Shown here: piece by piece, positions 1-64,000 of the stretch
How the letters are laid out: every line of letters begins with the position of its first letter
Numbering within the stretch: the stretch's first letter is position 1
From: Clostridia bacterium
GTDB taxonomy: Bacteria; Bacillota; Clostridia; UBA1212; UBA1255
Length of the DNA stretch: 64,000 nucleotides
Reading direction: 5' to 3'
Assembly: GCA_017560765.1 (NCBI GenBank)
Contig: JAFZEI010000015.1
Span: 397-64,396 of the forward strand
The notes under the pieces: generated by a model
Told to the model about the DNA's origin: nothing
The model's database searches: none
What the model saw: the letters and a program-made list of their open reading frames with translations, nothing else
Position numbers and translations under genes: made by a program

Positions 1-537
1 TATGCAAAGAAATCCTGTTGAGCATCATCTTTAGTTTTCATTACCAAAAAGTAGAACGTAATAGTATCCCCGTTTGCGAGCGTGAGCACATATCCATTGT
101 CAGGTATTGCCGGACCTGTATACGCATTTACTCTCTCTACCAGTGTTTTTTGTAATCCCCAAATATATTGGCCATCAGTGAAATTCCAAACAACGGCTTG
201 TACCGTATTTGTATCACTAAGTATGTAGCCTGATGCATCATCATATTTATAAAGTTCATCAAAACTTTGAGTAAGAAGTATCTTTATCTTTTGCGAAACA
301 TCACTACCATCAACATTACTTGTTGCTACTGACGTATCTACAGGTGTAAATACATCACCGGTGTAGGCACCCTTCTTTTTTTGATCAAGGCAAAATCCAC
401 GATAGTCATTCGAAAACAAAACGTCTGTATATCCGTTTGTCATAGATGAAGCATCATCTGCAAAAACAGGTACTACAGCTATCGAAGACAACAAAAAAAC
501 TACGGTCATTACTACACATAAAATTCTTTTTACCATC
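1..537 (-). CDS. Secreted hypothetical protein (partial; C-terminus lies beyond the window start)
   Basis: Read by eye on the minus strand. ATG at 537 is preceded by AAAGGAG. The N-terminus MVKRILCVVMTVVFLLSSIAVVPVFADDASS is a signal peptide. The frame is open to position 1. Confidence 0.5.
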
Positions 538-780
538 TACTTCACTCCTTTTTTTGGTATAACTGCAAGCAAATACACATTCATATTTGTGTATTTACAA
601 ATATCTGTTGATATATACAATCACAGCTATTATTGATTATATATCAACTTGTCTTCCACTGTCAATCTTTGGGAAACATAAAATATTCCCACTAAAAACA
701 AGAACAGCACCACTTCGCAAAAAGCTTCTGTAGTACTGTTCATCTATTATAAGTTGCTAAATTATAATTATCTTATTATA

Positions 781-978
781 TTAACAATTTTTGCAACGGT
801 AGCTTGAGCACAAACTCTCATCCTCTGTCTGAGAACAGTTCCCTTTTCTGGGTGCAACCTGAATTTCAGCTAAAGAACAAGAATGTTCTGTCTCCATATT
901 ATATATGCAGCTTTTAACGTTACACATTATTGACTGCTTTCCTGTTTTACAATTTTTCGAATCTTTACAATTGTCCAT
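781..978 (-). CDS. Small Cys-rich protein, possibly DUF1540-like (CxxC...C..I.V motifs)
   Basis: 65-aa ORF with 9 Cys. Contains IMCNVKSCIYNMETEHSCSLAEIQV, which I recall as DUF1540-like. A GGAGG RBS lies upstream and the gene sits in its own intergenic slot. Confidence 0.4.
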   Translation of the reverse strand: MDNCKDSKNCKTGKQSIMCNVKSCIYNMETEHSCSLAEIQVAPRKGNCSQTEDESLCSSYRCKNC

Positions 979-1059
979 TTCGAAGCGCCTCCGTATAATA
1001 ATTTATATCTTTTGGATACGCATTTATTATTACCTCAATACAAAAAAATATTCATCCTA

Positions 1060-1104
1060 AAAAATACAAAAAAAGACCTACAACAGTCGTTAACTATTGT
1101 AGGC
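1060..1104 (-). terminator. Rho-independent terminator downstream of pckG
   Basis: Imperfect hairpin CCTACAA...TTGTAGG followed, on the minus strand, by CTTTTTTTGTATTTTTT. Confidence 0.45.
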
Positions 1105-1137
1105 CAATATAATTTATATTTTTATAAAGAAACAGGA

Positions 1138-2895
1138 TTACATGGCAGCAATTCTTGCAGCAAGACCTTCGTACTGAGCTTGAAGCTCTGCAGGAAGTTT
1201 CTCAAACTGAGCAAGGTGAGCTTTTTGATCCTCAACTTCTTGCATCCATGACTCTTTGTCAATAGAGAGCAATTCAGCAAGAACTTCTTTAGTAATGCTT
1301 GTGCCTTCAAGATCAATATCTTCAACTTTAGGCAAGTATCCTATAGGAGACTCAACAGCGTCAACTTGATCATTGCAACGAGCAAGAATCCAAAGAAGAA
1401 CTCTGAGGTTGTCACCGAATCCGGGCCAAATGAACTTACCGTTCTCATCTACGCGGAACCAGTTAACATTGAAGATTTTCGGGGGATTAGGTATCTTTTT
1501 ACCCATCTCAAGCCAATGTTGGAAGTATTCTCCCATATTGTATCCGCAGAAAGGACGCATAGCCATAGGATCTCTTCTTACTACGCCAACTGCGCCTGTA
1601 GCTGCAGCTGTTGTCTCAGAAGCCATTGTAGCACCAACGAATACACCATGCTCCCAATCAAATGATTGATATACAAGCGGAGCAACTTTTGCACGACGAC
1701 CACCGAATACGATAGCTGAAATCGGAACGCCTGCAGGATTCTCCCACTCAGAAGAGATGCAAGGACACTGACAAGCAGGTGCTGTAAATCTTGAGTTAGG
1801 ATGAGCACCCTTTGTTCCCATATCAGGAGTCCACTCATTACCCTTCCAGTCAATTGCCTTTGCAGGAGCGTCAACGCCCATGCTCTCCCACCATACATTC
1901 TTATCAGGAGTGATAACAACGTTTGTGAAGATTGTATTTTTCTGACATGTAAGGAGCGCGTTGGGGTTAGATTTCATACTTGTTCCCGGAGCAACACCGA
2001 AGAAACCTGCCTCGGGGTTAACTGCCCAAAGTCTGCCGTCTGCGCCTATTCTAAGCCAAGCGATGTCATCGCCCACTGTCCAAACTTTATATCCCATAGC
2101 TCTGTATTTCTCAGGAGGAATAAGCATTGCAAGGTTTGTTTTACCGCAAGCACTTGGGAATGCAGCTGAAACGTATTGAATGTCACCCTTAGGACTCTCA
2201 ACGCCGAGGATGAGCATGTGCTCAGCCATCCAACCTTCTTTTCTGCCGAGCCAGCTTGCTATACGAAGAGCGAAGCATTTTTTACCGAGAAGAACGTTAC
2301 CGCCGTAACCTGAACCGATTGACCAGATTGCATTATCCTCGGGGAAGTGACAGATATATCTCTTCTCAGGATCAATCTCGCCTTTTGAATGGAGACCTTT
2401 AATGAAATTAGGTGAATCGCCAAGCATATCCATAGCAATTTTACCCATTCTTGTCATAATTCTCATGTTCAATACAACATAGATACTGTCTGTAATCTCA
2501 ATACCAACTTTGCTGAACTCTGAGAAAGCAGGTCCCATAATGTAAGGGATAACATACATTGTTCTACCCTTCATGCTGCCCTCAAAAAGTGTACCTAATT
2601 TTGCATAAGCTGCACTCTTTTCCATCCAATTGTTAATCGGGCCTGCGTCTTCTTTGTGTTCTGTGCAGATGAATGTAAGATGCTCTACTCTGGCAACGTC
2701 ATTTTCTGCTGTTCTATGATATAAACAACCGGGGAGTTTTTCTTGATCTAATTCAATCATCTCACCTGTTGAAAGAGCTTGCTTTGTTAATCTTTCACGC
2801 TCTTCTTCTGAACCGTCAATCCATACTATAGAATCCGGCTGGGTCATTTTTGCCATCTGTTCAACCCATTCGTTAACGTAAACGTTGTTATACAT
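1138..2895 (-). CDS. pckG: Phosphoenolpyruvate carboxykinase (GTP)
   Basis: 585 aa. Family hallmark stretches include GSGYGGNVLLGKKCFALRIAS, the nucleotide-binding region and the PEPCK-GTP C-terminal domain. Confidence 0.9.
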   Translation of the reverse strand: MYNNVYVNEWVEQMAKMTQPDSIVWIDGSEEERERLTKQALSTGEMIELDQEKLPGCLYHRTAENDVARVEHLTFICTEHKEDAGPINNWMEKSAAYAKLGTLFEGSMKGRTMYVIPYIMGPAFSEFSKVGIEITDSIYVVLNMRIMTRMGKIAMDMLGDSPNFIKGLHSKGEIDPEKRYICHFPEDNAIWSIGSGYGGNVLLGKKCFALRIASWLGRKEGWMAEHMLILGVESPKGDIQYVSAAFPSACGKTNLAMLIPPEKYRAMGYKVWTVGDDIAWLRIGADGRLWAVNPEAGFFGVAPGTSMKSNPNALLTCQKNTIFTNVVITPDKNVWWESMGVDAPAKAIDWKGNEWTPDMGTKGAHPNSRFTAPACQCPCISSEWENPAGVPISAIVFGGRRAKVAPLVYQSFDWEHGVFVGATMASETTAAATGAVGVVRRDPMAMRPFCGYNMGEYFQHWLEMGKKIPNPPKIFNVNWFRVDENGKFIWPGFGDNLRVLLWILARCNDQVDAVESPIGYLPKVEDIDLEGTSITKEVLAELLSIDKESWMQEVEDQKAHLAQFEKLPAELQAQYEGLAARIAAM

Positions 2896-2988
2896 GTTCC
2901 TGTCCTTCTTTCTGTTTCATTTACTCTCATAAAAGCTTTTTATAAAGCTTTCTTGCGAAATTCTATTAGCTCGCAACATATATTATAC

Positions 2989-3870
2989 TCAAAACGAAGA
3001 TTTGTGCAACAATAAATTTGAAAGCTGTCCAAATTCCTCCGGAGAAAGCACTTCTCCCCGTATTCCTGAGCTTTTTCCAATTTCTTCTATGCATTTCACT
3101 GCAGTTTCACGCGTAATTCCCAGATATTGTGCATTTGCTAAAGAGTTTGCCAGCATTTTTCGTCTTTGACAAAAAGCAGCACGCACAACTTTAAAAAAGT
3201 ACTCTTGATCGTTCAATTCAAAAGGCGGCTTCTCGCGAAGCTTCAACGTAATAACCGCCGAGTCCACATTCGGTTGCGGTATAAAACAATGCGGCGGCAC
3301 AATAAATTCTATTTCCGGTTCGGAAAAATATCCCACCGTTACGGTAAGAGCACCATAATCCTTGCCACCGGGCTTTGCAGTCATTCTTTTGGCTACTTCT
3401 TTTTGCACCATAAACGTCATAGAGCGAAGCTGCGGCATCTTATTCTCCAAAAAAGAAAAAATAATAGGTGTTGTAATGTAATACGGCAAATTTGCTACTA
3501 CCTTTACATTTTTTAATTTACCGTCAGACTCCTCTATTTTCTGTGCTACTATTTCTCTTATATTCACTTTAAGAATATCATCGTTAATAAGCTCAATATT
3601 GTTGTGCATATCGCATACAGCCTTCAAAGGCGGTATAAGATTTTTATCAATCTCAACAGCAATAACAAGCCCGGCCTCATTAGCCAGTAAATCGGTCATC
3701 ACTCCCAATCCCGGTCCAACTTCTACAACAATATCCTCTTCTGTCAAATTCGCAGAATAAACAATTTCCTGAACAACTGAAATGTCGTTCAGGAAATTTT
3801 GTCCCAGACTTTTTGAAGGCTTTATGCCGAAAAAATTCATACGATCCTTTGTATTAAACTTCTGATCCAT
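2989..3870 (-). CDS. rsmA: 16S rRNA (adenine1518/1519-N6)-dimethyltransferase
   Basis: Carries the SLGQNFL motif and a SAM-methyltransferase fold. Sits in the conserved tatD-yabE-ksgA synteny. Confidence 0.9.
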   Translation of the reverse strand: MDQKFNTKDRMNFFGIKPSKSLGQNFLNDISVVQEIVYSANLTEEDIVVEVGPGLGVMTDLLANEAGLVIAVEIDKNLIPPLKAVCDMHNNIELINDDILKVNIREIVAQKIEESDGKLKNVKVVANLPYYITTPIIFSFLENKMPQLRSMTFMVQKEVAKRMTAKPGGKDYGALTVTVGYFSEPEIEFIVPPHCFIPQPNVDSAVITLKLREKPPFELNDQEYFFKVVRAAFCQRRKMLANSLANAQYLGITRETAVKCIEEIGKSSGIRGEVLSPEEFGQLSNLLLHKSSF

Positions 3871-3903
3871 TTATTAGCCTCACTAATTTACTTTTTATTC
3901 TTT

Positions 3904-5061
3904 TTAACCTCTTAGGGCAAAAACATCCACACTTTGATCCTCAAGAACATAAACCGTTACATCACGAATACCAAAACGATTACAATCATCTTCGCTCTCC
4001 ATGAACAAATCAACTCTCATATTCTTAATTGATCCGCCCACATCCCATGCAATGCAATATCCGTAATCCGGTATACCTGCAACATTACTTTTTATATAAA
4101 GCTTTGTACCAAGAGGAATAACTCTTGTATCGACTGCCACAACACCCTCTCTTGCCCTGTTTCCGGAAGCTGTTGAATAACCCCAATTTTCAGGTGTAGG
4201 TGAATAAGCAGTAGCTACCATATCAAAAACCTTTGAATAACTGTCGTTAAAACCTCTGTTTGTTGTAAAAGAAACCTTCGTTCCCACTGCAACAACCTTA
4301 TTTACAGGCTGTGTCTTGACTTCTGAAATCAATTCTCTGGAAACTTCCTTGCCGTCTTCATATTTTACGGAATACTTTCTTGTAACAGAACCATTCTGAC
4401 CTTGAACCGCAACCTCCGACTCACCTTTATATAAAGTCGAATCCTCTACATAAACCGTCTCATACGGAATATCGGCTTTCTCTTCTACTACCTTTGTAGA
4501 TACAATCACAACGGTAATCGCATCACCGTCAGAAGCAGTCCCGTCTTGATTACCACCGTGAATTACATCGGAACCGTCAACCTTTATGCCGTTTTCCGTA
4601 AGGGCGTCCGAAATATTATCTGTATAAGTTTTGATAATTTTCTCTTCTCCGGCCATTGTAACAAGAAGTGTAATCGGTCTGGAGACGGAAATAACATCAT
4701 TTACATTATCCAAATTGCAAGTAAGGTCATAATTTATCTTATCATCTGTTGCAAGAACAATACCTGCATCCTTAATAGCCTCCGAAACTGTTTCCGCACG
4801 AGTAGTTATTTCGTAAAGCTCCCCGTCTACACTGACTGTAACTGTTCTGAAATCTTTTGTAAAAAGACATACAGCCAAACAAATAGAAACAGCCATTACG
4901 CCACAGAGGATGCCCATATATTTAACCAAACCTAAAGATTTTTTTATCGCTATGATTTGCTTTCGAATACTAATACAAATCGCTCCAATCTGTTTTTTCT
5001 TTTCGCAAGCTTTTATCTTGTTGCAAAATTTCCCAACGCGCCCTACCTCCGGCAGAGTCAC
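3904..5061 (-). CDS. yabE: YabE-like cell-wall protein (DUF348/G5/3D domains)
   Basis: N-terminal TM segment. G5-like repeats. C-terminal 3D domain (YSPTPENWGYSTASG...DYGYCIAWDVGG). Position between tatD and ksgA matches Firmicute synteny. Confidence 0.75.
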   Translation of the reverse strand: MTLPEVGRVGKFCNKIKACEKKKQIGAICISIRKQIIAIKKSLGLVKYMGILCGVMAVSICLAVCLFTKDFRTVTVSVDGELYEITTRAETVSEAIKDAGIVLATDDKINYDLTCNLDNVNDVISVSRPITLLVTMAGEEKIIKTYTDNISDALTENGIKVDGSDVIHGGNQDGTASDGDAITVVIVSTKVVEEKADIPYETVYVEDSTLYKGESEVAVQGQNGSVTRKYSVKYEDGKEVSRELISEVKTQPVNKVVAVGTKVSFTTNRGFNDSYSKVFDMVATAYSPTPENWGYSTASGNRAREGVVAVDTRVIPLGTKLYIKSNVAGIPDYGYCIAWDVGGSIKNMRVDLFMESEDDCNRFGIRDVTVYVLEDQSVDVFALRG

Positions 5062-5179
5062 GTATGCTACAATTTTAGTATAAAAACGGGAATAGTGTCA
5101 ACTTTTTATCTCTGTTTTGCAAAATTTCATGCATGATGCTCGCAACTTATACAAAAAAGCCTGTGGAAAAACCTATTTT

Positions 5180-5977
5180 TTAGTGCAATTTGCCAAAAAC
5201 TCTCAAAGCATTGTCTGTTGTTAACTCACAAATATATTCATAAGAAACATCAAGAATTTCTGCCATTCGTCTTGCCGTGTATACTGTATACGACGAATCG
5301 TTTCTTTTTCCTCTATATGGCACAGGAGTCAAATACGGGCTGTCCGTTTCAATAAGTATGCGTTCTCTTGGCATCACTTTCACAGCCTCTGCCAATTTAA
5401 CTGCATTTTTAAAAGTCAGTACTCCTCCCACTGAGAAACTCATATTAAGCTCCGCAAAATCTCTTACCATCTCTGCACTGCCGGAATAGCAATGTAATAC
5501 ATTTTCCACTTGACCGGACACATTATCTTTAAGAATATTAAGAGTATCTTGATGTGCATCCCTGTCGTGCACCACTAAAGGCAGCCTCAAGCTTTCCGAC
5601 ATACGTATATGCTCAATAAAATTAACTTTTTGCAAAGCCTTTAATCTAAGCACCTCATCAGGCTTGTCCTTAGGGAGCCAATAATAATCAAGCCCCGTTT
5701 CGCCAATACCTACCGCTTTCGGTTCGTTTTCTATAAGATTACTTATTTTGCCCAGAACCTCAGATGAATATGTTTCCGCATACTCCGGATGAATTCCCAA
5801 CACACAATAAACATTATCAAATTTCTTTGCAAGCTCTATGGATTTTACCGAGGTCTCATAATCGACGGCAGCATTTATTACATATCCTATACCCGCCTCT
5901 TTTACTCTTTCCAGGCAACTGTTTAAATCTTCTGAAAACGCATTATCATCATAATGCGCATGAACATCAATAATCAT
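5180..5977 (-). CDS. tatD: TatD family metal-dependent hydrolase/DNase
   Basis: N-terminal MIIDVHAHYDD with the HxH motif. 265 aa TIM-barrel hydrolase. Confidence 0.85.
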   Translation of the reverse strand: MIIDVHAHYDDNAFSEDLNSCLERVKEAGIGYVINAAVDYETSVKSIELAKKFDNVYCVLGIHPEYAETYSSEVLGKISNLIENEPKAVGIGETGLDYYWLPKDKPDEVLRLKALQKVNFIEHIRMSESLRLPLVVHDRDAHQDTLNILKDNVSGQVENVLHCYSGSAEMVRDFAELNMSFSVGGVLTFKNAVKLAEAVKVMPRERILIETDSPYLTPVPYRGKRNDSSYTVYTARRMAEILDVSYEYICELTTDNALRVFGKLH

Positions 5978-6006
5978 GCGAAATCACCGTTCCCCTTTAT
6001 ATTATA

Positions 6007-6792
6007 TTATTTAATGATACATTGTATACCTTCCGTTCCCTCCGGCAGAATGCTTCGTATGCAATATGTACCATCAGTATCACGGGCGCATTCAATCTTA
6101 ACGCTTCTGTTTGATTCAGGCTTTGCTATATATTCTGCAAAAGAAATTTCATGCTTGTATTTAATATCAATTACAGAAATACTGTTCCCCTCTGCAAAAA
6201 ATTCTATCGGCAAAGCTTCCTCAGCCCACTCCACGTATTTTGCATTATTTACATGTCTGTTATAGTCAAAATCAGCATACGACGGAATTCTCGTGCGCTC
6301 TCCCACTTTTGAAACATCAAAAACTTCAGGTGAATACATAGCACCCTTTGGCATTGCAAAAGGTTCCTCTTTCGAGATAATCTCCGGGAATGCAATATTA
6401 CATTCCGAAGGTCTTAAAACAGAACGCTTAGATACATCAAACAAGGCCCACTGTGAAACAGCGCTGCCATAAACATTTCCTTTTAAATCCTCAACTGTAA
6501 AATAACGAGTAAAAATAACTTTCATGTTCTTGTTGGGCCAAGTTCTGATAACGATTTCCTCTCCGGCTCCCGGATGCCTTTGCATCTCAAAACGCATACG
6601 CGACAAAATATAACAAGCATTATACTTTTTCATTAGGTCGCCCCAGCCGCAGCCAAATTCAACACATTGAGCATTGGCAGTATCTTGCACAATTGCAAAA
6701 ACGGCAGACATTTTTATCTTGTTATTCATATCTACATCACGAGCAACTATCTGTCTTATTTCTGAATAAGTACCATCAGCATTCTGTCCCAC
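6007..6792 (-). CDS. Acyl-ACP thioesterase (FatA/FatB-like, tandem hotdog)
   Basis: C-terminal hotdog motif DFDYNRHVNNAKYVEWA, an N-terminal hotdog half, 261 aa. A TTGACA-17-TATCAT-like promoter lies upstream. Confidence 0.65.
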   Translation of the reverse strand: MGQNADGTYSEIRQIVARDVDMNNKIKMSAVFAIVQDTANAQCVEFGCGWGDLMKKYNACYILSRMRFEMQRHPGAGEEIVIRTWPNKNMKVIFTRYFTVEDLKGNVYGSAVSQWALFDVSKRSVLRPSECNIAFPEIISKEEPFAMPKGAMYSPEVFDVSKVGERTRIPSYADFDYNRHVNNAKYVEWAEEALPIEFFAEGNSISVIDIKYKHEISFAEYIAKPESNRSVKIECARDTDGTYCIRSILPEGTEGIQCIIK

Positions 6793-6922
6793 AAAAACAC
6801 TTCCTTCTCATAAACCAAAAAACTTCATCTCCGATAAAACAGAGACGAAGTAAAAAATACTCGATTATGATACCCTAAAAATTTTTTCATGTCAACGTGT
6901 AAGGAGCAACAGCCTGCCTTTT

Positions 6923-9130
6923 TCAGATTAATATCTTATGCACTTTTCCGTCATCTTCCAATTTTATTGTTTTGCATCCTTTTGATTTTACAGTAATGAT
7001 ATATACAGAATTTTTATATTTATATTCTATTGTATATTCCTTCCACTCATCCGGAATGTTTGCGTTCAATACTATTTCTGCTTTACCCTTAATTTCACTG
7101 TTTTTCACTGTAAATCCCAAAATATCTTCAAGAATCACCTGATACAGCCATGAGGACGAACCTGTATACCAAGTCCAACCGCCGCGACCAATATTTTCAT
7201 CGCTGTAAATATCTGCTGCAACAGCATAAGGTTCCGTTTTATAACGCGCAACTTCCAATTCTGTCCTGGTATGATTTATAGGGTTTATTACATCTACCAT
7301 ACGTCTTCCTTTTTTAGCAAAATCATCTCCCATTTTAAGAAATGCTTTTGCCAACCAAACTGCCCCATGGGTGTATTGTGCACCATTCTCACGTATTCCG
7401 GCAGGATATGACGCAATATAACCCACATCTTCAATAGAATCAGCAGAAAAAGGAGGCGTGAGCAGCTTTATTATTCCGTTGTTATAATCTGCCAAAAAGC
7501 GTTCCGCAGACAAAAGAGCAGTCTTGCACCTTTCTTTATTTCCAAAGCCGCTTAACACTGCCCATGATTGAGCTATGGAGTCTATCATACATTCTCCCGA
7601 ACGGTGGCTGCCTAAAACCCTCCCGTTATCACAAAACGCACGAATATACCAATTGCCATCCCAAGCATGTTTTTCTATGGCATCGGCAATTTTTTTTGTT
7701 TCCGTTTGCAATCTATGCCTGTCTACCTTTGCAGATTGAGACAGAAGCGACATTTTATCCAAGGCCTTTAGGCAATAACATAAGAACCAGCCGAGCCAGA
7801 CACTTTCGCCTTTACCTTGAATGCCCACGCGGTTCATTCCGTCGTTCCAATCACCGCCCATTATAAGCGGAATACCATGTTCTCCGTATCTCATTGCGTG
7901 CCTGCATGCCAACAGGCAATGGGAAAACAGACTCTCGCTTTTTTCAGATACCTCAGGTATCTCATATCTGTCAATTTCGTTAAAATCAAGAGATTTACTC
8001 TTAATATACGGTACTTTTATATCAAGAATCCCACTGTCTCCCGTAACTTCTATATAGCGAAAAGTCACGTAAACGAGCCACAGTAAATCGTCGCTGTATC
8101 TGCTGCGTATACCTGCATTTTCCGGAGGATGCCACCAATGTTGTACATCGCCTTCCTCATACTGTCTTGAGGCATGCAGTAAAATGCGCTCTTTAACTTT
8201 CTGCGGGTCTGTACATAAAAGGGCAAGGCTGTCTTGAAGTTGGTCTCTAAAACCATAAGCACCGCCGCATTGATAAAAAGCAGTTCTGCCATTTAAGCGG
8301 CAACTAACAGTTTGGTACAAAAGCCAACCGTTCATCATAACATTTATGCTCTTTTCCGGCGTAGTTATGCGAATTCGTCCTAAATATTCTGACCAATAAT
8401 CTTTTACTTTTTCAAGCGCCTCACTGCATGCTTCATATCTGGTATATTCTTGTAAAACAGTCTTATTGTCTGACAGTAGCAAAACACCTTTCCATGTATC
8501 ACCTTTAGAAACAGCCTTTCGTATATTTTCCGCCGAGGAATACATCTCGTGCCTGTATGGTGTTTCAACGGAATACTTTAGAGACAATTTCTTTTCTTTC
8601 TCCGACGTAATTTCAAAAAGCGTTATTTTAACACCTTTGTTTATTGGTACAAATGTTGTAAAACACCACTCTATTCCGTTATATTCTCCTTTAAAGGATG
8701 AATATCCATAGCCATGATGTGTTATGCAATTTGAAAAAGGAGAAATGGAATTTTCTCCTTCTTCTGTAAATTCTGTAATTTCTATACGTTCATCAGATAA
8801 ATCCTCCAGAGGATCGCAATACCAGCGAGTTATAGGATTTTCTCTGCTGTTTCCATGCCAAACGTAACCTCCGCCTTTTTCTGAAATAATAAAGCCAAAC
8901 GGTTCTCCTTCAGCAGCAGAGATGCAATTAATCCAAGGTACAGGAGGACTTTTATATATAATATATTCTCCTGACGATGTATCAAAACCACCAAATCCAT
9001 TGTTAAATTCCAAATTACCGTAATTAAAATTCCTTTTCACAAGCAGCACTCCCAATTTTTTATCATAGCCAAAAGACAAGATTTGATGCTTCAATGATTG
9101 GTGCAGCTCCGTTACTGTCTTTAGGCACAA
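6923..9130 (-). CDS. Cyclic beta-1,2-glucan synthase-like protein, C-terminal GH94 (glucan phosphorylase-like) part; probably the same gene split by a frameshift
   Basis: GH94 catalytic-region motifs (GGDWNDGMNRVG, (alpha/alpha)6-barrel-like sequence). No credible ATG or RBS at its 5' end. Its open frame begins inside the 3' end of the upstream ORF. Confidence 0.65.
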   Translation of the reverse strand: MCLKTVTELHQSLKHQILSFGYDKKLGVLLVKRNFNYGNLEFNNGFGGFDTSSGEYIIYKSPPVPWINCISAAEGEPFGFIISEKGGGYVWHGNSRENPITRWYCDPLEDLSDERIEITEFTEEGENSISPFSNCITHHGYGYSSFKGEYNGIEWCFTTFVPINKGVKITLFEITSEKEKKLSLKYSVETPYRHEMYSSAENIRKAVSKGDTWKGVLLLSDNKTVLQEYTRYEACSEALEKVKDYWSEYLGRIRITTPEKSINVMMNGWLLYQTVSCRLNGRTAFYQCGGAYGFRDQLQDSLALLCTDPQKVKERILLHASRQYEEGDVQHWWHPPENAGIRSRYSDDLLWLVYVTFRYIEVTGDSGILDIKVPYIKSKSLDFNEIDRYEIPEVSEKSESLFSHCLLACRHAMRYGEHGIPLIMGGDWNDGMNRVGIQGKGESVWLGWFLCYCLKALDKMSLLSQSAKVDRHRLQTETKKIADAIEKHAWDGNWYIRAFCDNGRVLGSHRSGECMIDSIAQSWAVLSGFGNKERCKTALLSAERFLADYNNGIIKLLTPPFSADSIEDVGYIASYPAGIRENGAQYTHGAVWLAKAFLKMGDDFAKKGRRMVDVINPINHTRTELEVARYKTEPYAVAADIYSDENIGRGGWTWYTGSSSWLYQVILEDILGFTVKNSEIKGKAEIVLNANIPDEWKEYTIEYKYKNSVYIITVKSKGCKTIKLEDDGKVHKILI

Positions 9131-12100
9131 TTACAAAAATATCGCCTCTTACAGGGAAACATCCCCACATAGCTCTTTGCACAAGAGAATCGGCCAACTC
9201 GTGTATCGGACTTACATAGTCTGAATTGTCAAAGACTGCTAAAACCATATCAAGTTTTATACCTCTGAAACTATAATAGCACCACATTCTTACTAATCTT
9301 TCAAGTCTTACAGCATTTTCGACTTTGCGTATCAAAACAGTAATTATAGGATTGTCGCCTGAAATACCGTAGCCCCATAAATGCTTTTTTGTTTTATCGT
9401 CATAATATTTTCTGCCGTAAAGTAATTTAGAAGCATAACTTCTGAAAAATTGCATATCTCCTTTTCTAAAAGAAATATGTTCTTTTTCTATGAGGCAACG
9501 CGTCCTTGCCAATTCAAAAATACGTTGTGTGTTGGCAAAACTGTTAATTTCTGTAAAAGCAGTCTCTTTATTCTGATTCATGCCCATAACAAGCGAAAAA
9601 ACTGCATTTTCTCCGGCTTCGACACGCAACTTAAGATTTACTGCAAAGCATGGATTTAAAACGGTTCCAGCTATGCCTGATAACAAAAAGTCAGAACTAC
9701 CGTTTCTTCCCTTAAAAGAAAGTACATCAGTGTCATACATTATTGATTCCACCTGTTTTTTGCTTTCAGAAGAAACATCCACATAAAAGTAACTTTCCAC
9801 ATGATTATCCGTCGGCTTATGCTTTCGCCTTGTTGCCAAAAGGCAAACACTTGAGCTTTCTGTCTTTACAGCTTTCGTGGTAATAAACATTCCCGAATAA
9901 GAAGGATGCGCCGCATACGAAGCAGGATAGTCCATCATAAGTCTGCAATACAATGTTATGTTTTCATACAGCTCATTTTTCCCTTTGTTTGTAATTTTAA
10001 AAATACGAACTTCTGCGTTATCTTCCGTTGCTACACATATACTTTGTGTTACTTCCTCTTGTTTTGTAAGGTAGAGATATTCACCGCTCCCGGAATAAAC
10101 AGTACATTTTACAGGTTTCATCATTTCACCATTTAAATAAAACACAATACCCTCAGGTAAAATTTGTTCTCTGTGAACATCAATGCCCATCCCGCATAGG
10201 GAAGAATAGCTGTTTCCCTGACCGTTGATTACCACACTGTATTTACCATTTGACAGTACATGAGCATCGTGTCCGGAAATGCAAACGTACTGTTCCTGCT
10301 GTTTTTCTTCACCTGAAGGTTCTTTACGGACAAGCTCATTTTTCGTCTTTGAAGCGTGTTTTTTAAATGCTTTTTTAGGGAACTTTTCTGTAAGCATTAC
10401 TTTAACCGGTTGCATCATTGCCATGTCGCTCAAGCCTTTTGATACCATTTCGTCAAAAAGCAAGTTTGCAATGCCGCATAAAGCCATACCCACATGATGT
10501 GCCATAAAACTTTCTACAATGCCTTTTCTTCCCGGAGTAAAGTCAATTGCCTCGTAATAACCATATTTTCCCTCTGTTCCCAATCGTGACAACAGCTCCA
10601 TATTACTGAATACTGCTTGTGGCGTAATGCTGCTTGCCATTAGACTTGCATAAGGTGCTACAACTGCATCGTCATTATGCATTCTCTTGACTGCCAAAGA
10701 TTTTAGGCCAAAAGCTTTGTATTTATAATTCATATTTATATCAAGCGCATTATAACCTGATTCTGAAATACCCCAAGGTTTATCTCCCGCAAGACTTTGC
10801 TGAATTTCCAGCATTTCATAAATCGATTTATTTAAAGCCGAACCGCAAGGCGACGGCACAAACAATTCAGGCAATACATATTCAAAAACAGTTCCGGACC
10901 AAGAAAGAAGCACATTGCCATCTTCATTACATCTGCGTGCAAGAGCAGAAAAGTGTTCCGCCTCCACATCACCCTTTGCCATGGCCACATAAGAAGTCAG
11001 CCGCGCCTCCGACATAATCATATCATAAAAAGAATTTGAAAATTCCCCCGTACTGTAATTATAACCTATACATAAATGCCTATGCTTATCGTTATACAGA
11101 ATGCCAAAATCCATTGCCAAAGCCATATTTTTCATTCTGGCTGCCAGAATTTTTTTATCCTCATATAAATTAAAAACACCTTGTGTAATATTTTTTTCTG
11201 CATTAACAAGCATTTCTTTCAAATTACAGCGAAAAGAATGGGCGTCTGCCTTTTCGTTCTTTACAGGCGCAACAAGCTCTTTATAATATTGTATTACTCT
11301 CAGAAATTCTTCTTTTGTATAATTATCTTTATTTAAGAATTCTTCTAAAACCCATATTTCTGCTGTATTTCCTTTTTCTGCAAATTCGTTTAAACAACAT
11401 ACTGTATCGTACAGACCTTCAGCAGATTTTTTTATATAATCTTCTGTTGTCTCCACTTCATTTATTGAATTTATCAGTGAAGACGCTGCCAACAGGCAAG
11501 CAGCAAGATTGCCGCTGTCTACACAAGAAACGTATTTTGGTTCCAGAACCTGCAAAGACATTGTGTCATACCAATTAAAAATATGCCCGTTCCACTTGTC
11601 CATTCTGTCTAAGGTATTCATAATTTTTTCTAAACGAACAAGCATTTCTCCTTGAGATATATAACCGAAGTGTTGTGCAATTACAGTAGAAACTATCAAA
11701 AAACCAATATTTGTAGGAGATGTTCTGTGGGCTACCGAATACACCGGCGAAAATTGCACATTGTCAGGGGGCAGAAAATTATCGCTTTCTACGGCATAAT
11801 CGTAATAAAAAGCCCATATTTTTCTTGCATTAATACGAAATTTCTTTATTTGAAGCTTTGTAAGTTTTTTAGATTTATTTCCGTATCTTTGTTTAATTGT
11901 TTTTTTAGAACAAACATAAGCTCCCCACGGTCCTAAAATCCACAATACACTTGGAATTCCAAACAAAAAAGGCGCCATAACAGCTGCCGAAGCAAAATTT
12001 ATCCACATTGTTCTGTTATAGTAAGCTAATGTATTTTGTATGCTTTTGTCAGCATCAGAGGAAACAACCCATTCCAGCATTTTCTGTCTGCTGCGAAAAG

Positions 12101-14543
12101 TTCTCCACACCGCACGTATCATACCATCTGCATGAACAAGGAAAGTGTGTGGAAGCAGTATAAAATTGCTTAGTACTCGCATGATTCTTGGTACGAATCT
12201 ACCTCCCGATGTGATTAACAGTGTACCTGTAACGATAAAAACCCATAAAAAGGCATCACGGCGAAGAAAAAGCATTCCTATCACAAAAACCATAAAAAGA
12301 GCTACAGGCAACAAACTTCTTAATAAATTCATTCCGATTTTAAAACGCGAGTAAAAATTAAGAGGATTATTTTTTAATACACCTTTTTCGTTTTCAAATC
12401 TTTTTCCCAAAAAAGGAAGTAACTGCCAATCTCCTCTTATCCACCTATGCTCTCTTTTAATATATCCACCGTAGCTGCGGGGAAAACTGTCATATAAATG
12501 AACATCCGAAACAAATGCAGTTCTTACAAAGGAACCTTCCAAAAGGTCGTGGCTTAATATACTGTTTCTTTTAAATCTCCCATCAAGAACACCATTGAAA
12601 ACATAAGGATCATACATGCCCTTTCCCGTATATATTCCCTCTGCGCAAACATCAAAATAAAAATCTGATGTTTTGCATCCGTATGAATCAAATCCCACTT
12701 CATCACTGTAAATTTTTTCAAAAATTGTTGTATTTTCTCTGTCGAGTCCTGATGGGGATATTGCAGGCTGCAAAAGCCCGTAACCCTTTGTCACCACGGG
12801 TTCACCTTTTACATAACTTATCTGCGGACGGTTTAAAGGATGATACATAATTTGCGCCATTTTGACAGCCGTATTTATTGGAATTACTGAGTCCGCATCT
12901 ACTGTCAGCACATAATTCACTTTTGGCAACTCACCTTTAATAATTGCTCTGTTAAGCTCAATAAGTGCACCTCTTTTTCTCTCATACCCCATCCATTTAT
13001 TGTCTTCTTTATAAAAATCTCTTTCCCTGACAAGTATACAAAAACGTTCACCTAACTTTTCTGTTTCTGTCTTTGCATACTGAATGAGTTCCCTGTCTTC
13101 CGGTGTGGTTTTTGTGGTACTTTCAGGTAAATCTGCCAACAAAGTATACCAAATCCCCTCTTGAGGATTTGCCCAATATGCCGCCTCCAATTGCTTAATC
13201 ATTTCGTCTACTCGTTTTTTTGAGGTTATCATACATGGCAAAACTATCATAATTTTACAATCCTCAGGTAATTTACCATGAAATTCCATTTCCGGCAGCG
13301 AAAACGGCATCTTCCTGTCCGTGTACATTTTCTGTATCAATGACAAAGAAATATTCATTGACGCAATTAATATAAGCAAAACGCAAAAGGCTCCTAAAAA
13401 TATTCCGAATATACCGTAAAGTTCCATAGAAAGCCCATACGCATAAACTCCGGGGCAAAAGGCCAAAACGGCAGAAGTAAACAAGAACATAACAAAAAAA
13501 GAGCCAAAGTCATTATGCTTTGTATAGTCCTCATATATAAAATCCCCTACATGAGCCTGCCGGTTTTGAGCCTTTTCCAATACTTCCAATGCATATTTTT
13601 CGGGAGAGGTATGTTTGCGTTTTGCACATACTTGTACAATACGCAAATATTCACGTCTTGACTTGGATGTCATTTTGTTAAAAATTCCCGTGGGATCTTT
13701 GCGTAAAATCTGCTCTGTAACACAAAGCTCAGACATAATTTTATCCCAATCCAGTGACGGCAAATCCCTTAGACTTTTTATGGCATTTCCCATAGAAACA
13801 CCTAATGAAATTCTCGTTCTGTGTTCTCTTTCTATCAGCTCTTCAACCGTTGTTCCTTTTGCTGCCAGCTTACCGGAAAGAGCAGTTCTTATTGTGTCAT
13901 TCTGTTCTAATTCAGCAGACAACCGAAGTACAGTTTCGGCAAAAACAGGCGTTATCATATCTGCATTATCAAACAAAACAGCTGCACTTCTCATGCGCTG
14001 CCCATTTTCCGTAGTGTAAGAAGAAAACTCTCTGAAAATTTTCTCGGCTGTTTTTCTGTCTTTGTATATTTTATCCGAAATTTTACAAATTTCTGCAATT
14101 CTCTTAATAAGTGCCACTTGTAGCATACATGGCAAAAACGTAAGAGACTCGGTATCTATTGGTCTTATTTTTTCATACGACGTTACAAAATCCAATATTT
14201 CCCGCTGCCCAATGCAGCCATCTGTATGCGAAGCAATTTCCGCCGCCAAATCATAAACAGGTAAAATTTTACGACTGTATTCTTCGTTTTTTACACTTTC
14301 GGCAGCCTCATTTACAACATGATAATTGTCAGCTATCCACTCGTCCGACGGAATACTTTGCAATTTTTGCGTATTTTCGCCATCTGACATAATTCTGCTG
14401 TATGTTTCATCTATACTTCCACTGCATTTTTCTATTGACGGAATGCTCCTTACGCCGTATCTGCCTTGCAAATGCTTTTCTCCGATATTTGCAGCATGCT
14501 TTATATATTCTTTTCCCGTTAATAATGTATCCTCAAGAATCAT
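9063..14543 (-). CDS. Cyclic beta-1,2-glucan synthase-like protein, N-terminal part (GT84 glycosyltransferase, membrane segments, start of GH94 region)
   Basis: 1826 aa. TM helices surround a GT84-like domain (YERKRGALIELNRAI, YVLTVDADSVIP, HRWIRGDWQLLPF), followed by GH94 N-terminal/barrel-like sequence. The frame ends at 9063 and overlaps the next ORF. Confidence 0.7.
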   Translation of the reverse strand: MILEDTLLTGKEYIKHAANIGEKHLQGRYGVRSIPSIEKCSGSIDETYSRIMSDGENTQKLQSIPSDEWIADNYHVVNEAAESVKNEEYSRKILPVYDLAAEIASHTDGCIGQREILDFVTSYEKIRPIDTESLTFLPCMLQVALIKRIAEICKISDKIYKDRKTAEKIFREFSSYTTENGQRMRSAAVLFDNADMITPVFAETVLRLSAELEQNDTIRTALSGKLAAKGTTVEELIEREHRTRISLGVSMGNAIKSLRDLPSLDWDKIMSELCVTEQILRKDPTGIFNKMTSKSRREYLRIVQVCAKRKHTSPEKYALEVLEKAQNRQAHVGDFIYEDYTKHNDFGSFFVMFLFTSAVLAFCPGVYAYGLSMELYGIFGIFLGAFCVLLILIASMNISLSLIQKMYTDRKMPFSLPEMEFHGKLPEDCKIMIVLPCMITSKKRVDEMIKQLEAAYWANPQEGIWYTLLADLPESTTKTTPEDRELIQYAKTETEKLGERFCILVRERDFYKEDNKWMGYERKRGALIELNRAIIKGELPKVNYVLTVDADSVIPINTAVKMAQIMYHPLNRPQISYVKGEPVVTKGYGLLQPAISPSGLDRENTTIFEKIYSDEVGFDSYGCKTSDFYFDVCAEGIYTGKGMYDPYVFNGVLDGRFKRNSILSHDLLEGSFVRTAFVSDVHLYDSFPRSYGGYIKREHRWIRGDWQLLPFLGKRFENEKGVLKNNPLNFYSRFKIGMNLLRSLLPVALFMVFVIGMLFLRRDAFLWVFIVTGTLLITSGGRFVPRIMRVLSNFILLPHTFLVHADGMIRAVWRTFRSRQKMLEWVVSSDADKSIQNTLAYYNRTMWINFASAAVMAPFLFGIPSVLWILGPWGAYVCSKKTIKQRYGNKSKKLTKLQIKKFRINARKIWAFYYDYAVESDNFLPPDNVQFSPVYSVAHRTSPTNIGFLIVSTVIAQHFGYISQGEMLVRLEKIMNTLDRMDKWNGHIFNWYDTMSLQVLEPKYVSCVDSGNLAACLLAASSLINSINEVETTEDYIKKSAEGLYDTVCCLNEFAEKGNTAEIWVLEEFLNKDNYTKEEFLRVIQYYKELVAPVKNEKADAHSFRCNLKEMLVNAEKNITQGVFNLYEDKKILAARMKNMALAMDFGILYNDKHRHLCIGYNYSTGEFSNSFYDMIMSEARLTSYVAMAKGDVEAEHFSALARRCNEDGNVLLSWSGTVFEYVLPELFVPSPCGSALNKSIYEMLEIQQSLAGDKPWGISESGYNALDINMNYKYKAFGLKSLAVKRMHNDDAVVAPYASLMASSITPQAVFSNMELLSRLGTEGKYGYYEAIDFTPGRKGIVESFMAHHVGMALCGIANLLFDEMVSKGLSDMAMMQPVKVMLTEKFPKKAFKKHASKTKNELVRKEPSGEEKQQEQYVCISGHDAHVLSNGKYSVVINGQGNSYSSLCGMGIDVHREQILPEGIVFYLNGEMMKPVKCTVYSGSGEYLYLTKQEEVTQSICVATEDNAEVRIFKITNKGKNELYENITLYCRLMMDYPASYAAHPSYSGMFITTKAVKTESSSVCLLATRRKHKPTDNHVESYFYVDVSSESKKQVESIMYDTDVLSFKGRNGSSDFLLSGIAGTVLNPCFAVNLKLRVEAGENAVFSLVMGMNQNKETAFTEINSFANTQRIFELARTRCLIEKEHISFRKGDMQFFRSYASKLLYGRKYYDDKTKKHLWGYGISGDNPIITVLIRKVENAVRLERLVRMWCYYSFRGIKLDMVLAVFDNSDYVSPIHELADSLVQRAMWGCFPVRGDIFVIVPKDSNGAAPIIEASNLVFWL

Positions 14544-14600
14544 TTCACAACTACACCTCGTTGCTTTATTATTCGCAAGGAAGGTAAATTTTATACAAAT

Positions 14601-15392
14601 TCAGACCTTTTTCAATCTGGAATAATCGCCCTCTCTCATTGTGCAATAAATTCTGGATGGATCAAGCTCCCAGCCGTTTCCTGTATTCCTGTTTAGCAGT
14701 TCATCAACAGTTACAAAACGATATCCTTTTTCTTTTAAAATATCCATGGCTCTGAATGCTGTTTCTATAGATGTTTCATAATTATCATGGAGTAAAACAA
14801 TATCTCCGTCAAAAGTGTTTTCAACTATTGTTTTTACCATTTTATCTATATTTCTGCATTGCCAATCACGAGTATCATAATATCCCCAGCAAACAGTTAT
14901 CATGGGTGCTGCTATATTTCTCACCCAAGGAGCAGTCAATGCGCTGCCTCCCGGTGGTCTCATATATTTAGTCTCCTGACCTGTTATTTCTTTTATAAGT
15001 TCATTTGTTTTTTTTAGCTCATAATCAACTTTTTCATGTGTTGATTTGCTGAGCCAACAATGAGAATACGAATGATTTGCAACAGTATGTCCCTCTCTTG
15101 CCATACGTGCAACAAGCTCTCTGCCTTTTGCAATCTCCCAATCCTCATATTTACCGGATTTATAATCCAATCTTTCACCTACAACAAAAAAAGTTGCTTT
15201 TGCATCTCTTTCGGCCAAACCATCCAAAAGCTTTTTTGTATATATGGGATTTGGCCCGTCATCAAACGTAAAAGCGACCATGGGCTTTATTCCCTCTCCG
15301 TTATCTGCTTTTACATAAACAGGAAAGAAAAGCGACAATACAATTACTAACCAAATTATAAAAATTGTTTCTATAAGATACACTTTGCGCAT
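14601..15392 (-). CDS. Polysaccharide deacetylase (NodB homology domain), membrane-anchored/secreted
   Basis: N-terminal TM segment. NodB motifs TFDDGP and HSYSH. Confidence 0.8.
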   Translation of the reverse strand: MRKVYLIETIFIIWLVIVLSLFFPVYVKADNGEGIKPMVAFTFDDGPNPIYTKKLLDGLAERDAKATFFVVGERLDYKSGKYEDWEIAKGRELVARMAREGHTVANHSYSHCWLSKSTHEKVDYELKKTNELIKEITGQETKYMRPPGGSALTAPWVRNIAAPMITVCWGYYDTRDWQCRNIDKMVKTIVENTFDGDIVLLHDNYETSIETAFRAMDILKEKGYRFVTVDELLNRNTGNGWELDPSRIYCTMREGDYSRLKKV

Positions 15393-15474
15393 AAAAAAAC
15401 TCCTTCACACGATAATGTGACGGAGTTTATTATTAGCAAAATTATTTCATTGAAACAGAAAATTAATGTAAATT

Positions 15475-16143
15475 TTAAATTGCGCCGGCATCTATTGCTT
15501 GCTGCATTATTTTCACCCCTGAAGAAGTTCCCAATCTGCTGGCTCCTGCCTCTATCAAGGCTGCTGCTTCTTCATACGTGCGTATTCCTCCGGAAGCCTT
15601 TACAAGTGTACATTCAAACAAGTCGACATTTTTTTTAAGCAATTCAACATCTTTAACTGTAGCCTTTCCCTCTGTGAAACCTGTACATGTCTTAACAAAA
15701 TCAGCACGTGCTTCACAAACAAGCTTTACAGCCATGTCTTTTTCATGTTCCGTAAGAAGTCCTGTTTCTATAATAACTTTTAAAGTTCCGCCGCGAATTG
15801 CGCGTTTGACAGCTGCTATTTCATTTACAACAAAACTGTATCTACGTTCCTTCAGTGCCGCCAAATTCATTACCATATCGTACTCATCACAGCCATTTTC
15901 GCAGGCTTCTTCTGCTTCTGCCATCTTAATTCTTACAGAATTCGCTCCCAAAGGGAATCCTATAACGGTGCACACCTTTACATCCGTTCCTTTTAAAAGA
16001 CCGCTTGCCAACGGAACATATATCGGATTTACGCATACAGAGGCAAATTTCCAATATGCCGCTTCTGTGCAAAGCTTTTCTATATCAAATCTCGTTGCTG
16101 AAGATTTTAAATTTGTATGGTCAATATATTCGTTAAGATTCAT
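15475..16143 (-). CDS. deoC: Deoxyribose-phosphate aldolase
   Basis: 222 aa. DeoC family signature and Schiff-base Lys region (IIETGLL...KTCTGF). Confidence 0.85.
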   Translation of the reverse strand: MNLNEYIDHTNLKSSATRFDIEKLCTEAAYWKFASVCVNPIYVPLASGLLKGTDVKVCTVIGFPLGANSVRIKMAEAEEACENGCDEYDMVMNLAALKERRYSFVVNEIAAVKRAIRGGTLKVIIETGLLTEHEKDMAVKLVCEARADFVKTCTGFTEGKATVKDVELLKKNVDLFECTLVKASGGIRTYEEAAALIEAGASRLGTSSGVKIMQQAIDAGAI

Positions 16144-16161
16144 TATATATCTTTTCCTTTC

Positions 16162-17397
16162 TTAATCTCTTTTGAAAAGGTCTCTCGTATACACTTTCTC
16201 TTTAACATCATCAAGGCAAGCGTCATATCTGTTTGCTATTATACAATCACACTGCTTTTTAAAAGTCTCTAGGTCATTTACAATTTTACTGCCGTAAAAT
16301 ACTGAATTATCCTCCAAAGTCGGCTCATAAATAATAACAGTCGTTCCTTCTGCTTTTATTCTCTTCATTACTCCCTGTATAGAACTCTGTCGGAAATTGT
16401 CGGAATTGCTCTTCATTGTCAATCTATAAACGCCTACAGTGAGATTTTGCGCGTTATTTCCGTCAAAGCCTGCCTTTTTTAGCACACGCTCCGCAATAAA
16501 ATCTTTTCTCGTCCTGTTGCTTTCTACAATCGCACCTATCAGATTTTCAGGAATATCTGCATAATTCGCAAGCAACTGCTTTGTATCTTTTGGCAAGCAG
16601 TACCCTCCGTAACCGAATGAAGGATTATTGTAGTGATTGCCTATTCTTGGGTCTAAACATACACCTTCTATTATTGCTTGTGTGTCAAGGCCTTTGATTT
16701 CCGCATACGTATCCAGCTCATTAAAATACGATACTCTCAAAGCCAAATATGTGTTTGCAAAAAGCTTCACTGCCTCTGCCTCTGTAGTTCCCATGAAAAG
16801 AGTATCAACATTTTCTTTGATTGCGCCTTCTTGTAAAAGTTCTGCAAAAGTATGAGCTGCTGTCACAAGCTTCTCGTTTTGCATATCCGTTCCCACTATT
16901 ATTCTTGACGGATACAAGTTGTCATACAAAGCTTTTGATTCTCTTAAAAACTCAGGGCTGAAAAGTATGTTTTCTGTGTTATATTTTTTTCTTACTTTTT
17001 CTGTGAAGCCTACAGGTATTGTGGATTTTATTACCATTACAGCATTTGGATTGCATTTTTTTACAAGTTCTATGACTGCTTCGACTGCCGTTGTGTCGAA
17101 ATAATTTTTTGTGCTGTCATAATTGGTTGGTGCTGCAATAACTATAAAATCTGCATCGGAATATGCTTTGTCCCCATCTACCGTTGCTGTTAGATTTAAT
17201 TCTTTGGTAGATAAATATTCTTCAATTTCTTTGTCCTGTATGGGTGATTTTTTTTCATTAATAAGAGCTACCTTTTCAGGGACAATGTCTACAGCAGTAA
17301 CTTGATTATGCTGTGCCAAAAGGACAGCTAATGAAAGTCCCACATATCCTGTTCCGGCAACTGCAATTTTAAAATTATTCATATTATCCTCCCACAA
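16162..17397 (-). CDS. ugd: UDP-glucose 6-dehydrogenase (nucleotide-sugar dehydrogenase family)
   Basis: N-terminal Rossmann motif [10 protein letters not shown], catalytic Cys region GGYCLPKD and a C-terminal UDP-binding domain. Confidence 0.85.
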
Positions 17398-17400
17398 AAT

Positions 17401-18582
17401 TTACGAAATAATTTCTGCAGAAATTTTTTTGCAAGAGAGCTTTTCGCAAGGTTCCCAAATCTGCTTTTCTGCCATAAGAGCTCTGATTTTTTGTATGATA
17501 TCGTTTTCTTCATTATTACACCATAAATATCTGTCAAAGCCTGCAATATACTCTATCATTGCTTCTTTGTTATCTCCGTCTACAAGTACAAGCACAGGTC
17601 TGTTAGTAGCAGCATAATGATAAAGCTTTCCCGGTATTTGCGTGCCTTTTTTATTAAGAACGCAAATATATAAATCAGTTTTCTTTTCAAGCTCACTTAT
17701 ATCGCCTCTTGGAAAAACATTTATATTATCTGTTTTTTCAAGTGCAAAATCTGCTTTTCCCATAACATTCAATATCAATTCATTCTTCATGCCGTTACAA
17801 GCATTATACAAAGGCATAATATCTCTGTTATTCGAAAAATAATCTCCGTAATAACCTACAGTAAATATATTATTTTTTGTTTCACGATAAATCTTCGTTT
17901 CGATGAACGGAGTAGGCACAAATATCATTTTGTTTGCAAACTCCGGTTGTATTCTCTGCTCTTCTTGTAGTGTGAACGGTGATGTATAAACAATTTTATC
18001 TGCCTTTGAAAAGAGCTTTTTTTCTTCTCTTTTTATTGCTTTTTTAGTGTATATTGTTTTTGATGCTGAGATATCTCCTACCAAAGGGTCTCCCCAATAC
18101 TGTATCCACTTTTTATAAGTTAAACCTTGCTCAACTAATTTTGCCATAGCTATATGGCTTGTCTTTGGATCGGAATCTGACATCACATACTCATATTCTT
18201 TTGACGGAAGTTTTTCTATAGAAACTTTTTTTGCGATATCATGTGTAAAATCGTAAAGTGTTGTATAATGATACAATTTTCTTGCTATTTTAAATAGTTT
18301 ATGTTTTATACCGCCTTTTGAACCGCTAAGCATTCCGTATACTGCTTGATTTGCACCGCCGTTTTTTTCTTCATCTGCATAAATTATATTGACTTGCTCC
18401 ATAAAACCATAGCCGGACAAATCCTTTAATACTATATTTGAATTTGCATGAATGCAGAACAAATCTACTTCATATCCGTTCTCAACGAATCCCTTTATTA
18501 CAGCCAATGTTCTAATCATGGATGATGAAGAAGCATTTGGTGCTGCCATTTTTACTACGAGAATTTTTTTGTTATTTTTCAT
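17401..18582 (-). CDS. Putative glycosyltransferase (GT-B fold, GT4-like)
   Basis: 393 aa with an N-terminal Rossmann-like half and a C-terminal half typical of GT-B enzymes. Only weak motif conservation can be judged by eye. Confidence 0.4.
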   Translation of the reverse strand: MKNNKKILVVKMAAPNASSSSMIRTLAVIKGFVENGYEVDLFCIHANSNIVLKDLSGYGFMEQVNIIYADEEKNGGANQAVYGMLSGSKGGIKHKLFKIARKLYHYTTLYDFTHDIAKKVSIEKLPSKEYEYVMSDSDPKTSHIAMAKLVEQGLTYKKWIQYWGDPLVGDISASKTIYTKKAIKREEKKLFSKADKIVYTSPFTLQEEQRIQPEFANKMIFVPTPFIETKIYRETKNNIFTVGYYGDYFSNNRDIMPLYNACNGMKNELILNVMGKADFALEKTDNINVFPRGDISELEKKTDLYICVLNKKGTQIPGKLYHYAATNRPVLVLVDGDNKEAMIEYIAGFDRYLWCNNEENDIIQKIRALMAEKQIWEPCEKLSCKKISAEIIS

Positions 18583-19669
18583 TTTCCAATATATCCGCTA
18601 TTCTTTTGCATGCAAAACCATCCCCGTAAGGATTGCTGGCATGTGCCATCTTGTTATATTCTTCTTTGTTATCCAGAAGCTTCGTAAAATTATTATATAT
18701 CACTTCTTCATCTGTGCCTACCAGCTTTAATGTGCCGGCTTCAATCCCTTCCGGGCGTTCCGTTGTATCTCTCATAACGAGAACAGGTTTACCCAAAGAG
18801 GGCGCTTCCTCCTGTATTCCGCCGGAGTCTGTAAGTATCATATAGCTGTTAGCCAAAAAGTTATGAAAATCGAGTACCTCCAATGGCTCAATAATATGAA
18901 TTCTGTCACAATTGCCCAACTCTTCTGAGGCTGCTTGTCTTACAACCGGATTCATATGAATGGGATAAATTGCCTTTACGTCAGGGTGTTCGTCTAATAC
19001 TCTACGTATTGCACGGAACATATTATGCATAGGCTGTCCCAAATTTTCTCTGCGGTGTGCTGTTATAAGAATCAGTCGGCTGTCTTTTGCCCATTCCAAC
19101 TCTTTATGAAAATACTCTGTCTTTACAGTAGTTTTTAAAGCATCTATAGCCGTATTTCCCGTAACATATATATACTTTTCATCTTTGCCTTCTTTTACAA
19201 GATTTTCTTTTGCGAGTAAGGTAGGTGCAAAGTTATATTTTGCAACAATAGATACTGCCTGTCTGTTAAACTCCTCAGGATAAGGACTGTATATATTAAA
19301 TGTTCTCAATCCTGCTTCAACATGTCCGATTGGAATTTGCAAATAAAAACAAGCAAGTGCAGTAACAAAAGTTGTGGAAGTATCACCATGAACAAGAACG
19401 ACATCAGGCTTTACTTGTTCTAATACAGCTTTAATACTGTTTAATATATTTGTAGTTATATCAAACAATGTTTGTTTTTCTTTCATTACAGATAAATCAT
19501 AATCCGGCGTTACATCAAAAGCGTCCAAAACTTGATCAAGCATTTGTCTGTGCTGTCCTGTAACACAAACGACAGTATTTATATTTTTTCTTTTTTTTAG
19601 CTCGTTTACAAGAGGACACATTTTAATTGCCTCAGGTCTTGTGCCGAAAACTAACATTACTGTTTTCAT
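18572..19669 (-). CDS. wecB: UDP-N-acetylglucosamine 2-epimerase (non-hydrolysing)
   Basis: N-terminal MKTVMLVFGTRPEAIKM. Conserved HVEAGLRT and GNT motifs. Confidence 0.9.
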   Translation of the reverse strand: MKTVMLVFGTRPEAIKMCPLVNELKKRKNINTVVCVTGQHRQMLDQVLDAFDVTPDYDLSVMKEKQTLFDITTNILNSIKAVLEQVKPDVVLVHGDTSTTFVTALACFYLQIPIGHVEAGLRTFNIYSPYPEEFNRQAVSIVAKYNFAPTLLAKENLVKEGKDEKYIYVTGNTAIDALKTTVKTEYFHKELEWAKDSRLILITAHRRENLGQPMHNMFRAIRRVLDEHPDVKAIYPIHMNPVVRQAASEELGNCDRIHIIEPLEVLDFHNFLANSYMILTDSGGIQEEAPSLGKPVLVMRDTTERPEGIEAGTLKLVGTDEEVIYNNFTKLLDNKEEYNKMAHASNPYGDGFACKRIADILENEK

Positions 19670-19694
19670 TATAATACCTTCTTCTGTTTATAAA

Positions 19695-20918
19695 TCACAA
19701 ATAGTAAACACTATCTGAATTTATTCCGATATTTTGCGTGTCTAAAACAATTTTTCCCTTTAATTTGTCTGCATTTTCTTTTATCTCATTATGTTTTACC
19801 ATAATAACAACAAAATCTACAGATGATAAGAATTCATCCAAATCAAAAATCTGGTTTTCTGTTATGTTATGCTTTATAAATGGATCATACGCAACAAGAG
19901 GTTGTGCCAAATGTTTTTTCTGACACTCCAAAAGCTGCAGAGCCGGGGATTCTCTGTAGTCGTCCACATTCTCTTTATAAGTCAATCCGTATAAGCCTAC
20001 TTTTGATATGTCTGTCATGCCCTTTTCTTTCATTATGTCATGAATTCTTTCTAAAACAAAAGCCGGCATAGAATCATTTACTTTCATCGATTCCCATATC
20101 ACTTTTGTAAGGCTCGGGTAATCTCCTACCAAAAACCACGGGTCTACGGAAATGCAATGGCCTCCCACTCCGGGGCCCGGATTAAGAATATTTACCCTTG
20201 GGTGCATATTGCAAATTTTAATGATTTCATAAACATTCATATTGTCATTTCTGCAAATTTTTGCCAACTCATTTGCAAACGCTATATTTACTGCTCTGAA
20301 TGTATTCTCTACAACTTTTGTCATTTCTGCCGTTTTTATATCAGTAATAATTATTTCTCCTTGGCAAAAAGAAGCATAATACTCTTTTATTTTCTCACCG
20401 ATTTCTCTGTCATCTGCACCTATTGTTCTGTTGTTATGCAAAAGCTCATATACCATATTGCCGGGAATAATTCTTTCGGGGGCATGTACAAGATTTATAT
20501 CTTTTCCAATAATTAAACCTGCCTTTTCTATTACCGGCCTTACATATTTATCAATTGTTCCGGGAGAAACAGTAGACTCTATTACAATAGTAGCTCCTTT
20601 AGGGCAAACTTTAATTATCTCTTTTACTGCAGAATTCACATAGCATACATCTATTTTTTTTGAAAAACTGTCATACGGAGTTGGCACAGACACAATATAT
20701 GTATCTGTAACACAATATTCCGTAGTAAATTTGATACCGCTCTTCAAAGCTTTTTCAAACAGTTCATCCAAGCCGTCTTCTTTAAAAGTCGTTTTCCCCG
20801 CATTGAGAGTAGCCACAAGTTCCTTATTATAATCTGTTCCTACCACTTCTACCCCATGAGATGCCATCATAAGAGCAGTCGGAAGACCTATATACCCCAA
20901 GCCAATAACATTTACCAT
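19695..20918 (-). CDS. wecC: UDP-N-acetyl-D-mannosamine dehydrogenase-like nucleotide-sugar dehydrogenase
   Basis: VIGLGYIGLP Rossmann motif and a catalytic Cys region (GGHCISVDP). Paired with wecB as in ManNAcA pathways. Confidence 0.8.
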   Translation of the reverse strand: MVNVIGLGYIGLPTALMMASHGVEVVGTDYNKELVATLNAGKTTFKEDGLDELFEKALKSGIKFTTEYCVTDTYIVSVPTPYDSFSKKIDVCYVNSAVKEIIKVCPKGATIVIESTVSPGTIDKYVRPVIEKAGLIIGKDINLVHAPERIIPGNMVYELLHNNRTIGADDREIGEKIKEYYASFCQGEIIITDIKTAEMTKVVENTFRAVNIAFANELAKICRNDNMNVYEIIKICNMHPRVNILNPGPGVGGHCISVDPWFLVGDYPSLTKVIWESMKVNDSMPAFVLERIHDIMKEKGMTDISKVGLYGLTYKENVDDYRESPALQLLECQKKHLAQPLVAYDPFIKHNITENQIFDLDEFLSSVDFVVIMVKHNEIKENADKLKGKIVLDTQNIGINSDSVYYL

Positions 20919-20925
20919 TCTTAAA

Positions 20926-22485
20926 TTACCTCGTTTTCCTTAATTGTGCCTTTTCTTCTTTATTTAAACCAAATGCCCACAATGTGCCCAGATAAACTAC
21001 AGCAAAAGCCGCAACACCCAAAAGCATTTTCGCAAGTAGATTTTCGAAAAGAAGTGTGGCTGCAAAGCAAGCTATTCCGCTTAAAATCAAGCAAATCCAA
21101 ATTTTACCGAATATGTTTTTATACATTTTTATCATATTAATTTTATAAATCTTGTAATAATAAATGTTCATTATTATTACGCTGCCAACAAAATAGCTGA
21201 AAGCAGTTCCTACAGCTGCCGCATAATAATTCCAAAAATACGTACCAACCAAGGAAATTATAATATTCAGTACCGTAGTCAAAAGTAAAATCATGGTTCT
21301 GAACACCAATCTATTCTGGGCCCTTAATATAGATAAGCATACATTGACACACAATTCCAACAAGGAAGGTAACATGAGTATTAGAACAATGATATACACA
21401 TCCTCATAGCCATTCCCTAACCATAAATTGACAAAAGTTTTACCTAAAACAATAAAACCTGTCAATGCACCTCCTAATAAAGCAAATTGTATTCTGCCTG
21501 CCTTAAGAATCAATTTTTGAGTCGCAGAAAGATTTTCATCATCGTTTTTTAAGGTTTCAGTTACTGTAGGAAGCATAACACTTGAAATAGATGTAGAAAG
21601 CTGCTCAAACATAGAAAATATCAATAATCCCATAGAATAAACTGTAACTGCTCCTGCGTTGACGACAGCTCCTATTATTACGTTATCAAGATTTCCGTTG
21701 GCTTGAGATGCAATAGTAGTGATAAAAATCAGCATAGAATACTTAAATGATTCTTTAAACACGCTGTGTTCCCATCTGCTGAATTTTATTTTAACATTTA
21801 ACACACGATTTATATAAACAATTTCAACGCAAAGCATTCCTATTGTCAAAAACAAGTCTAACAATACAATAACCAAGGCATCTTTTATAAAATGCAAAGC
21901 AACATATATTGTCAATATTCTTGTAAGCAAGCGGATTATCTTTAATCCGTTGCCAAACATGAATTTATTAAAACCTGTTATCACGCCATTGAAAACATTT
22001 TCAAAAATATGAGCAATAATGCCGGCACACAAAAAGACATACAGCTGTTTAGCTTTTACTAGCTCTGCTGCTGTAAGACCTTTCCCATATATATTGTCAA
22101 TAAAAAAATAAATAATTCCGGTAGCAATTATAACGACTACGCTAATAATACCTGCTTGAAATAAGCTCATAGATATAAAATTAGGTATTTTTTCTTCTTC
22201 TTTGTCAGCTCTGTATCTTGATATATATCTCAATAATGTACCGCCAAGACCAATATCTAAAACCAACAGTGCTGCTGTAAAAGAAGACATAGTCTTGTAA
22301 ACACCATAAGCACTGTCGCCTAGCTTGTCAACAATATATGGAGTAACCAACAAACCGGAAACAGTATTAAGTATTATTAATATATAAGAAAGAATCGCAC
22401 CATATTTTACTTGCGATAATGAAATTTTTCTCAAAGTTTTTCTCCCGTATTTTTTTCTTTTGCTCGCCTTATTATGCCAACACAC
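20926..22485 (-). CDS. wzx: Oligosaccharide flippase (Wzx, MOP superfamily)
   Basis: Roughly 12-14 predicted TM helices. Polysaccharide biosynthesis protein family pattern. The true start is probably downstream of the listed one, which overlaps the next gene. Confidence 0.7.
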   Translation of the reverse strand: MCWHNKASKRKKYGRKTLRKISLSQVKYGAILSYILIILNTVSGLLVTPYIVDKLGDSAYGVYKTMSSFTAALLVLDIGLGGTLLRYISRYRADKEEEKIPNFISMSLFQAGIISVVVIIATGIIYFFIDNIYGKGLTAAELVKAKQLYVFLCAGIIAHIFENVFNGVITGFNKFMFGNGLKIIRLLTRILTIYVALHFIKDALVIVLLDLFLTIGMLCVEIVYINRVLNVKIKFSRWEHSVFKESFKYSMLIFITTIASQANGNLDNVIIGAVVNAGAVTVYSMGLLIFSMFEQLSTSISSVMLPTVTETLKNDDENLSATQKLILKAGRIQFALLGGALTGFIVLGKTFVNLWLGNGYEDVYIIVLILMLPSLLELCVNVCLSILRAQNRLVFRTMILLLTTVLNIIISLVGTYFWNYYAAAVGTAFSYFVGSVIIMNIYYYKIYKINMIKMYKNIFGKIWICLILSGIACFAATLLFENLLAKMLLGVAAFAVVYLGTLWAFGLNKEEKAQLRKTR

Positions 22486-23657
22486 AATCCAATAAGCAGG
22501 AAGAAGTTTGGTTCTAATAAATACGAACTTGACAAAAATAATTTAAAGAAGCTATTTGTGCAAAGCAAAGCTATAATGAAAGTTTTTTCTTTACTGCTCT
22601 CACATTTTGACAATGCACTAATATAAAGCGCTATCAATATTCCGAATATTAAAGAACCGCCAAGCACACCAAAGGACACCCATAATTCCAAAATAATGTT
22701 ATGCGCATATGCCGTTGTAAACTCTCTGTCTGCTGCAACACCCAGTCCCCAAGGATTTTCCTTTATTACAGACAGTAAGGTTTTATTAATATTATCACGT
22801 CCATTTGGGTCTGCTATTTCTCCTTCTTTAAAACTGTCCAAAATTCTGGTACTCATACCCATACTTGAAACTATCTCCCTCAAAAAGTCAATAATCTCAT
22901 CCATAAACAAAAAGACAACAAGAAGAAATAAAATAATTGCTAAATAAGCGACTATTTTGTTTTTTGTTTGCTTTATAAAGACAAAATATGCAAAAGCAAA
23001 AACTATTATTGCAACAACAGGGCCTCTTGTGCCATATGATATCAATAGCACAAATCCTATAATCATGGCAATCAGATCAATTTTTTTATATTTTTCAAAG
23101 AAATATCCGGCTGTCAGTGCAACATGAGGAAGGAGTTTATATGCCATACCCATATTGTCATCACCAATTTGCAATGTATCTGTTCCGAAAATTATTAAAC
23201 TTGCCAAATCTGCAAAAATTGCATAAACAGAAAGGACGTGTAAATAGTCAATCACCTTTTCACTTCTGTATGCCGCACCTACAAGAAATAAGGTGAGAAT
23301 GAATAAAATAAAATCTCGTCTTTCCTCTGATAATACTGTAGCAACCTCTGTATAAGCTGCGTATTGTATTCCTAATTGATATCCGGCTGCAACAGCAAAG
23401 TATAGAAATATATCAGATAGCCGCAATCGCTCAAAAAAGTAAGAGACAGAAAGCAAAATTGCCGTAATAAAAAACAAATAAACTACAATTTCTGTAATGT
23501 AGTTAAAAAACGGCAACCTGTACATGACAAGTTTTAAGTCAGAAATTAATGTATTGTTTGCCCAAACCAAGCAAAACAAAAATAAAAAAAACATTTCTGA
23601 ATTAAAAGGTTTCTCTAATATATTTATATTTTTTGGATATTCTCTATTGATTGCCAT
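22431..23657 (-). CDS. wzy: O-antigen ligase/polymerase-like membrane protein (Wzy-like)
   Basis: Polytopic membrane protein with a large periplasmic-type loop, in the context of wzx and GT genes. Confidence 0.55.
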   Translation of the reverse strand: MAINREYPKNINILEKPFNSEMFFLFLFCLVWANNTLISDLKLVMYRLPFFNYITEIVVYLFFITAILLSVSYFFERLRLSDIFLYFAVAAGYQLGIQYAAYTEVATVLSEERRDFILFILTLFLVGAAYRSEKVIDYLHVLSVYAIFADLASLIIFGTDTLQIGDDNMGMAYKLLPHVALTAGYFFEKYKKIDLIAMIIGFVLLISYGTRGPVVAIIVFAFAYFVFIKQTKNKIVAYLAIILFLLVVFLFMDEIIDFLREIVSSMGMSTRILDSFKEGEIADPNGRDNINKTLLSVIKENPWGLGVAADREFTTAYAHNIILELWVSFGVLGGSLIFGILIALYISALSKCESSKEKTFIIALLCTNSFFKLFLSSSYLLEPNFFLLIGLCVGIIRRAKEKNTGEKL

Positions 23658-23674
23658 AAATTCCCCTTCTTGAT

Positions 23675-24703
23675 TTACTTACCAATTAATATAGGCAACA
23701 CAAAAGTCCATAAGCCTGTTCTGCATAAAAAAAGGAAAAATCTGTATTTATAAGATAATTTTCTGTACATTTCCTTTTTATTCAAAACATCCCACGGCTC
23801 TTTATTTAAATATTCTTTTACAATATGTCTTTTTTCTTTTGATGTCTTAGGACACTTTTCAGAAAGCAATTCGCAAGATACAACAGTATAAAATTCCATT
23901 GCAAGATTTTTAGCATAACACAGTGTATTTTCTTTTATAAAAGCTGCATTTTCTTTTTTTAAGAGCTCTGCATATCTGCAAAGTATTTCTTCCCTATTTC
24001 CATAATATTTTCTCATGGAGGAACTTTCATATATCACATAGCAGTACCATATATCCAGAACGACACAAATATTACTGCACTTGTTTGTAAATTGCATATT
24101 CCATAAAACGTCTTCCCCTAAGGGTTGTCCCACAGGGAAAGGATTATTCTTCGCAACATCACTCTTTATGAGTCTTGCACATGGACCTCTGCCTATATAG
24201 CCATATTTTTTTACGTTTTTATATTCGGTCCGATTTGTCATCAAAAAGTAACTGCGCAAATCATCCATATTTTCTTTTGTATAAATATGATATTGTTTGT
24301 TTTCTTGTAACGGAATACTAACACTTTCCCCCGGTTTTGTTTTTGCAACTGCCGCAATCACCATGTCAGAATTTGTCTCTTTTATGATTTGAAGTCCCTC
24401 TGAAATTGCTTGAGGAAGCAGTACATCATCTGAATCCAAATACATAATATAGTCTCCGGTTGCAAGTTCTGTACCGTAATTTCTCGCAGCGCTTACTCCT
24501 TTGTTTTCACAATGAAAAACACGAATTCTATCATCGAGACTTTTTTGCAAATCACAAAAAGCAGCAGTTTCTTCATTTGAGCCATCGTCAATTATTATAA
24601 TTTCAACATCTTTGAAAGTCTGATTAAAAAGACTTTCCATGCAACGGTTCATATATTCACAATTAACATTGTATACAGGTATTATTACGCTGACAACAGC
24701 CAT
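23675..24703 (-). CDS. Glycosyltransferase family 2
   Basis: N-terminal VSVIIPVYN plus DDGS and DSDD motifs typical of GT-A/GT2. Confidence 0.8.
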   Translation of the reverse strand: MAVVSVIIPVYNVNCEYMNRCMESLFNQTFKDVEIIIIDDGSNEETAAFCDLQKSLDDRIRVFHCENKGVSAARNYGTELATGDYIMYLDSDDVLLPQAISEGLQIIKETNSDMVIAAVAKTKPGESVSIPLQENKQYHIYTKENMDDLRSYFLMTNRTEYKNVKKYGYIGRGPCARLIKSDVAKNNPFPVGQPLGEDVLWNMQFTNKCSNICVVLDIWYCYVIYESSSMRKYYGNREEILCRYAELLKKENAAFIKENTLCYAKNLAMEFYTVVSCELLSEKCPKTSKEKRHIVKEYLNKEPWDVLNKKEMYRKLSYKYRFFLFLCRTGLWTFVLPILIGK

Positions 24704-24715
24704 ATTTTCCTCTTT

Positions 24716-25612
24716 TTAATACTTTATTCTAACGTAAATTTTAGCCAGCAAGCGTCTGGTACAAGCCAACATGTATCTCAAATATTGAAATACGCACACT
24801 TTTTTATCAAATACATACGAAACGATATTTACGCTTACTCCGCAATCCATAAGCTTTTTGTTCTTATTGTTATACTTAGTTCGTGAAAAAACCGTCATCC
24901 CGCTTTCTGAATATTTTTCAATTTCACCGGGAAACTTTTCTGTATACATAAACGGATATGAAATAAATAAAACACTGTTCTCTTTTAAAAACGATATTAC
25001 AGCATCAACATCATTTTCTCCCATATTGTATTCATATCTGGCACAATATATCCCTTTATATCCTAATTTTGAAACTATCGCTACAGTTTCTGTAGTATAT
25101 GCTTCTATCAGAAATCTTTCTTTTAATTCTGTTTTTTCTCCTATACACAACGAAAGTACATCAAGGAAATTCAAAATCTGTTCCTCTGTAAACATTCCGA
25201 ATAAATCGAGCATAAAAACAGTATCATTATACTCTGATAGCATATCAATAATATTTTGTAAGGATATAGGAGTAAGTCCCTTTGTGGATAAAGAAAAAAG
25301 AGTCTGTTTCATAAACCAGTCAAAGTCATATACATTGGGCTTTTCAAAAACCTCCATACGTCTCATTGACTTTTCATCAACAGTATGAGCAACGGCAACA
25401 TATTTGTTGTCAGTTGTTTTTCCGATGTCAAATTCAAAAACCTTAACACCTTTTTTATACCAACGCAAAAATGCCTCTTTTGTATTGGTTTGTCTTACAC
25501 CGGCAAAAGCACCGAGACCGTGCATACAATAATTAAATTTACCTTTTAATTCATGAACTGTCATCGTATTAAAGTTTTGCTGCCTCTGCAATTGCCAAAT
25601 CGTTTTCATCAT
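24716..25612 (-). CDS. Hypothetical protein, divergent glycerophosphodiester-phosphodiesterase-like (GDPD-like) fold candidate
   Basis: Loose match to the GDPD N-terminal pattern (HG..xxNTKEAF...G..FEFDI..T.DNKYVAVAH). The probable true start is the internal Met near 25564. Confidence 0.35.
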   Translation of the reverse strand: MMKTIWQLQRQQNFNTMTVHELKGKFNYCMHGLGAFAGVRQTNTKEAFLRWYKKGVKVFEFDIGKTTDNKYVAVAHTVDEKSMRRMEVFEKPNVYDFDWFMKQTLFSLSTKGLTPISLQNIIDMLSEYNDTVFMLDLFGMFTEEQILNFLDVLSLCIGEKTELKERFLIEAYTTETVAIVSKLGYKGIYCARYEYNMGENDVDAVISFLKENSVLFISYPFMYTEKFPGEIEKYSESGMTVFSRTKYNNKNKKLMDCGVSVNIVSYVFDKKVCVFQYLRYMLACTRRLLAKIYVRIKY

Positions 25613-26309
25613 CTATTTCATACCAACGGTCTGCATCAATTTTAACTATCCTTATATCATTGTTCCCGTAATATATCATTGCACCAAGAACAAGCTCATA
25701 GTAACTGTTTATATTTCCTATTTTTACATATAAATCAATCATAGGAAAATACTGGTTGCAAATAAAATTCTTACTAAACTTGTACACGTTTACTGTTTTA
25801 AGTGCCTCGTCATACGGGAATCCCTCATATTGGTCTCTTTTTATAACAAGGGAACTTGCCTTTATTCCATCGCAAGAAAGTATAACAGAGCCATTCATCG
25901 TTACAGGGTTATACTCACTTACCAATATATTACATTCCGCTTCTCCCGACAATATTTTTTCTATCAGATCATAACCATAATACAAATCACATTCAAGCAT
26001 AATGCAATCATCATGTATATAATCCCTCGCCAAAAAAAGAGAGTAGACATTGTTAGTTTTATCATAATCTGAATTTTCTACATATGTAATAGACATGCCC
26101 TTCCAGTTATTACCTATGTGTTTTATTATATATTCTGCCATATGGCCAACAACTATCACTACATTGTCAATTTTGCGCGTTGCAGATAAAAGATTTAAAG
26201 TATTTTCAAGAAGAGGAGTTCCCTTAACCGGAACCATACTTTTAGGCATATGATCTGTAAGCGGCCTAAGACGTTTACCAAAACCGGCAGCCAAAATAAT
26301 CGCTTGCAT
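25569..26309 (-). CDS. Sugar-/phospho-alcohol nucleotidyltransferase, LicC-like (CTP:phosphocholine cytidylyltransferase family)
   Basis: N-terminal MQAIILAAGFGKRLRPLT..PK.MVPV motif of the NTP-transferase family. 246 aa. Adjacent to licD. Confidence 0.65.
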   Translation of the reverse strand: MQAIILAAGFGKRLRPLTDHMPKSMVPVKGTPLLENTLNLLSATRKIDNVVIVVGHMAEYIIKHIGNNWKGMSITYVENSDYDKTNNVYSLFLARDYIHDDCIMLECDLYYGYDLIEKILSGEAECNILVSEYNPVTMNGSVILSCDGIKASSLVIKRDQYEGFPYDEALKTVNVYKFSKNFICNQYFPMIDLYVKIGNINSYYELVLGAMIYYGNNDIRIVKIDADRWYEIDDENDLAIAEAAKL

Positions 26310-26327
26310 TTTTACTTACTCCTTTCT

Positions 26328-27212
26328 TTAATTAAAAAATTTTATGCACTTTTTAGGAGAATCCAACATATTAACCGGATGCTCAGGCTTTCTTCTTTCT
26401 TCAGACGGCAATAAAGAATAATCCCCATACATTTCTTTAAGAAATGTATCTGAATTAATTAATGCCATAAGTTTTTCTCCTCTAAATAAAACCTCGCCGT
26501 ATCCCTCGTCATAACTTTTTTTATTAAAACGTCTTCCGGTCTCGTACATTCTTGACGTATAACGTGTATATATTCCCGATGGTTTATGTTTCTTTATAGC
26601 AACCGCCTTGTCATTCAGCTCAAATATATCGCGAGGTCCGACAATTATTTTAGCAAAAAGACCGAGAATACTACTTACAATATCCCTTATCTTCTTATAC
26701 GTCTTGTTATATTTGTCGTGCCTTACATTTCTCACTTTAGTATTGTGAAATGCAGTTCTTAAAAATCCTGTTTTAAATTTTTTCCACTTAAAAACCAATT
26801 CGTTTGCAGGTTTTTCTTCATTAATAAATAAATCAATGTATATTTTTTTCTCCAACAACTCTTTCGTTGTTACCCTGTCAAGAAAATGAATTTTTAATAC
26901 TTTAATTTCTGAATCTTCTGCAAGTACTTGTCTAAGTTTAGTATATTCCGTCCTTGTCATCATTACGTCAGCATCATCATCCCAAGGAACGAAATCACCA
27001 TGTCGCATAGCTCCCAAAAGCGTTCCGTCAGCAAGAGAATACTTTAAATCATGCTCTTTGCAAAAACGGTCAAAAGATAATAGCAAGCGCATCATATCTT
27101 CATGTGCTTCTTTTAAGTTATACTTCTCCTCATAGCTGCCTACTTTACTGTAAGGATATGGGATTATATAGTTAATAATCGCTTTTGTCTTTGTGTCGGC
27201 GCCGCTCATCAA
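26328..27212 (-). CDS. licD: LicD family phosphotransferase (LicD/fukutin-like)
   Basis: YSLADGTLLGAMRHGDFVPWDDDADVMM matches the LicD signature with its DxD motif. Confidence 0.8.
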   Translation of the reverse strand: MMSGADTKTKAIINYIIPYPYSKVGSYEEKYNLKEAHEDMMRLLLSFDRFCKEHDLKYSLADGTLLGAMRHGDFVPWDDDADVMMTRTEYTKLRQVLAEDSEIKVLKIHFLDRVTTKELLEKKIYIDLFINEEKPANELVFKWKKFKTGFLRTAFHNTKVRNVRHDKYNKTYKKIRDIVSSILGLFAKIIVGPRDIFELNDKAVAIKKHKPSGIYTRYTSRMYETGRRFNKKSYDEGYGEVLFRGEKLMALINSDTFLKEMYGDYSLLPSEERRKPEHPVNMLDSPKKCIKFFN

Positions 27213-27732
27213 ATGCCTTCCATCTTTCCTCTGCAGTTTCCAAATATATTAGAGAACGTCTTTTTTCTGCAAAATTTTCAAAAGTATCAATTTGCTTTGC
27301 GGGTATTCCTGCCCAGACAGCACCCGCCGGAATGTCTTTATTAATCAAACTATTAGCTCCGATTACAGTATCAGACCCAATTCTTACATTTCCCAATACA
27401 ATAGTTCCCGAACCAATAAAAACATTATCCTGTATATCTATACAACCCAGTTGCTCTTTAAATTCAGAATTATTTTTCTCTCCATGGTATTTGAAATTTA
27501 AAACACCATGAATCGCGTCATGTACAACAAACTTTACACCGGAAGCTACTTCAACATTATTTCCAAATGAAATAAGCTCGGAATGTAAAGGAACAAGCAT
27601 TGCAGGTAATCTTACATTTTTACCTACGTGATGAAAAATCTTCTTTTTCCTTGCGTAATTTCCTCTTTTAAGTTGATCAAAAAAAAGAAAAAATCTTATA
27701 GATCTGAACATTCTTTTTATATCCATTGCCAA
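27172..27732 (-). CDS. Hexapeptide-repeat (LbH) sugar acetyltransferase
   Basis: Left-handed beta-helix repeats (IGSGTIVLGNVRIGSDTVIGANSLI) in a Maa/WcaF/PglD-like size class. Confidence 0.75.
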   Translation of the reverse strand: MAMDIKRMFRSIRFFLFFDQLKRGNYARKKKIFHHVGKNVRLPAMLVPLHSELISFGNNVEVASGVKFVVHDAIHGVLNFKYHGEKNNSEFKEQLGCIDIQDNVFIGSGTIVLGNVRIGSDTVIGANSLINKDIPAGAVWAGIPAKQIDTFENFAEKRRSLIYLETAEERWKAFDERRRHKDKSDY

Positions 27733-27739
27733 ATATCTC

Positions 27740-28519
27740 CTAAATATACTCTCCGGCTGTTATTCTGAATGTACTGCCTGTCATCATGGCAGAGGAATCT
27801 GACATAAGGTAAATCAATGCCTCCACATAGTCATGTCTTTCCAACATTCTGCCCATCGGAATTGTGTTTGCCGCACGTTTTCTTAATTGTGCCTCAGTTT
27901 CTCCCTGCTGTTTTCTAAGGGCAACTTCACCCTCTGTTGGTGTCCATCCCAAAGTAAGATAGTTGCAACGTATCATTTCCGAAGCATAATTATGAGCAAT
28001 ATGTTCCATAAGAGTAATTAAAACGCCCTTGGAACAAGCGTATGCAGCTCTGTCCTTTTCGCCACCCCACGCATGAGCAGAACCTGTAAAAACTATGGAA
28101 CCTCCACCATTCATTCGCATATATTTTATTGCCTGTTGACAACAAAAAAAGCAAGCCCTGAAATTTACGTTCATTACCTGATTAAAAGTTTCTTCATCAC
28201 AAGTATCTAAAGGAGAAATCGGCGTTACACCTGCATAATTGAAAAAACCGTCTATCTTCCCAAACTTATTTGCAGCTTCGTCAAATAACTTCTTACAATC
28301 TTCTACTTTTTCCAGATCTGTATGGACAAAAATTGCTTCACTTCCATAAGTCTTGATAATTTTAATTGACTTACGAGCAGCGTCTTCATCTCTGCCACCT
28401 ATAACCACTTTAGCTCCGGCTTTTGCAAACTCTTCGGAAATTGTCTTTCCTACTCCTTTTGTACCACCGGACACTACTATAACTTTTTCTTTTAACGGTT
28501 TATTCATATCAAAAATCAA
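27740..28519 (-). CDS. SDR family oxidoreductase
   Basis: TGGTKGVG glycine motif and a YxxxK (YACSK) active site. 259 aa. Confidence 0.8.
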   Translation of the reverse strand: MIFDMNKPLKEKVIVVSGGTKGVGKTISEEFAKAGAKVVIGGRDEDAARKSIKIIKTYGSEAIFVHTDLEKVEDCKKLFDEAANKFGKIDGFFNYAGVTPISPLDTCDEETFNQVMNVNFRACFFCCQQAIKYMRMNGGGSIVFTGSAHAWGGEKDRAAYACSKGVLITLMEHIAHNYASEMIRCNYLTLGWTPTEGEVALRKQQGETEAQLRKRAANTIPMGRMLERHDYVEALIYLMSDSSAMMTGSTFRITAGEYI

Positions 28520-28523
28520 CGCC

Positions 28524-29828
28524 TTATAATTCTAATGCTTTTTTTACATCAAAGCCTTTAAGCAACATGTCATTTCCGTTTGTATCAAAGACCTTAACAC
28601 AATCCATATATTCTCTAAGTTTTTCCCCCAACTCCTGTTTCGAATCACATACAATGTATAATCTTGTCATAACTTGCTTTTCATTACCTATCCATTCTTT
28701 AGGAATATTATCTCCTTCATATAAACGCTGTGCATTTGCAATAATATTTTTATCGTTTTTCCATTTATCCAAACCCTCAATTTTGCCAATGCGTCCCTCT
28801 TTGAGCAAAAACCAAAGTGTAGCAGCCCATTTTCCGCGCAAATAAGGATCATCCGAGGATAAAAGATCCATTTTTCCCTCAGACCCCGTCAAAGCAAATC
28901 TAATAAGCATTTCTCTTTGATCAAAACCTTGAATTTCTTTAATTAGCAGATGCGGTGCCTCTCCCTGAAGTCTAAAGCCTGTATCGTACACATAAAACTC
29001 ACCATTTTCATAAAAAGCAGAAAGCATGAGCACTCCATTACGTATTCCGATGTCCTTGAACATCATTACTGCATTCTCGTGCATTCTCTCAAAATATTCC
29101 TTCATATGCTTTGAGGGGTATGTGCCTCCAAGACACACACGGCTCAACCCGGGCTGTTCATCAGTAGTATATCTGTCATATATACAAGATGCGCTGCATT
29201 GTCCGTCCTTAAACGTATAATACATTCCCATGTCTTCACATTGCATGTATTTTTCTACTATAAAGCGTTTTTTCTTTGAGGCTTCCAAAGCTTTTTCAAC
29301 GGCAGGTTTTAAGTCTTCTTTACTGTAACAAACTGTCATTCCCACACCACCACCGTTATCTACAGGCTTTACCATTACAGGAAATACAATTTTATCAATA
29401 TCTCTGTCATTTAAATCTGCATCAAGATAAAACTCCGGTATTCCGTGAATGCCATACCTTTCACAAGTAGCTTTAAAAACATCTTTAAAGGCAAAAACAT
29501 CAACAATTTGCTGCGTGGCATAGCAAGGAAAACCTAAAGCATTACAAACTTTACAATAGGAAGGAACAAGAATATCAGCAACGCCTACCAGCACACCGTC
29601 AACTTTTTCTTCCATTGCCAAAGCAATAACACCGGGGACATCCATTCCGTCAACATCAAAACTTTTCCAGGAATACTTTTTTGCATCATCAGTATGGCGA
29701 CCGCTTGTAACAATGGTCTTAATTCCCATTTCGTTTGCCAACTTAACAAGTGCTGTTGTTTCAGGATTTCCTCCTAAAATCAATAACTTTTTACCTTCAA
29801 ATTCACTACTCATATAAATTCTCCTCAT
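28524..29828 (-). CDS. ATP-grasp domain protein (carboxylate-amine ligase-like)
   Basis: PreATP-grasp Rossmann N-terminus followed by an ATP-grasp fold. 434 aa. No close named homologue can be assigned by eye. Confidence 0.6.
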   Translation of the reverse strand: MRRIYMSSEFEGKKLLILGGNPETTALVKLANEMGIKTIVTSGRHTDDAKKYSWKSFDVDGMDVPGVIALAMEEKVDGVLVGVADILVPSYCKVCNALGFPCYATQQIVDVFAFKDVFKATCERYGIHGIPEFYLDADLNDRDIDKIVFPVMVKPVDNGGGVGMTVCYSKEDLKPAVEKALEASKKKRFIVEKYMQCEDMGMYYTFKDGQCSASCIYDRYTTDEQPGLSRVCLGGTYPSKHMKEYFERMHENAVMMFKDIGIRNGVLMLSAFYENGEFYVYDTGFRLQGEAPHLLIKEIQGFDQREMLIRFALTGSEGKMDLLSSDDPYLRGKWAATLWFLLKEGRIGKIEGLDKWKNDKNIIANAQRLYEGDNIPKEWIGNEKQVMTRLYIVCDSKQELGEKLREYMDCVKVFDTNGNDMLLKGFDVKKALEL

Positions 29829-29842
29829 TTATACAGTTTCTG

Positions 29843-30613
29843 TTATATAGTTATTCTTTCTCCCACAGTCATAAACATAAAATTATTATTTGGATATTGT
29901 TCTTTCATAATGTGGTAAAATTTCCCGGGATTTCCTCCATGGCACGGAAACATTCCGTAATGACTGGGAATAGTAATTTTGGGCTGTAACGCATTACTTA
30001 AATCTGCACAATCCTGTTCATTTAAATTGCCAAATGCTCCGTTTATCGGTGCAATCAACATATCTATTTCTCCAAAAGCCATATATTCTTCTGCTTTTTC
30101 AAGATGCAAACAAGTATCTCCGGCCATATATATTATTTTACCATCTACGGAAATTACCACTCCAAATGCATCCGGTGCGGCATCAGAATGATCGCAGCTT
30201 ACAAAATGCAAATCAAAACCATCCAAAGAGACGCTTTGTCCTGCTTTTACATAATGCACATTGCTTTCCTTCATTTGCAAACGTAAAACTTCTTCTCTGC
30301 ATCGTGTAGATGCAAAAAGCTTAGTATTGGGATTCGACATAAGCAGCGGTATAGAATCTATATCAAAATGGTCTACATGTGCATGAGTTGTTATCAAATA
30401 ATCAAATTCTATATCAAAAGCACCAAATAATTTAGGGAGCATTCTTTTAAAACCAATATTACCTTCAATTCGCTCTACACATTCCGACAAATACAAATCT
30501 ATGCCTAAAAGCTTCCCGTATTTATTTTTTATTATATACCCCGCCTGTCCCACATAAAAAAGATGTGTTTCTCCAAGCCGTGCAGACATAACATTTGTTA
30601 CGAAATCATTCAT
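29843..30613 (-). CDS. MBL-fold metallo-hydrolase
   Basis: THAHVDHFD (HxHxDH) motif plus downstream His/Asp ligands. Confidence 0.75.
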   Translation of the reverse strand: MNDFVTNVMSARLGETHLFYVGQAGYIIKNKYGKLLGIDLYLSECVERIEGNIGFKRMLPKLFGAFDIEFDYLITTHAHVDHFDIDSIPLLMSNPNTKLFASTRCREEVLRLQMKESNVHYVKAGQSVSLDGFDLHFVSCDHSDAAPDAFGVVISVDGKIIYMAGDTCLHLEKAEEYMAFGEIDMLIAPINGAFGNLNEQDCADLSNALQPKITIPSHYGMFPCHGGNPGKFYHIMKEQYPNNNFMFMTVGERITI

Positions 30614-30629
30614 AAACTATAATACCTAC

Positions 30630-31253
30630 CTATACAGTATTTTGTGACTCTACGTATTCAGCAAAATCCTCCATTGTAACAGAAGTTTCTGAGGATATTC
30701 CTTCCCGCTTAAAAACTGCAGCTACAGTTTTGAAAAGAATTTTTATATCCAATAAAAGGGAAACATTATTCACATAATATAAATCTAATTGAAATCGTTC
30801 CTCCCAAGACAGTAAGTTCCTGCCATTTGCCTGTGCATACCCTGTTAATCCCGGCCTTACATCATGTCTGTGTTTTTGTTCTTCTGAATAGTATGGCAAG
30901 TATTTTACCAATAAAGGCCTGGGGCCGACAATTGACATATCGCCTTTTAATATATTTATTAATTCCGGTAGCTCATCGAGAGAAGATGCTCTCAAAAACT
31001 TTCCATACGGGACCAATCTTTCTTCATCCGGTAAAAGATTATCGTTCGTATCTTTCTCGCAAGTCATTGTCCTGAATTTAATAAGCTTAAAAACCTTCTC
31101 TTTTTTACCCGGTCGTGGTTGTACAAAAAAAGGATTGCCTTTCATAACAATAGCTCCTGCGACAATCATGATTATTATAATCGGCGAAAAAACAATTAAG
31201 GCAGATAAAGAAAAAACAAAATCAAGTATACGTTTAATAAACTTTATGTACAT
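30630..31253 (-). CDS. pglC: Undecaprenyl-phosphate sugar phosphotransferase (small PglC/WbaP C-terminal type initiating enzyme)
   Basis: Single N-terminal TM helix plus the bacterial sugar-transferase motifs KFRTM and DELPQL-like LDELPEL..GDMSIVGPRP. Confidence 0.85.
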   Translation of the reverse strand: MYIKFIKRILDFVFSLSALIVFSPIIIIMIVAGAIVMKGNPFFVQPRPGKKEKVFKLIKFRTMTCEKDTNDNLLPDEERLVPYGKFLRASSLDELPELINILKGDMSIVGPRPLLVKYLPYYSEEQKHRHDVRPGLTGYAQANGRNLLSWEERFQLDLYYVNNVSLLLDIKILFKTVAAVFKREGISSETSVTMEDFAEYVESQNTV

Positions 31254-31254
31254 A

Positions 31255-32442
31255 TTAAAAACAACTCTTTATTATCTCAATTACAACATCTTGCTCTTGC
31301 TCTGTCATTTTTATATCACTGGGCAAGCACAATCCCCTATTAAATATATCTTCACATACACAAAAATTATCAGCTTGTACAACACCACAATTTTTAAATA
31401 CAGGTTGCATATGCATCGGCTTCCATATTGGTCTCGACTCAACATTGTACGAAGCCAATTTTTCGCGAATTTCCTCAGGACAAGACTTTCCTTTTTCGCT
31501 AATATATGTAAATTCCTTTTCTTGGCGAATTTGCTTGCACATTGCTTCTTTATCAATAATTATGCAACTAAGCCAATAATTTGGTTCCATTCTTTTCTCA
31601 TCATAAGGATTCATTTTTAAAGGAAGATTCTTTAAACCTTCTTTGTATCTTTCATATATAGCCTTTTTGGCTTTTACATGCTCATCAAGATGTAATAATT
31701 GTCCTCTGCCTATCCCGGCAAGGACATTGCTTAATCGATAATTGTACCCCACAATCTCATGCTGATACCATGGAGCATCTTCTTTTGCTTGTGTAGACAT
31801 CTTTCTTGCCAAGTCTATGGCGTTTTTATCATTGCTTAATAACATTCCGCCGCTACTGCAAGTAATAATTTTGTTTCCGTTAAAGCTTATTACACCATAA
31901 TCTCCATAGTTGCCCGTTTGTACTCCTTCAAAAGTTGCACCTAAAGACTCCGCCGCATCTTCAATCAAAACAGCATTGTGTCTTTTGCAGATAGCTTTTA
32001 TTTCGTCTAATTTTGCAGGCACGCCATAAAGGTTCGTCACAATAACAGCCTTTGCATCACCGTAAATCTCAAAAGCTCTTTCAAGTGCTTTCGGATCCAT
32101 ATTCCATGTTTCTGTTTCGCTATCAATAAAAACAGGCTCTGCTGCTTCATAAACAACGGGATTTACCGTTGCAATAAAAGTCATATCCATACAAAAAACT
32201 TTATCTCCCGGTTTAACACCGGCTAATTTAACTGCTAAATGCAAAGATGTTGTTCCTGAAGACAATGCCAAAGAGTAATGACATCCTACTTTATCACAAA
32301 TTGCTTGCTCTAATTGATTTATATTTTCACCCAATGTGCTGACCCAATTTGTATCAAAAGCTTCATCAACAAAAAGTCGTTCCTCAGAATGCATCGTAGG
32401 TGTTGCTAGCCATATTTTTTTATCAAAGGGTTTAATTACCAT
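31255..32442 (-). CDS. pglE: DegT/DnrJ/EryC1/StrS-family PLP-dependent sugar aminotransferase (PglE/WecE-like)
   Basis: Family pattern (SSGTTSLHLA..., PLP-lysine region). 395 aa. Confidence 0.85.
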   Translation of the reverse strand: MVIKPFDKKIWLATPTMHSEERLFVDEAFDTNWVSTLGENINQLEQAICDKVGCHYSLALSSGTTSLHLAVKLAGVKPGDKVFCMDMTFIATVNPVVYEAAEPVFIDSETETWNMDPKALERAFEIYGDAKAVIVTNLYGVPAKLDEIKAICKRHNAVLIEDAAESLGATFEGVQTGNYGDYGVISFNGNKIITCSSGGMLLSNDKNAIDLARKMSTQAKEDAPWYQHEIVGYNYRLSNVLAGIGRGQLLHLDEHVKAKKAIYERYKEGLKNLPLKMNPYDEKRMEPNYWLSCIIIDKEAMCKQIRQEKEFTYISEKGKSCPEEIREKLASYNVESRPIWKPMHMQPVFKNCGVVQADNFCVCEDIFNRGLCLPSDIKMTEQEQDVVIEIIKSCF

Positions 32443-32446
32443 TTTT

Positions 32447-34480
32447 TCACCTTACTATCTTAGTTTGCTCCTGACAAATCGAATCATTCTCAATAAAATT
32501 CGAGTTACCCGCAGGCTTATACGTAGTTACAATTTTCATAACCATTTCTCTTACATCATCATCTCTGTTTTCAAAGCACGCCTTCATTAAAAACTGTAGC
32601 TGATGCAAAAACTTATCCGTATCAAAATTTATAGGCTTTCCTATATGTATAAGTTTATTGGGAGTACTTGTTATACCCTCTTCAGCCATAAGCTTCTCCT
32701 CAAAAAGCTTCTCTCCCGGCCTTAAACCAATATATTCAATTTTAATATTAACATCAGGAATATAACCTGACAATTTAATTAAATTTCTCGCTAATGTATC
32801 AATTTTCATCGGAGAACCCATATCCAAAACAAAGATTTCTCCGCCCTTCGCATACGTTTCTGCCTGCAGAACGAGAGAGACAGCCTCCGGAATAGTCATA
32901 AAATAACGTATTATATCAGGATGTGTAACTTTTACAGGTCCACCGTTTGCAATTTGTTTTTTAAACAAAGGAATTACAGACCCGTTGCTGCCCAAAACAT
33001 TACCGAAGCGCACAGCAACAAATTCCGTATGAATCTCTCCGGGATGTTTACACGGCATTTTAAATTCCCCATCCTCATCCTCAACATGAGCCTGTATAAC
33101 AGGAAGCTCGTCCGCTCTGCCTTCCTTAATAAGCTTATCAAAAGACTGAATTATCATCTCGCACAAACGCTTGCTGGCGCCCATAATATTTGTTGGGTTA
33201 ACCGCCTTATCTGTCGAAATCAAAACAAAGCGTTTGCAACCATTCATAATAGCAGCATATGCTGTCTTGTATGTTCCGATGGCATTATTTTTTATAGCTT
33301 CGCAAGGGCTACTCTCCATAAGAGGAACATGCTTGTGTGCCGCAGCATGGAAGACAATTTCAGGCTTGTACTTATTAAAAACCTGGTTTAACTTACGGCT
33401 GTCTCTGACTGAGCCTATAAGCACCACAAGATTTAATCCGTAACACGTTTCCTTAAGCTCTTGCTCTATATCATAAGCATTGTTCTCATAAACATCAAAA
33501 ATTATCAACTGCTTAGGTGCATGTTTTGCAATCTGTCTGCACAACTCACTGCCAATTGAACCGCCGCCGCCTGTAACAAGAATTACCTTTCCGCTCAACT
33601 GACGGAAAATGTCACTCATTTCTACCTTTATCGGTTCTCTTCCCAAAAGATCTTCCACCGCAATATCCTTCATGGCAGCAACAGAAACATCACCGTTAAC
33701 AAGCTGGTATAAGCCGGGCAGATTTTTTACTTCGCATTTTGTGTTTTGGCAAATATTAAGTATTTCACTTTTGACTTCGGCAGAACAACTGGGAATAGCA
33801 AAATATATCTTCTCTATATTGTACTTTTCTACATTTACTAAAATATCGTCACGTCCGCCTACTATCGGTACGCCATCAAGATATCTTCCCCATTTACTGC
33901 TATCGTCATCAATTATACAGCAAACAACATCCTTGATTGTTGTTGCTCTTTTAACATCCTGTAAAATCATTTGTCCTGCAGAACCGGCACCAATCAGCAT
34001 AACTTTTGAAAAACCTGCCCCTGAGGTATTTTTTATTGCACTGTTTCTTTGTAACAGAATAAAACGATATCCAAAACGCACTGTAATCAAGAAAACAAAC
34101 TGTATTATTGAGCCAAATAAATGATATGAAAAAATCATTTGTTTAAAAATAACTGTAATTCCTATCCAGTGAGCAACAGAAGTAATAATTGATGCCAATA
34201 AAATTCTGGAAAACTCATTAAAACTTGCATATCTCCACAAGCTGCGATAAAGTCTGAGCAAAAAGAAAATAACAATGCAAAAGACAGAATATATCGGTGC
34301 AAATTTTGCAAACGGTTCTAAATATCCACTGCTTTCTACCAAAGAAAACTTACAGTCAAATCTAAACCACAATCCTAAAAAATATGATAAATTAACAGCA
34401 ATCACATCATAAAAAACAAGTAATATCGCTGCATAATTAATAGATTTTTTTTGTTCAATCGATTTGTTGTTATTCATCTT
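32447..34480 (-). CDS. pglF: Membrane-anchored UDP-GlcNAc 4,6-dehydratase (PglF/CapD/WbpM family)
   Basis: Four N-terminal TM helices and two Rossmann domains (GAGSAG...; VTGGGGSIGSEL). The start is set at the internal ATG at 34480, which follows GGAGG. The longer ORF-track start at 34648 looks like a spurious extension. Confidence 0.85.
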   Translation of the reverse strand, partial: KMNNNKSIEQKKSINYAAILLVFYDVIAVNLSYFLGLWFRFDCKFSLVESSGYLEPFAKFAPIYSVFCIVIFFLLRLYRSLWRYASFNEFSRILLASIITSVAHWIGITVIFKQMIFSYHLFGSIIQFVFLITVRFGYRFILLQRNSAIKNTSGAGFSKVMLIGAGSAGQMILQDVKRATTIKDVVCCIIDDDSSKWGRYLDGVPIVGGRDDILVNVEKYNIEKIYFAIPSCSAEVKSEILNICQNTKCEVKNLPGLYQLVNGDVSVAAMKDIAVEDLLGREPIKVEMSDIFRQLSGKVILVTGGGGSIGSELCRQIAKHAPKQLIIFDVYENNAYDIEQELKETCYGLNLVVLIGSVRDSRKLNQVFNKYKPEIVFHAAAHKHVPLMESSPCEAIKNNAIGTYKTAYAAIMNGCKRFVLISTDKAVNPTNIMGASKRLCEMIIQSFDKLIKEGRADELPVIQAHVEDEDGEFKMPCKHPGEIHTEFVAVRFGNVLGSNGSVIPLFKKQIANGGPVKVTHPDIIRYFMTIPEAVSLVLQAETYAKGGEIFVLDMGSPMKIDTLARNLIKLSGYIPDVNIKIEYIGLRPGEKLFEEKLMAEEGITSTPNKLIHIGKPINFDTDKFLHQLQFLMKACFENRDDDVREMVMKIVTTYKPAGNSNFIENDSICQEQTKIVR

Positions 34481-34674
34481 TTGCCTCCTTTTCTTTAATA
34501 CTTTTTTATTTCTTTTTTGTATGCTTCGCCAACCTAAACATATATTAATTTTGTTTAGATGCTTTTGTAAAAAATATATCTTTTTGTTGTCTGAAACGAG
34601 CGTAAAGCTACGATTTAAGACAAAACAAAAGTCATACAAAAAAAGCACAAACAGAACAAACCATTCGCTGTTTA

Positions 34675-34703
34675 ATTTTATTTCTTAAACACCTTTTTGT
34701 CAA
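34675..34703 (-). promoter_or_regulatory. Candidate sigma-A promoter for the glycan locus (TTGACA-17-TAAAAT on the minus strand)
   Basis: Read directly: revcomp gives TTGACA at 34703..34698 and TAAAAT at 34680..34675 with a 17-nt spacer. A leader of about 200 nt runs to the pglF start. Confidence 0.35.
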
Positions 34704-34848
34704 GTAAAACATAGCTATACAAAAGGGGCTTTTCTTTGAGTTTGTGTATATTTTTGTCAAAAATTTACACTGTTTTTTTAAATTTGTTTTTCATTGAAAA
34801 TCATGTTATACTATTTAAAATTATCACTCAAATAGCGGGAGGAAAATA

Positions 34849-35220
34849 ATGAGAATACACGAATCGGGAGAAAACTATTTAGAAGCTATTTTCAATATCC
34901 GAAAACGTACAGGAGCATGCCGTTCAGTAGATGTTGCAAGAGAACTTGGATTCTCAAAACCTTCTGTAAGCATAATGATGCGAGAATTACGTGAAAACGG
35001 TTTTATAGAAATAGATGATTCAAATGATATTTCTCTGACCGAATCCGGTATGAATATCGCTCTTTCAATTTCAGAACGCCACGAAATAATAGCCAGAACT
35101 CTTATTATGTTGGGCGTTCCGGAGGATATTGCTTTAATTGATGCCTGCAAAATAGAACATGATTTAAGTACGGTTTCTTTTGAAAAAATAAAGGAATATT
35201 ACATCAAGAACAAAAAATAA
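34849..35220 (+). CDS. mntR: DtxR/MntR-family metal-dependent transcriptional repressor (no SH3 domain)
   Basis: N-terminal wHTH (ENYLEAIF...VDVARELGFSKPSVSIMMRELRENGFIE) plus a dimerisation/metal-binding domain. 123 aa. Confidence 0.75.
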   Translation: MRIHESGENYLEAIFNIRKRTGACRSVDVARELGFSKPSVSIMMRELRENGFIEIDDSNDISLTESGMNIALSISERHEIIARTLIMLGVPEDIALIDACKIEHDLSTVSFEKIKEYYIKNKK

Positions 35221-35309
35221 GCATATCAAAACCATGGATTTATTTTACTCTTCTCTTTTTATATTTTTACGAGTATAATATGTAAAGTCTCAGAAAGGGG
35301 GCTGATATC

Positions 35310-36221
35310 ATGAGAATAGAAAAAATTTCTAAAAACACTGTTAATGTATACATTTCCCATAACGACCTTGCCGCAAGACATCTTTCTTTTGCTTCCTTAA
35401 AAGAGGATTCTGCAGATTATACAAAGCTTGTATGGGATGCAATAGATCATGCAAACATAGAATTTGGCCGTGAAATCGACGATCGTCAGCTTCGCGTTGT
35501 TAACAGATTTGACAACGATGGTTGTCTCGTTCTTACTATTTCACATAGTATCGATGAAGACTCCCACGAAGGAGCACTTTATGACGAAGAAAATCCTCTT
35601 TTAGAGCATTTTGATAAAATATTAAATGCCGCTGCAGATTCTATGCGTAAAGAGTTAGGTTTAAATTCAAATAACAAAACAAGAAAGACTTCACAAGATA
35701 CTAACGCGGAGCAAAATCCCAACGGCACGGCTTTTCGCAATATTTTTCAGAAAATAAATGCCGAAACAGATGCGCGCAAGAATTTCCGTTATAACACAGG
35801 GAAGAAAAGTGAGCCGGCTCAAGAAGAAAATTACGACGATATAGCTGAAAATAAAGCAGCAGAAGGAATTCCGGAGTCAAACGACAATCGTGAACATGCA
35901 GAAGAGCGCAAAAACCATCTTCTCCCGGATTGGGATATTATTGTGTTCCCGGTTTTTACAGATATGGTAGAATTTTTCTCAAAAAACCAAAACTTTAAAA
36001 GAATAGCTTCTTCTTTATACGGATATCGCGGAGCATATTATTTGCTCCTCAAACCAAACAGCAAAAACCAACACACCGTAGAACGGTTAGAAGCTCTTGT
36101 TGTCGATTATAATGCCACCTATTTGCCTGCAGAATCTTTTCTTCCATTATTGTTAGAGAGAGGAAAAGTCATCATGGAATCAGGTGCAATCTCAAAGATT
36201 ATTAAACACTTTACTTTATAA
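35310..36221 (+). CDS. mecA: Adaptor protein MecA (ClpC adaptor)
   Basis: N-terminus MRIEKISKNTVNVYIS resembles B. subtilis MEIERINEHTVKFYMS. The C-terminal domain (YGYRGAYYLLLKP...ERGKVIMESGAISKIIKHF) also matches MecA. Confidence 0.75.
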   Translation: MRIEKISKNTVNVYISHNDLAARHLSFASLKEDSADYTKLVWDAIDHANIEFGREIDDRQLRVVNRFDNDGCLVLTISHSIDEDSHEGALYDEENPLLEHFDKILNAAADSMRKELGLNSNNKTRKTSQDTNAEQNPNGTAFRNIFQKINAETDARKNFRYNTGKKSEPAQEENYDDIAENKAAEGIPESNDNREHAEERKNHLLPDWDIIVFPVFTDMVEFFSKNQNFKRIASSLYGYRGAYYLLLKPNSKNQHTVERLEALVVDYNATYLPAESFLPLLLERGKVIMESGAISKIIKHFTL

Positions 36222-36240
36222 AAATTTTTATTTTCTCTAT

Positions 36241-36276
36241 AAAAAAAGCACTCGAGAAATCCCGAGTGCTTTAAAT
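36241..36276. terminator. Bidirectional rho-independent terminator (mecA / PFOR)
   Basis: AAAAAAA-GCACTCG-loop-CGAGTGC-TTTAAATT. Confidence 0.6.
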
Positions 36277-36299
36277 TATGCTTTATTTTACGATAAGGA

Positions 36300-39200
36300 T
36301 TATTCCTGTACCTCGTAAAGATCTTTCATCTTAAGCAAGCGATTGTAACGAGCCTTAGCCTCTTCCTCTGCCTCAGCAAAGAGTTTTTCTGCTCTTTCAG
36401 GGAATTGCTGTTTAAGACGACTGTAACGTGTCTCACTCTCAATAAATGCAATGTAACTCTCAGTAGGAGCTTTGCAATCAATTGTAAGAGGATTCTTGCC
36501 TTCTGCCTTAAGCTCAGGATTGAAACGGAATGTCTGCCAGTAACCTGCAGCAACTGCCTTCTTCATCTCCTCTTGGCAATTTGACATACCGCCTTTAACA
36601 CCATGCATCTCACAAGGAGCATATCCGATGATGATTGAAGGTCCTTTGTATGCTTCCGCCTCTTTCAATGCTTTAATAGTCTGATTCATATCAGCACCCA
36701 TAGCAATTTGAGCCACGTAAACATATCCGTATGACATAGCAATTTCAGCGAGATTCTTCTTGCCTATTGCCTTACCTGCTGCAGCAAACTGAGCAACCTG
36801 ACCAAGACGGCTTGCCTTAGAAGCCTGACCACCTGTATTAGAGTAAACCTCTGTATCGAATACCATGATATTTACGTCCTCACCGGAAGCAATAACATGG
36901 TCAAGACCGCCAAATCCAATATCATAAGCCCAACCGTCTCCGCCGAAAATCCAAACTGACTTCTTAGCGAGGAATTCTTTGCTTGAAAGGATTTCTTTAC
37001 GCTCACAGCAATCACAATCAATACTTTCAAGTTTTGCAATAAGTTTCTCAGAAGCAACTGCATTTGCTGCTCCGTCATCTACAGTATCAAGATATGCTGT
37101 GCAAAGTTCTTTAAGCTCAGCACATTCTGTTCTGCCGGCAATTCTCTCAACGCAAGCAATAAGTCTGTCTCTTACAGCTTTTTGTCCCAAGAACATACCA
37201 AGACCATGCTCAGCATTATCCTCAAACAAGCTGTTACCCCATGCAGGACCGCGACCTGAATCACGGTTAACTGTATAAGGAGTTGCAGGAGCACTACCAC
37301 CCCAAATAGAAGAACATCCTGTTGCGTTTGAAATATACATACGTTCACCAAAGAGCTGTGTAATAAGTCTTGCGTATGATGTCTCTGCACAACCTGCACA
37401 TGAGCCTGAGAATTCAAGCAAGGGCTGGTTGAACTGGCTTCCCTTAACAGTGAAGTCGCTGAAAGATGTAGGTTTCTTTGTAACAGTTGCAACTGTATAA
37501 TCGAATGCATCTTGTTGAGCTGCCTGAGACTCTTGAGAAACCATCTTAAGAGCTTTTTCTTTAGCAGGACAAACTTTAACACAAAGTCCGCATCCCATAC
37601 AATCAAGAGGACTGATTGACATTGTGAATGTGTATTCCTCACAGCCTTTACCCTTCATTTGAACTTTCTTTGTTGACTCAGGAGCTGCGTCTGCCTCTTC
37701 TTTGCTCATCGCAAAAGGACGAATTGTAGCATGAGGACAAACATAAGCACACTGGTTACATTGAATACAGTTCTCCGGAATCCACTCGGGCACATCTACT
37801 GCAACACCGCGTTTTTCGAAAGCAGAAGAACCTTGCGGGAAAGTACCGTCTGCCATATCAGCAAATACTGAAACAGGCAATGAGTCTCCCTGCATCATAC
37901 CAACAGGCTTCAATATCTCGTTAACAAATTTAACCATTTCAGGACGATTGCTCTTAACGTCAGAAGCTACAGCATCAGACTTTGCATCTTTCCATGAAGT
38001 AGGAACATCAATTTTAACGATAGCATCTACACCTGCATCGATTGCTTTGTAGTTCATTTCAACTACTGCCTCACCTTTTTTAAGGTAAGACTTCTTAGCA
38101 GCAGCCTTCATGTAATCTACAGCTTCTTCGATAGGCATAATGTTCGCAAGAGCAAAGAATGCAGATTGGAGAATTGTATTTGTTCTCTTACCCATACCGA
38201 TTTCTCTTGCTTTATCAATAGCATTTACTATATAGAACTTAACGTCATTTTCTGCAATATACTTCTTTGCCTCTGCAGGAAGGTGCTTTTCAACCTCCTC
38301 AGGTGTCCATTGACAGTTAAGAAGGAAAATTCCGCCGGGTTTAACGTCATTTACAATCTTATATCCCTTAACTATATATGAAGGATTGTGGCAAGCTACA
38401 AAGTCAGCTTTTGTTACATAATATGAAGACTTAATAGCCTTATCACCAAAACGCAAGTGCGAAATTGTTACGCCGCCTGTTTTCTTAGAGTCATACTGGA
38501 AGTATGCCTGAATAAACTTGTCTGTATGGTCACCGATAATTTTGATTGAGTTCTTGTTTGCACCAACAGTTCCGTCACCGCCGAGACCCCAGAACTTACA
38601 GCTGATTGTGCCTGCAGGAGCTGTATCCGGAGCAACTTTCTCTTCTAATGAACGATTTGTAACGTCATCAACAATACCGATAGAGAAGTTAGCCTTAGGC
38701 TCGTCTGCTTTGAGGTTCTCATATACTGCAAATATGCTTTGCGGAGGAGTATCTTTTGAACCGAGACCGTAACGGCCACCTACAACTTTAGCGTTTATAC
38801 CTTTTGTTGCAAGAGCAGTAACAACATCCAAGTAAAGAGGCTCACCCAAAGATCCGGGCTCTTTTGTTCTGTCAAGAACTGCGATTTTCTTTGCTGTAGC
38901 AGGAATTGCTTCAACAAGTTTTTCTGCGCTGAAAGGTCTGTAAAGACGAACTTTAACGAGACCTACTTTCTCGCCTTGTGCGAGCATATAATCGATAACT
39001 TCTTCAGCTACATCACAGATTGAACCCATTGCTACGATAACTCTGTCTGCATCGGGTGCACCATAGTAGTTAAAGAGTTTGTAATTTGTACCGATTTCAG
39101 CATTAACCTTATCCATATATTCTTCAACAATTGCAGGAAGAGCATCGTAATATTTATTACATGCTTCTCTGTGCTGGAAGAAAATGTCTCCGTTTTCTGC

Positions 39201-39854
39201 ACTACCTCTCAATACGGGATGTTCAGGATTGAGAGCTCTTTTACGGAATGCTGCTAAAGCGTCTTGATCGATCATTCCTTTGAGAACATCATAGTCCCAA
39301 GCTTCTATCTTTGAAATCTCATGAGAAGTACGGAAACCATCAAAGAAGTTAACAAACGGCACGCGACCTTTTATTGTTGAAAGGTGACAAACTGCACCTA
39401 AATCCATTACTTCTTGAGGATTTGTACAAGCCATCATTGCAAAACCTGTTTGACGGCAAGCATATACGTCTGAATGATCTCCGAAAATATTAAGTGCGTG
39501 TGATGCTACACATCTTGCTGATACGTGAATAACGCAAGGTAAAAGCTCACCGGCAATTTTATACATATTAGGAATCATCAGGAGTAAACCTTGTGAAGCA
39601 GTATAAGTTGTTGTAAGAGCTCCGGCTGCCAAGCTGCCATGTACAGTTCCGGCAGCACCTGCCTCTGACTGCATTTCCATAACTCTTACATTATCACCGA
39701 AAATATTCTTAAGGCCTGTTGCTGACCATGAGTCAGTAAGCTCAGCCATAACACTGGACGGTGTAATAGGATAAATACTTGCTACCTCTGTGAATGCATA
39801 ACTCACATGAGCGGCAGCTGTATTACCGTCCATTGAAATCTTTTTTCTTGCCAT
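36300..39854 (-). CDS. nifJ: Pyruvate:ferredoxin (flavodoxin) oxidoreductase
   Basis: 1184 aa single-chain PFOR. Two 4Fe-4S ferredoxin motifs (CIQCNQCAYVCPHA; CMGCGLCVKVCP) and a TPP-binding GDG domain. Confidence 0.95.
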   Translation of the reverse strand: MARKKISMDGNTAAAHVSYAFTEVASIYPITPSSVMAELTDSWSATGLKNIFGDNVRVMEMQSEAGAAGTVHGSLAAGALTTTYTASQGLLLMIPNMYKIAGELLPCVIHVSARCVASHALNIFGDHSDVYACRQTGFAMMACTNPQEVMDLGAVCHLSTIKGRVPFVNFFDGFRTSHEISKIEAWDYDVLKGMIDQDALAAFRKRALNPEHPVLRGSAENGDIFFQHREACNKYYDALPAIVEEYMDKVNAEIGTNYKLFNYYGAPDADRVIVAMGSICDVAEEVIDYMLAQGEKVGLVKVRLYRPFSAEKLVEAIPATAKKIAVLDRTKEPGSLGEPLYLDVVTALATKGINAKVVGGRYGLGSKDTPPQSIFAVYENLKADEPKANFSIGIVDDVTNRSLEEKVAPDTAPAGTISCKFWGLGGDGTVGANKNSIKIIGDHTDKFIQAYFQYDSKKTGGVTISHLRFGDKAIKSSYYVTKADFVACHNPSYIVKGYKIVNDVKPGGIFLLNCQWTPEEVEKHLPAEAKKYIAENDVKFYIVNAIDKAREIGMGKRTNTILQSAFFALANIMPIEEAVDYMKAAAKKSYLKKGEAVVEMNYKAIDAGVDAIVKIDVPTSWKDAKSDAVASDVKSNRPEMVKFVNEILKPVGMMQGDSLPVSVFADMADGTFPQGSSAFEKRGVAVDVPEWIPENCIQCNQCAYVCPHATIRPFAMSKEEADAAPESTKKVQMKGKGCEEYTFTMSISPLDCMGCGLCVKVCPAKEKALKMVSQESQAAQQDAFDYTVATVTKKPTSFSDFTVKGSQFNQPLLEFSGSCAGCAETSYARLITQLFGERMYISNATGCSSIWGGSAPATPYTVNRDSGRGPAWGNSLFEDNAEHGLGMFLGQKAVRDRLIACVERIAGRTECAELKELCTAYLDTVDDGAANAVASEKLIAKLESIDCDCCERKEILSSKEFLAKKSVWIFGGDGWAYDIGFGGLDHVIASGEDVNIMVFDTEVYSNTGGQASKASRLGQVAQFAAAGKAIGKKNLAEIAMSYGYVYVAQIAMGADMNQTIKALKEAEAYKGPSIIIGYAPCEMHGVKGGMSNCQEEMKKAVAAGYWQTFRFNPELKAEGKNPLTIDCKAPTESYIAFIESETRYSRLKQQFPERAEKLFAEAEEEAKARYNRLLKMKDLYEVQE

Positions 39855-39856
39855 AA

Positions 39857-40801
39857 TTATTTTGCCTCCTTAGCTGCGAGAATTTTCTCTGCAATTGCTT
39901 CTGCGTTCAGGCCGTATTTTTCGAGAAGTGCTGCAGGAGTTCCTGACTTACCGAATTTCTCCTCAACACCAATCATTTTAACTTTGCAAGGATAGTTCTG
40001 TGAAAGAGCCTCACAAACTGCGCCACCTAAACCACCTGATATATTATGCTCTTCAACAGTTACAATAAAACCTGTTTCTTTAGCAGCTTTTACAAGAATT
40101 TCTGTATCTATAGGCTTAATTGTATGCATATCGATAACTCTTGCATTAACGCCTTTTTCATCAAGAATTTCTGCAGCCTTCAAAGACTCCTGTACCATAA
40201 GGCCTGTTGCTACGATTGTAAGATCAGTACCTTCTTTAATTTCTACACCCTTACCAACTTCAAATTTGAATGTTTCGGGATCATGTACAGCTTCTACGCC
40301 AAGTCTTCCGAGACGAACGTATACAGGACCATCATGCTCGATAGCTGCTTTAATAGCAAGCTTTGTCTCAATCTCATCGCAAGGACTGAGTACCAACATA
40401 TTGGGAAGTGCTCTCATTACAGCAAGATCCTCAATACACTGATGTGATGCACCATCTTCACCAACTGTAAGACCTGCGTGTGTTGCGCAAACTTTTACGT
40501 TAAGTTTCGGATAGCATATAGCATTACGAATCTGCTCACATGCACGTTCTGCTGCAAAAATAGCAAATGTGCTGGCGAAGACAATTTTGCCTGTTGAAGC
40601 AAGACCTGCTGCAACGCTCATCATATTGCCTTCTGCAATACCCATATTAAAATGTCTCTCAGGATATACTTTTTTAAATGTATCTGTTTTTGTTGATTTT
40701 GACAAGTCGGCGTCAAGAACAATAATTCTCTCGTCTGCACCAAACTCTGCCAATGCTTTACCGTAAGCTTCTCTAGTTGCTACTTTACCCATTATTTTCA
40801 A
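39857..40801 (-). CDS. Transketolase, C-terminal subunit (pyrimidine-binding + C-terminal domains)
   Basis: Split transketolase family. 314 aa. Confidence 0.85.
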   Translation of the reverse strand: MKIMGKVATREAYGKALAEFGADERIIVLDADLSKSTKTDTFKKVYPERHFNMGIAEGNMMSVAAGLASTGKIVFASTFAIFAAERACEQIRNAICYPKLNVKVCATHAGLTVGEDGASHQCIEDLAVMRALPNMLVLSPCDEIETKLAIKAAIEHDGPVYVRLGRLGVEAVHDPETFKFEVGKGVEIKEGTDLTIVATGLMVQESLKAAEILDEKGVNARVIDMHTIKPIDTEILVKAAKETGFIVTVEEHNISGGLGGAVCEALSQNYPCKVKMIGVEEKFGKSGTPAALLEKYGLNAEAIAEKILAAKEAK

Positions 40802-41658
40802 GCCTCCTCTGCGATTTCTTTATCGATTTTAGCCATAAGGGCATCAAGCTCTGAAATAGCCTGATCTCTCTGCTCCTGATTAGGTGCTGTACCGTGCCAT
40901 GCATAATTATTCTCCATGAAAGAAACACCCTTACCCTTTACACAGTGGCAAACAACCATTGTAGGCTTGCCTTTAACTGTCTTAGCTGTCTCGATGGCAT
41001 TTTTAATTTGCTCGTGATCATGTCCGTCTACGGAAATAACATTCCAACCGAAAGCTGCAAACTTGTCCGCAATCGGCTCAGGATTCATAACGTCTGTAAT
41101 ATTACCGTCAATTTGGAGTCCGTTATAATCAACGAAAGCTGTAAGGTTATCAAGTTTATAATGAGCGCCTGCCATAGCAGCCTCCCAAACCTGACCTTCT
41201 TCAATTTCTCCATCGCCGAGAATTGAGTATACTCTGTAATCTTTCTTGTCAATTTTTCCTGCAAGAGCCATACCTACAGCAGTAGAAATTCCCTGACCCA
41301 ATGAACCTGTTGACATATCAACTCCGGGAACGTAAGTCATGTTAGGATGTCCTTCTAAATAGCTGTCTACCTTACGGAATGTGTATAAATCCTCCTCAGG
41401 GAAGAAGCCCTTTACTGCAAGGGTTGCGTAAAGTGCAGGTGCACAGTGACCCTTTGAAAGAACAAATCTGTCTCTGTTGGGATCCTTAGGATTCTTTGTG
41501 TCAACTCTCATTTCAGCAAAATACAGTGTAGTAAAAATATCTGTACATGAGAGTGATCCGCCCGGATGTCCGGACTTTGCAGAAAATACTTCTTCTATAA
41601 TGTATTTTCTGATTTGAGTAGCTTTTTTCTGTAAATCAAGCTTTGTGCGCTTGTCCAT
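40798..41658 (-). CDS. Transketolase, N-terminal (thiamine diphosphate-binding) subunit
   Basis: GHPGGSLS, the GDG-like GDGEIEEG TPP motif. 286 aa. Confidence 0.85.
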   Translation of the reverse strand: MDKRTKLDLQKKATQIRKYIIEEVFSAKSGHPGGSLSCTDIFTTLYFAEMRVDTKNPKDPNRDRFVLSKGHCAPALYATLAVKGFFPEEDLYTFRKVDSYLEGHPNMTYVPGVDMSTGSLGQGISTAVGMALAGKIDKKDYRVYSILGDGEIEEGQVWEAAMAGAHYKLDNLTAFVDYNGLQIDGNITDVMNPEPIADKFAAFGWNVISVDGHDHEQIKNAIETAKTVKGKPTMVVCHCVKGKGVSFMENNYAWHGTAPNQEQRDQAISELDALMAKIDKEIAEEA

Positions 41659-41745
41659 GATGTAATCTCCTCCATATCATAAAATTATTTAAATATAGCA
41701 TGAATTATAATAAACTGCCGAAGCAATCATTAACATAAATATAAA

Positions 41746-42198
41746 TTAGTTTCTGCCTTCTATTTCTGTGATAGTATCAAGTCTAACCTGATGTCTGCCA
41801 CCTTCAAATTCAGCATTTACCCACTCATCAACTATCATTTTGGCAAGCTCTGTTCCTACAACACGAGCGCCAAAGCAAAGAATGTTTGAATTATTGTGAA
41901 TCTTAGAAAGCTTTGCCGAAAAAGGTTCTGAACAAACTGCTGCCCTTATACCATTAACCTTATTTGCAGCAATGGAAATACCGATTCCCGTACCGCATAT
42001 AAGTATACCTCTTTCACATTCTCCCGAAGCAACAGCATTAGCCACCTCTTCTGCCTTTGCTGCATAATTGCTGGCAGTGGTAGATTCTGTGCCAAAATCT
42101 TTAACTTCTATTCCCTTCGATTCGAGATGTGCTTTAATAACTTCTTTAAGTGCTACCGCACTGTGATCGTTTCCTATTGCGTACATTTCTCTCTTCAA
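41746..42198 (-). CDS. rpiB: Ribose-5-phosphate isomerase B
   Basis: RpiB/LacA/LacB family. 150 aa. Contains GICGTGIGISIAANK. Confidence 0.9.
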   Translation of the reverse strand: MKREMYAIGNDHSAVALKEVIKAHLESKGIEVKDFGTESTTASNYAAKAEEVANAVASGECERGILICGTGIGISIAANKVNGIRAAVCSEPFSAKLSKIHNNSNILCFGARVVGTELAKMIVDEWVNAEFEGGRHQVRLDTITEIEGRN

Positions 42199-42288
42199 GC
42201 CTCCTATTGTTTTTTTACAGTCTTATACAGAAGCTTTACACTTCTTTCCAATTTATTATTATACACCCTCAGCTTTTAAAATTCAATT

Positions 42289-42326
42289 AAAAAAAGACAG
42301 TTTCGCGGGAAACTGTCTTTTAAAAA
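42289..42326. terminator. Rho-independent terminator (hairpin GACAGTTTC-GCGG-GAAACTGTC flanked by A/T runs)
   Basis: Read directly. Terminates the minus-strand gene 42344..43108. Confidence 0.6.
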
Positions 42327-42343
42327 CACGCTATTTTAACAGA

Positions 42344-43108
42344 TTATGCAAAAATCTTCTTTTTTGCAACTACAGTCAATGCCAAGGCAGCAATTACAAC
42401 CAAGAAAACAACACTTACATCTCCTGAATTGGGATTCTTGTTGGGATCTTGTGGCTTTGTTTCGTCTTTATCTGTGTCTGTATTTGTATCTTTATCTGTA
42501 TCTGTGTCTGTGTCGGCATCATTATCTGTATCGCCCTCACCTGCGGAAATATATGCCTGAGCTTCTTCCACAGTTTTAAACATAGCTACCCAGTCAACAT
42601 CAACTACCGCACCGCTTGCGTTTACAGGATCAATTCTAAACCATTTTACTTCGTCTACCCACTTGTCTAATGATGATCCGTCAGCAATTACATACTGCCA
42701 GTCAGTATTCTCTGCATCAATATCTCCTGTGGCACAAGCAGCTCCGCCTTTGATAAGAATCTGAAGTCTCATATTGTCTGCAGGAGTTACAATTCTCATT
42801 TTTGCAACAACTACCTTGAGAGTATTACAATCAATCGGATCTAATCCCGCACTTGTAATATCTCCTGCATGAGCGCCGGCTGATGATGTACCGGGATAAA
42901 TATATCCGTCTCCGCTCTTATCAGTTAAAGTAACATATTCATCCTCTACTTTAATTGTAGAAACAGTAGGTATTGTAAGACCTTCATCTGCGCCTTGCTC
43001 TGCACTACCTAAATCCCAAAACCATCCCGGTTCTGCTGCGAAAGCCGGAACAACACTTGCACTTAAAATAAGTACAACCATAATCATTAAAGCAACTAAT
43101 TTTTTCAT
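42344..43108 (-). CDS. Secreted/surface protein with acidic (DT)n linker and C-terminal TM anchor with KKK tail
   Basis: Signal peptide (MKKLVALMIMVVLILSASVVPAFA). The N-terminal domain is homologous to the N-terminus of the 50451..54587 protein. It ends with a DTDTDTDKDTNTDTDKDET repeat, NPNSGD, a hydrophobic segment and KKKIFA. Confidence 0.6.
   Translation of the reverse strand: MKKLVALMIMVVLILSASVVPAFAAEPGWFWDLGSAEQGADEGLTIPTVSTIKVEDEYVTLTDKSGDGYIYPGTSSAGAHAGDITSAGLDPIDCNTLKVVVAKMRIVTPADNMRLQILIKGGAACATGDIDAENTDWQYVIADGSSLDKWVDEVKWFRIDPVNASGAVVDVDWVAMFKTVEEAQAYISAGEGDTDNDADTDTDTDKDTNTDTDKDETKPQDPNKNPNSGDVSVVFLVVIAALALTVVAKKKIFA
42420..42545. repeat. Coding microsatellite-like repeat (GTATCTGTGTCTGTnTC units) encoding the (D-T/K/N)n acidic linker
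   Basis: Tandem degenerate 6-nt units are visible in the sequence. The antisense ORFs (ICICICV) are artefacts of the repeat. Confidence 0.6.
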
Positions 43109-43251
43109 TTTTGCCTCCTCCTAATTTTTAAAAATTATCTAATCTAGATTCATAATCCACAGTATATTTCAATGCATCGGATATGTCAATTGTAATTTTT
43201 TTCTTCGATTTGCATATACTTACAATAAAACTATAGGAGAAGAAGATATTT

Positions 43252-44127
43252 ATGAAAGATGGATACTATTACTTTTTACCTGCCTATTTAGAAAAGGAAA
43301 AATCTAACAAATATGAAGCTGACAAGTCTTTAGGATATATTTCAATCACATGTGCTCCCGATCGGCATGTTTTTTCTATTCAATGTAGTCTAAACAAAGA
43401 TAAAATTCAGGCTATTGCCAACAGACGCACTCCGATTGAGCTTTACATAAGTCCCGTAACTTATGTAACAAACACATCTGTGTATATCGGTCGCTTTTCT
43501 CTCTCTTCTAAAAATCATTTGTTTTTAGACGCCTCCTTATCAAGCAGGCAAATACTTCCGGAAGAAGACAACCAATACATAATTGTCACTTCCGGCGGCA
43601 GAACATTGATATACTCTCTCATACAAGAAAAACGTCCCGAACCGGTTATAACCGATGAGACTCATTCTGCAAATACCTTCGGAGAAATATTTGATCCTTT
43701 TAACACTACCAATCCTGCCTATAAATGGTTTATACATTATGCCAAAAGCCAAGGCGAGCTGGAAAGAATATTCCGTACATTAAAAATACACCCGGAAATG
43801 TTCGGGAAAATTAATAACTATAATACCGGATTTTCGTCTGATACATTCATTAAAACGGCATACTACGCTCTTCGCGTAACAGGGCACATTTTGCGAGGTG
43901 AATACAGCGATCCGATAAGTGATAGATTTTTTACAGTTATAGGCTTACCCGGCTGGAATATTCGAAACAGAAAAAAATCCGCCCCTTCCATTCGCATATA
44001 CGCTCGCTGGATTACAGCCCAAAACAAGCCTGCAAAGCTTAACGCCGGCAACTACAATGGATATTGGCTATATTACTTTGATAAAGAAACGGGTTATCCT
44101 GTAAAAGCCGTTCTTAAAAATAATTAA
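43252..44127 (+). CDS. Hypothetical protein
   Basis: 291-aa ORF with an AGGAGAAG RBS-like sequence upstream. No recognisable motifs. Confidence 0.45.
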   Translation: MKDGYYYFLPAYLEKEKSNKYEADKSLGYISITCAPDRHVFSIQCSLNKDKIQAIANRRTPIELYISPVTYVTNTSVYIGRFSLSSKNHLFLDASLSSRQILPEEDNQYIIVTSGGRTLIYSLIQEKRPEPVITDETHSANTFGEIFDPFNTTNPAYKWFIHYAKSQGELERIFRTLKIHPEMFGKINNYNTGFSSDTFIKTAYYALRVTGHILRGEYSDPISDRFFTVIGLPGWNIRNRKKSAPSIRIYARWITAQNKPAKLNAGNYNGYWLYYFDKETGYPVKAVLKNN

Positions 44128-44627
44128 AGAAACATGCATACTATTCCGGCTGATATTGCCGAAATAAAATTTGCTGTTAATGCTGCCGGAAGTACTCCCG
44201 GCAATTTTCTTATTTTTGTTTTCTCTGTATACACTGCCATTGTGTAAAATATTGTTTCTGTAGAGCCCATCATTACACAAGCCGTTCTTGCTTCGTATGA
44301 ATCCGCTCCGCATTTTGTCATTATATCTCTCAATGTTGCTAAGGACGCACTGCCCGAAACCGGTCTTATAAGCACAAGAGGAAAAATTTCTCCGTTTATT
44401 CCTATTTTCTTTAGGACAGGTGATGCAAAATCCACTAAAAACTCTAATATTCCCGAATCTCTGAAAACTCCTATTGCTACAATTAAGCCTATTAAGGAGG
44501 GAACTAATTTTATTATTGTCACTGCACCGTCTTTTGCGCCTTTTACAAAACTGTCAAAGCACGCCACCCCTTTTATAAAACCTATGATAACTATTATTAA
44601 AACAAATACAGGCAATATGTATGTCAT
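44124..44627 (-). CDS. spmB: Spore maturation protein B (nucleoside-transporter/Gate-domain membrane protein)
   Basis: 167-aa membrane protein overlapping spmA by 4 nt. Matches the SpmB family pattern. Confidence 0.75.
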   Translation of the reverse strand: MTYILPVFVLIIVIIGFIKGVACFDSFVKGAKDGAVTIIKLVPSLIGLIVAIGVFRDSGILEFLVDFASPVLKKIGINGEIFPLVLIRPVSGSASLATLRDIMTKCGADSYEARTACVMMGSTETIFYTMAVYTEKTKIRKLPGVLPAALTANFISAISAGIVCMFL

Positions 44628-45208
44628 ACTTTTCCCCCTTTTCGAAAAAACAACTTATTGCATATCACAAAAACAGTTAAAGAAAAAATCATCGAAACTA
44701 TAGAAACTATCCATGTTGGGATTAAAATATCCACAGGGGCAGAGGCACCTAATTCTGCACGCATCGCAATAACTGTAGTTGGGAGTAATTGAATTCCTGC
44801 AGAATTTATTACAAGAAACAAACAAACATCTTTTATGTTATTTTGCATTTCAGCAACTGCCTCTATTCCTGAAGGTGTCGCTCCGTTTCCTAATCCAAGA
44901 AAATTTGCAGCAAAATTTGTAACAATTGCATTTTGCGCTTTTTCATTCTTTCTTGCAGACGGAAAAAGGCTCGATATTATAGGTTTAACAATTTTCGAAA
45001 ACCATTTTACAGCCCCTGCATCTTCAAGTATTTTTATAATCCCACACCAAAGGGAAACAATTCCAATTAGCCCCACCGCAAATTCTACTGCCTCCTTTGC
45101 CGACGATATAATGCTGTTCATAATCATATCTGTCTTACCCAAAGCAATGCTTCCTCCGATACCAATTATCATAAGCAGAACCCATATAATATTAAGCATT
45201 TTCATCAC
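44624..45208 (-). CDS. spmA: Spore maturation protein A
   Basis: 194-aa membrane protein. Has the SpmA family pattern (GIIKILEDAG...NFLGLGNGATP). Confidence 0.75.
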   Translation of the reverse strand: MMKMLNIIWVLLMIIGIGGSIALGKTDMIMNSIISSAKEAVEFAVGLIGIVSLWCGIIKILEDAGAVKWFSKIVKPIISSLFPSARKNEKAQNAIVTNFAANFLGLGNGATPSGIEAVAEMQNNIKDVCLFLVINSAGIQLLPTTVIAMRAELGASAPVDILIPTWIVSIVSMIFSLTVFVICNKLFFRKGGKV

Positions 45209-45313
45209 CTCTAAATCGAAACATCTTTTTAAATATATGTTTCCTTATTCGGTTATATGCACTTTTGGTTTTCCATTTTTTGGCAAATAGCACGGGAAAT
45301 ATTTCCCATAAAT

Positions 45314-45342
45314 TTGACATTATTCAACAATTTTGTTAATAT
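45314..45342 (+). promoter_or_regulatory. Sigma-A promoter of the abrB-like gene (TTGACA-17-TAATAT), followed by TTCGTCA (Spo0A-box-like) and a palindrome
   Basis: Read directly: TTGACA at 45314..45319, TAATAT at 45337..45342, TTCGTCA at 45343..45349, ACATTCAgtTGAATGT at 45349..45364. Confidence 0.5.
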
Positions 45343-45389
45343 TTCGTCACATTCAGTTGAATGTTTTTTCTATATAAGGAGGTAAAAAA

Positions 45390-45650
45390 ATGAAATCAAC
45401 AGGAATTGTAAGAAGAGTAGACAAATTAGGACGCATAGTAATTCCAATGGAGTTAAGAAAGGTGTTGAATATTTCAAATCGCGATGCAATAGAAATATTT
45501 TCTCAAGATAATACACTCATATTAAGAAAATATGAGCCTTCATGTATTTTTTGCGGTAACGCCACAAATGTAACAACATACAAGGGCATTAATATATGTC
45601 CGGAATGCATCATGAGGATGCAAAAATATATAAAAAAGAACGCAGTTTAA
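45390..45650 (+). CDS. abrB: AbrB/SpoVT-family transition-state regulator-like protein with C-terminal 4-Cys (CxxC...CxxC) tail
   Basis: N-terminus MKSTGIVRRVDKLGRIVIPMELRKVLNI is almost identical to the AbrB swapped-hairpin DNA-binding domain. The C-terminus CIFCGN-x17-CPEC is atypical. Confidence 0.75.
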   Translation: MKSTGIVRRVDKLGRIVIPMELRKVLNISNRDAIEIFSQDNTLILRKYEPSCIFCGNATNVTTYKGINICPECIMRMQKYIKKNAV

Positions 45651-45699
45651 TAGTTTCCCCCAACTGTTCTCCCTCTGTTGTCTTTTCGTTCAAGGCAAC

Positions 45700-45748
45700 A
45701 AAAAAGCCCTTGAAATTATCAATCGATAATTCAAGGGCATTTTTTTAT
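45700..45748. terminator. Bidirectional rho-independent terminator (abrB-like / tuf)
   Basis: AAAAAA-GCCCTTGAATTATC-loop-GATAATTCAAGGGC-ATTTTTTT. Confidence 0.7.
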
Positions 45749-45770
45749 TATCTAGTAATATTATTTAATA

Positions 45771-46979
45771 TTATTCAATAATTTTAGCAACAGCGCCGGC
45801 ACCAACTGTTCTACCACCTTCACGGATAGCGAAACGGAGACCTTCTTCCATAGCGATAGGAGTGATAAGTTTAACTTCCATCTCGATGTTATCACCGGGC
45901 ATTACCATTTCTACTCCCTCAGGAAGTTGGATAACACCTGTAACGTCTGTTGTTCTGAAGTAGAACTGAGGTCTGTAATTGCTGAAGAATGGTGAGTGAC
46001 GTCCACCCTCATCCTTAGTCAATACGTAAACTTGACCTTTGAAGTGTGTATGAGGTTGAATTGTACCGGGTTTAACAAGAACCTGTCCTCTTTCGATTTC
46101 TGTTCTCTGAATACCTCTTAAGAGTACACCGATGTTGTCGCCTGCTTCAGCTTGATCGAGTTGTTTACGGAACATCTCAACACCTGTTACAACTGTGCTC
46201 AACTTCTCATCGCTGAGACCAACGATTTCTGCAGGATCACCAACTTTGATAACACCTCTTTCAAGACGACCTGTAGCAACAGTACCACGTCCTGTGATTG
46301 TGAATACGTCCTCAACAGGCATAAGGAAAGGCTTATCTGTAGGTCTCTCAGGTGTAGGAATGTAGCTGTCTACAGCATCCATAAGCTCTTTGATGCAAGC
46401 GTACTCAGGTGCATTTGAATCAGAATTTGCGCACTGGAGAGCTGTAAGAGCAGAACCTCTGATAATCGGAATCTCATCTCCGGGGAACTCATATGAGCTG
46501 AGAAGCTCTCTGATTTCCATCTCAGCGAGGTCGAGGAGCTCTTCGTCGCCTTCGTCGATCATGTCACATTTGTTCATGAATACAACGATGTAAGGAACGC
46601 CAACCTGACGAGCAAGAAGAATGTGCTCTCTTGTCTGAGCCTGCGGGCCATCAGGACCTGAAACGAGAAGGATAGCACCGTCCATCTGAGCTGCACCTGT
46701 GATCATGTTCTTAACATAGTCAGCATGTCCGGGGCAGTCAACGTGAGCATAGTGTCTTGTAGCTGTCTCATACTCAACGTGTGCTGTATTAATAGTAATA
46801 CCTCTTTCTCTCTCCTCGGGAGCGCCGTCGATTTCGTCATATGCTTTTGCTTCAGCAGCACCGTCTAAAGAAAGAGTCTTTGTGATAGCGGCAGTCAATG
46901 TTGTCTTACCGTGGTCAACGTGACCAATTGTACCGATATTTACGTGGGGTTTTGTTCTTACGAACTTAGCTTTTGCCAT
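45771..46979 (-). CDS. tuf: Elongation factor Tu
   Basis: [19 protein letters not shown]-motifs. 402 aa. Confidence 0.98.
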
Positions 46980-47094
46980 TTTAAATCCTCCTTAAATAAT
47001 AAAATAATCAAAATAATTGAAAATGTGTCCTTTTTGTATATTACACTTTTTCATTTTTTTTTGCAAGTATATTTTTGTGCTTGTAAATCAAGCA

Positions 47095-49185
47095 TTACTC
47101 TGCATTTCTCTGTTTGAGAACTGCTTCCTGTACGCTCTTAGGCACTTCCTCGTAGTGGCTGGGTTCCATGATAAATGAACCTCTACCCTGTGTGCTTGAA
47201 CGAAGTGTTGTTGTATAACCGAACATCTCGGCTAACGGACAATGTGCAGAAATAACCTTGCTGCCTGCAACATCCTCCATACCCTCAATCTTACCACGCT
47301 TAGCACTTACAGAACCGATGATATCACCTAAATATTCCTCAGGAACATTTACGCTAACCTTCATGATAGGTTCGAGAAGTACAGGATCAGCTTTCTTACA
47401 AGCTTCTTTAATTGCCATTGAACCGGCAATCTTAAACGCCATTTCTGAGGAGTCAACCTCGTGGTATGAACCATCAACAAGAGTTACTCTAACGTCTACC
47501 ATAGGATAGCCGGCAATGATACCGCTTTGAAGAGCTTCCTGAATACCCTGGTCAACAGGTCCGATATATTCCTTAGGAATTACGCCGCCCACAATCTTGT
47601 TAACGAACTCATAGCCTTTACCTCTTTCAAGGGGCTCAACCTCGATAACACAGTGACCGTATTGACCACGACCACCTGACTGGCGAACAAATTTACCTTC
47701 TTGGCGAACAGGTTTACGAATACCCTCTTTATAAGCAACTTGTGGGTTACCTACGTTAGCTTCTACCTTAAATTCACGAAGCAATCTGTCAACAATAATT
47801 TCCAGGTGAAGCTCACCCATACCGGAAATGATTGTTTGTCCTGTCTCATGATCTGTACGTACTCTGAATGTAGGGTCTTCCTCTGACAGTTTCTGAAGGG
47901 CAATACCCATCTTCTCCTGTCCTGCTTTTGTCTTAGGCTCAACTGCAACTGAAATAACCGGATCAGGGAACTCCATTGTCTCAAGAACAATAGGAGCACT
48001 GTCGTCACAAAGTGTGTCGCCTGTTGTTGTATCCTTTAAGCCAACTGCAGCAGCAATATCTCCTGCATATACACGGGTAATTTCTTCTCTGTGGTTAGCA
48101 TGCATCTGAACGATACGTCCTATACGCTCTTTTTTACCCTTTGTTGCATTGTATACATAAGAACCTGCTTCTAAAGATCCCGAATATACACGGAAGAAGC
48201 AAAGCTTACCTACAAACGGGTCTGTAACAATCTTAAATGCTAATGCAGCGAAAGGCTCATCATCACTTGAGTGACGAACTGCTTCTTCTCCTGTATCAGC
48301 AAGAACACCGTTAATAGCCGGAATATCTGTAGGTGCAGGCATATAATCAACAACTGCATCAAGAAGCTGTTGAACACCCTTGTTTCTATAAGAAGAACCA
48401 CAAAGAACAGGGATCATCTTAACAGCAATAGTAGCTTTACGGATTGCTCTCTTGATTTCTTCAACTGTCACTTCTTCGCCTTCGAGGTATTTCATCATAA
48501 CCTCTTCGTCTTGGTCCGCAACAGCCTCGAGTAATTCCATACGATATTGCTCTGCAAGTTCCTTCATATCCTCAGGAATTTCTTCGATTTCCATTACCTT
48601 ACCAAGATCGTCCTTGTATACGATTGCATGCATCTCAACAAGGTCGATGATACCTACGAATGAATCTTCTTTACCTATGGGCAATTGGAGCGGAACTGCG
48701 TTCGCACCTAATCTGTTGCGGATCATGTCTACACAACGGTAGAAATCCGCACCCATAATGTCCATTTTGTTTACATAACCCATACGTGGAACACCGTACT
48801 TGTCAGCCTGTCTCCAAACAGTCTCTGACTGAGGCTCAACACCACCCTTTGCACAGAACAAAGTAACGCTACCATCGAGAACACGCAATGAACGCTCAAC
48901 CTCTACTGTGAAGTCAACGTGTCCCGGTGTGTCAATGATGTTGATTCTTGTGTTCTTCCACTGTGCTGTTGTAGCAGCAGAAGTAATTGTAATACCTCTT
49001 TCCTGCTCCTGTGCCATGTAGTCCATGGTAGCAGCACCGTCATGTGTTTCACCGATTTTGTGTGTACGTCCGGTATAGAACAAAATTCTCTCTGTTGTAG
49101 TTGTTTTACCGGCGTCGATATGGGCCATAATTCCTATGTTTCTGGTATTTTCCAAACTAAATTGTCTAGGCATTATTTTCTCCAT
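47095..49185 (-). CDS. fusA: Elongation factor G
   Basis: [17 protein letters not shown]. 696 aa. Confidence 0.98.
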
Positions 49186-49237
49186 TTCTTAGTTTAAAAC
49201 TAAACTCACACTACTGCACATAATTTCCTTAAAGAAA

Positions 49238-49708
49238 TTACCAACGGTAATGAGCAAACGCACGGTTTGCTTCTGCCATTTTGTGCATATCTTCTTTTCT
49301 TCTTACTGCGCCGCCTGCATTATTAAGTGCATCCATAAGCTCGCCTGCAAGACGCTCTGCCATTGTTCTTTCGCTTCTCTTACGAGCAAAAGTAACAACC
49401 CATCTGAGACCAAGTGCTTGACGTCTTTCGGGTCTAACCTCGATAGGTACCTGATATGTGGCACCACCAACACGTCTTGCTTTAACTTCTAACTGGGGCA
49501 TGATGTTATTGAGAGCTTCTCTGAAAACTTCTAAAGGTTCTCTGCCGGTTTTTTCACGGATGATTTCAAAGGCATCATAGCAAATTCTCTGTGCTACACC
49601 TTTCTTACCATCTAACATGATGTTGTTTATAAGTTTTGTAACAACTTGATCGTTGTATATAGGATCAGGCAGAACCTCTCTCTTCGCAATATATCCTTTT
49701 CTAGGCAT
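49238..49708 (-). CDS. rpsG: 30S ribosomal protein S7
   Basis: 156 aa with the S7 signature. Confidence 0.97.
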
Positions 49709-49845
49709 TTAAACTTCCCTCCTTTTAATGATAAGTGATCATTTGGTACTCTGCATTTTTTCAGCAGTACATGCCGGCTTCTTTTCATATGATATATCAC
49801 GCTAAAAATGAAATCTATATGAATCACCGGCGATCCGGTTAATAA

Positions 49846-50268
49846 TTATTTTTTAGCTGCTTTCGGTACCTTAGCACCGTACTTTGATCTACCCTGCATA
49901 CGGTTGTTAACACCTGCTGTATCAAGAGTACCTCTGATAATATGGTATCTTACACCAGGGAGATCTTTAACTCTACCGCCTCTTATAAGAACAACGCTAT
50001 GCTCTTGAAGGTTATGTCCGATACCCGGAATATATGCAGTAACTTCCATACCGTTTGTGAGACGTACTCTGGCAATTTTACGCAAAGCAGAGTTAGGTTT
50101 TTTAGGTGTAGTTGTTCTTACAACTGAACAAACTCCTCTCTTTTGCGGACTGCTGATGTCAGTGCTTCTCTTTGTTAAGCTGTTAAAGCCTTTTTGAAGA
50201 GCAGGAGAAGTGGACTTCTTTTCAATTGTCTGTCTACCCTTACGAACCAATTGGTTAAATGTTGGCAT
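49846..50268 (-). CDS. rpsL: 30S ribosomal protein S12
   Basis: 140 aa. PNSALRK motif. Confidence 0.97.
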
Positions 50269-50343
50269 TCAATTTCACCTCCGATTTTATTTTATGTTTT
50301 CTTGTACAAAACAGCAAAAATGCTACAAGTGCACAAGCTTTGT

Positions 50344-50374
50344 AATTGTACACGAGACAATGCTTATTGTCAAC
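50344..50374 (-). promoter_or_regulatory. Candidate sigma-A promoter of the rpsL-rpsG-fusA-tuf operon (TTGACA-17-TACAAT on the minus strand)
   Basis: Read directly on the reverse complement, about 75 nt upstream of the rpsL ATG. Confidence 0.45.
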
Positions 50375-50384
50375 ACTTAATGTC

Positions 50385-50424
50385 AAAAAATAACGGAGCC
50401 GATTATCGTGAAATAATCGGCTCC
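50385..50424 (-). terminator. Rho-independent terminator after the 1378-aa gene
   Basis: Hairpin GGAGCCGATTAT-loop-ATAATCGGCTCC followed, on the minus strand, by GTTATTTTTT. Confidence 0.65.
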
Positions 50425-50450
50425 ATCTTTAAACGACTATTCGTTTGCAA

Positions 50451-53400
50451 TTATTTTGGAACTCTGTATGCAAAACGGAATTGGTTTGTACTCTTGTCTA
50501 TAGTCTCATACGAAGGTTGTACTGATCTTATTCTGGAATCACTACCCGCATCGTATCTATATGAGTAACCTCCATCATAGTCACTGGCAATAATGAATAC
50601 GTGTCTCGGATAGTTAGAATATGCAGGAGCAAAGCTTCCCGTATAACCAACGAATACAATATCACCTGCTTTAAGTGAACTCAGTGATGTTACCTTAGTA
50701 AATCCGTAGCGCAAAAGGAATGTTTCAAGACTGATAATATTTGCGCCGGAGTTACCGTAAAGTGAAAGTCCTTCTTTAGAAGGCTGATGTGCTGTATAGC
50801 CTGCATTACCCATGAGCCAACCTATAAATCTGTCACAAGATACATGCTTGTATGATTTGTCAAGATATGGGTTAACTGTAGAGTGTCCGTATACCCAGCC
50901 ATTTACTCTTGCATAGTCTGCAACAGATTTAGCATGAGTAAGAAGTTTTGCAACTTTCTGTCCGTGTTTAGCATAAACAAATGCACCGTTTTGATCATAT
51001 ACTGCATAACCTGTTGTTGAATTCTCATTTGCTTTTGCAACCGCAGCATTATAATCAGTATATACTCCGCCGATTTGCGCACCTAAATCATTCTTTACAT
51101 ACCATGAAATATTTTCTGCTGTTCTATCTGCTATAAAGAAGCGTTGATTTTCTTCGCCATAGTAAGTATAGAGTTGAACATTTGTTCCGCTTGTGTAATC
51201 TGCATTAGAAACATCCAAAGCCATTTTGTCACAATGAGCAGGACGGAAAGCATATGTTGTTTCTTGAATATACAGGTACCATTGCTGAGAAAGGCTATCA
51301 TTGCAGTTCTCCGTAACAATATTTGTTACATCTGTCACACCGGCTCCGCTTACAGCCAAAGCTTTATCATTACTCTCGTTGACAATTCTGTAAGCACCAT
51401 TGTCAAGTCGTATGAATTTCCAAAGTTGACTTGATGAAGCAGCCGGAGTAGCAAGCTGAACATTAGTACCTGAAACAGCAAGAGATTTACCTCCAACAGT
51501 TATATGCGCAAAGAAATTCGTACCAACATCTGCAGGCGTCAATTTATTAAATGTACTTGTTTGTGTATTCAAATAATTTACTGCAGCGTCACCATATTTA
51601 ATTATTTTTTCAGTGATATCAACGAGTTTTGCATCTGTACCACTCTGTGATGAATAAACATACGACTCAATGCTATATTCAAATGTTCCGCTTATTGCTT
51701 TACCAGTACTGTCACAAACAGTGAGTTTCACTGTTTTGCTCATCTGCGATGCACCTAATCCATCAAAAACAAATGCATATACAGGTGTACCGGCAGGTCC
51801 TGTTACAGTTGAAAAGGCATCTTGTTTTACAGTTCCCAACAAATTATTGCTTGTATCCGTTACCTTAACATATACATTTGATAAATCTGTATCAAAATAT
51901 CCTTTGATTGCAACTTTATTATCAAGATAAAGTCCCATCGCTAACCAAGTAGCTTTATCGCCGGAAGCTACAGTAGGCGCTTTTTTCACATTTGTGAGAG
52001 CTCTTAAATCACTTGTGCCAAATTTCTTCTGAGCTGTTGTCAAATTTGCACTAACAAGTTTGTCTACATTATATCCATTATAAATCTGTGCTGATGCTCC
52101 GTAATTAAGCATATCAACAAGCAATGTCTTAAAAGATGGATCCGTTGCCGATGCAAGTTTAGAATAAATATATGTAGCCACACTATATTGGTTCGTCTTA
52201 CTTGAATATACAACTCCGTCTTTAGTTGCTTTTAATGTTGTAAAAATAGCGTCGTTCATCATCTGAGGCGCCACGTTGTTAAATGAGAATAAATAACAAG
52301 CAACTCCGCCGACAGAGGATGTTACTGGATTAAGAGTAATTGTTTTTCCGCCAAAAGTCGCCTCAAGATAAGGATTTGAAAAACCTGCAGCATCAAAGAT
52401 ATCTTTCTTTACAAGATATTTAATTGTAATATCACTTGAAATTGAAAGTGTTGTACCATCAATTTTAAGTGCAGTGTCTTTTACTTTAACAAAACCAGAG
52501 TCTGTTATAAATTGGTCTGTAATATCAGAAGAACCTGATGTTGCACTGTTTACAGTAACCATTACATCGTTATCGCCCAAATTAGCGTTACTGTTTACTT
52601 TAAACTCTATGTAAGCAATAGTTCCGGTTGCTGTTGTGTTAGCAGTACCTTTCCAAGATAATTCATATGAATATGTTGTTTTTGTTGCTTTGAAAACAGC
52701 ATTTCCCATTACGATACCATTTGTCGCTTTTACTGGAGTCAAAACGCTTGGATCCCATTTTACATTAACTACAAGATTCTTTAATCCGGGGTTATTTCCT
52801 AATACAACAGGAACTTTTACCGTGCCGCCAATATTTGCCTCAACATCATCTGCATATATATCAGCCGATTTTGCAACATCAGTCACTGTAAAATATACCT
52901 TGCTGCCTTTTGGAGAAGTGTCTCTCATTATTACAGCATAGTAGTTACCTGCTGAAAGCCTCGGCAAGGAAACTGTCTTTTCGCCGCTAAGATTAATTCT
53001 GTGCATAGGATTTGCCGTTCCCATACCTGAACCGCACTCTTCACCATCATTATAGATACCCAACCAAAGATTGCTTGTAATTGAATCTCCGTAATTAATT
53101 GTTGCTTTAAGATTTCCTGTTTCGCTTACAGTAGTTGAATTAAGTGTAAGAGAAGGATCTACCGTACCTTCATATCCATAATATATGTTATCAATATTAA
53201 ATGCTCTGAAGCGAGAACCAATTGCCATAGATTTTACATAAGAAATCATTGCATTTGATGTTGTAGCCTTTAAATTGCCATTTGCATCATAAATAGTTGC
53301 TGTTCTGTAATATCTCTCGTTATATGCGTCTGATGAGCTTGGTAAAAGACCGGGATCAGCATAAGTTACAAATGCAAATACTTCTCCGTCAAGAGCAAAT

Positions 53401-54587
53401 CTCATTTTTCCACGTCCGTCATCTATCGCTTTGAATTTATGGAAAGCTGTATCAATATAACTTGTGAGCGGATGTGTGTATTTTATTTGAGACAAAGTTC
53501 CCGAAGCTGCATTATATGTTATTACACAAACTTCAATCATAGAAGGATGAATATTTACACTTACACCACTCTTACCTACAGAGTTTTCTCCGTCCACTTT
53601 ATTTGATTCGAAAAACTTATTGTCTTTCCAATCTTTTTCATAGCCATAATTGAATACAAATCCTGCAAAGTGACCAGCTGCTGTTTCCGGCTTTACATCT
53701 GCTGAGAATAAATAAGCACATCCGTTATTGAAGAATTTATTTACCTGCATACTGTCATATTTCAACTTAAGGTACTTATTTGTTCCTTCTACAACGTATT
53801 CGGAATCTCCTGTTCCTGCATTAAACAAGAATTCACCATTAATATTTGTTTTGCTTCCGATAAGTGCAAGACCATTCGTTACTGCAGCTTCTTGGAAATC
53901 ATATGATGTCTTTGGTACATAATGCAAACCATGAGGTATAATGTCAACTCTGCCGGATTTTACATCTGTATAAACCTTACAGAACAAATCATCATATTCT
54001 TGTGCCTGTGCTACACTGTCAAAGAAACCTATATATGCCACATCAACTGTTTTGCCTGCAACTGATGACGCACCGATTCTCATTGATGTAATTGTAGCAT
54101 TAAGCTGTGCTGATGTACCAACAGAACTTGTTGACGAACCCATTAACTCTTTTGATAAGTTGTATGTGGTAAGATTCCATACGCCGTCGCAAACCAGCTT
54201 GCTGGTAGATATAACTCCGCCTGCGGCAGGACCCCAACCACCGGCTGTTGTATCGGGATAAAGCCAAGGGTTACTGATTGATGTATTAATATCTCCCTTG
54301 TACTTAATTGCCATAATCTTACCGCTCATGCTTGTATCTACAAGATTTACTGTAAAATACGGGTCGTTAGCATCTGTCGTTTTAATGGAAACATACTCAT
54401 CTTTGTATGTGTATGTTATTCCACTCGACGATGTATCAATAATTAGTTTGTGATTACCTTCCGCAAAAGATGTTACTCCCTTGTATGAACTCAGCTCCGC
54501 TGCCAACAATACATTAGTTGAGGGCAACATACTAAATACCATCACAAAAACAAGTAACAGCGAAAGAAACTTCATTCCTCGTTTCAT
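50451..54587 (-). CDS. Large secreted multidomain protein: novel N-terminal module, cohesin-like module, ricin-B (QxW) lectin domain, C-terminal NlpC/P60-like cysteine peptidase/amidase-like domain
   Basis: Signal peptide MKFLSLLLVFVMVFSMLPSTNVLLAA. Cohesin-like stretch (GGTVKVPVVLGNNPGLKNLVVNVKWDPSVL...IAYIEFKV). QLWKF/QQWYL/QRFFI beta-trefoil repeats. C-terminal Cys...GDIVFVGY...HVFIIASD pattern. Strong RBS AAAAGGAGAG. Confidence 0.7.
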   Translation of the reverse strand: MKRGMKFLSLLLVFVMVFSMLPSTNVLLAAELSSYKGVTSFAEGNHKLIIDTSSSGITYTYKDEYVSIKTTDANDPYFTVNLVDTSMSGKIMAIKYKGDINTSISNPWLYPDTTAGGWGPAAGGVISTSKLVCDGVWNLTTYNLSKELMGSSTSSVGTSAQLNATITSMRIGASSVAGKTVDVAYIGFFDSVAQAQEYDDLFCKVYTDVKSGRVDIIPHGLHYVPKTSYDFQEAAVTNGLALIGSKTNINGEFLFNAGTGDSEYVVEGTNKYLKLKYDSMQVNKFFNNGCAYLFSADVKPETAAGHFAGFVFNYGYEKDWKDNKFFESNKVDGENSVGKSGVSVNIHPSMIEVCVITYNAASGTLSQIKYTHPLTSYIDTAFHKFKAIDDGRGKMRFALDGEVFAFVTYADPGLLPSSSDAYNERYYRTATIYDANGNLKATTSNAMISYVKSMAIGSRFRAFNIDNIYYGYEGTVDPSLTLNSTTVSETGNLKATINYGDSITSNLWLGIYNDGEECGSGMGTANPMHRINLSGEKTVSLPRLSAGNYYAVIMRDTSPKGSKVYFTVTDVAKSADIYADDVEANIGGTVKVPVVLGNNPGLKNLVVNVKWDPSVLTPVKATNGIVMGNAVFKATKTTYSYELSWKGTANTTATGTIAYIEFKVNSNANLGDNDVMVTVNSATSGSSDITDQFITDSGFVKVKDTALKIDGTTLSISSDITIKYLVKKDIFDAAGFSNPYLEATFGGKTITLNPVTSSVGGVACYLFSFNNVAPQMMNDAIFTTLKATKDGVVYSSKTNQYSVATYIYSKLASATDPSFKTLLVDMLNYGASAQIYNGYNVDKLVSANLTTAQKKFGTSDLRALTNVKKAPTVASGDKATWLAMGLYLDNKVAIKGYFDTDLSNVYVKVTDTSNNLLGTVKQDAFSTVTGPAGTPVYAFVFDGLGASQMSKTVKLTVCDSTGKAISGTFEYSIESYVYSSQSGTDAKLVDITEKIIKYGDAAVNYLNTQTSTFNKLTPADVGTNFFAHITVGGKSLAVSGTNVQLATPAASSSQLWKFIRLDNGAYRIVNESNDKALAVSGAGVTDVTNIVTENCNDSLSQQWYLYIQETTYAFRPAHCDKMALDVSNADYTSGTNVQLYTYYGEENQRFFIADRTAENISWYVKNDLGAQIGGVYTDYNAAVAKANENSTTGYAVYDQNGAFVYAKHGQKVAKLLTHAKSVADYARVNGWVYGHSTVNPYLDKSYKHVSCDRFIGWLMGNAGYTAHQPSKEGLSLYGNSGANIISLETFLLRYGFTKVTSLSSLKAGDIVFVGYTGSFAPAYSNYPRHVFIIASDYDGGYSYRYDAGSDSRIRSVQPSYETIDKSTNQFRFAYRVPK

Positions 54588-54647
54588 AAAAACTCTCCTT
54601 TTTTAAAATTTTATAGGTTTGATATCAACAAAAACCTTCATTTGGTA

Positions 54648-54678
54648 TTATGATATATTACAAATATTTTTTTGTCAA
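54648..54678 (-). promoter_or_regulatory. Candidate sigma-A promoter of the 1378-aa gene (TTGACA-17-TATCAT on the minus strand)
   Basis: Read directly on the reverse complement: tgtcaa at 54673..54678 and atgata at 54650..54655. Confidence 0.45.
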
Positions 54679-54680
54679 TA

Positions 54681-54718
54681 AAAAAAGCCGCACAACCTTT
54701 TAAGTTGTACGGCCAAAA
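54681..54718 (-). terminator. Rho-independent terminator of rpoC
   Basis: Hairpin GCCGTACAAC-TTAAAA-GGTTGTGCGGC followed by TTTTTTT on the minus strand. Confidence 0.65.
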
Positions 54719-54731
54719 CACTATTTGTATT

Positions 54732-57700
54732 TTAATCTTCGTCAGGTTCATTACTATCGTCAAGATAGATATTACCATCTACAACATCGTATTGCTCTTC
54801 AACAGAAACTTCTGTATCTGCATCCTCTGCAACAACTTCATCTGTTACTTCAACGTAATCTTCCTCTTTTAACTCTTCTCCCGGCTTTCTTTGAAGAGCC
54901 TCCACATCAATCTCGATATCTTTATAACGGCTCATACCTGTACCGGCAGGAATAAGTTTACCGATAATAACGTTTTCTTTAAGACCAAGAAGCGGATCTC
55001 TCTTACTCTTAATAGCCGCCTCAGTAAGAACTCTTGTAGTTTCTTGGAAGGAGGCTGCTGAAAGGAAAGATTCTGTTGCAAGAGATGCCTTTGTAATACC
55101 AAGAAGTGTTCTGCTTCCTGTAGCCTCTTTCTTGCCCTCTGCTGCCATTTTTTCATTTTCAATATTAAATGTTGTAATATCAACCATGCTACCCGGCAAA
55201 AGTGAAGTATCTCCTACATCGTCAACTTTAATTTTGCGGAGCATTTGTCTTACAATTACCTCGATATGACGGTCGTTAATTTTAACACCCTGCATATTGT
55301 ACACTTTTTGTACTTCTTCAATGATGTAATTTTGTACGCCGGTCACACCAACAACTTTTAATATATCATGAGGATTAATGGATCCTCCGACAAGCATATC
55401 GCCCTTCTTGATAAAATCTCCATCTTTTACACGAAGGTTTGTACCCATTACAAATGAATATGTTGCTGACATACCATCCTCAGAAGTAACCGTAACTTCA
55501 CGCTTTTTACCGGAATCATTAATAGAAACAGTACCGTCAAGTTCGGAAATAGTTGCATTTCCTTTTGGTTTTCTTGCCTCGAACAACTCTTCAACTCTCG
55601 GAAGACCTTGAGTGATATCGTCCGCTGTAGCAACACCACCCGTATGGAATGTACGCATGGTAAGCTGTGTACCGGGCTCACCGATTGATTGAGCAGCAAT
55701 GATACCAACTGCATCACCCACATTACACTCTTCGTTTGTTGCAAGGTTAGAACCATAACACTTAGCACAAACACCATGCTTACACTTACAAGTAAGAACT
55801 GAGCGAATTTTCACAGTTGTATGACCTGCGGCAACAATCTTTTCAGCAAGTTCCTCTGTAATCAATGTGTCGCGGTCAGCGAGAATTTCACCTGTGCTTG
55901 GGTCAACAATGGTTTCAGCCGGATAACGTCCGGAAATACGTGCAGCCAACGGAACAATAGGTCCTTGCTCCTTTGCGTCCGGATTTTCTATAGCAGAAAT
56001 TTCTATATGATCCTCTGTGCCGCAATCATGCTCACGAATAATTACCTCTTGGCTGACATCAACAAGACGTCTTGTCAAATAACCTGAGTCAGCTGTTCTA
56101 AGAGCCGTATCTGACAATGTTTTTCTTGTACCGTGGCTGGAGATAAAGAACTCCAATACGTCAAGACCTTCACGGAAGTTTGCCTTAATCGGGATTTCGA
56201 TAGACTTACCTGATGTATCTGTCATAAGACCACGCATACCTGCAAGCTGCTTAATCTGGTTAATGTTACCTCTGGCTCCTGAATCACTCATCATATTAAT
56301 CGGGTTATATTCACCCATGTTCTTTTTGAGGATTGCAGTAAGCTTTTCTATTGTCTCTGTCCAAGCTTTAATAACATTGTTATAACGCTCTTCTTCTGTG
56401 ATAAGACCTCTTCTGTATTGTTTTACAATCTTATCAACCAATTTATCTGTCTCATCAATGAGCTGTTGTTTTTCGGGAGGAACAATAATATCCTCAATAC
56501 CTACTGTAATAGCACCTTTTGTAGAGAATTTATATCCCAATGCCTTAATTTTATCAAGTACAACTGCTGTCTCGGTAATACCGTGAACCTTAATACATTT
56601 ATCAAGAATTTCACCCAATGTACCTTTTTTTACCAACTTGTCGATTTCAAGAACGAGAGCATTTTCTCTCTTTGTTCTATCAACAAATCCCAAATCCTGA
56701 GGAATAGCATCGTTAAAAATCAACTTACCTATTGTTGTATTTATACGCTGAGTAATAGGTTCGCCCTCAAACTCACCAAATCTTCTTACAATAATAGCTG
56801 TATGCAAGTCGATTTGTCCGATATCATATGCCATCTTAGCTTCGTCATACGAAGCGAAAACAGGAGCATTTGTATAATCTTTATTTTTATTAAGTGTCAA
56901 ATAATAACTACCGAGAACCATATCCTGTGTAGGAACTGTAATCGGTTTACCATCCTTAGGAGCAAGCAAATTGTTTGCGGAAAGCATAAGAACTCTTGCC
57001 TCTGCCTGTGCCTCTGCTGAAAGAGGTACGTGAACAGCCATCTGGTCTCCGTCAAAGTCAGCATTGTACGCTGTACATACCAACGGATGCAAACGAAGAG
57101 CACGACCTTCAACGAGAACAGGTTCAAAAGCCTGAATACCAAGACGGTGAAGTGTAGGCGCACGGTTCAAAAGAACAGGATGCTCCTTGATAATATCTTC
57201 AAGAATATCCCATACCTCCGGACGAACACGATCAACCATTTTACGTGCACTCTTAACATTCAAAGCCTTACCGTCATTAACAAGTTTTCTCATAACAAAA
57301 GGCTTAAACAACTCAAGCGCCATTTCTTTAGGAAGTCCGCACTGGTAAATCTTAAGCTCAGGACCTACGACAATAACGCTACGTCCTGAATAGTCAACAC
57401 GTTTACCGAGAAGGTTTTGACGGAAACGTCCCTGCTTACCGCGAAGCATATCTGACAAAGACTTAAGAGGTCTTGTGTTAGGTCCCGTAACAGGACGTCC
57501 TCTTCTGCCATTATCAAGCAAAGCATCAACAGCCTCCTGGAGCATTCTCTTTTCGTTTCTTACAATGATATCGGGAGCTCTTAATTCTTTAAGTCTCTTT
57601 AATCTGTTGTTTCTGTTAATAACACGTCTGTAAAGATCGTTAAGGTCAGATGTTGCAAATCTGCCACCTTCCAACTGTACCATCGGACGAAGATCCGGTG

Positions 57701-58439
57701 GGATTACAGGCACTACGGAAAGTACCATCCACTCCGGCTTATTGTGAGATTGACGAAAAGCTTCTACAACTTCAAGTCTCTTTATGAGACGCATTTTCTT
57801 TTGGCTTATTGTCTGTCCGCCTTTTTCTTTCTCAACATCAGTAAGATGATCAACTTCTTCTCTTAATTCTACAGAAAGTTTCTCAAGGTCAACTTCTGAC
57901 AAAAGCTTTTGAATAGCCTCTGCACCCATCTGAGCTGTAAAGCTTTGATAACCATACTGATTTACAGCATCTCTGAACTCACGTTCTGACAAAACCTGTT
58001 TGTATTCAAGTGCCGTTGTGCCGGGGTCAGTTACGATATATGCTGCGAAATAGAGAACCTTTTCCAATGAACGAGGAGCCATGTCCAAAATCAAGCCCAT
58101 TCTGCTGGGGATTCCTCTAAAGAACCAAATATGTGATACAGGAGCTGCAAGCTCTATGTGACCCATTCTTGTTCTTCTTACCTTTGAACTTGTAACCTCA
58201 ACGCCACACTTATCACAAACTATTCCTCTATATCTGTTTTTCTTATATTTACCGCAATGACATTCGCCATCCTTTGTGGGTCCAAATATTTTTTCACAGA
58301 AAAGACCGTCTTTCTCGGGTTTAAGAGTTCTGTAGTTAATTGTTTCCGGCTTCTTAACCTCTCCGTGAGACCATTTTAAAATTGTCTCCGGTGATGCAAG
58401 GCCAATCTGTATTGAATCAAAATTATTAAAATCTATCAC
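54732..58439 (-). CDS. rpoC: DNA-directed RNA polymerase subunit beta'
   Basis: 1235 aa. Contains the NADFDGD catalytic motif. Confidence 0.98.
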
Positions 58440-58461
58440 TGTCTACACTCCTTACTCCGCA

Positions 58462-61400
58462 TTATTCCGAATCGGTATCGCCTGAAATTCCTACGAAAAC
58501 GTCAGCATCCAAAGCTGTACCCTCTTCGTCGAAATCCCCAACTGCAACATCGACAGTATCATCAAAATCGTCATCATGGAGAACATCTTCCTGTGTATCG
58601 ATGTCGTTGCCCATAAATATTGCACCTGACTCATCTGTAAAAGTCTGGAAATCAGGATTATATACATCCTTCTTTGTTCTGTACTTTTCAGGATTCTTAA
58701 TATAGTCTTCTTCTGCTTCCTTAAGCGGAATTTCTGTATTATCGTCAGTAAAGATACGAACATCAAGAGCCAAACTCTGAAGTTCTTTTACCAATACCTT
58801 AAATGACTCAGGTATACCCGGCTCAGGAACGTTCTCTCCTTTTACAATTGCTTCGTATGTTTTTACACGACCGATAGTGTCATCTGACTTAATTGTAAGA
58901 ATCTCTTGCAATGTATAAGCTGCACCATAAGCCTCCAAAGCCCAAACCTCCATCTCACCGAAACGCTGTCCGCCGAATTGTGCCTTACCACCCAAAGGTT
59001 GCTGTGTTACCAAAGAGTAAGGACCTGTTGAACGTGCGTGGATCTTATCGTCAACCAAGTGATGGAGTTTAAGGTAGTACATATAACCAACGGTTACAGG
59101 ATTGTCAAAAGGCTCACCTGTACGTCCGTCATAAAGTGTTGTCTTACCATCGGGACTCTTTCCTGCTAATTTAAGAGTTTCAATGATGTCATGCTCTGAC
59201 GCACCGTCAAATACAGGCGTAGCAATCTTCCAGCCTAAAGCTTTTGCAGCATAACCCAAATGCACTTCAAGAACCTGACCGATATTCATACGAGAAGGAA
59301 CGCCCAAAGGATTCAATACGATTTCCAATGGTGTACCGTCAGGAAGGAAAGGCATATCTTCCTCAGGAAGAATTCTTGAAATAACACCCTTGTTACCATG
59401 ACGTCCGGCCATTTTATCACCAACAGAAAGTTTTCTCTTCTGTGCAATATAAACTCTTACCATACGGTTAACGCCGGGAGAAAGTTCATCATCATTTTCG
59501 CGAGTAAATTCTTTAACATCAACAACGATACCTGACTCTCCATGAGGAACCTTCAACGAAGTGTCTCTAACGTCTCTGGATTTTTCACCGAAAATTGCAC
59601 GGAGCAAGCGCTCTTCTGCTGTAAGCTCAGTCTCACCCTTCGGAGTTACTTTACCTACAAGAATATCTCCTGCGTGAACCTCAGAACCAACAATAATTAC
59701 ACCGTTAGGATCAAGCATCTTCAATGCATCTTCGCCCACGTGCGGAATCTCAGCTGTAATTTCTTCGGGTCCCAGCTTTGTATCTCTTGCTTCACACTCA
59801 TATTCCTCTATATGAATAGAAGTGTATATATCTTCTTTAACTAACTTTTCACTAATAAGAACGGCATCCTCGTAGTTGTAACCTTCCCAAGTCATAAAGC
59901 CAATCAATGCATTGTGACCCAAGGCAATTTCTCCCTTGTCTGTAGAAGGACCATCTGCAATTACATCTCCTGCTTTTACTTCCTGTCCAAATGTTACAAC
60001 CGGCTTTTGATTAATACATGTGCCCTGATTTGAACGCATATATTTAAGCAGTGTATATTTATCCTCTGTGCCATCTTCTCTTCTGATAGTGATATATTTA
60101 CCGGTTACATCTGTTACAACACCATCATATTTTGAAAGTACAACAGCTCCGGAATCTCTTGCAGCCTTGTACTCAATACCGGTAGCAACGATAGGTGCCT
60201 CAGAACGCATAAGCGGTACTGCCTGACGCTGCATGTTAGAACCCATAAGCGCACGGCTGGCGTCGTCGTTTTCAAGGAACGGAATCATTGCAGCTGCAAC
60301 TGATACAACCTGCTTAGGTGATACGTCCATGTAATCTACGCGTTCGCCTTCAATTTCAAGGAATTCATCGCGGAAACGGCAAACAACTTTACGATTCATA
60401 AAGTGTCCTTCTTCATCCAAAGGCTCATTTGCCTGAGCAACAATATATTTATCCTCTTCATCAGCCATAAGATAGTCAATCTTGTCTGTAACACGCTTTG
60501 TAATAGGATCATACTTTCTATACGGAGCTTCAATGAAACCGTACTCATTGATTCTCGCGTATGTACTTAGCGAGCCAATCAAACCGATATTAGGACCTTC
60601 CGGTGTCTCAATAGGACACATACGACCATAGTGTGAATAGTGTACGTCACGTACATCAAACGTAGCTCTTTCACGATTAAGACCTCCGGGACCCAAGGCA
60701 CTGAGTCTTCTCTTATTGGCAAGCTCTGCCAACGGGTTTGTCTGATCCATAAATTGTGACAACTGGCTGGAACCAAAGAACTCTTTAATTGCTGCTGTCA
60801 CAGGTCTCGTATTAATGAGCGCTTGCGGTGTAACAACATCCTTTTCTTGCATTGCCATACGCTCGCGTACAATTCTCTCCATTCTGGAAAGACCAATACG
60901 AACTTGATTTTGGAGAAGCTCTCCTACCGAACGGATTCTTCTATTGCCCAAATGGTCTATATCATCTGTCTTGCCCAAATCGTACTGAAGATTTAATATA
61001 TAGCTAAATGACGACAAAATATCATCAAGTGTAAGATGCTTCGGTTGGAGATCGTTTACTCTCTCTTCGATTAATTTTTTAAGAACCTCTTCATCTCCCT
61101 CAGCTGCTTCTAAAATCTCGCTGAGTACCGTGAAGTTTACTCTCTCCGTGATACCTAATTCCTTAACATCAAATGTAACGTATTTAGTAATATCAACTGT
61201 GTTATTACCTCTAACTTTAACAGGTCTGTAAGGAGTATTTATTATAACAACATTTACGCCGCTGTCTTGGATTTCTACAGCCTTCTCCTCTGTCAAAACT
61301 TCACCTGCTGATGCAATAACCTCACCTGTACTTGTATTAATAACATCTGCAGCAAGTGTCTTTCCTGTAATCTGTGAGAACAGAGAAAGCTTTTTATTAA

Positions 61401-62277
61401 ATTTATAACGACCCACTTTTGCCAAATCATATCTCTTTGCATCAAAGAACATACCATAAAGCAATGACTTTGCATTCTCTACCAAAGCAGGCTCTCCGGG
61501 ACGAAGTTTCTTATATATCTCAAGTAAAGCAGAATCTGTATCTTTTGTTACATCCTTAAGGAATGTGTTTAAAAGACGCTCATCAATAAGATCCTCGTCT
61601 ATGCCCTCTGCAAACTCAGGTGCGAGCTCGTCCTTTGATATTGCAAATAAATTTTGAATATCAACATTATCACTGTATCCGAAAGCACGCAGGAGAATAG
61701 TTGCGGGAATTTTTCTGTTTCTGTCAATTCTTACATAAATGACATCACTAAAATCAATTTCTGTTTCGAGCCATGCGCCTCTGTTAGGAATAAGTGTAGA
61801 AGCAGTGATATACTTGCCCTTTGTTTTGTCGTAATTTTTCTCAAAATACGCACCGGGGGAACGCACCAACTGGCTCACGATAACACGCTCAGCACCATTC
61901 ATAATAAATGTGCCGTTTTCTGTCATACGGGGAAGTTCACCAAAATAGAGAACATCCTCTTTTATGATGCCCGTTTCTTTGTCAACAACGCGCACACGCA
62001 CCTTTAAGGGCGAAGCATACGTTGCATCTCTTTCTTTACACTCTTCAATTGAATAGTTTGTTTTATTTTCGAGATAATAATCTACGAATTCCAACATCAA
62101 ATTTCCCGAGTAATCGGTGATTGGGGAAATATCCTTAAAGACTTCTTTCAAACCTTCGTCCAAAAAGTGCTGATATGAACTTTTCTGAACAGCAATCAGG
62201 TTTGGCATATCAAGAATTTCCTGTATTCTTGAATAGCTTTTTCTTTCACTCTGACCGTACATTACCGAATGCACCAT
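58462..62277 (-). CDS. rpoB: DNA-directed RNA polymerase subunit beta
   Basis: 1271 aa with conserved beta-subunit regions. Confidence 0.98.
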
Positions 62278-62550
62278 AATTGATAATCACCTCATATTTT
62301 TTTCCTGCTAACAGCGTATAAGACATGCCCCTCAAAACTACCGCAAACTCCCATTGTACGCTGTAGAAGCTCGTGTTATAATCCCTCTTGTAATGTTCAT
62401 AAAAAATTCATATCCACAAGATGTAGTATGTGAAATTTTTAGACAACAAGACATGGCTGTAGTCCTTGCGAGATTACAACGCAGTTTGTTACTTTATCAT
62501 ATTTCTGTCAATATGTCAACATATTTTTGCGACTCATTTCAGAGAGGGTT

Positions 62551-62589
62551 AAATAAAAAAGTAAATTCCAGTTTAAGCGGAATTTACTT
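62551..62589 (-). terminator. Terminator/attenuator-like hairpin upstream of rpoB (AAGTAAATTCC-loop-GGAATTTACTT followed by TTTTATTT on the minus strand)
   Basis: Perfect 11-bp stem read directly, about 275 nt upstream of the rpoB ATG. Confidence 0.5.
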
Positions 62590-62590
62590 T

Positions 62591-64000
62591 TACATCACAT
62601 TCTTTATGGTGTATTATCTATGTACCTCTCGTTCGCAGTAGAAATGAGGTATATATGGCTAAAAAAATACAAACTAATCAAAAACACTTGACACAGGACG
62701 ACAGAGTTACTATCGAAAAGTGTTTGGATGCAAAAACAACGCTGTGTCATATTGCACAAGAACTCGGAAAGGACCCTACTACTATTGCTAAAGAAATCAA
62801 AAAACATCGAACATTTCAACAGCATAACACTTTCAATGACAAGCCAAACCGTTGTGCATTAGCACCATCTTGTCACAGAAAAAATCTTTGTGAGATATTT
62901 GCTCCCATATGCAAAAAAGAATGCAAATATTGCCCGCGATGTCATAAACACTGTCCAGATTTTATTCCCTATGATTACCATTGTAAACTTACAGATAAAG
63001 CACCTTATGTTTGCAATGGTTGCCAGAAGAAAGCCCAATGTCGCTTAGATAAATATTTTTATCGGGCAACAAAAGCACAAAAGGAATACAAAACCATACT
63101 TTCAGAATCCAGAACAGGCATAAATCTTTCAGAAGAAGAATTGACTCTTCTGGACGAAACTATCAGTCCTCTAGTTCTGCAAGGACAATCTGTTTACATG
63201 ATACTTCAAAATCATCCCGAAATTACTTTGTGCGAAAAAACGATTTACAACTACATCGATTCGGGAGTTTTATCTGTAGGCAATCTTGAACTTCCTAAAA
63301 AGGTAAAATACAAAGTGCGTAAATCTCACGAAACTACAATAAATGATTCAGGCATTTTCGTCGGACGTACATACAAAGATTTTCTCGCTTTTATCAAAGA
63401 AAATCACGATATACGCATTACCGAAATGGATACTGTTTTAGGATGCGAAGGTAGCAAAAAGCTTCTCTTAACATTGCATTTTGGCGAGACCAATTTTATG
63501 ATGGCGTATCTTTTAGACTCAAAAGAAGCACGTGGTATAGAAGCTGTTTTCGATAGTATTAATTCCGCCCTCGGAACGCCTCTATTCTACAAATCAATGC
63601 CTGTAATACTCACAGACAGAGGTGGGGAATTTCGCCATCCCGACACACTTGAATGCAGCGTGGATAATTTAATCAGAACAAGTGTTTTTTATTGTGATCC
63701 TATGTCTTCGTGGCAGAAACCACATTGTGAAAAGAACCACGAATATATACGCAAAATCTGTCCGCAAGGCAAAACCTCTTTCGACAGATTAACACAAGAA
63801 GATGTAAATCTTATGATGAGTCACATTAACAGTTCATGCAGAGAAAGCCTCGGAGGTTTATCTCCTTTTGCTCTTGCAAAACTAATGTTACCAAAAGAAT
63901 TATTGTCATTTTTCAATTTAACGGAAATTCCTCCTGATGACATTATTCTTACGCCAAAGCTCTTAAAGGGTAAAATCGAAGTATGAATAAAAAATCACAG
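62591..64000 (+). mobile_element. IS30-like insertion sequence, partial (right end beyond the window)
   Basis: The transposase ORF fills the segment. The left boundary cannot be placed without the right inverted repeat. Confidence 0.5.
62655..63986 (+). CDS. IS30-family transposase (HTH_38 + DDE/rve core) with a Cys-rich insertion
   Basis: N-terminal HTH (HLTQDDRVTIEKCLDAKTTLCHIAQELG). DDE core signatures (ITEMDTVLG; LTDRGGEF; YCDPMSSWQKPHCEKNHEYIRK, resembling the IS30 YFCDPYSSWQRGSNEN pattern). A 13-Cys segment spans roughly residues 60-135. Confidence 0.75.
   Translation: MAKKIQTNQKHLTQDDRVTIEKCLDAKTTLCHIAQELGKDPTTIAKEIKKHRTFQQHNTFNDKPNRCALAPSCHRKNLCEIFAPICKKECKYCPRCHKHCPDFIPYDYHCKLTDKAPYVCNGCQKKAQCRLDKYFYRATKAQKEYKTILSESRTGINLSEEELTLLDETISPLVLQGQSVYMILQNHPEITLCEKTIYNYIDSGVLSVGNLELPKKVKYKVRKSHETTINDSGIFVGRTYKDFLAFIKENHDIRITEMDTVLGCEGSKKLLLTLHFGETNFMMAYLLDSKEARGIEAVFDSINSALGTPLFYKSMPVILTDRGGEFRHPDTLECSVDNLIRTSVFYCDPMSSWQKPHCEKNHEYIRKICPQGKTSFDRLTQEDVNLMMSHINSSCRESLGGLSPFALAKLMLPKELLSFFNLTEIPPDDIILTPKLLKGKIEV

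Follow-up and report, generated by a model that had tools for sequence, protein, structure and literature searches.

Two neighbouring genes of a Clostridia bacterium very probably encode a natural two-subunit synthase of cyclic beta-1,2-glucan

Two intact neighbouring genes on the minus strand of the stretch of Clostridia DNA analysed here (64,000 nucleotides, referred to as the window) jointly carry, as judged from alignments, every part of a synthase for cyclic beta-1,2-glucan (Cgs). We consider it very probable that the pair is a natural two-piece, two-subunit Cgs whose second gene is independently translated, and not a frameshifted gene, a pseudogene or a sequencing error; its product is predicted, from homology only, to be cyclic beta-1,2-glucan. 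A sequence-only reading of this DNA had described two consecutive minus-strand ORFs of 1826 and 735 aa with a 68-nt overlap, and had recognised in them the Cgs/NdvB architecture and a Cgs-type enzyme (GT84 plus GH94) in a Clostridia-like Firmicute. Our coordinates agree with this description, and both the Pfam domain content and alignments to the Agrobacterium tumefaciens enzyme (AtCgs) support the assignment. The same reading took the gene to be interrupted by a frameshift, whether through an indel, an error, pseudogenisation or slippage, a view contradicted by a conserved stop-spacer-RBS-start arrangement, a variable relative frame and low dN/dS. The finding named there as one that would overturn this view, a pair of genes divided by a stop codon and each having a start, is what the DNA shows.

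The first gene (ORF1, 9063..14543, minus strand) starts with ATG, ends ...NLVFWL-TGA and encodes the predicted 1826-aa large subunit, comprising the NTD, membrane helices, GT84, GH189, GP1 and RFL. A phmmer comparison with AtCgs (8rf0_A) gave an E-value of 6.5e-209, with residues 50-1785 corresponding to AtCgs 75-1949. When the proposed GT84 and GH94 domains were checked by HMM, GH94 and Glycoamylase were recovered and GT84 was not directly so: for ORF1, Pfam returned a weak GT2-like match below the cut-off, Glycoamylase (PF10091) and one GH94 supersandwich, and GT84 was instead assigned by residue-by-residue alignment to AtCgs (12339..13316, minus strand). NCBIfam yielded only sub-threshold MdoH matches for ORF1 and nothing for ORF2. 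Within the GT84 region, ORF1 has ERKRG (R = AtCgs R586), TVDADS (D624/D626), SHDLLEG (D739) and HRWIRGDWQ (R776), and thus both the catalytic Asp residues and the (Q/H)RWxRG motif (AtCgs numbering is anchored to PMC10901819 via D2393/D2528). A putative priming tyrosine, Y621 in GFDSYG, aligns with AtCgs Y694 in GIDPYV. Hydrophobic 19-mers at residues 348-366, 378-396, 740-765 and 853-871 match AtCgs TM regions and would place TM helices on both flanks of the GT domain, the threshold used having resolved four clear segments, not six.

Downstream of this region lies the GH189 cyclization (transglycosylase) domain (10344..11843, minus strand), located by phmmer to AtCgs and to the cyclization domain of the Thermoanaerobacter italicus enzyme (TiCGS; 8wy1_A, E 3.7e-96). 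The catalytic residues of TiCGS are the nucleophile E1442, the acid/base E1356 and a His-His pair (PMC10834661, PMC11842490), and alignment to 8wy1_A and 8rf0_A finds all of them in ORF1: E1179 in MSEAR (AtCgs E1300, TiCGS E1356), WGISES (AtCgs E1386, TiCGS E1442) and FMAHHVGM (TiCGS H1536/H1537). TiCGS (8WY1), the founding member of GH189, is likewise a Clostridia-class Cgs; its numbering (E1356, E1442) and the name 'Glycosyltransferase 36' suggest a one-piece protein, unlike the window pair. ORF1 continues with GP1, the first GH94-type beta-supersandwich (9582..10265, minus strand; Pfam PF06165 at residues 1427-1654, E 9e-19), and closes with the RFL subdomain and a conserved C-terminal tail, GISGDNP ... 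ASNLVFWL (9066..9476, minus strand). The latter were placed by alignment to fused Cgs, with whose RFL the ORF1 sequence aligns as far as the A(R)VV(L/I/F) motif.

The second gene (ORF2; 6923..9040, minus strand, 705 aa when counted from its GTG) encodes the predicted small subunit, a GH94 phosphorylase core consisting of the GP2 beta-sandwich, an (alpha/alpha)6 catalytic barrel and a C-terminal sandwich. Pfam identifies a GH94 supersandwich and the GH94 catalytic domain PF17167 (E 5e-107), and residues 7-687 correspond to AtCgs 2041-2806. The GDWNDGMN motif reported earlier is indeed present, as GGDWNDGMN at residues 395-403 (window 7832-7858). Its D400 (= AtCgs D2528) supplies the catalytic Asp of DWND, and D266 of FRDQ (= D2393) the second active-site Asp of GH94; both are invariant in alignment A1. 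Counting these, alignments to characterised Cgs show that the pair retains the priming Tyr and every known catalytic residue of the three activities. The motifs FRD, QYTH and YTGS are also invariant in alignment A1, and may correspond to the phosphate ligands (Arg, His, Thr) of cellobiose phosphorylase. An AF2 model of ORF2 (pTM 0.83) has 8rf0_A as its best Foldseek match (TMq 0.81) and reaches TMq 0.75-0.81 against Cgs and cellobiose/chitobiose phosphorylases; the model is that of a complete GH94 fold, closest to AtCgs, in which the N-terminal sandwich is predicted to be shortened. Its low-confidence loops, including one around the DWND motif, are due to a shallow alignment. A hydrophobicity scan found no hydrophobic helices in ORF2, as against several in ORF1. 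Homologues of the second gene, from 99% down to 44% identity, are all 698-772 aa long at 99% coverage, and every homologue of the first that reaches 53% identity has a length of 1825-1882 aa and lacks a GH94 catalytic domain; the best fused homologues of ORF1 are at most 32% identical.

The junction between the genes (9041..9065, minus strand) consists of the ORF1 stop, TGA 9065-9063, and a 22-nt spacer in which GGGAG (9053-9049) stands 8 nt before a GTG codon (9040-9038). According to the sequence-only reading, ORF2 lacks both an ATG and an RBS; an ATG is indeed missing, yet an RBS (GGGAG) and a start (GTG) are present. Each is kept in L096, the closest divergent relative, and a GTG start puts the N-terminus of ORF2 where all homologues begin, making the likely small-subunit product 705 aa. 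As an open frame ORF2 extends over 6923..9130, giving 735 aa counted from a TTG, its mechanical maximum, and the 68-nt overlap with ORF1, in a different frame. Upstream TTG starts (735 aa, or the 723 aa picked by some gene callers) were discarded because the residues they would add at the N-terminus overlap ORF1 and are matched in none of the homologues, and because GTG and GGGAG are conserved in L096.

Alignment of both ORFs to Cgs, a check suggested in the sequence-only reading, also locates the break point. AtCgs has its RFL at residues 1847-2012 (PMC10901819, which defines GP1 and the RFL/GP2 boundary), and the stretch missing between the ORF1 and ORF2 matches coincides with this boundary, so that the break falls in the linker joining RFL to GP2, which is poorly conserved. 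The domains of a canonical Cgs, an enzyme whose product is a cyclic beta-1,2-glucan with about 17-25 glucose units, are accordingly not on one chain here: a stop, a spacer and a separate start split RFL from GP2. Full-length AtCgs has the same domain order as the pair (NTD, TMs, GT84, CY/GH189, GP1, RFL, GP2, GP3) and shares with it the GT84 Asp residues, HRWxRGDWQ, the priming Tyr, both cyclase Glu and both GH94 Asp; it is, however, one polypeptide of ~2830 aa, whereas the window pair makes two totalling ~2531 aa, the compact form being without the 45-55-aa RFL-GP2 linker of fused Cgs. The small subunit is 34% identical to AtCgs in a structure-based alignment. Several features count against the two-subunit Cgs reading: the large subunit shares only ~30% identity with characterised Cgs, ORF2 has a GP2 sandwich ~86 residues shorter than that of AtCgs, the Pfam match in ORF2 spans only half of the supersandwich model, and no Cgt/ChvA-type ABC exporter is found beside the pair. 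Both this lack of an adjacent exporter and its Gram-positive type set the window host apart from that of AtCgs.

Since the two ORFs overlap in different frames over those 68 nt and gene 2 has no ATG, and since most other bacterial Cgs genes are single ORFs (67 of 77 related loci screened, with 80 kept, among the matches listed), the pair might be read as one gene of 2.5-2.9 kaa broken by a recent frameshift, an assembly or sequencing error, or pseudogenisation. We regard this as extremely improbable in view of how the junction behaves among relatives. The same gene pair is found in ten related compact-clade loci spanning 91% to 45% identity (L004, L006, L007, L008, L009, L011, L012 and L096, with L005 and L010 being second assemblies of two), and the identical stop/start arrangement persists down to the lower limit of this range. 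At the eight junctions read (L004, L006-L009, L011, L012, L096), gene 1 ends ...VFW(L/M)* at one aligned position and is followed by an 8-50-nt spacer with an RBS and then a start codon, and gene 2 begins 3-11 residues before (F/Y)xNGxGGF. Over the 401 nt of the junction, three independent assemblies that differ elsewhere by 2-5 SNPs agree at every position, so the junction is not an assembly artefact. Both genes are under strong purifying selection, gene 1 having a dN/dS of 0.076 and gene 2 one of 0.075 against the 89-91% identical L096; for the 200 codons flanking the junction it is 0.107 at the gene 1 end and 0.138 on the gene 2 side. The RBS and GTG kept in L096, and ORF2-frame sequence upstream of the GTG that is conserved in no relative, argue in the same direction. 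Overall, neither relaxed selection nor an unshared disruption, the marks of a pseudogene, was found.

Programmed ribosomal frameshifting or stop-codon readthrough could in principle join the ORFs into a single polypeptide, and the short overlap with its nearby T5 run, together with the shared frame and single TAA between the genes of L096, invites this idea; it is nevertheless most implausible. The T5 run noted earlier does exist, on the minus strand at 9139-9135, although the string quoted for it was off by 1 nt. A frameshift there was rejected because TAA 9133-9131 follows directly in the ORF2 frame, so that a slip would terminate at once and the run is unable to link the two frames. Loci also differ in the relative frame of gene 2 (0, +1, +2), even between the window (+1) and L096 (0), so no single shift could be conserved, and the same-frame loci L007 and L009 have a second in-frame stop in the spacer. 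With an RBS and start codon at every locus, an offset that varies and a closed target frame, the junction has none of the properties of a programmed frameshift site.

The two-gene form of Cgs is common in sequence databases, and splits occur in two other Clostridia lineages, represented by the cultured Anaerocolumna aminovalerica DSM 1283 (L070, 2070 + 810 aa), by L092 (2038 + 810 aa) and by L094 (2118 + 816 aa, with a TGATG overlap). Like the window pair, these Lachnospiraceae-type forms are two genes cut in the RFL-GP2 linker, with an RBS of their own or a stop/start overlap; unlike it, they are cut 20-30 residues deeper in the linker, which they keep together with a full-size GP2. In a distance tree of GH94 proteins they form separate clades, the L094 protein grouping with the fused 2912-codon gene L015 (bootstrap 100), which indicates that the splits are probably independent fissions. 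No described split Cgs was found in the searchable library, which is not proof of absence.

These observations lend themselves to a model in which gene 1 (14543-9063) would supply a 1826-aa membrane protein with the NTD scaffold, the GT84 polymerase and its self-priming tyrosine, the GH189 cyclase, GP1 and RFL, the last two being the first two subdomains of the C-terminal phosphorylase module of one-piece Cgs. Gene 2 (9040-6923), translated independently from GGGAG and GTG, would yield the 705-aa soluble GH94 core (GP2-GP3). The small subunit may then bind non-covalently to GP1/RFL of its large partner, restoring the rigid phosphorylase module that cryo-EM shows for A. tumefaciens. Like the fused enzyme, the complex would use Tyr621 for priming, extend the chain from UDP-glucose, shorten it by phosphorolysis and close the ring. 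Such a system would have arisen by gene fission in the poorly conserved RFL-GP2 linker, which was presumably lost later in the compact clade. Truncation of AtCgs at 1587 or 1846 leaves it inactive, although its GP catalytic residue is dispensable (PMC10901819); that gene 2 has been kept beside gene 1 fits this dependence on the C-terminal part. In its broadest form, our proposal is that Cgs can work as a heteromer in which an autonomous GH94 length-control module, GP2-GP3, docks on GP1/RFL, that the linker has been cut at least three separate times, that in the gut-associated, Oscillospiraceae-type compact clade subunit stoichiometry would tune ring size or yield, and that cyclic (or linear) beta-1,2-glucans would be products of abundant gut Firmicutes. 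This wider proposal is tentative, and we think it somewhat doubtful as a whole.

The genes could instead be uncoupled, with gene 1 alone acting as synthase/cyclase and gene 2 as an independent cytoplasmic beta-1,2-oligoglucan phosphorylase for the recycling or breakdown of glucan, no stable complex being formed. The isolated TiCGS cyclization domain is active in vitro (PMC10834661), the GP catalytic residue is inessential for AtCgs function (PMC10901819), stand-alone GH94 phosphorylases are common, and some screened loci resemble stand-alone SOGP-type genes. SOGP is itself a GH94 phosphorylase acting on beta-1,2-glucan chains, whose GP1-3 resemble the Cgs C-terminal module (PMC10901819). It is, however, stand-alone and soluble with GP1 on the same chain, as is the case for 1,2-beta-oligoglucan phosphorylase, whereas gene 2 is without GP1; it matches the ORF2 model at TMq 0.69 with only 13% identity in the structural alignment, and in both sequence and fold ORF2 comes closest to the GP module of Cgs and not to a free phosphorylase. 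GP1 and RFL stay on gene 1 under purifying selection, gene 2 lies directly 3' of gene 1 throughout the compact-clade loci examined, although their neighbourhoods otherwise differ, and AtCgs lacking the region past 1846 is inactive (PMC10901819). On balance we judge uncoupled genes to be an unlikely explanation.

The two-subunit reading has practical consequences, the most immediate being that such gene pairs are not to be flagged in annotation as frameshifted pseudogenes or merged. For Cgs enzymology the pair would be a natural domain dissection, indicating that the RFL-GP2 linker tolerates a cut, and a compact system of two pieces (1826 + 705 aa) whose phosphorylase module is separately expressible, mutable and titratable; it thereby bears on the question posed by A. 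tumefaciens, where the C-terminal half is essential though its catalytic residue is not. With respect to the microbiome, the pair suggests that beta-1,2-glucan is synthesised by uncultured gut Clostridia, organisms for which no function of this glucan was found in the literature searched. If Cgs does work as a heteromer, gut Firmicutes would make a polymer whose study has so far centred on Proteobacteria, where it is a factor in virulence or symbiosis.

The homologues come from Ruminococcaceae/Oscillospiraceae/Clostridiales MAGs and from the uncultured Clostridium sp. UMGS593, and a gut bacterium of Oscillospiraceae type is the probable source of the pair. An Rfam scan of the whole window gave no match. 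Just upstream of the large-subunit ATG is a promoter-like TTGAAA-16-TAAAAT (14588..14615, minus strand), a consensus match only, the number of such sites in the region being not above chance. A terminator-like hairpin of 12 pairs followed by a T run (6822..6851, minus strand) lies ~70 nt past the small-subunit stop.

The analysis shows that the locus for Cgs, the synthase of cyclic beta-1,2-glucan, consists of two separately initiated genes that are both under selection and between them supply a complete set of Cgs domains and catalytic residues. The two minus-strand frames noticed in the sequence-only reading were confirmed: ORF1 (gene 1) occupies 9063..14543 and encodes 1826 aa from an ATG, while the maximal open frame of ORF2 (gene 2) occupies 6923..9130 (735 aa if read from a TTG), a form that overlaps ORF1 by 68 nt. 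On the minus strand ORF1 ends in ...GDIFVIVPKDSNGAAPIIEASNLVFWL-TGA, with the TGA at 9065-9063, and continues into taaaaaattGGGAGtgctgcttGTGaaaagg. A GGGAG Shine-Dalgarno sequence at 9053-9049 is followed, after 8 nt, by a GTG at 9040 that yields a 705-aa ORF2 product; contrary to the earlier reading, ORF2 does have a start and a ribosome binding site (RBS) of its own. The T5 run to which a possible frameshift had been tied does exist (9139-9135, minus strand), though the string quoted for it was off by one base. The ORF2 frame reads ata-ttt-ttg-TAA at this run, so a slipping ribosome or polymerase would be stopped directly after it, and the run cannot join the two frames. A promoter-like site 5' of gene 1 (14615-14588, minus strand) and a terminator-like hairpin 3' of gene 2 (6851-6822, minus strand) were found as consensus matches only.

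The proposed GT84 plus GH94 architecture was borne out. ORF1 contains a sub-threshold GT2-type Pfam match (residues 673-776), a Glycoamylase domain (PF10091, 1253-1367) and one GH94 beta-supersandwich (1427-1654), and ORF2 contains a second supersandwich (33-160, covering model positions 1-135 of 251) followed by the catalytic domain of GH94 (E 5e-107) at 215-642. In a search against solved structures, residues 75-1949 of the Agrobacterium tumefaciens enzyme (AtCgs, 8rf0_A numbering) matched ORF1 residues 50-1785 (E 6.5e-209), and 2041-2806 matched ORF2 residues 7-687 (E 4e-151). Cryo-EM divides AtCgs into NTD, GT84, CY (979-1535) and, from 1536, a phosphorylase module (GP) made up of GP1, an insert resembling a Rossmann fold (RFL, 1847-2012), GP2 and GP3 (PMC10901819). 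With our numbering anchored to that study through the GP active-site mutations D2393 (FRDQ) and D2528 (DWND), the alignments assign everything through RFL to ORF1 and GP2 plus GP3 to ORF2, placing the break at the structural boundary between the RFL and GP2 subdomains. Strongly hydrophobic segments of ORF1 (348-396, 740-765 and 853-871) fall at the positions of AtCgs membrane helices, and none were found in ORF2. The AlphaFold2 model of ORF2 (pLDDT 75.8, pTM 0.83) most closely resembles AtCgs, with a TMq of 0.81 and 34% identity, followed by GH94 cellobiose and chitobiose phosphorylases (TMq 0.75-0.79). In the small subunit, the beta-sandwich GP2 (8441-9040, minus strand) is about 86 residues shorter than in AtCgs, with ORF2 ~155-206 corresponding to 2177-2314 of chain 8rf9_A (2196-2333 in the numbering of PMC10901819), whereas GP2 is full length in the 810-aa subunits of the Lachnospiraceae type.

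All residues shown to be important in fused enzymes are kept in the alignment. In the GT84 domain of ORF1 these are, in AtCgs numbers, R586 (ERKRG), D624/D626 (TVDADS), D739 (SHDLLEG) and R776 (HRWIRGDWQ); Y694, the tyrosine used for priming, aligns with ORF1 Y621 in GFDSYG. The cyclase retains MSEAR (AtCgs E1300, E1356 in the Thermoanaerobacter italicus enzyme TiCGS), WGISES (E1386 and E1442, respectively) and the His-His pair of FMAHHVGM, while the phosphorylase of ORF2 retains FRDQ (D2393) and GGDWNDGMN (D2528), with QYTH and YTGS invariant.

The two-gene arrangement is conserved among relatives. Every ORF1 homologue between 99% and 53% identical measures 1825-1882 aa and has no GH94 catalytic domain, the next matches being fused proteins of 2800-2950 aa at 32% identity or less. 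Likewise, every ORF2 homologue between 99% and 44% identical measures 698-772 aa, with 99% query coverage. We examined the genomic context of eight related loci (L096, L004, L006, L012, L007, L009, L008 and L011, at 91, 73, 63, 62, 60, 48, 45 and 45% identity, respectively), and in 8/8 a gene of 1811-1973 aa is directly followed by one of 703-772 aa. In every junction read, the aligned end of gene 1 coincides and reads ...(A/S)xx(L/I/V)(V/I)FW(L/M)-stop, the spacer behind it, 8-50 nt in length, carries a purine-rich RBS (AGGAAA, GGGAG, GAGGTG, GGAGG and others), and gene 2 starts 3-11 residues N-terminal to a conserved (F/Y)xNGxGGF. From locus to locus, gene 2 is read in frame 0, +1 or +2 with respect to gene 1, and the two same-frame loci checked, L007 and L009, have a second in-frame stop within the spacer. 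The closest divergent relative, L096, keeps the GGGAG and GTG, has TAA in place of TGA and a spacer of 24 nt versus 22 nt, and its genes share a frame where those of the window are offset by one.

Since frame and spacer differ among relatives, no frameshift signal could be conserved, and the frameshift interpretation is refuted by this variation together with the conserved separate genes and the recurrence of the junction in independent data. The 401-nt junction is identical in three independent metagenome assemblies (which differ from the window at 2-5 positions over the 7.6-kb gene pair), thus excluding sequencing error. Nor is either gene a decaying pseudogene: Nei-Gojobori dN/dS against L096 is 0.076 for gene 1 (dS 0.73) and 0.075 for gene 2 (dS 0.58), and beside the junction the values are 0.107 (final 200 codons of gene 1) and 0.138 (initial 200 codons of gene 2). 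The break is real and old.

When ten fused Cgs genes were aligned over the junction, they showed a poorly conserved linker of 45-55 residues from the end of RFL (A(R)VV(L/I/F)) to the start of GP2 (LxFFNGxGGF), whereas gene 1 of the clade to which the window belongs stops just past the A(R)VV(L/I/F) motif and the linker is absent. Among 77 of the best 80 GH94-module loci in species-representative genomes, kept if the match reached the module start, 67 were fused, 2 were split at the RFL/GP2 boundary, 5 resembled the stand-alone beta-1,2-oligoglucan phosphorylase (SOGP) and 3 were unclassified. At L019, L060, L062, L075 and L077 the frame is open just 1.5-1.7 kb upstream of GP2, which fits either a stand-alone GP1-GP2-GP3 protein of SOGP type or a break between CY and GP1. 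Of the two loci split at RFL/GP2, L070 belongs to the cultured Anaerocolumna aminovalerica DSM 1283 (2070 + 810 aa) and breaks about 20 residues into the linker, with an AAGGAGG RBS. Further split pairs are L092 (2038+810 aa) and L094 (2118+816 aa), the latter with a TGATG stop/start overlap at 7999-8003, a classic arrangement for translational coupling. Beyond these three checked pairs, about 30 more clusters of ORF2 homologues (798-819 aa) may likewise be second halves of split pairs. In a bootstrapped neighbor-joining tree of simple distances for the GP2-GP3 module, the window falls in a compact split clade that is monophyletic, as is, separately, the Anaerocolumna-type clade, and the L094 protein clusters with a fused 2912-codon gene (L015), each with bootstrap 100. 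These groupings and the different break points suggest that genes were split within this one linker independently three or more times, with re-fusion as a less likely alternative on a one-module distance tree. Separately, fused Cgs-like proteins of 2288-2464 aa (P0169, P0172, P0177 and P0180-P0187) have all three Pfam domains and look like a shorter one-piece form.

As to how the halves might work, the 705-aa subunit would bind GP1/RFL of the membrane subunit and restore the GP module, described as 'rigid' in AtCgs (PMC10901819). Such a complex would then act like the fused enzyme, with Tyr-primed GT84 polymerising from UDP-glucose, GH94 phosphorolysis setting chain length and GH189 closing the ring. 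The main surviving rival is that the gene 2 product works as a free phosphorylase and does not stably associate with its partner. We consider this improbable, because gene 1 keeps GP1 and RFL, whereas the stand-alone phosphorylase has GP1 on its own chain, and because truncation at 1587 or 1846 leaves AtCgs inactive although its GP catalytic residue is dispensable (PMC10901819). A complex is favoured on these grounds, and the two genes are always adjacent in the compact-clade loci examined.

By every sequence-level criterion tested, save that of a single polypeptide, the pair is a Cgs, and it forms a conserved, functional-looking split operon. In the papers searched, Cgs is a single multidomain protein and GT84 entries are treated as 'intact CGSs', with no account of a two-gene form found in this literature. 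The split form is plentiful in sequence databases, and given this abundance and its agreement with Cgs, we regard it as a variant of Cgs and not a new system. Its uses lie in annotation and, as a cut site made by nature, in engineering Cgs and studying how the enzyme works; it also hints that gut Clostridia synthesise beta-1,2-glucan.

MAGs of Ruminococcaceae, Oscillospiraceae and Clostridiales, together with 'uncultured Clostridium sp. UMGS593', are the sources named for close homologues, which makes the suggested Clostridia-like Firmicute host reasonable, and the presence of rpoB/rpoC, fusA, tuf, PFOR and transketolase indicates that the window is chromosomal. No Cgt/ChvA-like ABC exporter occurs near the pair in the window. 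Directly upstream of gene 1 lies a CE4 polysaccharide deacetylase (PF01522; 14601-15392, minus strand), a neighbour also present in L001/L002, L004, L008, L011 and L096 and absent from L006, L007 and L009; the adjacency may reflect a functional link or just synteny. Further upstream is a long, same-strand Wzx/Wzy-type polysaccharide-biosynthesis cluster (~16162-34648, minus strand) with two UDP-sugar dehydrogenases, a UDP-GlcNAc 2-epimerase, a nucleotidyltransferase, a DegT aminotransferase, a Polysacc_synt_2 dehydratase, a Wzx-type flippase, a Wzy-type polymerase, GT2 and LicD. Two of its ORFs (17401-18582, 393 aa, and 24716-25612, 298 aa, both minus strand) matched no Pfam family at E <= 1e-5. 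Rfam gave no family at the gathering threshold across 1-64000, and no riboswitch or leader was detected, even beside the ribosomal and elongation-factor genes. Between rpoC and fusA/tuf, a normally conserved housekeeping stretch, sits an unusual insert, a 1378-aa ORF (50451-54587, minus strand) whose sole Pfam matches are ricin-B-type lectin repeats near its C-terminus.

Follow-up and report, generated by a model that had tools for sequence, protein, structure and literature searches.

A probable strain-variable Wzx/Wzy-type surface polysaccharide locus with a bacillosamine-type initiating module in a Clostridia bacterium

The 17 genes that run from 34477 to 16162 on the minus strand of the window (the whole 64-kb stretch of DNA analysed here) quite probably make up a strain-variable Wzx/Wzy-dependent surface heteropolysaccharide locus of an uncultured gut or rumen Clostridia, which is the best explanation for them. 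As judged from the genes, the product would be a capsule or a wall-linked, teichoic/teichuronic-acid-like polymer. The locus belongs to a commonplace class of bacterial gene clusters for surface sugars (capsule or cell-wall polysaccharide) and stands out in one point: it lacks the acetyltransferase that usually finishes the first sugar, whose role an uncharacterised ligase may have taken over. All genes described in an earlier note on this DNA are present, intact and co-directional, and nearly all of its family calls hold when set against Pfam and equivalog scores and predicted folds. Its range, 16162-34480, is correct at the 16162 end, but the first gene starts at the ATG at 34477, preceded by an AGGAGG ribosome-binding site. 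About 200 nt upstream of this gene lies a candidate sigma-70-like operon promoter (34675..34703, minus strand as for all features below; TTGACA-17-TAAAAT, 11/12 match), the top-scoring site in 15400-35300. The consensus scan as a whole gave no enrichment over shuffled sequence, either for promoter-like sites (80 observed vs 81.5) or for terminator-like sites (12 vs 10.4).

The locus is chromosomal and strain-variable in a serotype-like manner. Three contigs (L143-L145) are 99.4-99.5% identical in nucleotide sequence to the window over 32505-36809, and diverge from it completely from 32505 onward, within the pglF-like gene, where they continue with a 4-reductase-like SDR, a GT2, a Wzy_C protein, a GT4 and a dehydrogenase. 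With near-identical flanks (99.4%) and another glycan locus behind pglF, these contigs mark the site as variable in the way of a serotype. The pglF-like dehydratase is the conserved first gene of the variable locus.

This first gene (32447..34477) encodes a membrane-anchored UDP-GlcNAc 4,6-dehydratase of PglF/EpsC/CapD type (676 aa; Polysacc_synt_2, 381 bits, and CoA_binding_3) with four hydrophobic segments at the N-terminus. Its best solved relative is Campylobacter jejuni PglF (5bju, 282 bits), whereas FlaA1, CapE, FnlA-type and CapD relatives span 133–155 bits, with FlaA1 at 133. The Met in its motif STDKAVxPTNIMG is aligned with a Met of the PglF chain, at what we take to be the site where PseB carries Tyr. 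Assignment as a retaining PglF-type enzyme is thus supported at the level of sequence, and the scores and the TDK...M motif speak against a FlaA1/PseB-type dehydratase. The next gene (31255..32442) codes for a PglE-like DegT-family sugar 4-aminotransferase (395 aa; DegT, 298 bits), which is closest among solved structures to C. jejuni PglE (1o61, 279.5 bits, E 4e-82); it scores 341 bits against a LegC-family model, under the cut-off of 420, and 224 bits against PseC.

The third enzyme (30630..31253) is a small monotopic phosphoglycosyltransferase (PGT) of PglC/EpsL (diNAcBac) type, with 207 residues and a Bac_transf score of 206 bits. It aligns with Campylobacter concisus PglC (8e37/8g1n) at 239 bits and 54% identity, ungapped over residues 1–197, and keeps the catalytic DE dyad and the PRP motif. 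The diNAcBac "aromatic box" is complete (5/5: Y118/Y122/W150/F154/F197), the salt bridge E117-K196 is charge-swapped in a compensating manner to K117/D196, and the C-terminal extension is present. Features of this set have been published as predictors of UDP-diNAcBac use (PMC10186338). The loop that reads GLLLP in diNAcBac PGTs is only partly kept, as DNLLP. Within each cluster of small PGTs the function is shared, and users of diNAcBac, FucNAc4N and KdgNAc fall into separate clusters (PMC11626204). The PglF/PglE/PglC-like module proposed earlier is therefore borne out by all three matches, which leave a diamino-trideoxyhexose at the reducing end well supported. The earlier note had itself pointed to a FlaA1 or legionaminic acid route as the reading that would overturn it; the dehydratase is of PglF type, no nonulosonic-acid genes are present, and the 2-epimerase of the locus is of the non-hydrolysing WecB type, so that this objection falls away.

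The 'di-N-acetyl' form of the first sugar, implied earlier by calling the set classic, is not supported in the same way, since the hexapeptide (LbH) acyltransferase counted with that set fails the PglD-type model. No PglD-type gene was found within the window. For the N4 substituent two readings stand level, each tentative: an acetyl group added by the product of an unlinked PglD-type gene, or an aminoacyl group or an acyl group other than acetyl, attached by the adjacent ATP-grasp ligase together with its two neighbours. The ligase (28524..29813; 429 aa; CPSase_L_D2 and Dala_Dala_lig_C) belongs to a populous family akin to the L-amino-acid ligases and is a candidate N-acylating enzyme or decorator; no close solved relative was found. 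The family comprises 456 representative clusters at E<1e-30, copies 73–81% identical are spread over four phyla, and relatives carry LAL_C2/PylC-like domains or are fused to MBL, SDR, GNAT, FemAB-like or second ATP-grasp domains. In one locus (L124), a 28%-identical homologue is located between PglE and the PGT. The neighbours are an accessory UPF0173-type metallo-beta-lactamase-fold hydrolase (MBL; 29843..30613; 256 aa; Lactamase_B_3 and Lactamase_B_2), whose closest solved structures are those of uncharacterised UPF0173 hydrolases and which is fused to the ATP-grasp domain in some homologues, and an accessory classical SDR oxidoreductase (27740..28507; 255 aa; adh_short_C2, 159 bits), 99% identical in amino acids to a sister-locus copy and fused to ATP-grasp in P0352. 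A free amine at N4 is rather unlikely, and so, to the same degree, is any other substituent.

Acetylation of N4 by the LbH protein is the most doubtful of the readings. The protein (27172..27726; 184 aa; Hexapep only) has also been given a length of 184-186 aa. Against TIGR03570 (NeuD/PglB/VioB, the PglD family) it scores 52 bits vs a cut-off of 160.8, with a match confined to the last 50 model positions, and it covers 25% of a PglD-type profile built in this analysis. The solved structures closest to it are for the most part generic O-acetyltransferases (galactoside and maltose) and other hexapeptide proteins, such as gamma-carbonic-anhydrase-like ones, and the name PglD is absent among the 60 matches listed. 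On these grounds a PglD-type enzyme is rejected. The gene is not beside those for PglF, PglE and PglC but four genes downstream, after MBL, ATP-grasp and SDR; in 11 further loci a homologue likewise comes after the SDR. It is held on a 549-bp indel (27192-27740), present in the 99.8% identical L138 and missing from L066-L069 (about 90% nucleotide identity to the window), L139, L140 (98%) and L142. Sister loci that lack it are otherwise syntenic and their genes are all intact; in the LbH-less locus aligned, the other genes stand at 86–99% amino acid identity. Absence of the segment from 98%-identical sister contigs argues for an optional decorator outside the initiating set, in which the protein had been placed earlier; it is probably a strain-variable O-acetyltransferase or decorator.

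Donors for uronic sugars are covered as previously claimed, by wecB, wecC and ugd. The non-hydrolysing UDP-GlcNAc 2-epimerase WecB/MnaA (18572..19669; 365 aa; Epimerase_2, 410 bits) passes its equivalog (TIGR00236, 519 bits, cut-off 210), and NeuC identity is rejected at 114 bits vs 236. The WecC-like UDP-ManNAc 6-dehydrogenase (19695..20918; 407 aa) and the Ugd-like UDP-glucose 6-dehydrogenase (16162..17382; 406 aa, identical to NCBI MBR5785227.1) have three UDPG_MGDP_dh domains each and fall below their equivalogs. The former reaches 353 bits with its best one, UDP-ManNAc dehydrogenase (cut-off 459), and 420 bits vs 190 with a nucleotide-sugar dehydrogenase subfamily model; the latter reaches 586 bits with NF011631 (cut-off 757).

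As for the assembly proteins, the GT2 glycosyltransferase (23675..24703; 342 aa; GT-A fold; Glycos_transf_2, 124 bits) has a C-terminal hydrophobic segment at 322–340. The second transferase, a divergent GT4-like protein of 393 aa (17401..18582), has no Pfam match at E<=0.001 (Glyco_trans_1_4 is weak, E 0.039), and a few of its 420 homologues match PF13692/PF13579. In the AlphaFold2 model (pLDDT 89) the fold is GT-B, as the earlier note had called it: every top Foldseek match is a GT-B protein, including MshA, PimA, WbnH and PglA (E about 1e-10), and the first beta-strand at residues 6–10 supports the start at 18582. The polytopic Wzy-like polymerase (22431..23657; 408 aa; at least seven transmembrane segments) matches Wzy_C at 47 bits vs 31.7 and O-ag_pol_Wzy at 27.8 vs 26.6; PGAP names it 'O-antigen ligase family protein'. 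The Wzy_C family also includes ligases and O-oligosaccharyltransferases. The Wzx-type flippase (20926..22485; at least 10 transmembrane segments) matches Polysacc_synt at 51.5 bits and Polysacc_synt_3 at 39 bits; its exact start is uncertain, as the ORF has 519 aa vs 500 aa in the homologues, including that of L066. GT2, Wzy and Wzx were all recognised earlier.

The pathway steps that can be proposed all derive from homology. The PglF-like enzyme would convert UDP-GlcNAc to UDP-2-acetamido-2,6-dideoxy-4-hexulose, from which the PglE-like aminotransferase would form the UDP-4-amino sugar, in bacillosamine configuration by homology (gluco/galacto is not readable from sequence). The 4-amine would be acylated by an enzyme other than the LbH protein, and the PGT, with its diNAcBac-type fingerprint, would transfer the sugar-1-phosphate to undecaprenyl phosphate. 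UDP-ManNAcA would be supplied by WecB and WecC and UDP-GlcA by Ugd, and the two uronic sugars would be added by the GT-B and GT2 enzymes, either enzyme taking either sugar. Three donor routes (bacillosamine-type, UDP-ManNAcA and UDP-GlcA) thus match three transferases (PGT, GT2 and GT-B), which suggests a trisaccharide repeat if each transferase adds one sugar and no donors come from outside the locus. An acetyl group would be added by the LbH enzyme, in this strain only, and the unit would be flipped by Wzx and polymerised by Wzy. Genes for control of chain length and for the enzyme of final attachment would lie elsewhere or be absent. In line with the earlier claim on a chain-length module, Pfam detected no Wzz, CpsC/D or LCP families among the scanned ORFs of at least 150 aa in the 64-kb window; in that scan 42344-43108 and 43252-44127 gave no match, and 45771-46979 (elongation factor Tu by annotation), 47095-49185, 49238-49708 and 15578-16165 (antisense to deoC) lay outside it.

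Three further genes, presumably meant within an 'accessory sub-cluster' in the earlier gene list, where they are not named, point to a phospho-substituent. The LicD-family phosphotransferase (26328..27209; 293 aa here; LicD, 94 bits) starts within the 3' end of the LbH gene, with which it shares 38 nt, and its N-terminus is rewritten by the indel (MSGADTKTKA vs MKE). The LicC-like small-alcohol-phosphate nucleotidyl(cytidylyl)transferase (25569..26309; 246 aa; NTP_transferase, NTP_transf_3 and IspD) is weakly matched by its best solved relative, pneumococcal LicC (1jyk, 54.8 bits). The third protein (24716..25564; 282 aa) belongs to a rare, unnamed family with 34 homologues in 5.8 billion proteins, and has no significant Pfam match (GDPD at E 0.044), transmembrane segment or signal peptide. 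Its AlphaFold2 model (pLDDT 93) is a glycerophosphodiester-phosphodiesterase-like TIM barrel, with GDPD enzymes throughout the top Foldseek matches (E 1e-11, TM 0.65–0.7), and H15, E44, D46 and H60 are invariant. We predict that LicD, fed by the other two, would add a phosphodiester-linked small alcohol, which would make the product partly teichoic-acid-like. The locus nevertheless differs from a generic teichoic-acid cluster, a possibility the earlier note had raised: it is not of the TagF/TagGH type.

The glycan locus consists of 17 intact and tightly packed genes, all on the minus strand (16162–34477), and the gene content, the coordinates and nearly all family assignments given in the earlier note are borne out. 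The first gene encodes a PglF-like dehydratase (676 aa), whose ATG at 34477 is preceded by AGGAGG, and is followed by genes for a DegT aminotransferase (395 aa) and a Bac_transf phosphoglycosyltransferase (PGT, 207 aa). Genes 4–6, here called the cassette, encode an MBL-fold hydrolase (256 aa), an ATP-grasp protein (429 aa) and an SDR (255 aa), and precede those for a hexapeptide (LbH) acyltransferase (184 aa), a LicD protein and a nucleotidyltransferase (246 aa). Genes 10–13 code for a 282-aa protein without Pfam domain, a GT2 glycosyltransferase, a Wzy_C protein and Wzx, and the locus ends with a WecC-like dehydrogenase, WecB, a 393-aa protein without Pfam domain, and a Ugd-like dehydrogenase. 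The flanking genes are housekeeping genes, with a divergent Fe-dependent repressor, MecA, PFOR and a split transketolase upstream, and deoC, a polysaccharide deacetylase and GH94 cyclic-glucan-synthase-like genes downstream. At NCBI, the proteins of the contig are MBR5785227–MBR5785261.

No RNA element was detected by Rfam at gathering thresholds in the whole window, including the leader of ~200 nt, and scans for consensus promoters and terminators gave no enrichment relative to shuffled sequences; the top site, upstream of pglF, was the only one noted. In many related loci of the compared genome and metagenome set (L014, L022, L026, L032, L035, L041, L045, L050, L097, L124 and others), a gene for a NusG paralogue (KOW, UpxY/LoaP-like) is located just 5′ of PglE. 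The window has no such gene, and instead features the ~200-nt leader after the best promoter match. Outside the locus, two GH94/cyclic β-1,2-glucan-synthase-like ORFs of 1826 and 735 aa (6923–14543, minus strand) overlap by 68 nt (9063–9130), and may either belong to a single frameshifted gene for ~2,560 aa or be truly separate. Just 3′ of rpoB/rpoC (54732–62277), between rpoC and the ORFs toward elongation factor Tu (45771–46979), a protein of 1378 aa is encoded (50451–54587, minus strand) in which Ricin-B lectin repeats are the only Pfam domains. At the window edge beside rpoB (62655–63986, plus strand), a 443-aa protein is possibly an IS30-like transposase, with HTH_38 as its N-terminal domain.

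The closest solved relative of the dehydratase is C. jejuni PglF (5bju, 282 bits), with considerably lower scores for CapD (155 bits), FnlA-type enzymes (143 bits), FlaA1 (133 bits) and CapE (132 bits). Four hydrophobic (TM) segments are present at the N-terminus, and the catalytic stretch ISTDKAVNPTNIMGASK aligns with ISTDKAVRPTNIMGCTK in PglF. The enzyme thereby displays the features of the retaining PglF type of UDP-GlcNAc 4,6-dehydratase, with membrane anchoring and the TDK motif plus Met, where the methionine presumably occupies the place of the SDR tyrosine. On NCBIfam models, it reaches 180 bits for PseB (cut-off 408) and 36 bits for LegB (cut-off 475). Among solved structures, the aminotransferase is closest to C. 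jejuni PglE (1o61, 279.5 bits), and on NCBIfam models it scores highest for the LegC family, with 341 bits, under the cut-off of 420. LegC-family aminotransferases have the same stereochemistry as the PglE type, with an equatorial C4 amine.

The PGT aligns with C. concisus PglC without gaps over residues 1–197 (239 bits, 54% identity). Predictors for the use of UDP-diNAcBac by small PGTs are an aromatic box (Y118, Y122, W150, F154, and F197), a GLLLP loop, a C-terminal extension and an E117–K196 salt bridge (Anderson et al., PMC10186338). All five aromatic-box residues are retained in the window PGT together with the DE dyad and PRP, and the protein (207 aa) also has the C-terminal extension, with the alignment reaching residue 197. 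At the salt-bridge positions the charges are swapped (K117/D196), apparently in mutual compensation, and the loop is DNLLP, where LLP is retained and the glycine lost. Small PGT clusters are reported to be isofunctional, with users of diNAcBac, FucNAc4N and KdgNAc in separate clusters (PMC11626204). Because the PGT bears the diNAcBac fingerprint, some acylation of the 4-amino group (N4) of the first, reducing-end sugar is expected. A PglF-type dehydratase and a fingerprint PGT are thus in place, and a PglD-type acetyltransferase gene was not found within the 64-kb window by family models and Pfam scans.

For the N4 substituent, an unlinked PglD and acylation by the ATP-grasp protein appear about equally possible, a free amine is rather unlikely, and a contribution by the LbH protein less likely still. 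By analogy with Neisseria PglB2, the ATP-grasp protein, with the fused or linked MBL and SDR proteins, might replace PglD and place a non-acetyl acyl or aminoacyl group on the C4 amine, a reading that we regard as possible rather than probable. PglB2, which combines ATP-grasp and PGT in one protein, makes glyceramido-acetamido-trideoxyhexose (GATDH), and its ATP-grasp domain accounts for this product in place of diNAcBac (PMC11130364). The lack of a PglD-type gene in the window fits such a replacement, as does the distribution of the two types of genes elsewhere. In metagenome loci from an independent scan by PGT similarity, a PglD-type LbH gene is found in 11 and an ATP-grasp homologue in 3, with no locus containing both, and a PglD-type gene occurs anywhere in just 2 of the 33 ATP-grasp-selected loci that have a PGT. 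For this distribution, the Fisher p value is 0.0018, uncorrected for phylogeny, but the loci are phylogenetically non-independent and the two samples were differently selected. The clearest case is a metagenome locus (L124, 985–7642) with genes for PglF, a NusG-like protein, PglE, ATP-grasp (427 aa) and an aromatic-box PGT, where the full-length ATP-grasp homologue (28% identity, E 5e-50) is located exactly between PglE and the PGT. In this locus and in L097 and L082, the ATP-grasp gene assumes the usual position of PglD, and there is no PglD-type gene.

With 456 representative clusters at E<1e-30, the family of the ATP-grasp protein is large, and L-amino-acid-ligase C-terminal domains and PylC-like domains occur in its members. 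Fusions occur to GNAT, FemAB-like, SDR, MBL, and second ATP-grasp domains, and MBL–ATP-grasp or ATP-grasp–SDR fusion proteins are found among the family representatives (P0012, P0039, P0054, P0087, P0352, and P0401). Copies with 73–81% identity are present in Clostridia, Bacteroidales, Sphaerochaetaceae and Holdemania, which together with the fusions implies that the MBL, ATP-grasp and SDR genes have spread horizontally and that the three are functionally coupled. The fusion of PGT and ATP-grasp that characterizes PglB2 was seen in none of the nine fusion proteins scanned among the listed representatives. In the genome loci (L001–L065), the usual setting of the ATP-grasp gene is GT2 (412 aa)–MBL–ATP-grasp–SDR–[LbH]–LicD, and PglE and PGT homologues are located directly upstream of the cassette in ~35 of 65.

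A strict linkage of the cassette to bacillosamine can be rejected, because a Lachnospiraceae group carries GT2–MBL–ATP-grasp–SDR–LicD without PglE or PGT within 10 kb, and with DltA/DltB/DltD-like genes after it (L010, L011, L015, L019, L060, and L062). This speaks against a dedicated role in N4 acylation, and the cassette may instead serve teichoic-acid-type decoration. Also on the negative side, the ATP-grasp protein is without a close characterized relative, and neither it nor the MBL protein gave informative solved relatives (best 36 bits; uncharacterized UPF0173 hydrolases). Literature searches returned nothing usable on a LicD/ATP-grasp/MBL cassette or on ATP-grasp proteins with bacillosamine, and likewise nothing on PDB entries 8VR3, 8VR5, 8VR6, and 8VRM or on CDP-2-glycerol Gtp genes.

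In its most extended form, which we put forward tentatively, the replacement would apply to dozens of gut and rumen loci besides the window, across Clostridia, Bacteroidales, Spirochaetes and Erysipelotrichia: PglD would be replaced by an L-amino-acid-ligase-related ATP-grasp protein of ~430 aa, often accompanied by or fused with MBL and SDR proteins, the N4 substituent would be a hydroxyacyl or aminoacyl group, and the LbH protein would acetylate the new side chain. If true, this would be a widespread, uncharacterized counterpart of Neisseria PglB2 and GATDH. The mildly novel aspect of the locus is the PglD-less, ATP-grasp-associated layout that it has in common with many gut and rumen loci.

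The earlier note had grouped the LbH protein (27172–27726, minus strand) with the bacillosamine-type initiating set. In a classic UDP-N,N′-diacetylbacillosamine set, it would act as PglD and acetylate the C4 amine prior to PglC-type transfer. The location of the gene within the same operon, a match of the last 50 residues to the NeuD/PglB/VioB model, and the N4 acylation expected from the PGT fingerprint are all compatible with such a role, but we consider it improbable. The protein scores 52 bits on TIGR03570 (NeuD/PglB/VioB) against a cut-off of 160.8, with only model positions 152–202 matched, and is devoid of the N-terminal nucleotide-sugar-binding domain. PglD-type LbH genes that adjoin PGT homologues elsewhere reach 193–227 bits on the same family model, and a profile built from such neighbors covers the window protein to 25%. 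PglD is not named in any of the 60 solved-structure matches listed, the majority of which are O-acetyltransferases of a generic kind and further hexapeptide proteins. Furthermore, the gene is placed after the SDR gene and away from PglE and the PGT, as are its homologues 3′ of the SDR gene in 11 other loci.

The strongest argument comes from sister contigs: in several that share flanking genes and gene arrangement with the window, at 90–98% nucleotide identity, the gene is missing, as would not be expected for the maker of an obligate PGT substrate. A segment of 549 bp (27192–27740) is reduced to 5 bp in L066–L069 (~90% nucleotide identity; 12074–12082 in L066), and the same segment is missing in L140 (98% identity), but present in L138 (99.8%). 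No LbH gene was called in L139 and L142. The gene varies in presence even among contigs that are at least 98% identical. In the loci without LbH, all remaining genes are intact, with 86–99% amino-acid identity. Since the LbH protein is dispensable in these loci, it can hardly be the maker of the obligate PGT donor, and we reject it as PglD on the combined basis of family score, solved relatives and presence/absence polymorphism. Its most plausible role is that of an optional decorator, with a probable activity as O-acetyltransferase. Pfam scans of the window revealed no other hexapeptide protein. The indel also changes the N-terminus of LicD (MSGADTKTKA versus MKE), and makes a 38-nt overlap between the LbH gene and licD.

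The LicD protein is assigned to its family with 94 bits (cut-off 22.6), and the 246-aa nucleotidyltransferase is an NTP_transferase protein with pneumococcal LicC as the nearest, if weakly scoring, solved relative (54.8 bits), which gives the pairing of LicD and a cytidylyltransferase for an alcohol phosphate that is typical of LicD-type modules. The LicA kinase and LicB transporter are absent from the locus, and a GDPD-fold protein stands in their place. Profiles of the 282-aa and 393-aa families gave no significant match to PDB sequences, and fold comparison was therefore needed for both. The family of the 282-aa protein is rare and unnamed (34 homologues, all without Pfam domain), and the protein is modeled as a GDPD-fold TIM barrel (AlphaFold2 pLDDT 93; Foldseek matches to GDPD enzymes with E 1e-11 and TM 0.65–0.7) with the invariant residues H15, E44, D46, and H60. 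Based on the combination of LicD, the LicC-like nucleotidyltransferase and the GDPD-fold protein, we predict that the polymer bears a phosphodiester-linked small alcohol. In two sister contigs, LicD looks disrupted (L138, by a gap corresponding to 26514–26812 in the window) or the LicC-like protein truncated (L140, 143 aa), which could be due to decay of the phospho-substituent module or to a scaffold or assembly artefact.

The 393-aa protein has a predicted GT-B fold (AlphaFold2 pLDDT 89), where the best 50 Foldseek matches are all GT-B proteins, including MshA, PimA, WbnH, and PglA, and no canonical EX7E motif stands out in the invariant residues of the family. WecB scores 519 bits on the non-hydrolysing model (cut-off 210), compared with 114 bits on the NeuC model (cut-off 236), and the WecC-like and Ugd-like dehydrogenases are both under their equivalog cut-offs. 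A ManNAc(A) transferase of the WecG/TagA type is absent from the scanned window, and transfer of ManNAcA must fall to the GT2 protein or to the divergent GT-B protein. The three donor routes (bacillosamine-type, UDP-ManNAcA, and UDP-GlcA) match the PGT, GT2, and GT-B proteins, which suggests a trisaccharide repeat. This repeat would be acidic, with UDP-ManNAcA supplied via WecB/WecC and UDP-GlcA via Ugd, and the unit would be flipped by Wzx and polymerized by Wzy. The locus unites the PGT (Bac_transf, 206 bits) with Wzx (Polysacc_synt, 51.5 bits, cut-off 28.2) and Wzy (Wzy_C, 47 bits, cut-off 31.7; O-ag_pol_Wzy, PF14296, 27.8 bits, cut-off 26.6), the latter two both polytopic. We regard the Wzy_C protein as a candidate polymerase; Wzy_C proteins can also be ligases. 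As stated previously, a Wzz/tyrosine-kinase module is lacking: Pfam scans that covered all ORFs of ≥150 aa in the window, apart from elongation factor Tu, its two neighbors and an ORF antisense to deoC, revealed no Wzz, CpsC/CpsD or LCP protein. Genes for chain-length control and attachment may be unlinked.

The site occupied by the locus is variable. Three contigs that share only the flank and pglF with the window (L143–L145) have an identical MecA, and are 99.4–99.5% identical at the nucleotide level over 32505–36809, but diverge 58 nt before the pglF stop into a different glycan locus with genes for a 4-reductase-like SDR, GT2, a 331-aa protein, Wzy_C, GT4, a dehydrogenase, and a nucleotidyltransferase. 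The site behaves like a capsule/O-antigen serotype locus with a conserved first gene, which supports a role in surface polysaccharide synthesis and argues against a housekeeping glycan. It also bears on the possibility that the product is a short oligosaccharide for O-glycosylation of protein (S-layer, pilin, or flagellin), with the Wzy_C protein as O-oligosaccharyltransferase or ligase. Initiating modules of the pgl type are classically those of protein-glycosylation systems, the Wzy_C domain is common to PglL/WaaL-type transferases, the PGAP name of the protein is 'O-antigen ligase family', and the window has no chain-length regulator among the ORFs scanned. Nevertheless, O-glycosylation appears quite improbable, since the Wzy_C protein is short (408 aa), nearly all polytopic and without a large extra-membrane domain, and also exceeds the cut-off for the O-antigen polymerase PF14296. 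A dedicated Wzx gene adjoins it, whole-locus replacement is typical of capsules and O-antigens, and in B. subtilis an exopolysaccharide is initiated with the same sugar (PMC10653937).

A nonulosonic (legionaminic or pseudaminic) route of the FlaA1 kind, or a generic TagF/TagGH teichoic-acid cluster, either of which the earlier note named as grounds for abandoning its interpretation, is highly improbable and effectively refuted for the window: the LegC family match and the teichoic-acid-like traits of LicD and the cytidylyltransferase-like gene are set against PseB, LegB and LegC scores below cut-off, an epimerase of the WecB type, and the absence from the scanned window of NeuB-type synthase, NeuA-type CMP-transferase and hydrolysing NeuC-type 2-epimerase genes, as well as of the TagF/TarL, TagA/B, TagO, TagGH, Glyphos_transf, TagA/WecG, and ABC-transporter families.

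Surface polysaccharides shape phage sensitivity and host immune recognition, and to our knowledge those of uncultured gut Clostridia are almost unknown. Here, the glycan site of one gut Clostridia species is seen to be replaceable in a serotype-like manner, with conservation of the pglF-type first gene. We know of no demonstration of bacillosamine-type initiation in Firmicutes other than for B. subtilis EPS, and judging from sequence, the present locus would extend it to gut anaerobes. Of practical interest is the lack of PglD. If the conserved ATP-grasp, MBL and SDR proteins supply an N4-acyl group, they would define a sugar-tailoring route that is new and widely transferred, as well as a new antigenic determinant; otherwise, the locus is just another capsule/teichoic-like cluster.

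Compared with Campylobacter pgl, the PglF-like (282 bits), PglE-like (279.5 bits) and PglC-like proteins (54% identity, full aromatic box) have direct counterparts, and the GT-B protein resembles PglA in fold. Unlike pgl, the locus is without PglD-type protein, PglB oligosaccharyltransferase and PglK ABC flippase, and has Wzx, Wzy, uronic-acid donors and a LicD module in a Gram-positive host. B. subtilis eps (EpsC/EpsN/EpsM/EpsL) is a Firmicute exopolysaccharide system that is Wzx/Wzy-like and where a PglF-like membrane dehydratase leads the operon. The PGT EpsL uses UDP-diNAcBac (PMC10186338), and the second step is performed by a GT-B (GT4) enzyme (PMC10653937). In eps, the PglD-type EpsM is found beside EpsL, whereas none exists in the window locus, which adds WecB/WecC, Ugd, the LicD/LicC-like/GDPD-fold proteins and the MBL/ATP-grasp/SDR cassette.

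Neisseria PglB2 is similar in that an ATP-grasp domain is genetically coupled to a bacillosamine-type PGT and replaces the acetyltransferase (PMC11130364); in the window the ATP-grasp gene is the second after the PGT gene, and homologues are found beside PGTs in L124 and L082. Unlike the PglB2 domain, the window ATP-grasp is a separate 429-aa protein accompanied by MBL and SDR proteins, and the cassette is also found without any PGT.

Pneumococcal (type IV) teichoic acid is built from a Wzx/Wzy-like, undecaprenyl-linked repeat with LicD phosphotransferases fed by LicC. As in that system, a small PGT would act on a diamino-trideoxyhexose, and LicC is the nearest solved relative of the nucleotidyltransferase. 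The pneumococcal PGT, with the 2-acetamido-4-amino-2,4,6-trideoxyhexose donor UDP-FucNAc4N, belongs to another isofunctional cluster (Table 1 in PMC11626204). The window locus also differs in the absence of LicA/LicB, TarI/TarJ and LCP, and uronic acids would replace ribitol phosphate and GalNAc. With WecB/WecC of the E. coli enterobacterial common antigen (ECA) and the O and P proteins of S. aureus Cap5/8, the locus shares an adjacent pair of non-hydrolysing 2-epimerase and NDP-sugar dehydrogenase, but the WecC homologue is below the equivalog cut-off and a WecG/TagA-type transferase is not part of the set. Overall, the predicted proteins are consistent with a system that would work like Campylobacter Pgl and B. 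subtilis Eps in the early steps, followed by Wzx/Wzy assembly, with a pneumococcal-like LicD module and uronic acids of the teichuronic type.

Follow-up and report, generated by a model that had tools for sequence, protein, structure and literature searches.

The UDP-Yelosamine pathway of Bacillus cereus ATCC 14579 uses a 4,6-dehydratase, the aminotransferase Pat (BC5273), the ATP-grasp enzyme Pyl (BC5272) and a small phosphoglycosyl transferase (PGT; Q814Z7), in the summary that PMC11626204 gives of Hwang et al. (2014 JBC). The same summary has Pyl, beside the small PGT, joining 2-oxoglutarate to a UDP-4-amino sugar. The B. cereus polymer bears a 2-R-hydroxyglutar-5-ylamido group (PMC6222762), which implies that a reductase is required there. 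The Pgl pathway to diNAcBac in Campylobacter and Neisseria employs PglF, PglE, PglD and PglC. Phosphodiester-linked groups are handled by the Lic-1 system of H. influenzae and S. pneumoniae (LicA kinase, LicB permease, LicC and LicD), whose choline pathway depends in H. influenzae on supply by the GDPD enzyme GlpQ (PMC10434233); phosphonate tailoring involves Ppm, PntC and a LicD-type transferase (Rice et al. 2019, PMC6697681).

We analyzed a window of 64,000 nucleotides from a Clostridia bacterium, in which seven consecutive minus-strand ORFs exactly fill positions 24716-30613. They sit in one operon-like run, a Wzx/Wzy surface-glycan locus spanning about 16162-34648. Pfam and NCBIfam calls gave the families that an earlier, sequence-only reading had listed, and the flanking genes are also as it described. 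Upstream on the same strand lie a PglF/CapD-like membrane-anchored UDP-GlcNAc 4,6-dehydratase (32447..34648; PF02719, E 4.6e-114, plus CoA_binding_3), a DegT-family sugar C4-aminotransferase (31255..32442; PF01041, E 1.4e-88) and a small monotopic, PglC-like PGT of 207 aa with hydrophobic segments at its N-terminus (30630..31253; PF02397, E 4.5e-61). The dehydratase ORF is probably too long when read from the GTG at 34648, since the sister locus product has 676 aa. The NCBIfam matches of the dehydratase are of the PseB/FnlA type, under their cutoffs, and the best match of the DegT protein is a LegC-family aminotransferase (341 bits, under the cutoff of 420). Downstream are a GT2 glycosyltransferase (23675..24703, minus strand; PF00535, E 6.9e-36), Wzy, Wzx, a UDP-ManNAc dehydrogenase, a 2-epimerase and Ugd.

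The seven genes had been read as a single module building one substituent. Our data do not bear this out: the genes fall into two or three distinct add-on modules and do not make up a single pathway. We propose that one unit acylates an amino sugar, that an optional second unit acetylates the repeat and that a third adds a phosphodiester, an explanation to which, taken as a whole, we give about an even chance of being right. The gene families, the fold of the GDPD-like protein, the adjacency and fusion counts and the pocket residues are observed, and from these we infer all substrates and the sequence of reactions.

The first unit consists of an MBL-fold metallo-hydrolase with a canonical HxHxDH motif (29843..30613, minus strand; PF13483, E 8e-13, and PF12706), a predicted ATP-grasp carboxylate-amine ligase (28524-29828, minus strand; PF02786/PF07478) and a classical SDR oxidoreductase (27740..28519, minus strand; PF13561, E 2.5e-46). 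The true start of the ligase is likely to be at 29813, giving a predicted product of 429 aa that matches its homologues in length. The ATP-grasp family comprises 3095 proteins at E<=1e-5 among 8000 candidates scored, and 456 clusters at E<=1e-30. Relatives are encoded in 310 species-level genomes, and we surveyed the 80 best loci, chosen by ATP-grasp similarity only (72-81% identical). Within this best 80 of 310, the SDR adjoins the ATP-grasp gene in 73/76 loci, and the MBL gene is directly upstream in 67/77, with 3 further apparent fusions. MBL-ATP-grasp fusions (P0012, P0039, P0212 and P0237) and an ATP-grasp-SDR fusion (P0163) were found, and the wider family includes fusions to SDR, MBL, GNAT and FemAB. 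MBL, ATP-grasp and SDR are thus a fixed, independent trio, common to hundreds of gut and rumen species. In E. coprostanoligenes-type loci, the trio always follows PglF-DegT-PGT, has only glycosyltransferases downstream and occurs without LicD, the cytidylyltransferase or the GDPD-like protein discussed below (p7).

In function the trio goes together with the dehydratase, aminotransferase and PGT upstream, three genes outside the coordinates of the earlier reading. Among the 47 trio loci whose flanks reach 6 kb or more, 42 have a DegT gene and 31 a PGT. Judged by the kinds of genes involved and not by the sequence of Pyl, the closest described analogue would be the UDP-Yelosamine pathway, where dehydratase, DegT-type C4-aminotransferase, ATP-grasp and small monotopic PGT likewise occur side by side, with no PglD-type acetyltransferase. 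Contrary to what had been suggested, the amide module is therefore not wholly undescribed. The window differs in gene order, its PGT preceding the ligase, and in having MBL and SDR fused or adjacent to the ligase; neither is known to us from the description of the B. cereus pathway. It also differs in its spread over gut and rumen Bacillota, Bacteroidota, Spirochaetota and Synergistota (the last three as MAGs), with ATP-grasp and SDR 72-83% identical across several phyla. Median identity to the window proteins is 76% for ATP-grasp and SDR vs. 52-58% for MBL, DegT and PGT. The Pgl diNAcBac pathway has homologous dehydratase, aminotransferase and small PGT genes in the same order; MBL, ATP-grasp and SDR stand in the place of PglD, and no PglD-type acetyltransferase was found at the locus, the match of the LbH protein to that model being confined to the C-terminal repeat.

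The task of the trio is probably to couple an organic acid to an amino sugar. The dehydratase, acting first, and the aminotransferase would convert UDP-GlcNAc to a UDP-4-amino-4,6-dideoxy-HexNAc, DegT providing the amine and releasing 2-oxoglutarate if glutamate is the donor. The ATP-grasp enzyme would then ligate a carboxylic acid to the 4-amine, replacing the usual PglD-type N-acetylation. By comparison with Pyl, this would most likely be a 2-oxo acid such as the aminotransferase by-product 2-oxoglutarate; a different keto acid, or an amino acid, is just as conceivable, since distant relatives carry an L-amino-acid-ligase C-terminal domain (LAL_C2). The SDR may serve as a ketoreductase on the acyl group, giving a hydroxyacyl amide such as 2-hydroxyglutaryl, which is the kind of reduction that the 2-hydroxyacyl amide of B. 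cereus needs. The MBL-fold enzyme may act on the acid or acyl intermediate in an accessory reaction, either hydrolytic or ring-opening, and the small PGT would load the sugar onto the lipid carrier to start the repeat unit.

LicD (26328-27212, minus strand; PF04991, E 1.8e-26; ATG at 27209), which has a visible WDDDAD motif, a LicC/PntC-type cytidylyltransferase (25569..26309, minus strand; NTP_transferase) and p7 (24716-25612, minus strand) form a phosphodiester module. The window's LicD subfamily (at least 40% identity) is found in 17 loci, 15 of which have p7. The order LicD-cytidylyltransferase-p7 recurs as divergent copies in L046, L076 and L083. Most of the loci with p7 (types a and b) have GT2 as the next gene, and the p7-GT2 order is found again in L009-L016, L029, L037 and L093.

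The p7 gene probably starts with the ATG at 25564 and would then encode 282 aa. Its product (24716..25564) has no Pfam match and belongs to a small family of about 34 known members without a Pfam model; consistent with the GDPD-like label given to it earlier, it is a predicted, previously unclassified metal-dependent phosphodiesterase of divergent GDPD (GlpQ-like) fold. Unlike B. subtilis GlpQ and T. tengcongensis GDPD, it scores under the Pfam GDPD gathering score, has Gly in place of the Arg of the HR(G) motif and ends in a basic amphipathic helix, and its context is biosynthetic and LicD-coupled rather than scavenging or teichoic-acid-degrading. We detected no hydrophobic segment in p7, which is thus probably cytoplasmic, unlike GlpQ. 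A canonical GDPD reaction would reverse the transfer of glycerol phosphate, and the fold by itself therefore does not account for what p7 does; it may draw on a glycerophosphodiester or phospholipid to provide the precursor, or it may trim the group after transfer.

The predicted model of the cytidylyltransferase (pLDDT 95.5) is nearest to PntC by Foldseek (6PD2, TM 0.83, vs. 0.81 for LicC). Its invariant E106 and E205 align with E104 and E196 of PntC, where the Glu/Glu pair contacts the AEP amine, and with D105 and D192 of LicC. The donor is therefore probably not phosphocholine, as the earlier reading had surmised. Sister loci of the cassette have PEP-mutase (Ppm)-cytidylyltransferase fusions right after LicD, implying an AEP amine. 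However, PEP mutase, phosphonopyruvate decarboxylase and AEP transaminase were absent from the scanned window ORFs and from every inspected p7 locus, making a phosphonate donor unlikely here. The enzyme would activate a small phospho-alcohol, with phosphoethanolamine-like compounds or glycerol phosphate likelier than phosphocholine, and LicD would join this group to the lipid-linked repeat through a phosphodiester.

LicD lies less than 2 kb downstream of the SDR in 42/69 loci, a higher share than one would expect if the modules were purely independent. The two modules are thus statistically linked though separable, and the earlier idea of a unified block holds to this extent. The linkage could reflect a single compound substituent, in which LicD installs phosphoethanolamine or AEP, the ATP-grasp enzyme acylates its primary amine with a keto acid, the SDR reduces the product and MBL and p7 trim it. 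That several LicD subfamilies stand directly after the SDR would fit, as would the sister-locus Ppm fusions and a Glu/Glu pocket of the type seen with a primary-amine substrate. The rumen Lachnospiraceae loci L032 and L036, where the unit adjoins a dlt-like set, also read GT2-MBL-ATP-grasp-SDR-LicD without DegT or PGT, as does L038 in its available 10 kb upstream of ATP-grasp, so the amine acceptor is not always a locally made 4-amino sugar. We nevertheless think a compound substituent unlikely: no LicD is nearby in 27/69 loci, yet DegT is present in 42/47; E. coprostanoligenes-type loci pair the trio with downstream glycosyltransferases only; and the sole described ATP-grasp precedent works on a sugar 4-amine.

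Equally doubtful, in our estimation, is an ordinary phosphocholine decoration, with the cytidylyltransferase as LicC, LicD moving phosphocholine, p7 freeing choline from glycerophosphocholine like H. influenzae GlpQ, and licA/licB elsewhere in the genome. LicC (1JYK), the best solved relative of the cytidylyltransferase, is matched full length by the family profile (E 1.3e-24), ahead of PntC (6PD1); NCBI names the homologues 'phosphocholine cytidylyltransferase family protein'; the aromatic pair YY203-204 aligns with the YW residues of LicC; and LicC-fold cytidylyltransferase adjoins LicD in a surface-glycan locus as in Lic-1. The larger Glu side chains of AEP-specific PntC, on the other hand, have been argued to exclude phosphocholine. 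As noted previously, no choline kinase or permease was found among the scanned window ORFs (all but some ten large ones, within 36300-39854 and 45771-62277), nor in any inspected p7 locus. The GDPD-like partner, probably cytoplasmic, is tightly coupled to LicD, and four of the p7 loci that lack a LicC-type enzyme (L012, L015, L029 and L037) have in its place a non-homologous, small TagD/RfaE-II-like cytidylyltransferase.

Slightly less probable again is that the group made by the trio is N-(3-hydroxybutyryl): the MBL enzyme, as a thioesterase, would release acetoacetate or 3-hydroxybutyrate from the CoA ester, the ATP-grasp enzyme would ligate it to the sugar amine and a FabG-like SDR would reduce the 3-keto group. 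Glyoxalase-II-type MBL enzymes are thioesterases, 3-hydroxybutyryl is to our knowledge, after acetyl is set aside, the N-acyl group most often seen on 4-amino-6-deoxy sugars, and many trio carriers are presumably butyrate-pathway Clostridia. The SDR matches FabG and 3-hydroxybutyrate dehydrogenase models (E 1e-38 to 1e-46), but these matches are generic, and the MBL protein is of the UPF0173/UlaG-like branch (nearest solved relatives 7E3V and 3X2Z), not glyoxalase II. Such a route would also be wasteful compared to direct acyl-CoA transfer, and the cassette occurs in Bacteroidota, Spirochaetota and Synergistota MAGs too.

Amidation by the ATP-grasp enzyme of a repeat-unit uronic acid (GlcA or ManNAcA), as by the Campylobacter amidoligase Cj1438, which amidates a uronic acid with an amine, is very improbable even with Ugd (16162-17397) and the WecC-like UDP-ManNAc dehydrogenase (19695-20918) in the same operon, as Ugd-type and ManNAc-dehydrogenase-type matches each occur in 2/47 trio loci and the trio adjoins DegT and PGT, not dehydrogenases; of the amide foreseen earlier, the link to an amino sugar probably stands, and that to a uronic acid gains no support from co-occurrence.

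The LbH (left-handed beta-helix) hexapeptide acyltransferase (27172..27732, minus strand; PF00132) is an optional element and probably a sugar O-acetyltransferase; it is not PglD-like. Its NCBIfam matches are of the WbbJ, GAT and EpsC types, with the NeuD/PglB model matched by the C-terminal 50 residues only, and it may O-acetylate the repeat unit. The gene occupies the same position in 10/71 species loci, and it forms a clean 549-bp indel (27192-27740) relative to the sister locus L001, where it is absent.

Seven back-to-back open reading frames (ORFs) on the minus strand exactly fill positions 24716-30613 of the window, in the families assigned to them by the sequence-only reading. Pfam and NCBIfam back six of these assignments: an MBL-fold hydrolase (29843-30613, PF13483), an ATP-grasp ligase (28524-29813, PF02786/PF07478), a classical SDR (27740-28519), a hexapeptide acyltransferase (LbH, 27172-27732), a LicD protein (26328-27209, PF04991, 94 bits vs. 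a cutoff of 22.6) and an NTP_transferase (NTase, 25569-26309). The seventh, p7 (24716-25564), is without a Pfam or NCBIfam match and is GDPD-like by its structural model; translation of p7 probably begins at the ATG at 25564, a single codon past the NTase stop. Adjacent genes upstream (30630-34648) encode a PglF/CapD-like dehydratase (PF02719), a DegT aminotransferase (PF01041) and a PGT of 207 aa (PF02397), placing the ATP-grasp gene two genes downstream of the PGT. Downstream lie genes for a GT2, Wzy, Wzx, a UDP-ManNAc dehydrogenase, a 2-epimerase, a 393-aa ORF and Ugd. The window has a low GC content (about 35-40%) and Clostridia-type housekeeping genes, e.g. MecA, PFOR, transketolase and GH94 enzymes. 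Scans for promoters and terminators gave counts no higher than shuffled controls; at that background level, the top-scoring promoter-like site (11/12) is found at 34703-34675, just upstream of the dehydratase ORF. No exact match to the window ATP-grasp protein was found in the contig index.

One genome per species was scanned with the ATP-grasp protein; 310 genomes encode a relative, and the loci of the best 80 of these 310 (ATP-grasp 72-81% identical) were annotated with the window proteins and de novo gene families. The labels of these 80 include Lachnospiraceae, Ruminococcus, Eubacterium, Salinivirgaceae, Rikenellaceae, Muribaculaceae, Sphaerochaetaceae and Synergistaceae, and several lie on contigs of more than 100 kb. 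It should be noted that short MAG contigs, such as that of a locus labelled 'Rhodospirillaceae' (L064), may be mis-binned. The SDR gene is next to the ATP-grasp gene in 73/76 loci and the MBL gene in 67/77, with three further apparent fusions. The three enzymes, here called the trio, are tied together by fusion proteins, joining MBL to ATP-grasp in the homologues P0012, P0039, P0212 and P0237, and ATP-grasp to SDR in P0163. In 45/74 loci, the MBL gene is immediately preceded by that of a GT2 of about 407 aa; this GT2 lacks C-terminal transmembrane segments, and we rejected an ArnC-like polyprenyl-phosphate transferase as its identity. A LicD gene follows at most 2 kb downstream in 42/69 loci. 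Among loci with at least 6 kb of flanking sequence, 42/47 have a DegT gene and 31/47 a PGT gene, while Ugd-type and ManNAc-dehydrogenase-type matches each occur in 2/47.

Median identity to the window proteins was 76% for ATP-grasp and SDR, and 52-58% for MBL, DegT and PGT. Among the best 80 of the 310 relatives, ATP-grasp and SDR are about 72-83% identical across several phyla, and the GC content of the trio follows that of the host (0.36-0.54 in the trio regions of loci L018 to L097). This pattern suggests strong constraint and an old horizontal spread, not a very recent sweep. Strong conservation combined with a host-tracking composition is indicative of a surface-glycan trait that is under strong selection and shared horizontally.

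The seven genes had been proposed to form a single module, and here the related loci speak otherwise. The sister locus L001 (96% identical) has the gene order of the window but no LbH gene. By DNA alignment, the difference is a clean indel of 549 bp (27192-27740), situated between the stop codon of the SDR gene and the start of the LicD gene, with flanks 88-92% identical to L001 and the 3′ end of the window LbH gene overlapping the LicD start. In E. coprostanoligenes-type loci (ATP-grasp 79% identical), the order PglF-DegT-PGT-MBL-ATP-grasp-SDR gives way to unrelated glycosyltransferases, and LicD, NTase and p7 are all absent. The block is therefore modular, and its LbH gene optional.

The genes upstream of the trio include homologues of PglF, PglE and PglC, and the PglD-type N-acetyltransferase of the diNAcBac module (an N-terminal Rossmann-like domain plus LbH) was not matched in the cassette. 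We rejected LbH as its equivalent: it matches the NeuD/PglB/VioB model only at positions 152-202, which are C-terminal repeats (52 bits vs. a cutoff of 160.8), and the gene is optional, being absent from L001. Since PglD is lacking at this position, an ATP-dependent carboxylate-amine ligase is an obvious substitute. In the only precedent we know of, an ATP-grasp enzyme of B. cereus ATCC 14579, Pyl, transfers 2-oxoglutarate onto a UDP-4-amino sugar to give UDP-Yelosamine, and its gene lies directly upstream of a small PGT gene (PMC11626204); Pyl and the aminotransferase Pat are encoded by BC5272 and BC5273, respectively (PMC4595770). The isolated polymer contains a (2-R-hydroxyglutar-5-ylamido)Fuc2NAc4N residue (PMC6222762), and because this is a 2-hydroxyglutaryl amide, a ketoreductase is needed in B. 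cereus. The SDR of the trio fits this missing step: it adjoins the ligase, is conserved to the same degree and in some cases forms a fusion with it. Its position is consistent with a keto-acyl product of ATP-grasp.

The window resembles the UDP-Yelosamine pathway in its adjacent UDP-GlcNAc 4,6-dehydratase, C4 aminotransferase and small PGT genes (30630-34648), with which the ATP-grasp ligase is encoded, and differs in having two additional, tightly coupled enzymes, MBL and SDR. By analogy, we infer that the trio and its upstream genes work like the Pat/Pyl pathway plus these two enzymes. ATP-grasp would N-acylate the 4-amine of the sugar with a keto acid, and the SDR would then reduce the keto group of the acyl amide. 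The leading candidate for the keto acid would be 2-oxoglutarate, since it is released by the aminotransferase. The MBL protein belongs to the UPF0173/UlaG-like branch; speculatively, it might open a cyclised 2-oxoglutaramyl lactam, or hydrolyse a lactone or a thioester. The earlier suggestion that ATP-grasp forms an amide on an amino sugar is thus favoured by the PglD gap, the DegT gene in 42/47 loci and the B. cereus precedent.

Other acyl groups may be used. The trio may proceed from acetoacetyl to 3-hydroxybutyryl, in line with the resemblance of the SDR to FabG and 3-hydroxybutyrate dehydrogenase. Alternatively, ATP-grasp may attach an aminoacyl group, as distant members of its family carry L-amino-acid-ligase and FemAB/GNAT modules. 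That the SDR partners the NTase by reducing a CDP-ketose, as in CDP-alditol synthesis (TarI/TarJ, Bcs1, AbpA/AbpB), was rejected: the SDR goes with ATP-grasp (adjacent in 73/76 loci, fused in P0163) and is also present where an NTase is lacking, and no reductase is paired with the cytidylyltransferase here. Amidation of a uronic acid, also put forward in the sequence-only reading, was rejected on the rarity of both Ugd-type and ManNAc-dehydrogenase-type genes beside the trio (2/47 each).

In eight loci (L031 at 7301-7954, L023, L047, L049, L054, L055, L071 and L085), a PIG-L-family de-N-acetylase is encoded just upstream of the trio, usually before the GT2; in these cases, the first sugar might carry a second free amine. 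In three rumen Lachnospiraceae loci (L032 at 4834-18996, L036 at 1099-19281 and L038 at 4539-13279), a GT2-MBL-ATP-grasp-SDR-LicD unit lies outside any Wzx/Wzy locus, just after ppdK. Neither DegT nor PGT was found in the available flanks of L032 and L036, nor in the 10 kb upstream of the L038 ATP-grasp gene, a warning that the genes for making the amine acceptor need not lie nearby in every locus. A dlt-like set, comprising a DltA-like AMP-binding enzyme, an MBOAT and a GDSL protein, comes after the unit in L032 and L036. The setting of these three loci may be of the teichoic-acid type.

The LicD-NTase-p7 part of the block would work in the manner of a Lic/Pnt module that has p7 as a new partner. 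LicC is matched by the NTase family profile from end to end (E 1.3e-24), with PntC next, and the NTase model (pLDDT 95.5) superposes best on PntC (TM 0.83) and LicC (TM 0.81). The window shares a LicD-family phosphotransferase with the Lic-1 phosphocholine pathway, but choline kinase/APH (LicA) and EamA-type choline permease (LicB) domains were absent, as was PEP_mutase, from the window ORFs scanned (some ten large ORFs, at 36300-39854 and 45771-62277, lie outside this set). The two choline-related domains were likewise not found in the p7 loci with Pfam tables. Fold and profile would suit a LicC-type CTP:phosphocholine cytidylyltransferase, but the pocket differs. In the AEP-specific PntC, Glu104 and Glu196 take the places of the LicC residues Asp105 and Asp192, and their larger side chains are argued to help exclude phosphocholine (Rice et al., PMC6697681). 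HMMER alignments put two invariant residues of the window NTase, E106 and E205, at these positions, and a Tyr-Tyr pair replaces the Tyr-Trp of LicC. A Glu/Glu pocket would favour a smaller donor over phosphocholine; that the donor may not be phosphocholine had been proposed in the sequence-only reading from the lack of licA and licB. Membership in the phosphocholine pathway therefore fails on LicA/LicB in the ORFs scanned and is doubtful on the pocket; the name 'phosphocholine cytidylyltransferase family' given by NCBI to NTase homologues is a label only. With PEP mutase, which belongs to Ppm/PntC phosphonate tailoring, absent from the window ORFs scanned, the foremost donor candidates would be phosphoethanolamine and a glycerol phosphate.

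PEP_mutase was found in other trio loci only, e.g. L080. Across such loci, the LicD gene that follows the SDR is paired with different partners: a PEP mutase-cytidylyltransferase fusion (phosphonate; L080, 17607-18908), a gene resembling ribitol-5-P cytidylyltransferase and scoring above the NCBIfam cutoff (L083, 2315-3031), an RmlA-like gene (L095, 18478-19365) or an FkbM methyltransferase gene (L076, 12125-13207). The variety of donor genes makes a phosphodiester or phosphonate substituent by the acylated sugar a recurring theme with interchangeable donors. NTase homologues (about 58% identity) also occur in another conserved five-gene set (L098 at 7001-12035 and L100 at 7001-11947), with an Asp/Glu-racemase family protein, a 403-aa protein of unknown function, a Polysacc_synt flippase and a HAD phosphatase, but without LicD or p7; the NTase family is thus not tied to p7.

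A search of 5.8 billion proteins gave just 34 homologues of p7, none with a Pfam domain. Its AlphaFold model, built with a homologue alignment, has the GDPD TIM-barrel fold (pLDDT 93.4) and matched dozens of glycerophosphodiester phosphodiesterases (GDPDs) in Foldseek (E about 1e-11). Residues H15, E44, D46, H60, R150 and E154 do not vary among 30 family members and three distant copies from other loci (31% identity). We read H15/H60 as the two catalytic His, and E44/D46/E154 as the Glu-Asp-Glu metal ligands, of canonical GDPDs; H15, H60, E44, D46 and E154 would mirror H17, H59, E44, D46 and E119, respectively, of the T. tengcongensis enzyme. While p7 shares these features with GDPDs, it lacks the Arg of the HR(G) motif, which is replaced by Gly (H15-G16), the invariant Arg being R150. 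It scores 14.3 bits against PF03009, below the gathering cutoff of 23.6, and 20/30 family members gave sub-threshold matches only. The description of p7 as a divergent GDPD-like protein therefore stands: the family is small and unclassified, and GDPD-like by fold and active site, not by Pfam score. No hydrophobic segment was detected in the p7 sequence, and residues 254-281 form a basic amphipathic C-terminal helix.

In the p7 loci inspected, p7 always comes directly after LicD or LicD-NTase, and it is present in 15/17 loci with a LicD of the window-type subfamily. Three arrangements were seen: LicD-p7, accompanied in L012, L015, L029 and L037 by a small TagD/RfaE-II-like cytidylyltransferase elsewhere in the locus; LicD-NTase-p7, in the window lineage; and a divergent LicD-NTase-p7 in L046, L076 and L083. 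Non-homologous cytidylyltransferases therefore serve the same three functions. The small cytidylyltransferase was rejected as a true TagD (65-69 bits vs. a cutoff of 165), and it ties with RfaE domain II. A GlpQ-type reaction yields sn-glycerol-3-phosphate and an alcohol, and on a glycerol-phosphate decoration would merely undo the LicD transfer. We considered instead that p7 supplies a phospho-alcohol or alcohol from glycerophosphodiesters or phospholipid, replacing the missing kinase, for which H. influenzae GlpQ feeding the Lic pathway is a precedent (PMC10434233), or that p7 trims after transfer, uncovering a phosphate.

Combining these elements, the cassette could make a hydroxyacyl-amido amino sugar with a LicD phosphodiester nearby, perhaps on the side-chain hydroxyl, followed by a p7 step at the cytoplasmic face that either leaves a phosphomonoester or cyclic phosphate or mines membrane phospholipid in place of a kinase, giving a charged, possibly zwitterionic polymer; as a complete scheme, we consider this improbable. 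Literature searches for this gene combination found no report. The central step has a described analogue in Pat/Pyl, and each enzyme comes from a familiar superfamily. Of most interest are how widespread and conserved the trio is among gut and rumen bacteria, and the phosphodiesterase linked to LicD, an unclassified and new enzyme family in a biosynthetic setting. The chemistry of the trio product seems nowhere characterised, and about 310 genomes, one per species and for the most part from gut and rumen samples, encode ATP-grasp relatives. Should the product be an acyl-amido sugar bearing a carboxylate, in many cases together with an amino-alcohol phosphate or a phosphonate, the capsules would be charged or zwitterionic; such capsules are known to shape host immune responses and phage recognition. 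The chemistry is directly testable, because cultured carriers exist: E. coprostanoligenes ATCC 51222, R. flavefaciens ATCC 19208, Sporofaciens musculi WCA-9-b2 and Lachnospiraceae bacterium AC2029. Of these, the E. coprostanoligenes strain has the trio alone, and the R. flavefaciens and Lachnospiraceae strains have it together with LicD.

Some further ORFs of the window deserve mention. Two that lie outside the glycan locus, at 42344-43108 (minus strand, 254 aa) and 43252-44127 (plus strand, 291 aa), have no Pfam match. The 393-aa ORF within the locus (17401-18582, minus strand) is without a match in Pfam, NCBIfam or PDB sequences and is kept in L001; an unrecognised glycosyltransferase is one possibility, because apart from the PGT the locus encodes just one other GT. 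At 6923-14543 (minus strand) lie the genes for an 1826-aa protein made up of GT2-like, glucoamylase-like and GH94 supersandwich parts and, after it, a GH94 protein of 735 aa; the pair resembles a cyclic beta-1,2-glucan synthase or phosphorylase system in split form.

Follow-up and report, generated by a model that had tools for sequence, protein, structure and literature searches.

Two proteins encoded on the minus strand of the window, the whole 64,000-nucleotide stretch of Clostridia bacterium DNA that was analysed, raise the question of whether they share an extracellular domain, and of what such a domain may do. Protein A is the product of a 254-residue open reading frame (42344..43108), and protein B of one of 1378 residues (50451..54587); coordinates, strands and lengths stand as first described. 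The preliminary description proposed that, after their signal peptides, the two proteins align over about 150 residues. The features of both loci are as follows.

42292..42321, minus strand: intrinsic-terminator-like hairpin just past the gene A stop codon, 13 pairs and a T-run (consensus scan)
42347..42436, minus strand: sorting-signal-like C-terminal tail of protein A, residues 225-254, with NPNSGD, an 18-residue hydrophobic helix and KKKIFA
42437..42529, minus strand: acidic Asp/Thr-rich linker of protein A, residues 194-224, read from the sequence
42530..43036, minus strand: mature N-terminal region of protein A, residues 25-193, carrying the shared beta-sandwich module
43037..43108, minus strand: signal peptide of protein A, residues 1-24, MKKLVALMIMVVLILSASVVPAFA, then AEPG
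43161..43189, minus strand: promoter-like site upstream of gene A, TTGACA-17-TATACT, 11/12, a consensus match only
50392..50427, minus strand: terminator-like hairpin between the gene B stop codon and the rpsL promoter-like site, 16 pairs and a T-run (consensus scan)
51126..51494, minus strand: Ricin-B-type beta-trefoil lectin domain of protein B, residues ~1032-1154 (Pfam, PDB)
52494..52853, minus strand: weakly cohesin-like region of protein B, residues 579-698 (phmmer against PDB, sub-threshold)
53148..53978, minus strand: second domain of protein B, residues 204-480, without a library match
53979..54428, minus strand: shared module of protein B, residues 54-203, ending in TVDVAYIGFFDSVAQAQEYDDLFC
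54429..54587, minus strand: signal peptide of protein B (residues 1 to ~29/30) and a short extension to residue 53, from sequence
54650..54714, minus strand: terminator-like hairpin after rpoC (54714-54686), then the gene B promoter-like site (54678-54650, TTGACA-17-TATCAT), both from a consensus scan

Genes A and B appear to be separate transcription units: each has a promoter-like site close to the consensus and ends at a hairpin of the terminator type. In protein A, the signal peptide as read by eye shows a basic N-terminus ahead of a hydrophobic core, and its cleavage-type site is AFA-A. The refined boundaries place the module core at about residues 44-191, and it ends in the strand-helix motif VVDVDWVAMFKTVEEAQAY. 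The linker that follows differs in length between strains through DT-repeat indels among P0001-P0005. Protein B also has a signal-peptide-like N-terminus, and the extension ahead of its module is conserved only in its close relatives. The second domain of B gave no match in a Pfam scan; it also lies directly after the module in the relatives P0017, P0022 and P0023 (phmmer E=1.5e-17 to 2.6e-21). Residues 579-698 resemble the cellulosomal scaffoldin cohesin 6kgc/6kg8 at a sub-threshold E=0.09-0.11 (phmmer, PDB), and Pfam finds no cohesin in the protein. The lectin domain is well supported by Pfam (RicinB_lectin_2, E=6e-25; Ricin_B_lectin, E=1.3e-8) and by the PDB entry ThreeFoil 3pg0 (E=8e-12). 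An exact look-up of the protein B sequence returned no record.

Homology through a common family

Compared directly, A and B show a weak similarity that is borderline by pairwise statistics. BLASTP yields two collinear HSPs, one of 29 residues at the C-terminal motif (E=0.001) and one in the N-terminal part (E=0.022). In Smith-Waterman alignment they score 55, where shuffled sequences average 33.4 (z=3.9) and one of 1000 scores as high; their global alignment is not significant (z=1.6). Among the 297 open reading frames of the window, phmmer finds A and B to be reciprocal best non-self matches at E=0.09-0.2, and hhalign of their shallow profiles covers 35 columns at 55% probability. As these direct statistics are borderline, they are insufficient by themselves to decide homology. 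Word-indexed homologue searches returned near-identical sequences only for the A module, four close relatives only for the B module, and a single match for the 29-sequence family alignment.

Profile methods gave a clearer answer. A profile of the B module, searched against 1.84 billion proteins, retrieved 28 relatives. The family HMM, built from 48 module copies of B's remote relatives and holding no A-family sequence, matches protein A at E=1.1e-8 (29.8 bits). Beyond A, this HMM finds nothing in the window's open reading frames at E<0.4; a third module copy within the window was rejected because no further frame is matched. Internal module repeats within protein B were also rejected. For hhalign, A's family and B's close relatives were removed from the family profile. 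A alone matches this profile with 97.6% probability (E=4e-12) over 117 columns, spanning residues 8-144 of its 148-residue module, and B alone matches it with 99.5% probability (E=9e-23). The best of 30 shuffles of A reached E 0.045 against the family. With the close relatives of the tested protein excluded from the profile, both A and B thus score as members, and by profile computation the two are homologous through this family. The proposed shared domain of about 140-150 residues finds support in the hhalign match. The significance of the alignment was upheld by profiles and left borderline by the pairwise tests. Against the family, hhalign covers 117 columns, with the N-terminal 108 residues of A alone at E=0.004.

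The family signature reads ..EYVtvT..DPYF..yiAiKYR..DGeWHl..D...lRlD....G..iDiAYiGFF.S.eeA.aY. Among the landmarks first named, EYVTLT in A and EYVSIKT in B align correctly, and so do the similar endings of the two modules. A Cys-containing middle section had also been claimed as common to both proteins, and we reject it as a shared feature, since the cysteines do not stand at equivalent positions. C132 of B (in LVCDGVW) is aligned opposite AENTDW of A; C94 of A sits inside a 17-residue insertion between strands 3 and 4, and C125 of A is Ser in close relatives. The invariant Trp is aligned, as DW in A and GVW in B.

Predicted fold and distribution of the family

The domain had not been recognised at first sight, and the libraries agree. 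A Pfam-A scan of 29 family members at E<=1 gave no consistent family match to the module, searches of NCBIfam and PHROG gave no matching family, and no PDB sequence matched the family profile at E<=10. By the coverage of Pfam, NCBIfam and PDB sequences, the module appears to lie outside the existing carbohydrate-binding module (CBM) families. Marginal Pfam matches to the A/B-barrel domain Dabb in P0025 and P0037 fall on the strand-helix motif without an independently significant stretch, and homology to Dabb was rejected.

Structure prediction models both modules as the beta-jelly-roll of type-B CBMs. The AF2 model of the B module, a nine-strand sandwich, has a pLDDT of 96.1 and a pTM of 0.89. 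The model of the A module (pLDDT 76, pTM 0.78) retrieves largely the same top structures; because family sequences made up most of the alignment that guided it, it does not count as an independent line of evidence. Both modules are predicted to form a two-sheet jelly-roll beta-sandwich, CBM/galactose-binding-like, which superposes on known members and has a conserved last strand and C-terminal helix. The top-ranked structural neighbours are mostly experimentally characterised CBMs, and identity to every neighbour is 5-14%. Also among the neighbours are non-lectin jelly rolls, namely the complex I assembly factor CIA30, CFAP20, reelin and MAM domains. The conserved residues of the family look mostly core or structural. 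In a viral structure library, phage tail fibre and tail-tip proteins matched best; identity in these matches is only 8-18% and PHROG has no match, on which grounds a phage origin was rejected.

The suggestion that the domain is lineage-specific agrees with its distribution. All relatives found come from uncultured Clostridia, Eubacteriales or Oscillospiraceae metagenome-assembled genomes (MAGs) or from gut metagenomes, and NCBI names them "hypothetical protein"; the carriers include gut and rumen Clostridia MAGs. Some proteins have a single module and others a tandem array of two to seven, and at one locus three neighbouring genes all encode modules. The family proteins have signal-peptide-like N-termini, as read by eye, and their recognised partner domains are all cell-surface ones: Ricin-B, dockerin, SLH, PA14, Listeria-Bacteroides repeat and BNR. 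Dockerins score above cut-off in P0022, L010 and L016, and a neighbour of L004 carries a cohesin. The small relatives P0027, P0028, P0029 and P0033 repeat the layout of A, with a signal peptide, the module, an acidic linker, a transmembrane (TM) helix and a basic tail, and the NPxSGD motif of A recurs in P0028 and P0033. Other family tails carry PPVTGD, DTGD, or GC[GKN]S with a TM helix and KKK. In L012 (PPVTGD), the LPXTG-type anchor passes the curated cut-off of TIGR01167 with 24.1 against 15.9 bits.

Possible roles and extent of the shared domain

We consider it fairly probable that A and B have one copy each of an uncatalogued extracellular domain with a CBM-like predicted fold, likely a surface binding module. 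The domain would be displayed at the cell surface and bind a ligand, most likely a glycan of the host, the diet or the bacterial cell wall. Protein A would hold a single copy off the wall by its acidic Asp/Thr linker and may be attached to the wall through a class-B-sortase-like signal made of NPNSGD, a TM helix and KKK. In protein B, the module would be the outermost, N-terminal part of a large protein of several domains, among them a Ricin-B lectin and a weakly cohesin-like region. The tandem copies in relatives might provide multivalent avidity.

The tail of protein A in part resembles such a signal. Sortase substrates are defined by a signal peptide, an LPXTG-like or class-B motif 17-45 residues from the C-terminus, a hydrophobic segment and basic residues (PMC4155245). 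Protein A has a putative signal peptide of this kind, and its NPNSG-D motif starts 30 residues from the C-terminus and resembles NPXTG-D with Ser for Thr. The motif is followed by the hydrophobic segment VSVVFLVVIAALALTVVA and then by KKKIFA, which supplies at least two basic C-terminal residues. The motifs of class-B sortases are "variations of NPXTG or NPQTN", and B. anthracis SrtB requires Asp at P2' (PMC11987632). The A tail resembles the IsdC tail (E=0.001-0.004) and EF0750_LPXTG (E=0.0009), all below curated cut-offs, and it has no match above cut-off to TIGR01167 or NF033846.

The early proposal of a surface or carbohydrate-binding module gains from the cell-surface partners and the type-B CBM predicted fold, and it is not established in the strict CAZy sense, in which a CBM lies within a carbohydrate-active enzyme. 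A Pfam scan of about 40 family proteins found no glycoside hydrolase, lyase, esterase or GT catalytic domain, which argues against a classical enzyme-appended CBM. The glycan-related partners in these proteins are limited to Ricin-B, PA14 and BNR repeats. No CAZyme link was found: the C-terminal 409 residues of P0035, hydrolase-like by eye, have no PDB-sequence or Pfam match. We regard as possible, and hold only tentatively, that the module represents a new family of lectins or CBMs with a glycan specificity of its own (e.g. host mucin, dietary fibre or wall polymers), which would act independently of enzymes in the adhesive layer of cellulosome-like assemblies. On that lectin or CBM reading, uncultured gut Clostridia would carry the module on stalks anchored by sortase, on subunits with dockerins and in multivalent arrays.

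The same jelly-roll fold also serves protein-protein and purely structural roles, which counts against a sure glycan role. It is somewhat unlikely, in our judgement, that the shared domain is real and yet a structural or protein-protein interaction module rather than a glycan binder. Such a module could act as a spacer, help to build an S-layer or a cellulosome-like assembly, or provide the contact surface for the second domain that follows it in B, P0017, P0022 and P0023. The lack of fusions to a recognised carbohydrate-active catalytic domain fits a structural module, as do the non-lectin neighbours, the co-occurrence of cohesin and dockerin assembly modules, and the conserved pairing with the second uncharacterised domain in B, P0017, P0022 and P0023. 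Conservation also peaks at the last strand and the C-terminal helix, with no obvious aromatic platform. However, characterised CBMs dominate the top-ranked neighbours, the Ricin-B and PA14 partners suggest that the proteins carrying them recognise glycans, and stand-alone anchored copies such as A, together with arrays of up to seven, suit adhesins or lectins better than spacers.

A more restricted relationship is improbable, in which A and B have in common only a stretch of about 40 residues at the C-terminal end of the module (strand, strand, helix; fRiD...G..vDv.y..fF.sveeAqaY) and are unrelated upstream of it. Most of the A-family signal does lie in the last 40 residues of the module, which alone give E=1.2e-11 against E=0.004 for the first 108; BLASTP, phmmer and the family HMM align this stretch only, and the A model leans on the family alignment. 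However, in a beta-sandwich a helix and two strands cannot fold by themselves, and A has a region of suitable length upstream of the motif. The match of this region, although weak, is in the correct collinear register: residues 8-104 of A align with family positions 9-93 at a score of 20.7, against at most 16.0 for 30 whole-module shuffles. The EYVTLT motif and the invariant Trp fall into place, and the predicted strands of A and B pair one for one. The pTM of the A model and the top structures that it has largely in common with B also speak for a whole domain.

That the resemblance is a chance one between compositionally similar secreted proteins is very improbable and effectively refuted: the global alignment and the phmmer values would allow it, and the HMM and hhalign profiles without any A sequence, together with the clean shuffles, argue against it.

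CBM-like beta-sandwiches make up many families, and further ones are found regularly. The family described here is real and new as a domain family, but fairly ordinary, and it implies no new kind of biology. A domain invisible to Pfam and NCBIfam is now delimited, with a confident predicted fold, and it adds a candidate glycan-recognition or adhesion module to the surface of uncultured gut Firmicutes.

Relation to known systems

Protein A shares the layout of known sortase substrates (PMC4155245), with a signal peptide, one globular domain, a low-complexity linker, the motif, a TM helix and KKK. Its NPNSG-D resembles the "variations of NPXTG" of class-B signals with a P2' Asp (PMC11987632). 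The nearest systems for comparison are IsdC (NPQTN/NPKTG), NCBIfam NF033846 "Rumino_NPXTG" and the (S/P)PXTG-D substrates of C. difficile. In contrast to these, A has Ser and not Thr at position 4, and its globular domain is unrelated to NEAT.

CBM-like decoration domains are also found in phages, such as the "Megatron" protein of siphophage R4C (8gtc_M), the turret of Haloferax tailed virus 1 (8qpg_TC) and tail-fibre proteins in BFVD. The family shows 10-18% identity to these domains and has no PHROG match; the members found are encoded on bacterial chromosomes and have signal-peptide-like N-termini together with anchors to the cell wall or membrane.

The modelled A/B module belongs to the same type-B beta-sandwich fold class as CBM29 of Piromyces equi NCP1 (1gwk, 1wcu), and its other type-B neighbours are CBM22, CBM4, CBM15, CBM11, CBM86 and the laminarin-binding X584. 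Sequence identity to CBM29 and the other type-B CBMs is only 5-14%, and the family profile matches no PDB sequence even at E<=10. Unlike these CBMs, the new family has no recognised CAZyme catalytic domain in the scanned proteins, and it is set apart by a conserved C-terminal helix and the signature iDiAYiGFF.S.eeA.aY.

The two secreted proteins and their genes

Two secreted proteins, here called A and B, are encoded in the window exactly where the preliminary description had placed them. A typical signal peptide opens both, and the C-terminus of A is a hydrophobic helix followed by KKK. Both carry the domain discussed here, referred to as the module.

Features discussed in the text
42344..43108, minus strand: gene A, 254 aa; signal peptide (residues 1-24), module core (about 44-191) and a tail of NPNSGD, 18 hydrophobic residues and KKKIFA
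42437..42529: Asp/Thr-rich linker of A, differing in length between strains
42719..42748: residues 121-130 of A
43252..44127, plus strand: 291-aa ORF
50392..54714: gene B and its bracketing hairpin terminators
50451..54587, minus strand: gene B, 1378 aa; module at the mature N-terminus, second shared domain (204-480), region common to the family proteins P0030 and P0036 (705-1030), then a Ricin-B lectin domain (Pfam)
52494..52853: weakly cohesin-like region of B (579-698; E about 0.1, sub-threshold)
50454..51125: C-terminal domain of B (1155-1378), 224 residues, no library match
6923..14543, minus strand: ORFs 9063..14543 (1826 aa) and 6923..9130 (735 aa), overlapping by 68 nt

Gene A and gene B each have their own promoter-like site near consensus and their own hairpin terminators. 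Gene B lies between rpoC and rpsL, in the normally contiguous rpoBC-str region, and because of its own promoter-like site and terminators it looks like an independent unit inserted there. Its orthologues in two Clostridia MAGs (loci L001 and L002) are located away from rpoC and are preceded by a paralogue of the B 702-1011 region. The C-terminal domain of B also occurs in P0011, P0012 and the small protein P0014. It has a Cys (VSCDRF) with a His downstream (RHVFII), an arrangement reminiscent, by eye, of wall hydrolases of the papain-like NlpC/P60 or CHAP kind.

The NPNSGD motif is 30 residues from the C-terminus of A. The tail fits an operational definition of sortase substrates (PMC4155245) and is like class-B signals, for which "variations of NPXTG or NPQTN" is the published description; the P2' Asp needed by B. 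anthracis SrtB is present (PMC11987632). In contrast to class-B signals, the motif has Ser in place of Thr, and the tail reached the cut-off of none of the curated sortase-signal HMMs. For these two reasons, the putative covalent anchoring of A to the wall is only plausible; failing that, A would have a simple membrane anchor.

The exact A protein was found on ten metagenome contigs, and in the four examined it is always in the same housekeeping neighbourhood, with tuf, two "Gate"-domain membrane proteins (PF07670), rpiB, transketolase and PFOR. The divergent 291-aa ORF, 143 nt upstream of gene A and without signal peptide or Pfam match, remains adjacent on these four contigs. Relatives of A show indels in the repeat length of the Asp/Thr linker. 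Among those at least 94% identical, 6 of the 15 module substitutions fall in residues 121-130 (KGGAACATGDID versus KSGAASATETVD), a predicted beta-hairpin and perhaps a variable loop exposed to a ligand or to the immune system.

Elsewhere in the window, the 1826-aa ORF has weak GT2, glucoamylase-like and GH94 supersandwich matches, and the 735-aa ORF has a GH94 supersandwich and catalytic domain. By these matches, the pair looks like one cyclic beta-1,2-glucan synthase-type protein in two pieces, perhaps through a frameshift or a natural split.

Homology of the two modules

A and B had been proposed to align over about 150 residues. Judged by direct comparisons of the two sequences alone, an alignment of this length is unproven. 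BLASTP gave two collinear HSPs, one of 29 residues at the ending motif (E=0.001) and an N-terminal one (E=0.022), the Smith-Waterman local score was equalled by 1 of 1000 shuffles, and global alignment showed no significance. With phmmer, A and B were reciprocal best non-self matches among the 297 window ORFs, at E=0.09-0.2 only, and hhalign of a shallow A family against a shallow B family covered only 35 columns at 55% probability.

Intermediate sequences make the similarity significant. A four-sequence profile of the B module was run with HMMER, exhaustively, against 1.84 billion representative proteins; it matched 28 of them at E<=0.001, many over nearly the full module. Local iteration on these matches, from which every A-family sequence was left out, settled on a model about 140 positions long that matches 48 module instances, including tandem copies (seven in P0037, five in P0021, four in P0024 and P0036, three in P0025). 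This A-free HMM matches A at E=1.1e-8 (29.8 bits); among the remaining window ORFs, it matched none below E=0.4. A score of 29.8 bits is non-significant against the whole 1.84-billion-protein library, which is why the cluster of A is missing from the 28-protein result. The A-B hypothesis was pre-specified, so the match need only be judged against one protein, or 297 ORFs at most. When close relatives of A and of B were taken out of the family, hhalign aligned A alone at 97.6% (E=4e-12, 117 columns, residues 8-144 of the 148-residue module) and B alone at 99.5% (E=9e-23); the best of 30 shuffles of A reached E=0.045. The last 40 residues of A alone gave E=1.2e-11, and the first 108 gave only E=0.004, in the correct collinear register. 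The profile results and the small, pre-specified search space confirm that the modules of A and B are homologous. Homology over the full module length is well supported, sequence alone being no proof of it.

The landmarks noted earlier fared unevenly: EYVTLT/EYVSIKT and the ending motif align correctly, whereas the Cys-containing middle section had been misaligned. The B Cys (LVCDGVW) pairs with AENTDW of A. Of the A cysteines, C94 lies within a 17-residue insertion and C125 is replaced by Ser in close relatives.

Family membership and partner domains

The module is absent from every catalogue searched (Pfam-A, NCBIfam, PHROGs and PDB sequences). Pfam-A gave zero families for A, Ricin-B alone for B, and isolated single matches only for 29 diverse module sequences at E<=1. 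NCBIfam and PHROGs had nothing consistent for the module, and with the family profile, PDB chain sequences gave no match up to E=10. NCBI names the members "hypothetical protein [Clostridia bacterium]" or after other domains only (RICIN, SLH). The module is a new, uncatalogued sequence family whose fold and functional class are very well known. A specialist is unlikely to be surprised by it; it helps to annotate proteins of gut Clostridia MAGs and is a candidate to enter in glycan-binding screens. Across the family, the signature reads ..EYVtvT..DPYF..yiAiKYR..DGeWHl..D...lRlD....G..iDiAYiGFF.S.eeA.aY., and the alignment has one invariant Trp and one nearly invariant Arg.

Genome and metagenome scans found relatives only in Clostridia/Eubacteriales/Oscillospiraceae MAGs, including some from water-deer colon and rectum, and in metagenomes of the gut, those of human and giraffe among them. 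All recognised partner domains are extracytoplasmic: Ricin-B (B, P0011, P0012), dockerin (P0022, L010, L016), SLH (P0035), PA14 (P0036), a Listeria-Bacteroides repeat (L005), BNR repeats (L018) and an LPXTG-type anchor above the curated cut-off (L012). A second uncharacterised domain directly follows the module in B, P0017, P0022 and P0023. P0027, P0028, P0029 and P0033 share the layout of A (signal peptide, one module, acidic linker, TM helix, basic tail), and P0028 and P0033 also share its NPxSGD motif.

Tails of GC[GKN]S, a TM helix and KKK(D), with no LPXTG/NPXTG-like motif, occur at L004 5604..13357 and L003 1846..3465 and in P0023 and P0025. They match MYXO-CTERM-type sorting domains weakly (E 0.005-0.4, under cut-offs) and these Clostridia may use them as a distinct type of C-terminal sorting signal. 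At L018 2..2359, a metagenome relative, one module precedes three units of about 170 residues with BNR/Asp-box-like S.DGGKTW (Pfam BNR E=2e-7), the sole hint of a tie to sialidase-like or other BNR glycosidases.

At L004, three neighbouring genes carry four, one and two modules, and a cohesin protein gene (4592..5476) adjoins them. This neighbour, the type-I dockerins of P0022, L010 and L016, and the sub-threshold cohesin-like region of B suggest that the family is part of cohesin-dockerin surface assemblies.

Predicted fold and proposed role

AlphaFold2, run with the 29-sequence family alignment, modelled B 54-203 very confidently (pLDDT 96.1, pTM 0.89) as nine main strands and a C-terminal helix made by the "AQAQEY" part of the motif. 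The model of A 25-193 is of moderate confidence (pLDDT 76, pTM 0.78), with the insertion disordered; its order of elements is that of B, which is not independent evidence since the family alignment guided the model. In the alignment, each predicted strand of A pairs with one of B.

What computation shows is that the extracellular domain is homologous in A and B, has a CBM-type fold, is displayed singly or multivalently and has only cell-surface partner domains. We consider it fairly probable that this domain is a surface-displayed binding head. A would present it at the wall on a stalk, and B would bear it as the distal domain of a large multi-lectin protein. A glycan would be the most probable ligand; if the module is a binding head, the chances that it binds carbohydrate are roughly even. 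The main alternative, possible if rather doubtful, is a structural or protein-interaction module that is not a lectin. It draws on the lack of enzyme fusions (a recognised glycoside hydrolase, lyase or esterase domain was found in 0 of about 40 family proteins scanned) and on the last strand and helix being where conservation is concentrated. That A and B have only the C-terminal motif in common is improbable given the A-free HMM, the hhalign results with their shuffle and sub-region controls, and the strand correspondence. The same HMM, hhalign, strand and shuffle results make an accidental resemblance highly improbable.

As modelled, the module is a beta-jelly-roll of type-B carbohydrate-binding modules, an assignment that follows from its structural matches to these modules. 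Its structural neighbours include laminarin-binding X584, CBM22, CBM15, CBM86, CBM8, CBM11 and CBM4, with an identity of 5-14% throughout. Against a viral structure library, the module matches phage tail fibre and tail-tip proteins best, at TM-scores of up to 0.66.
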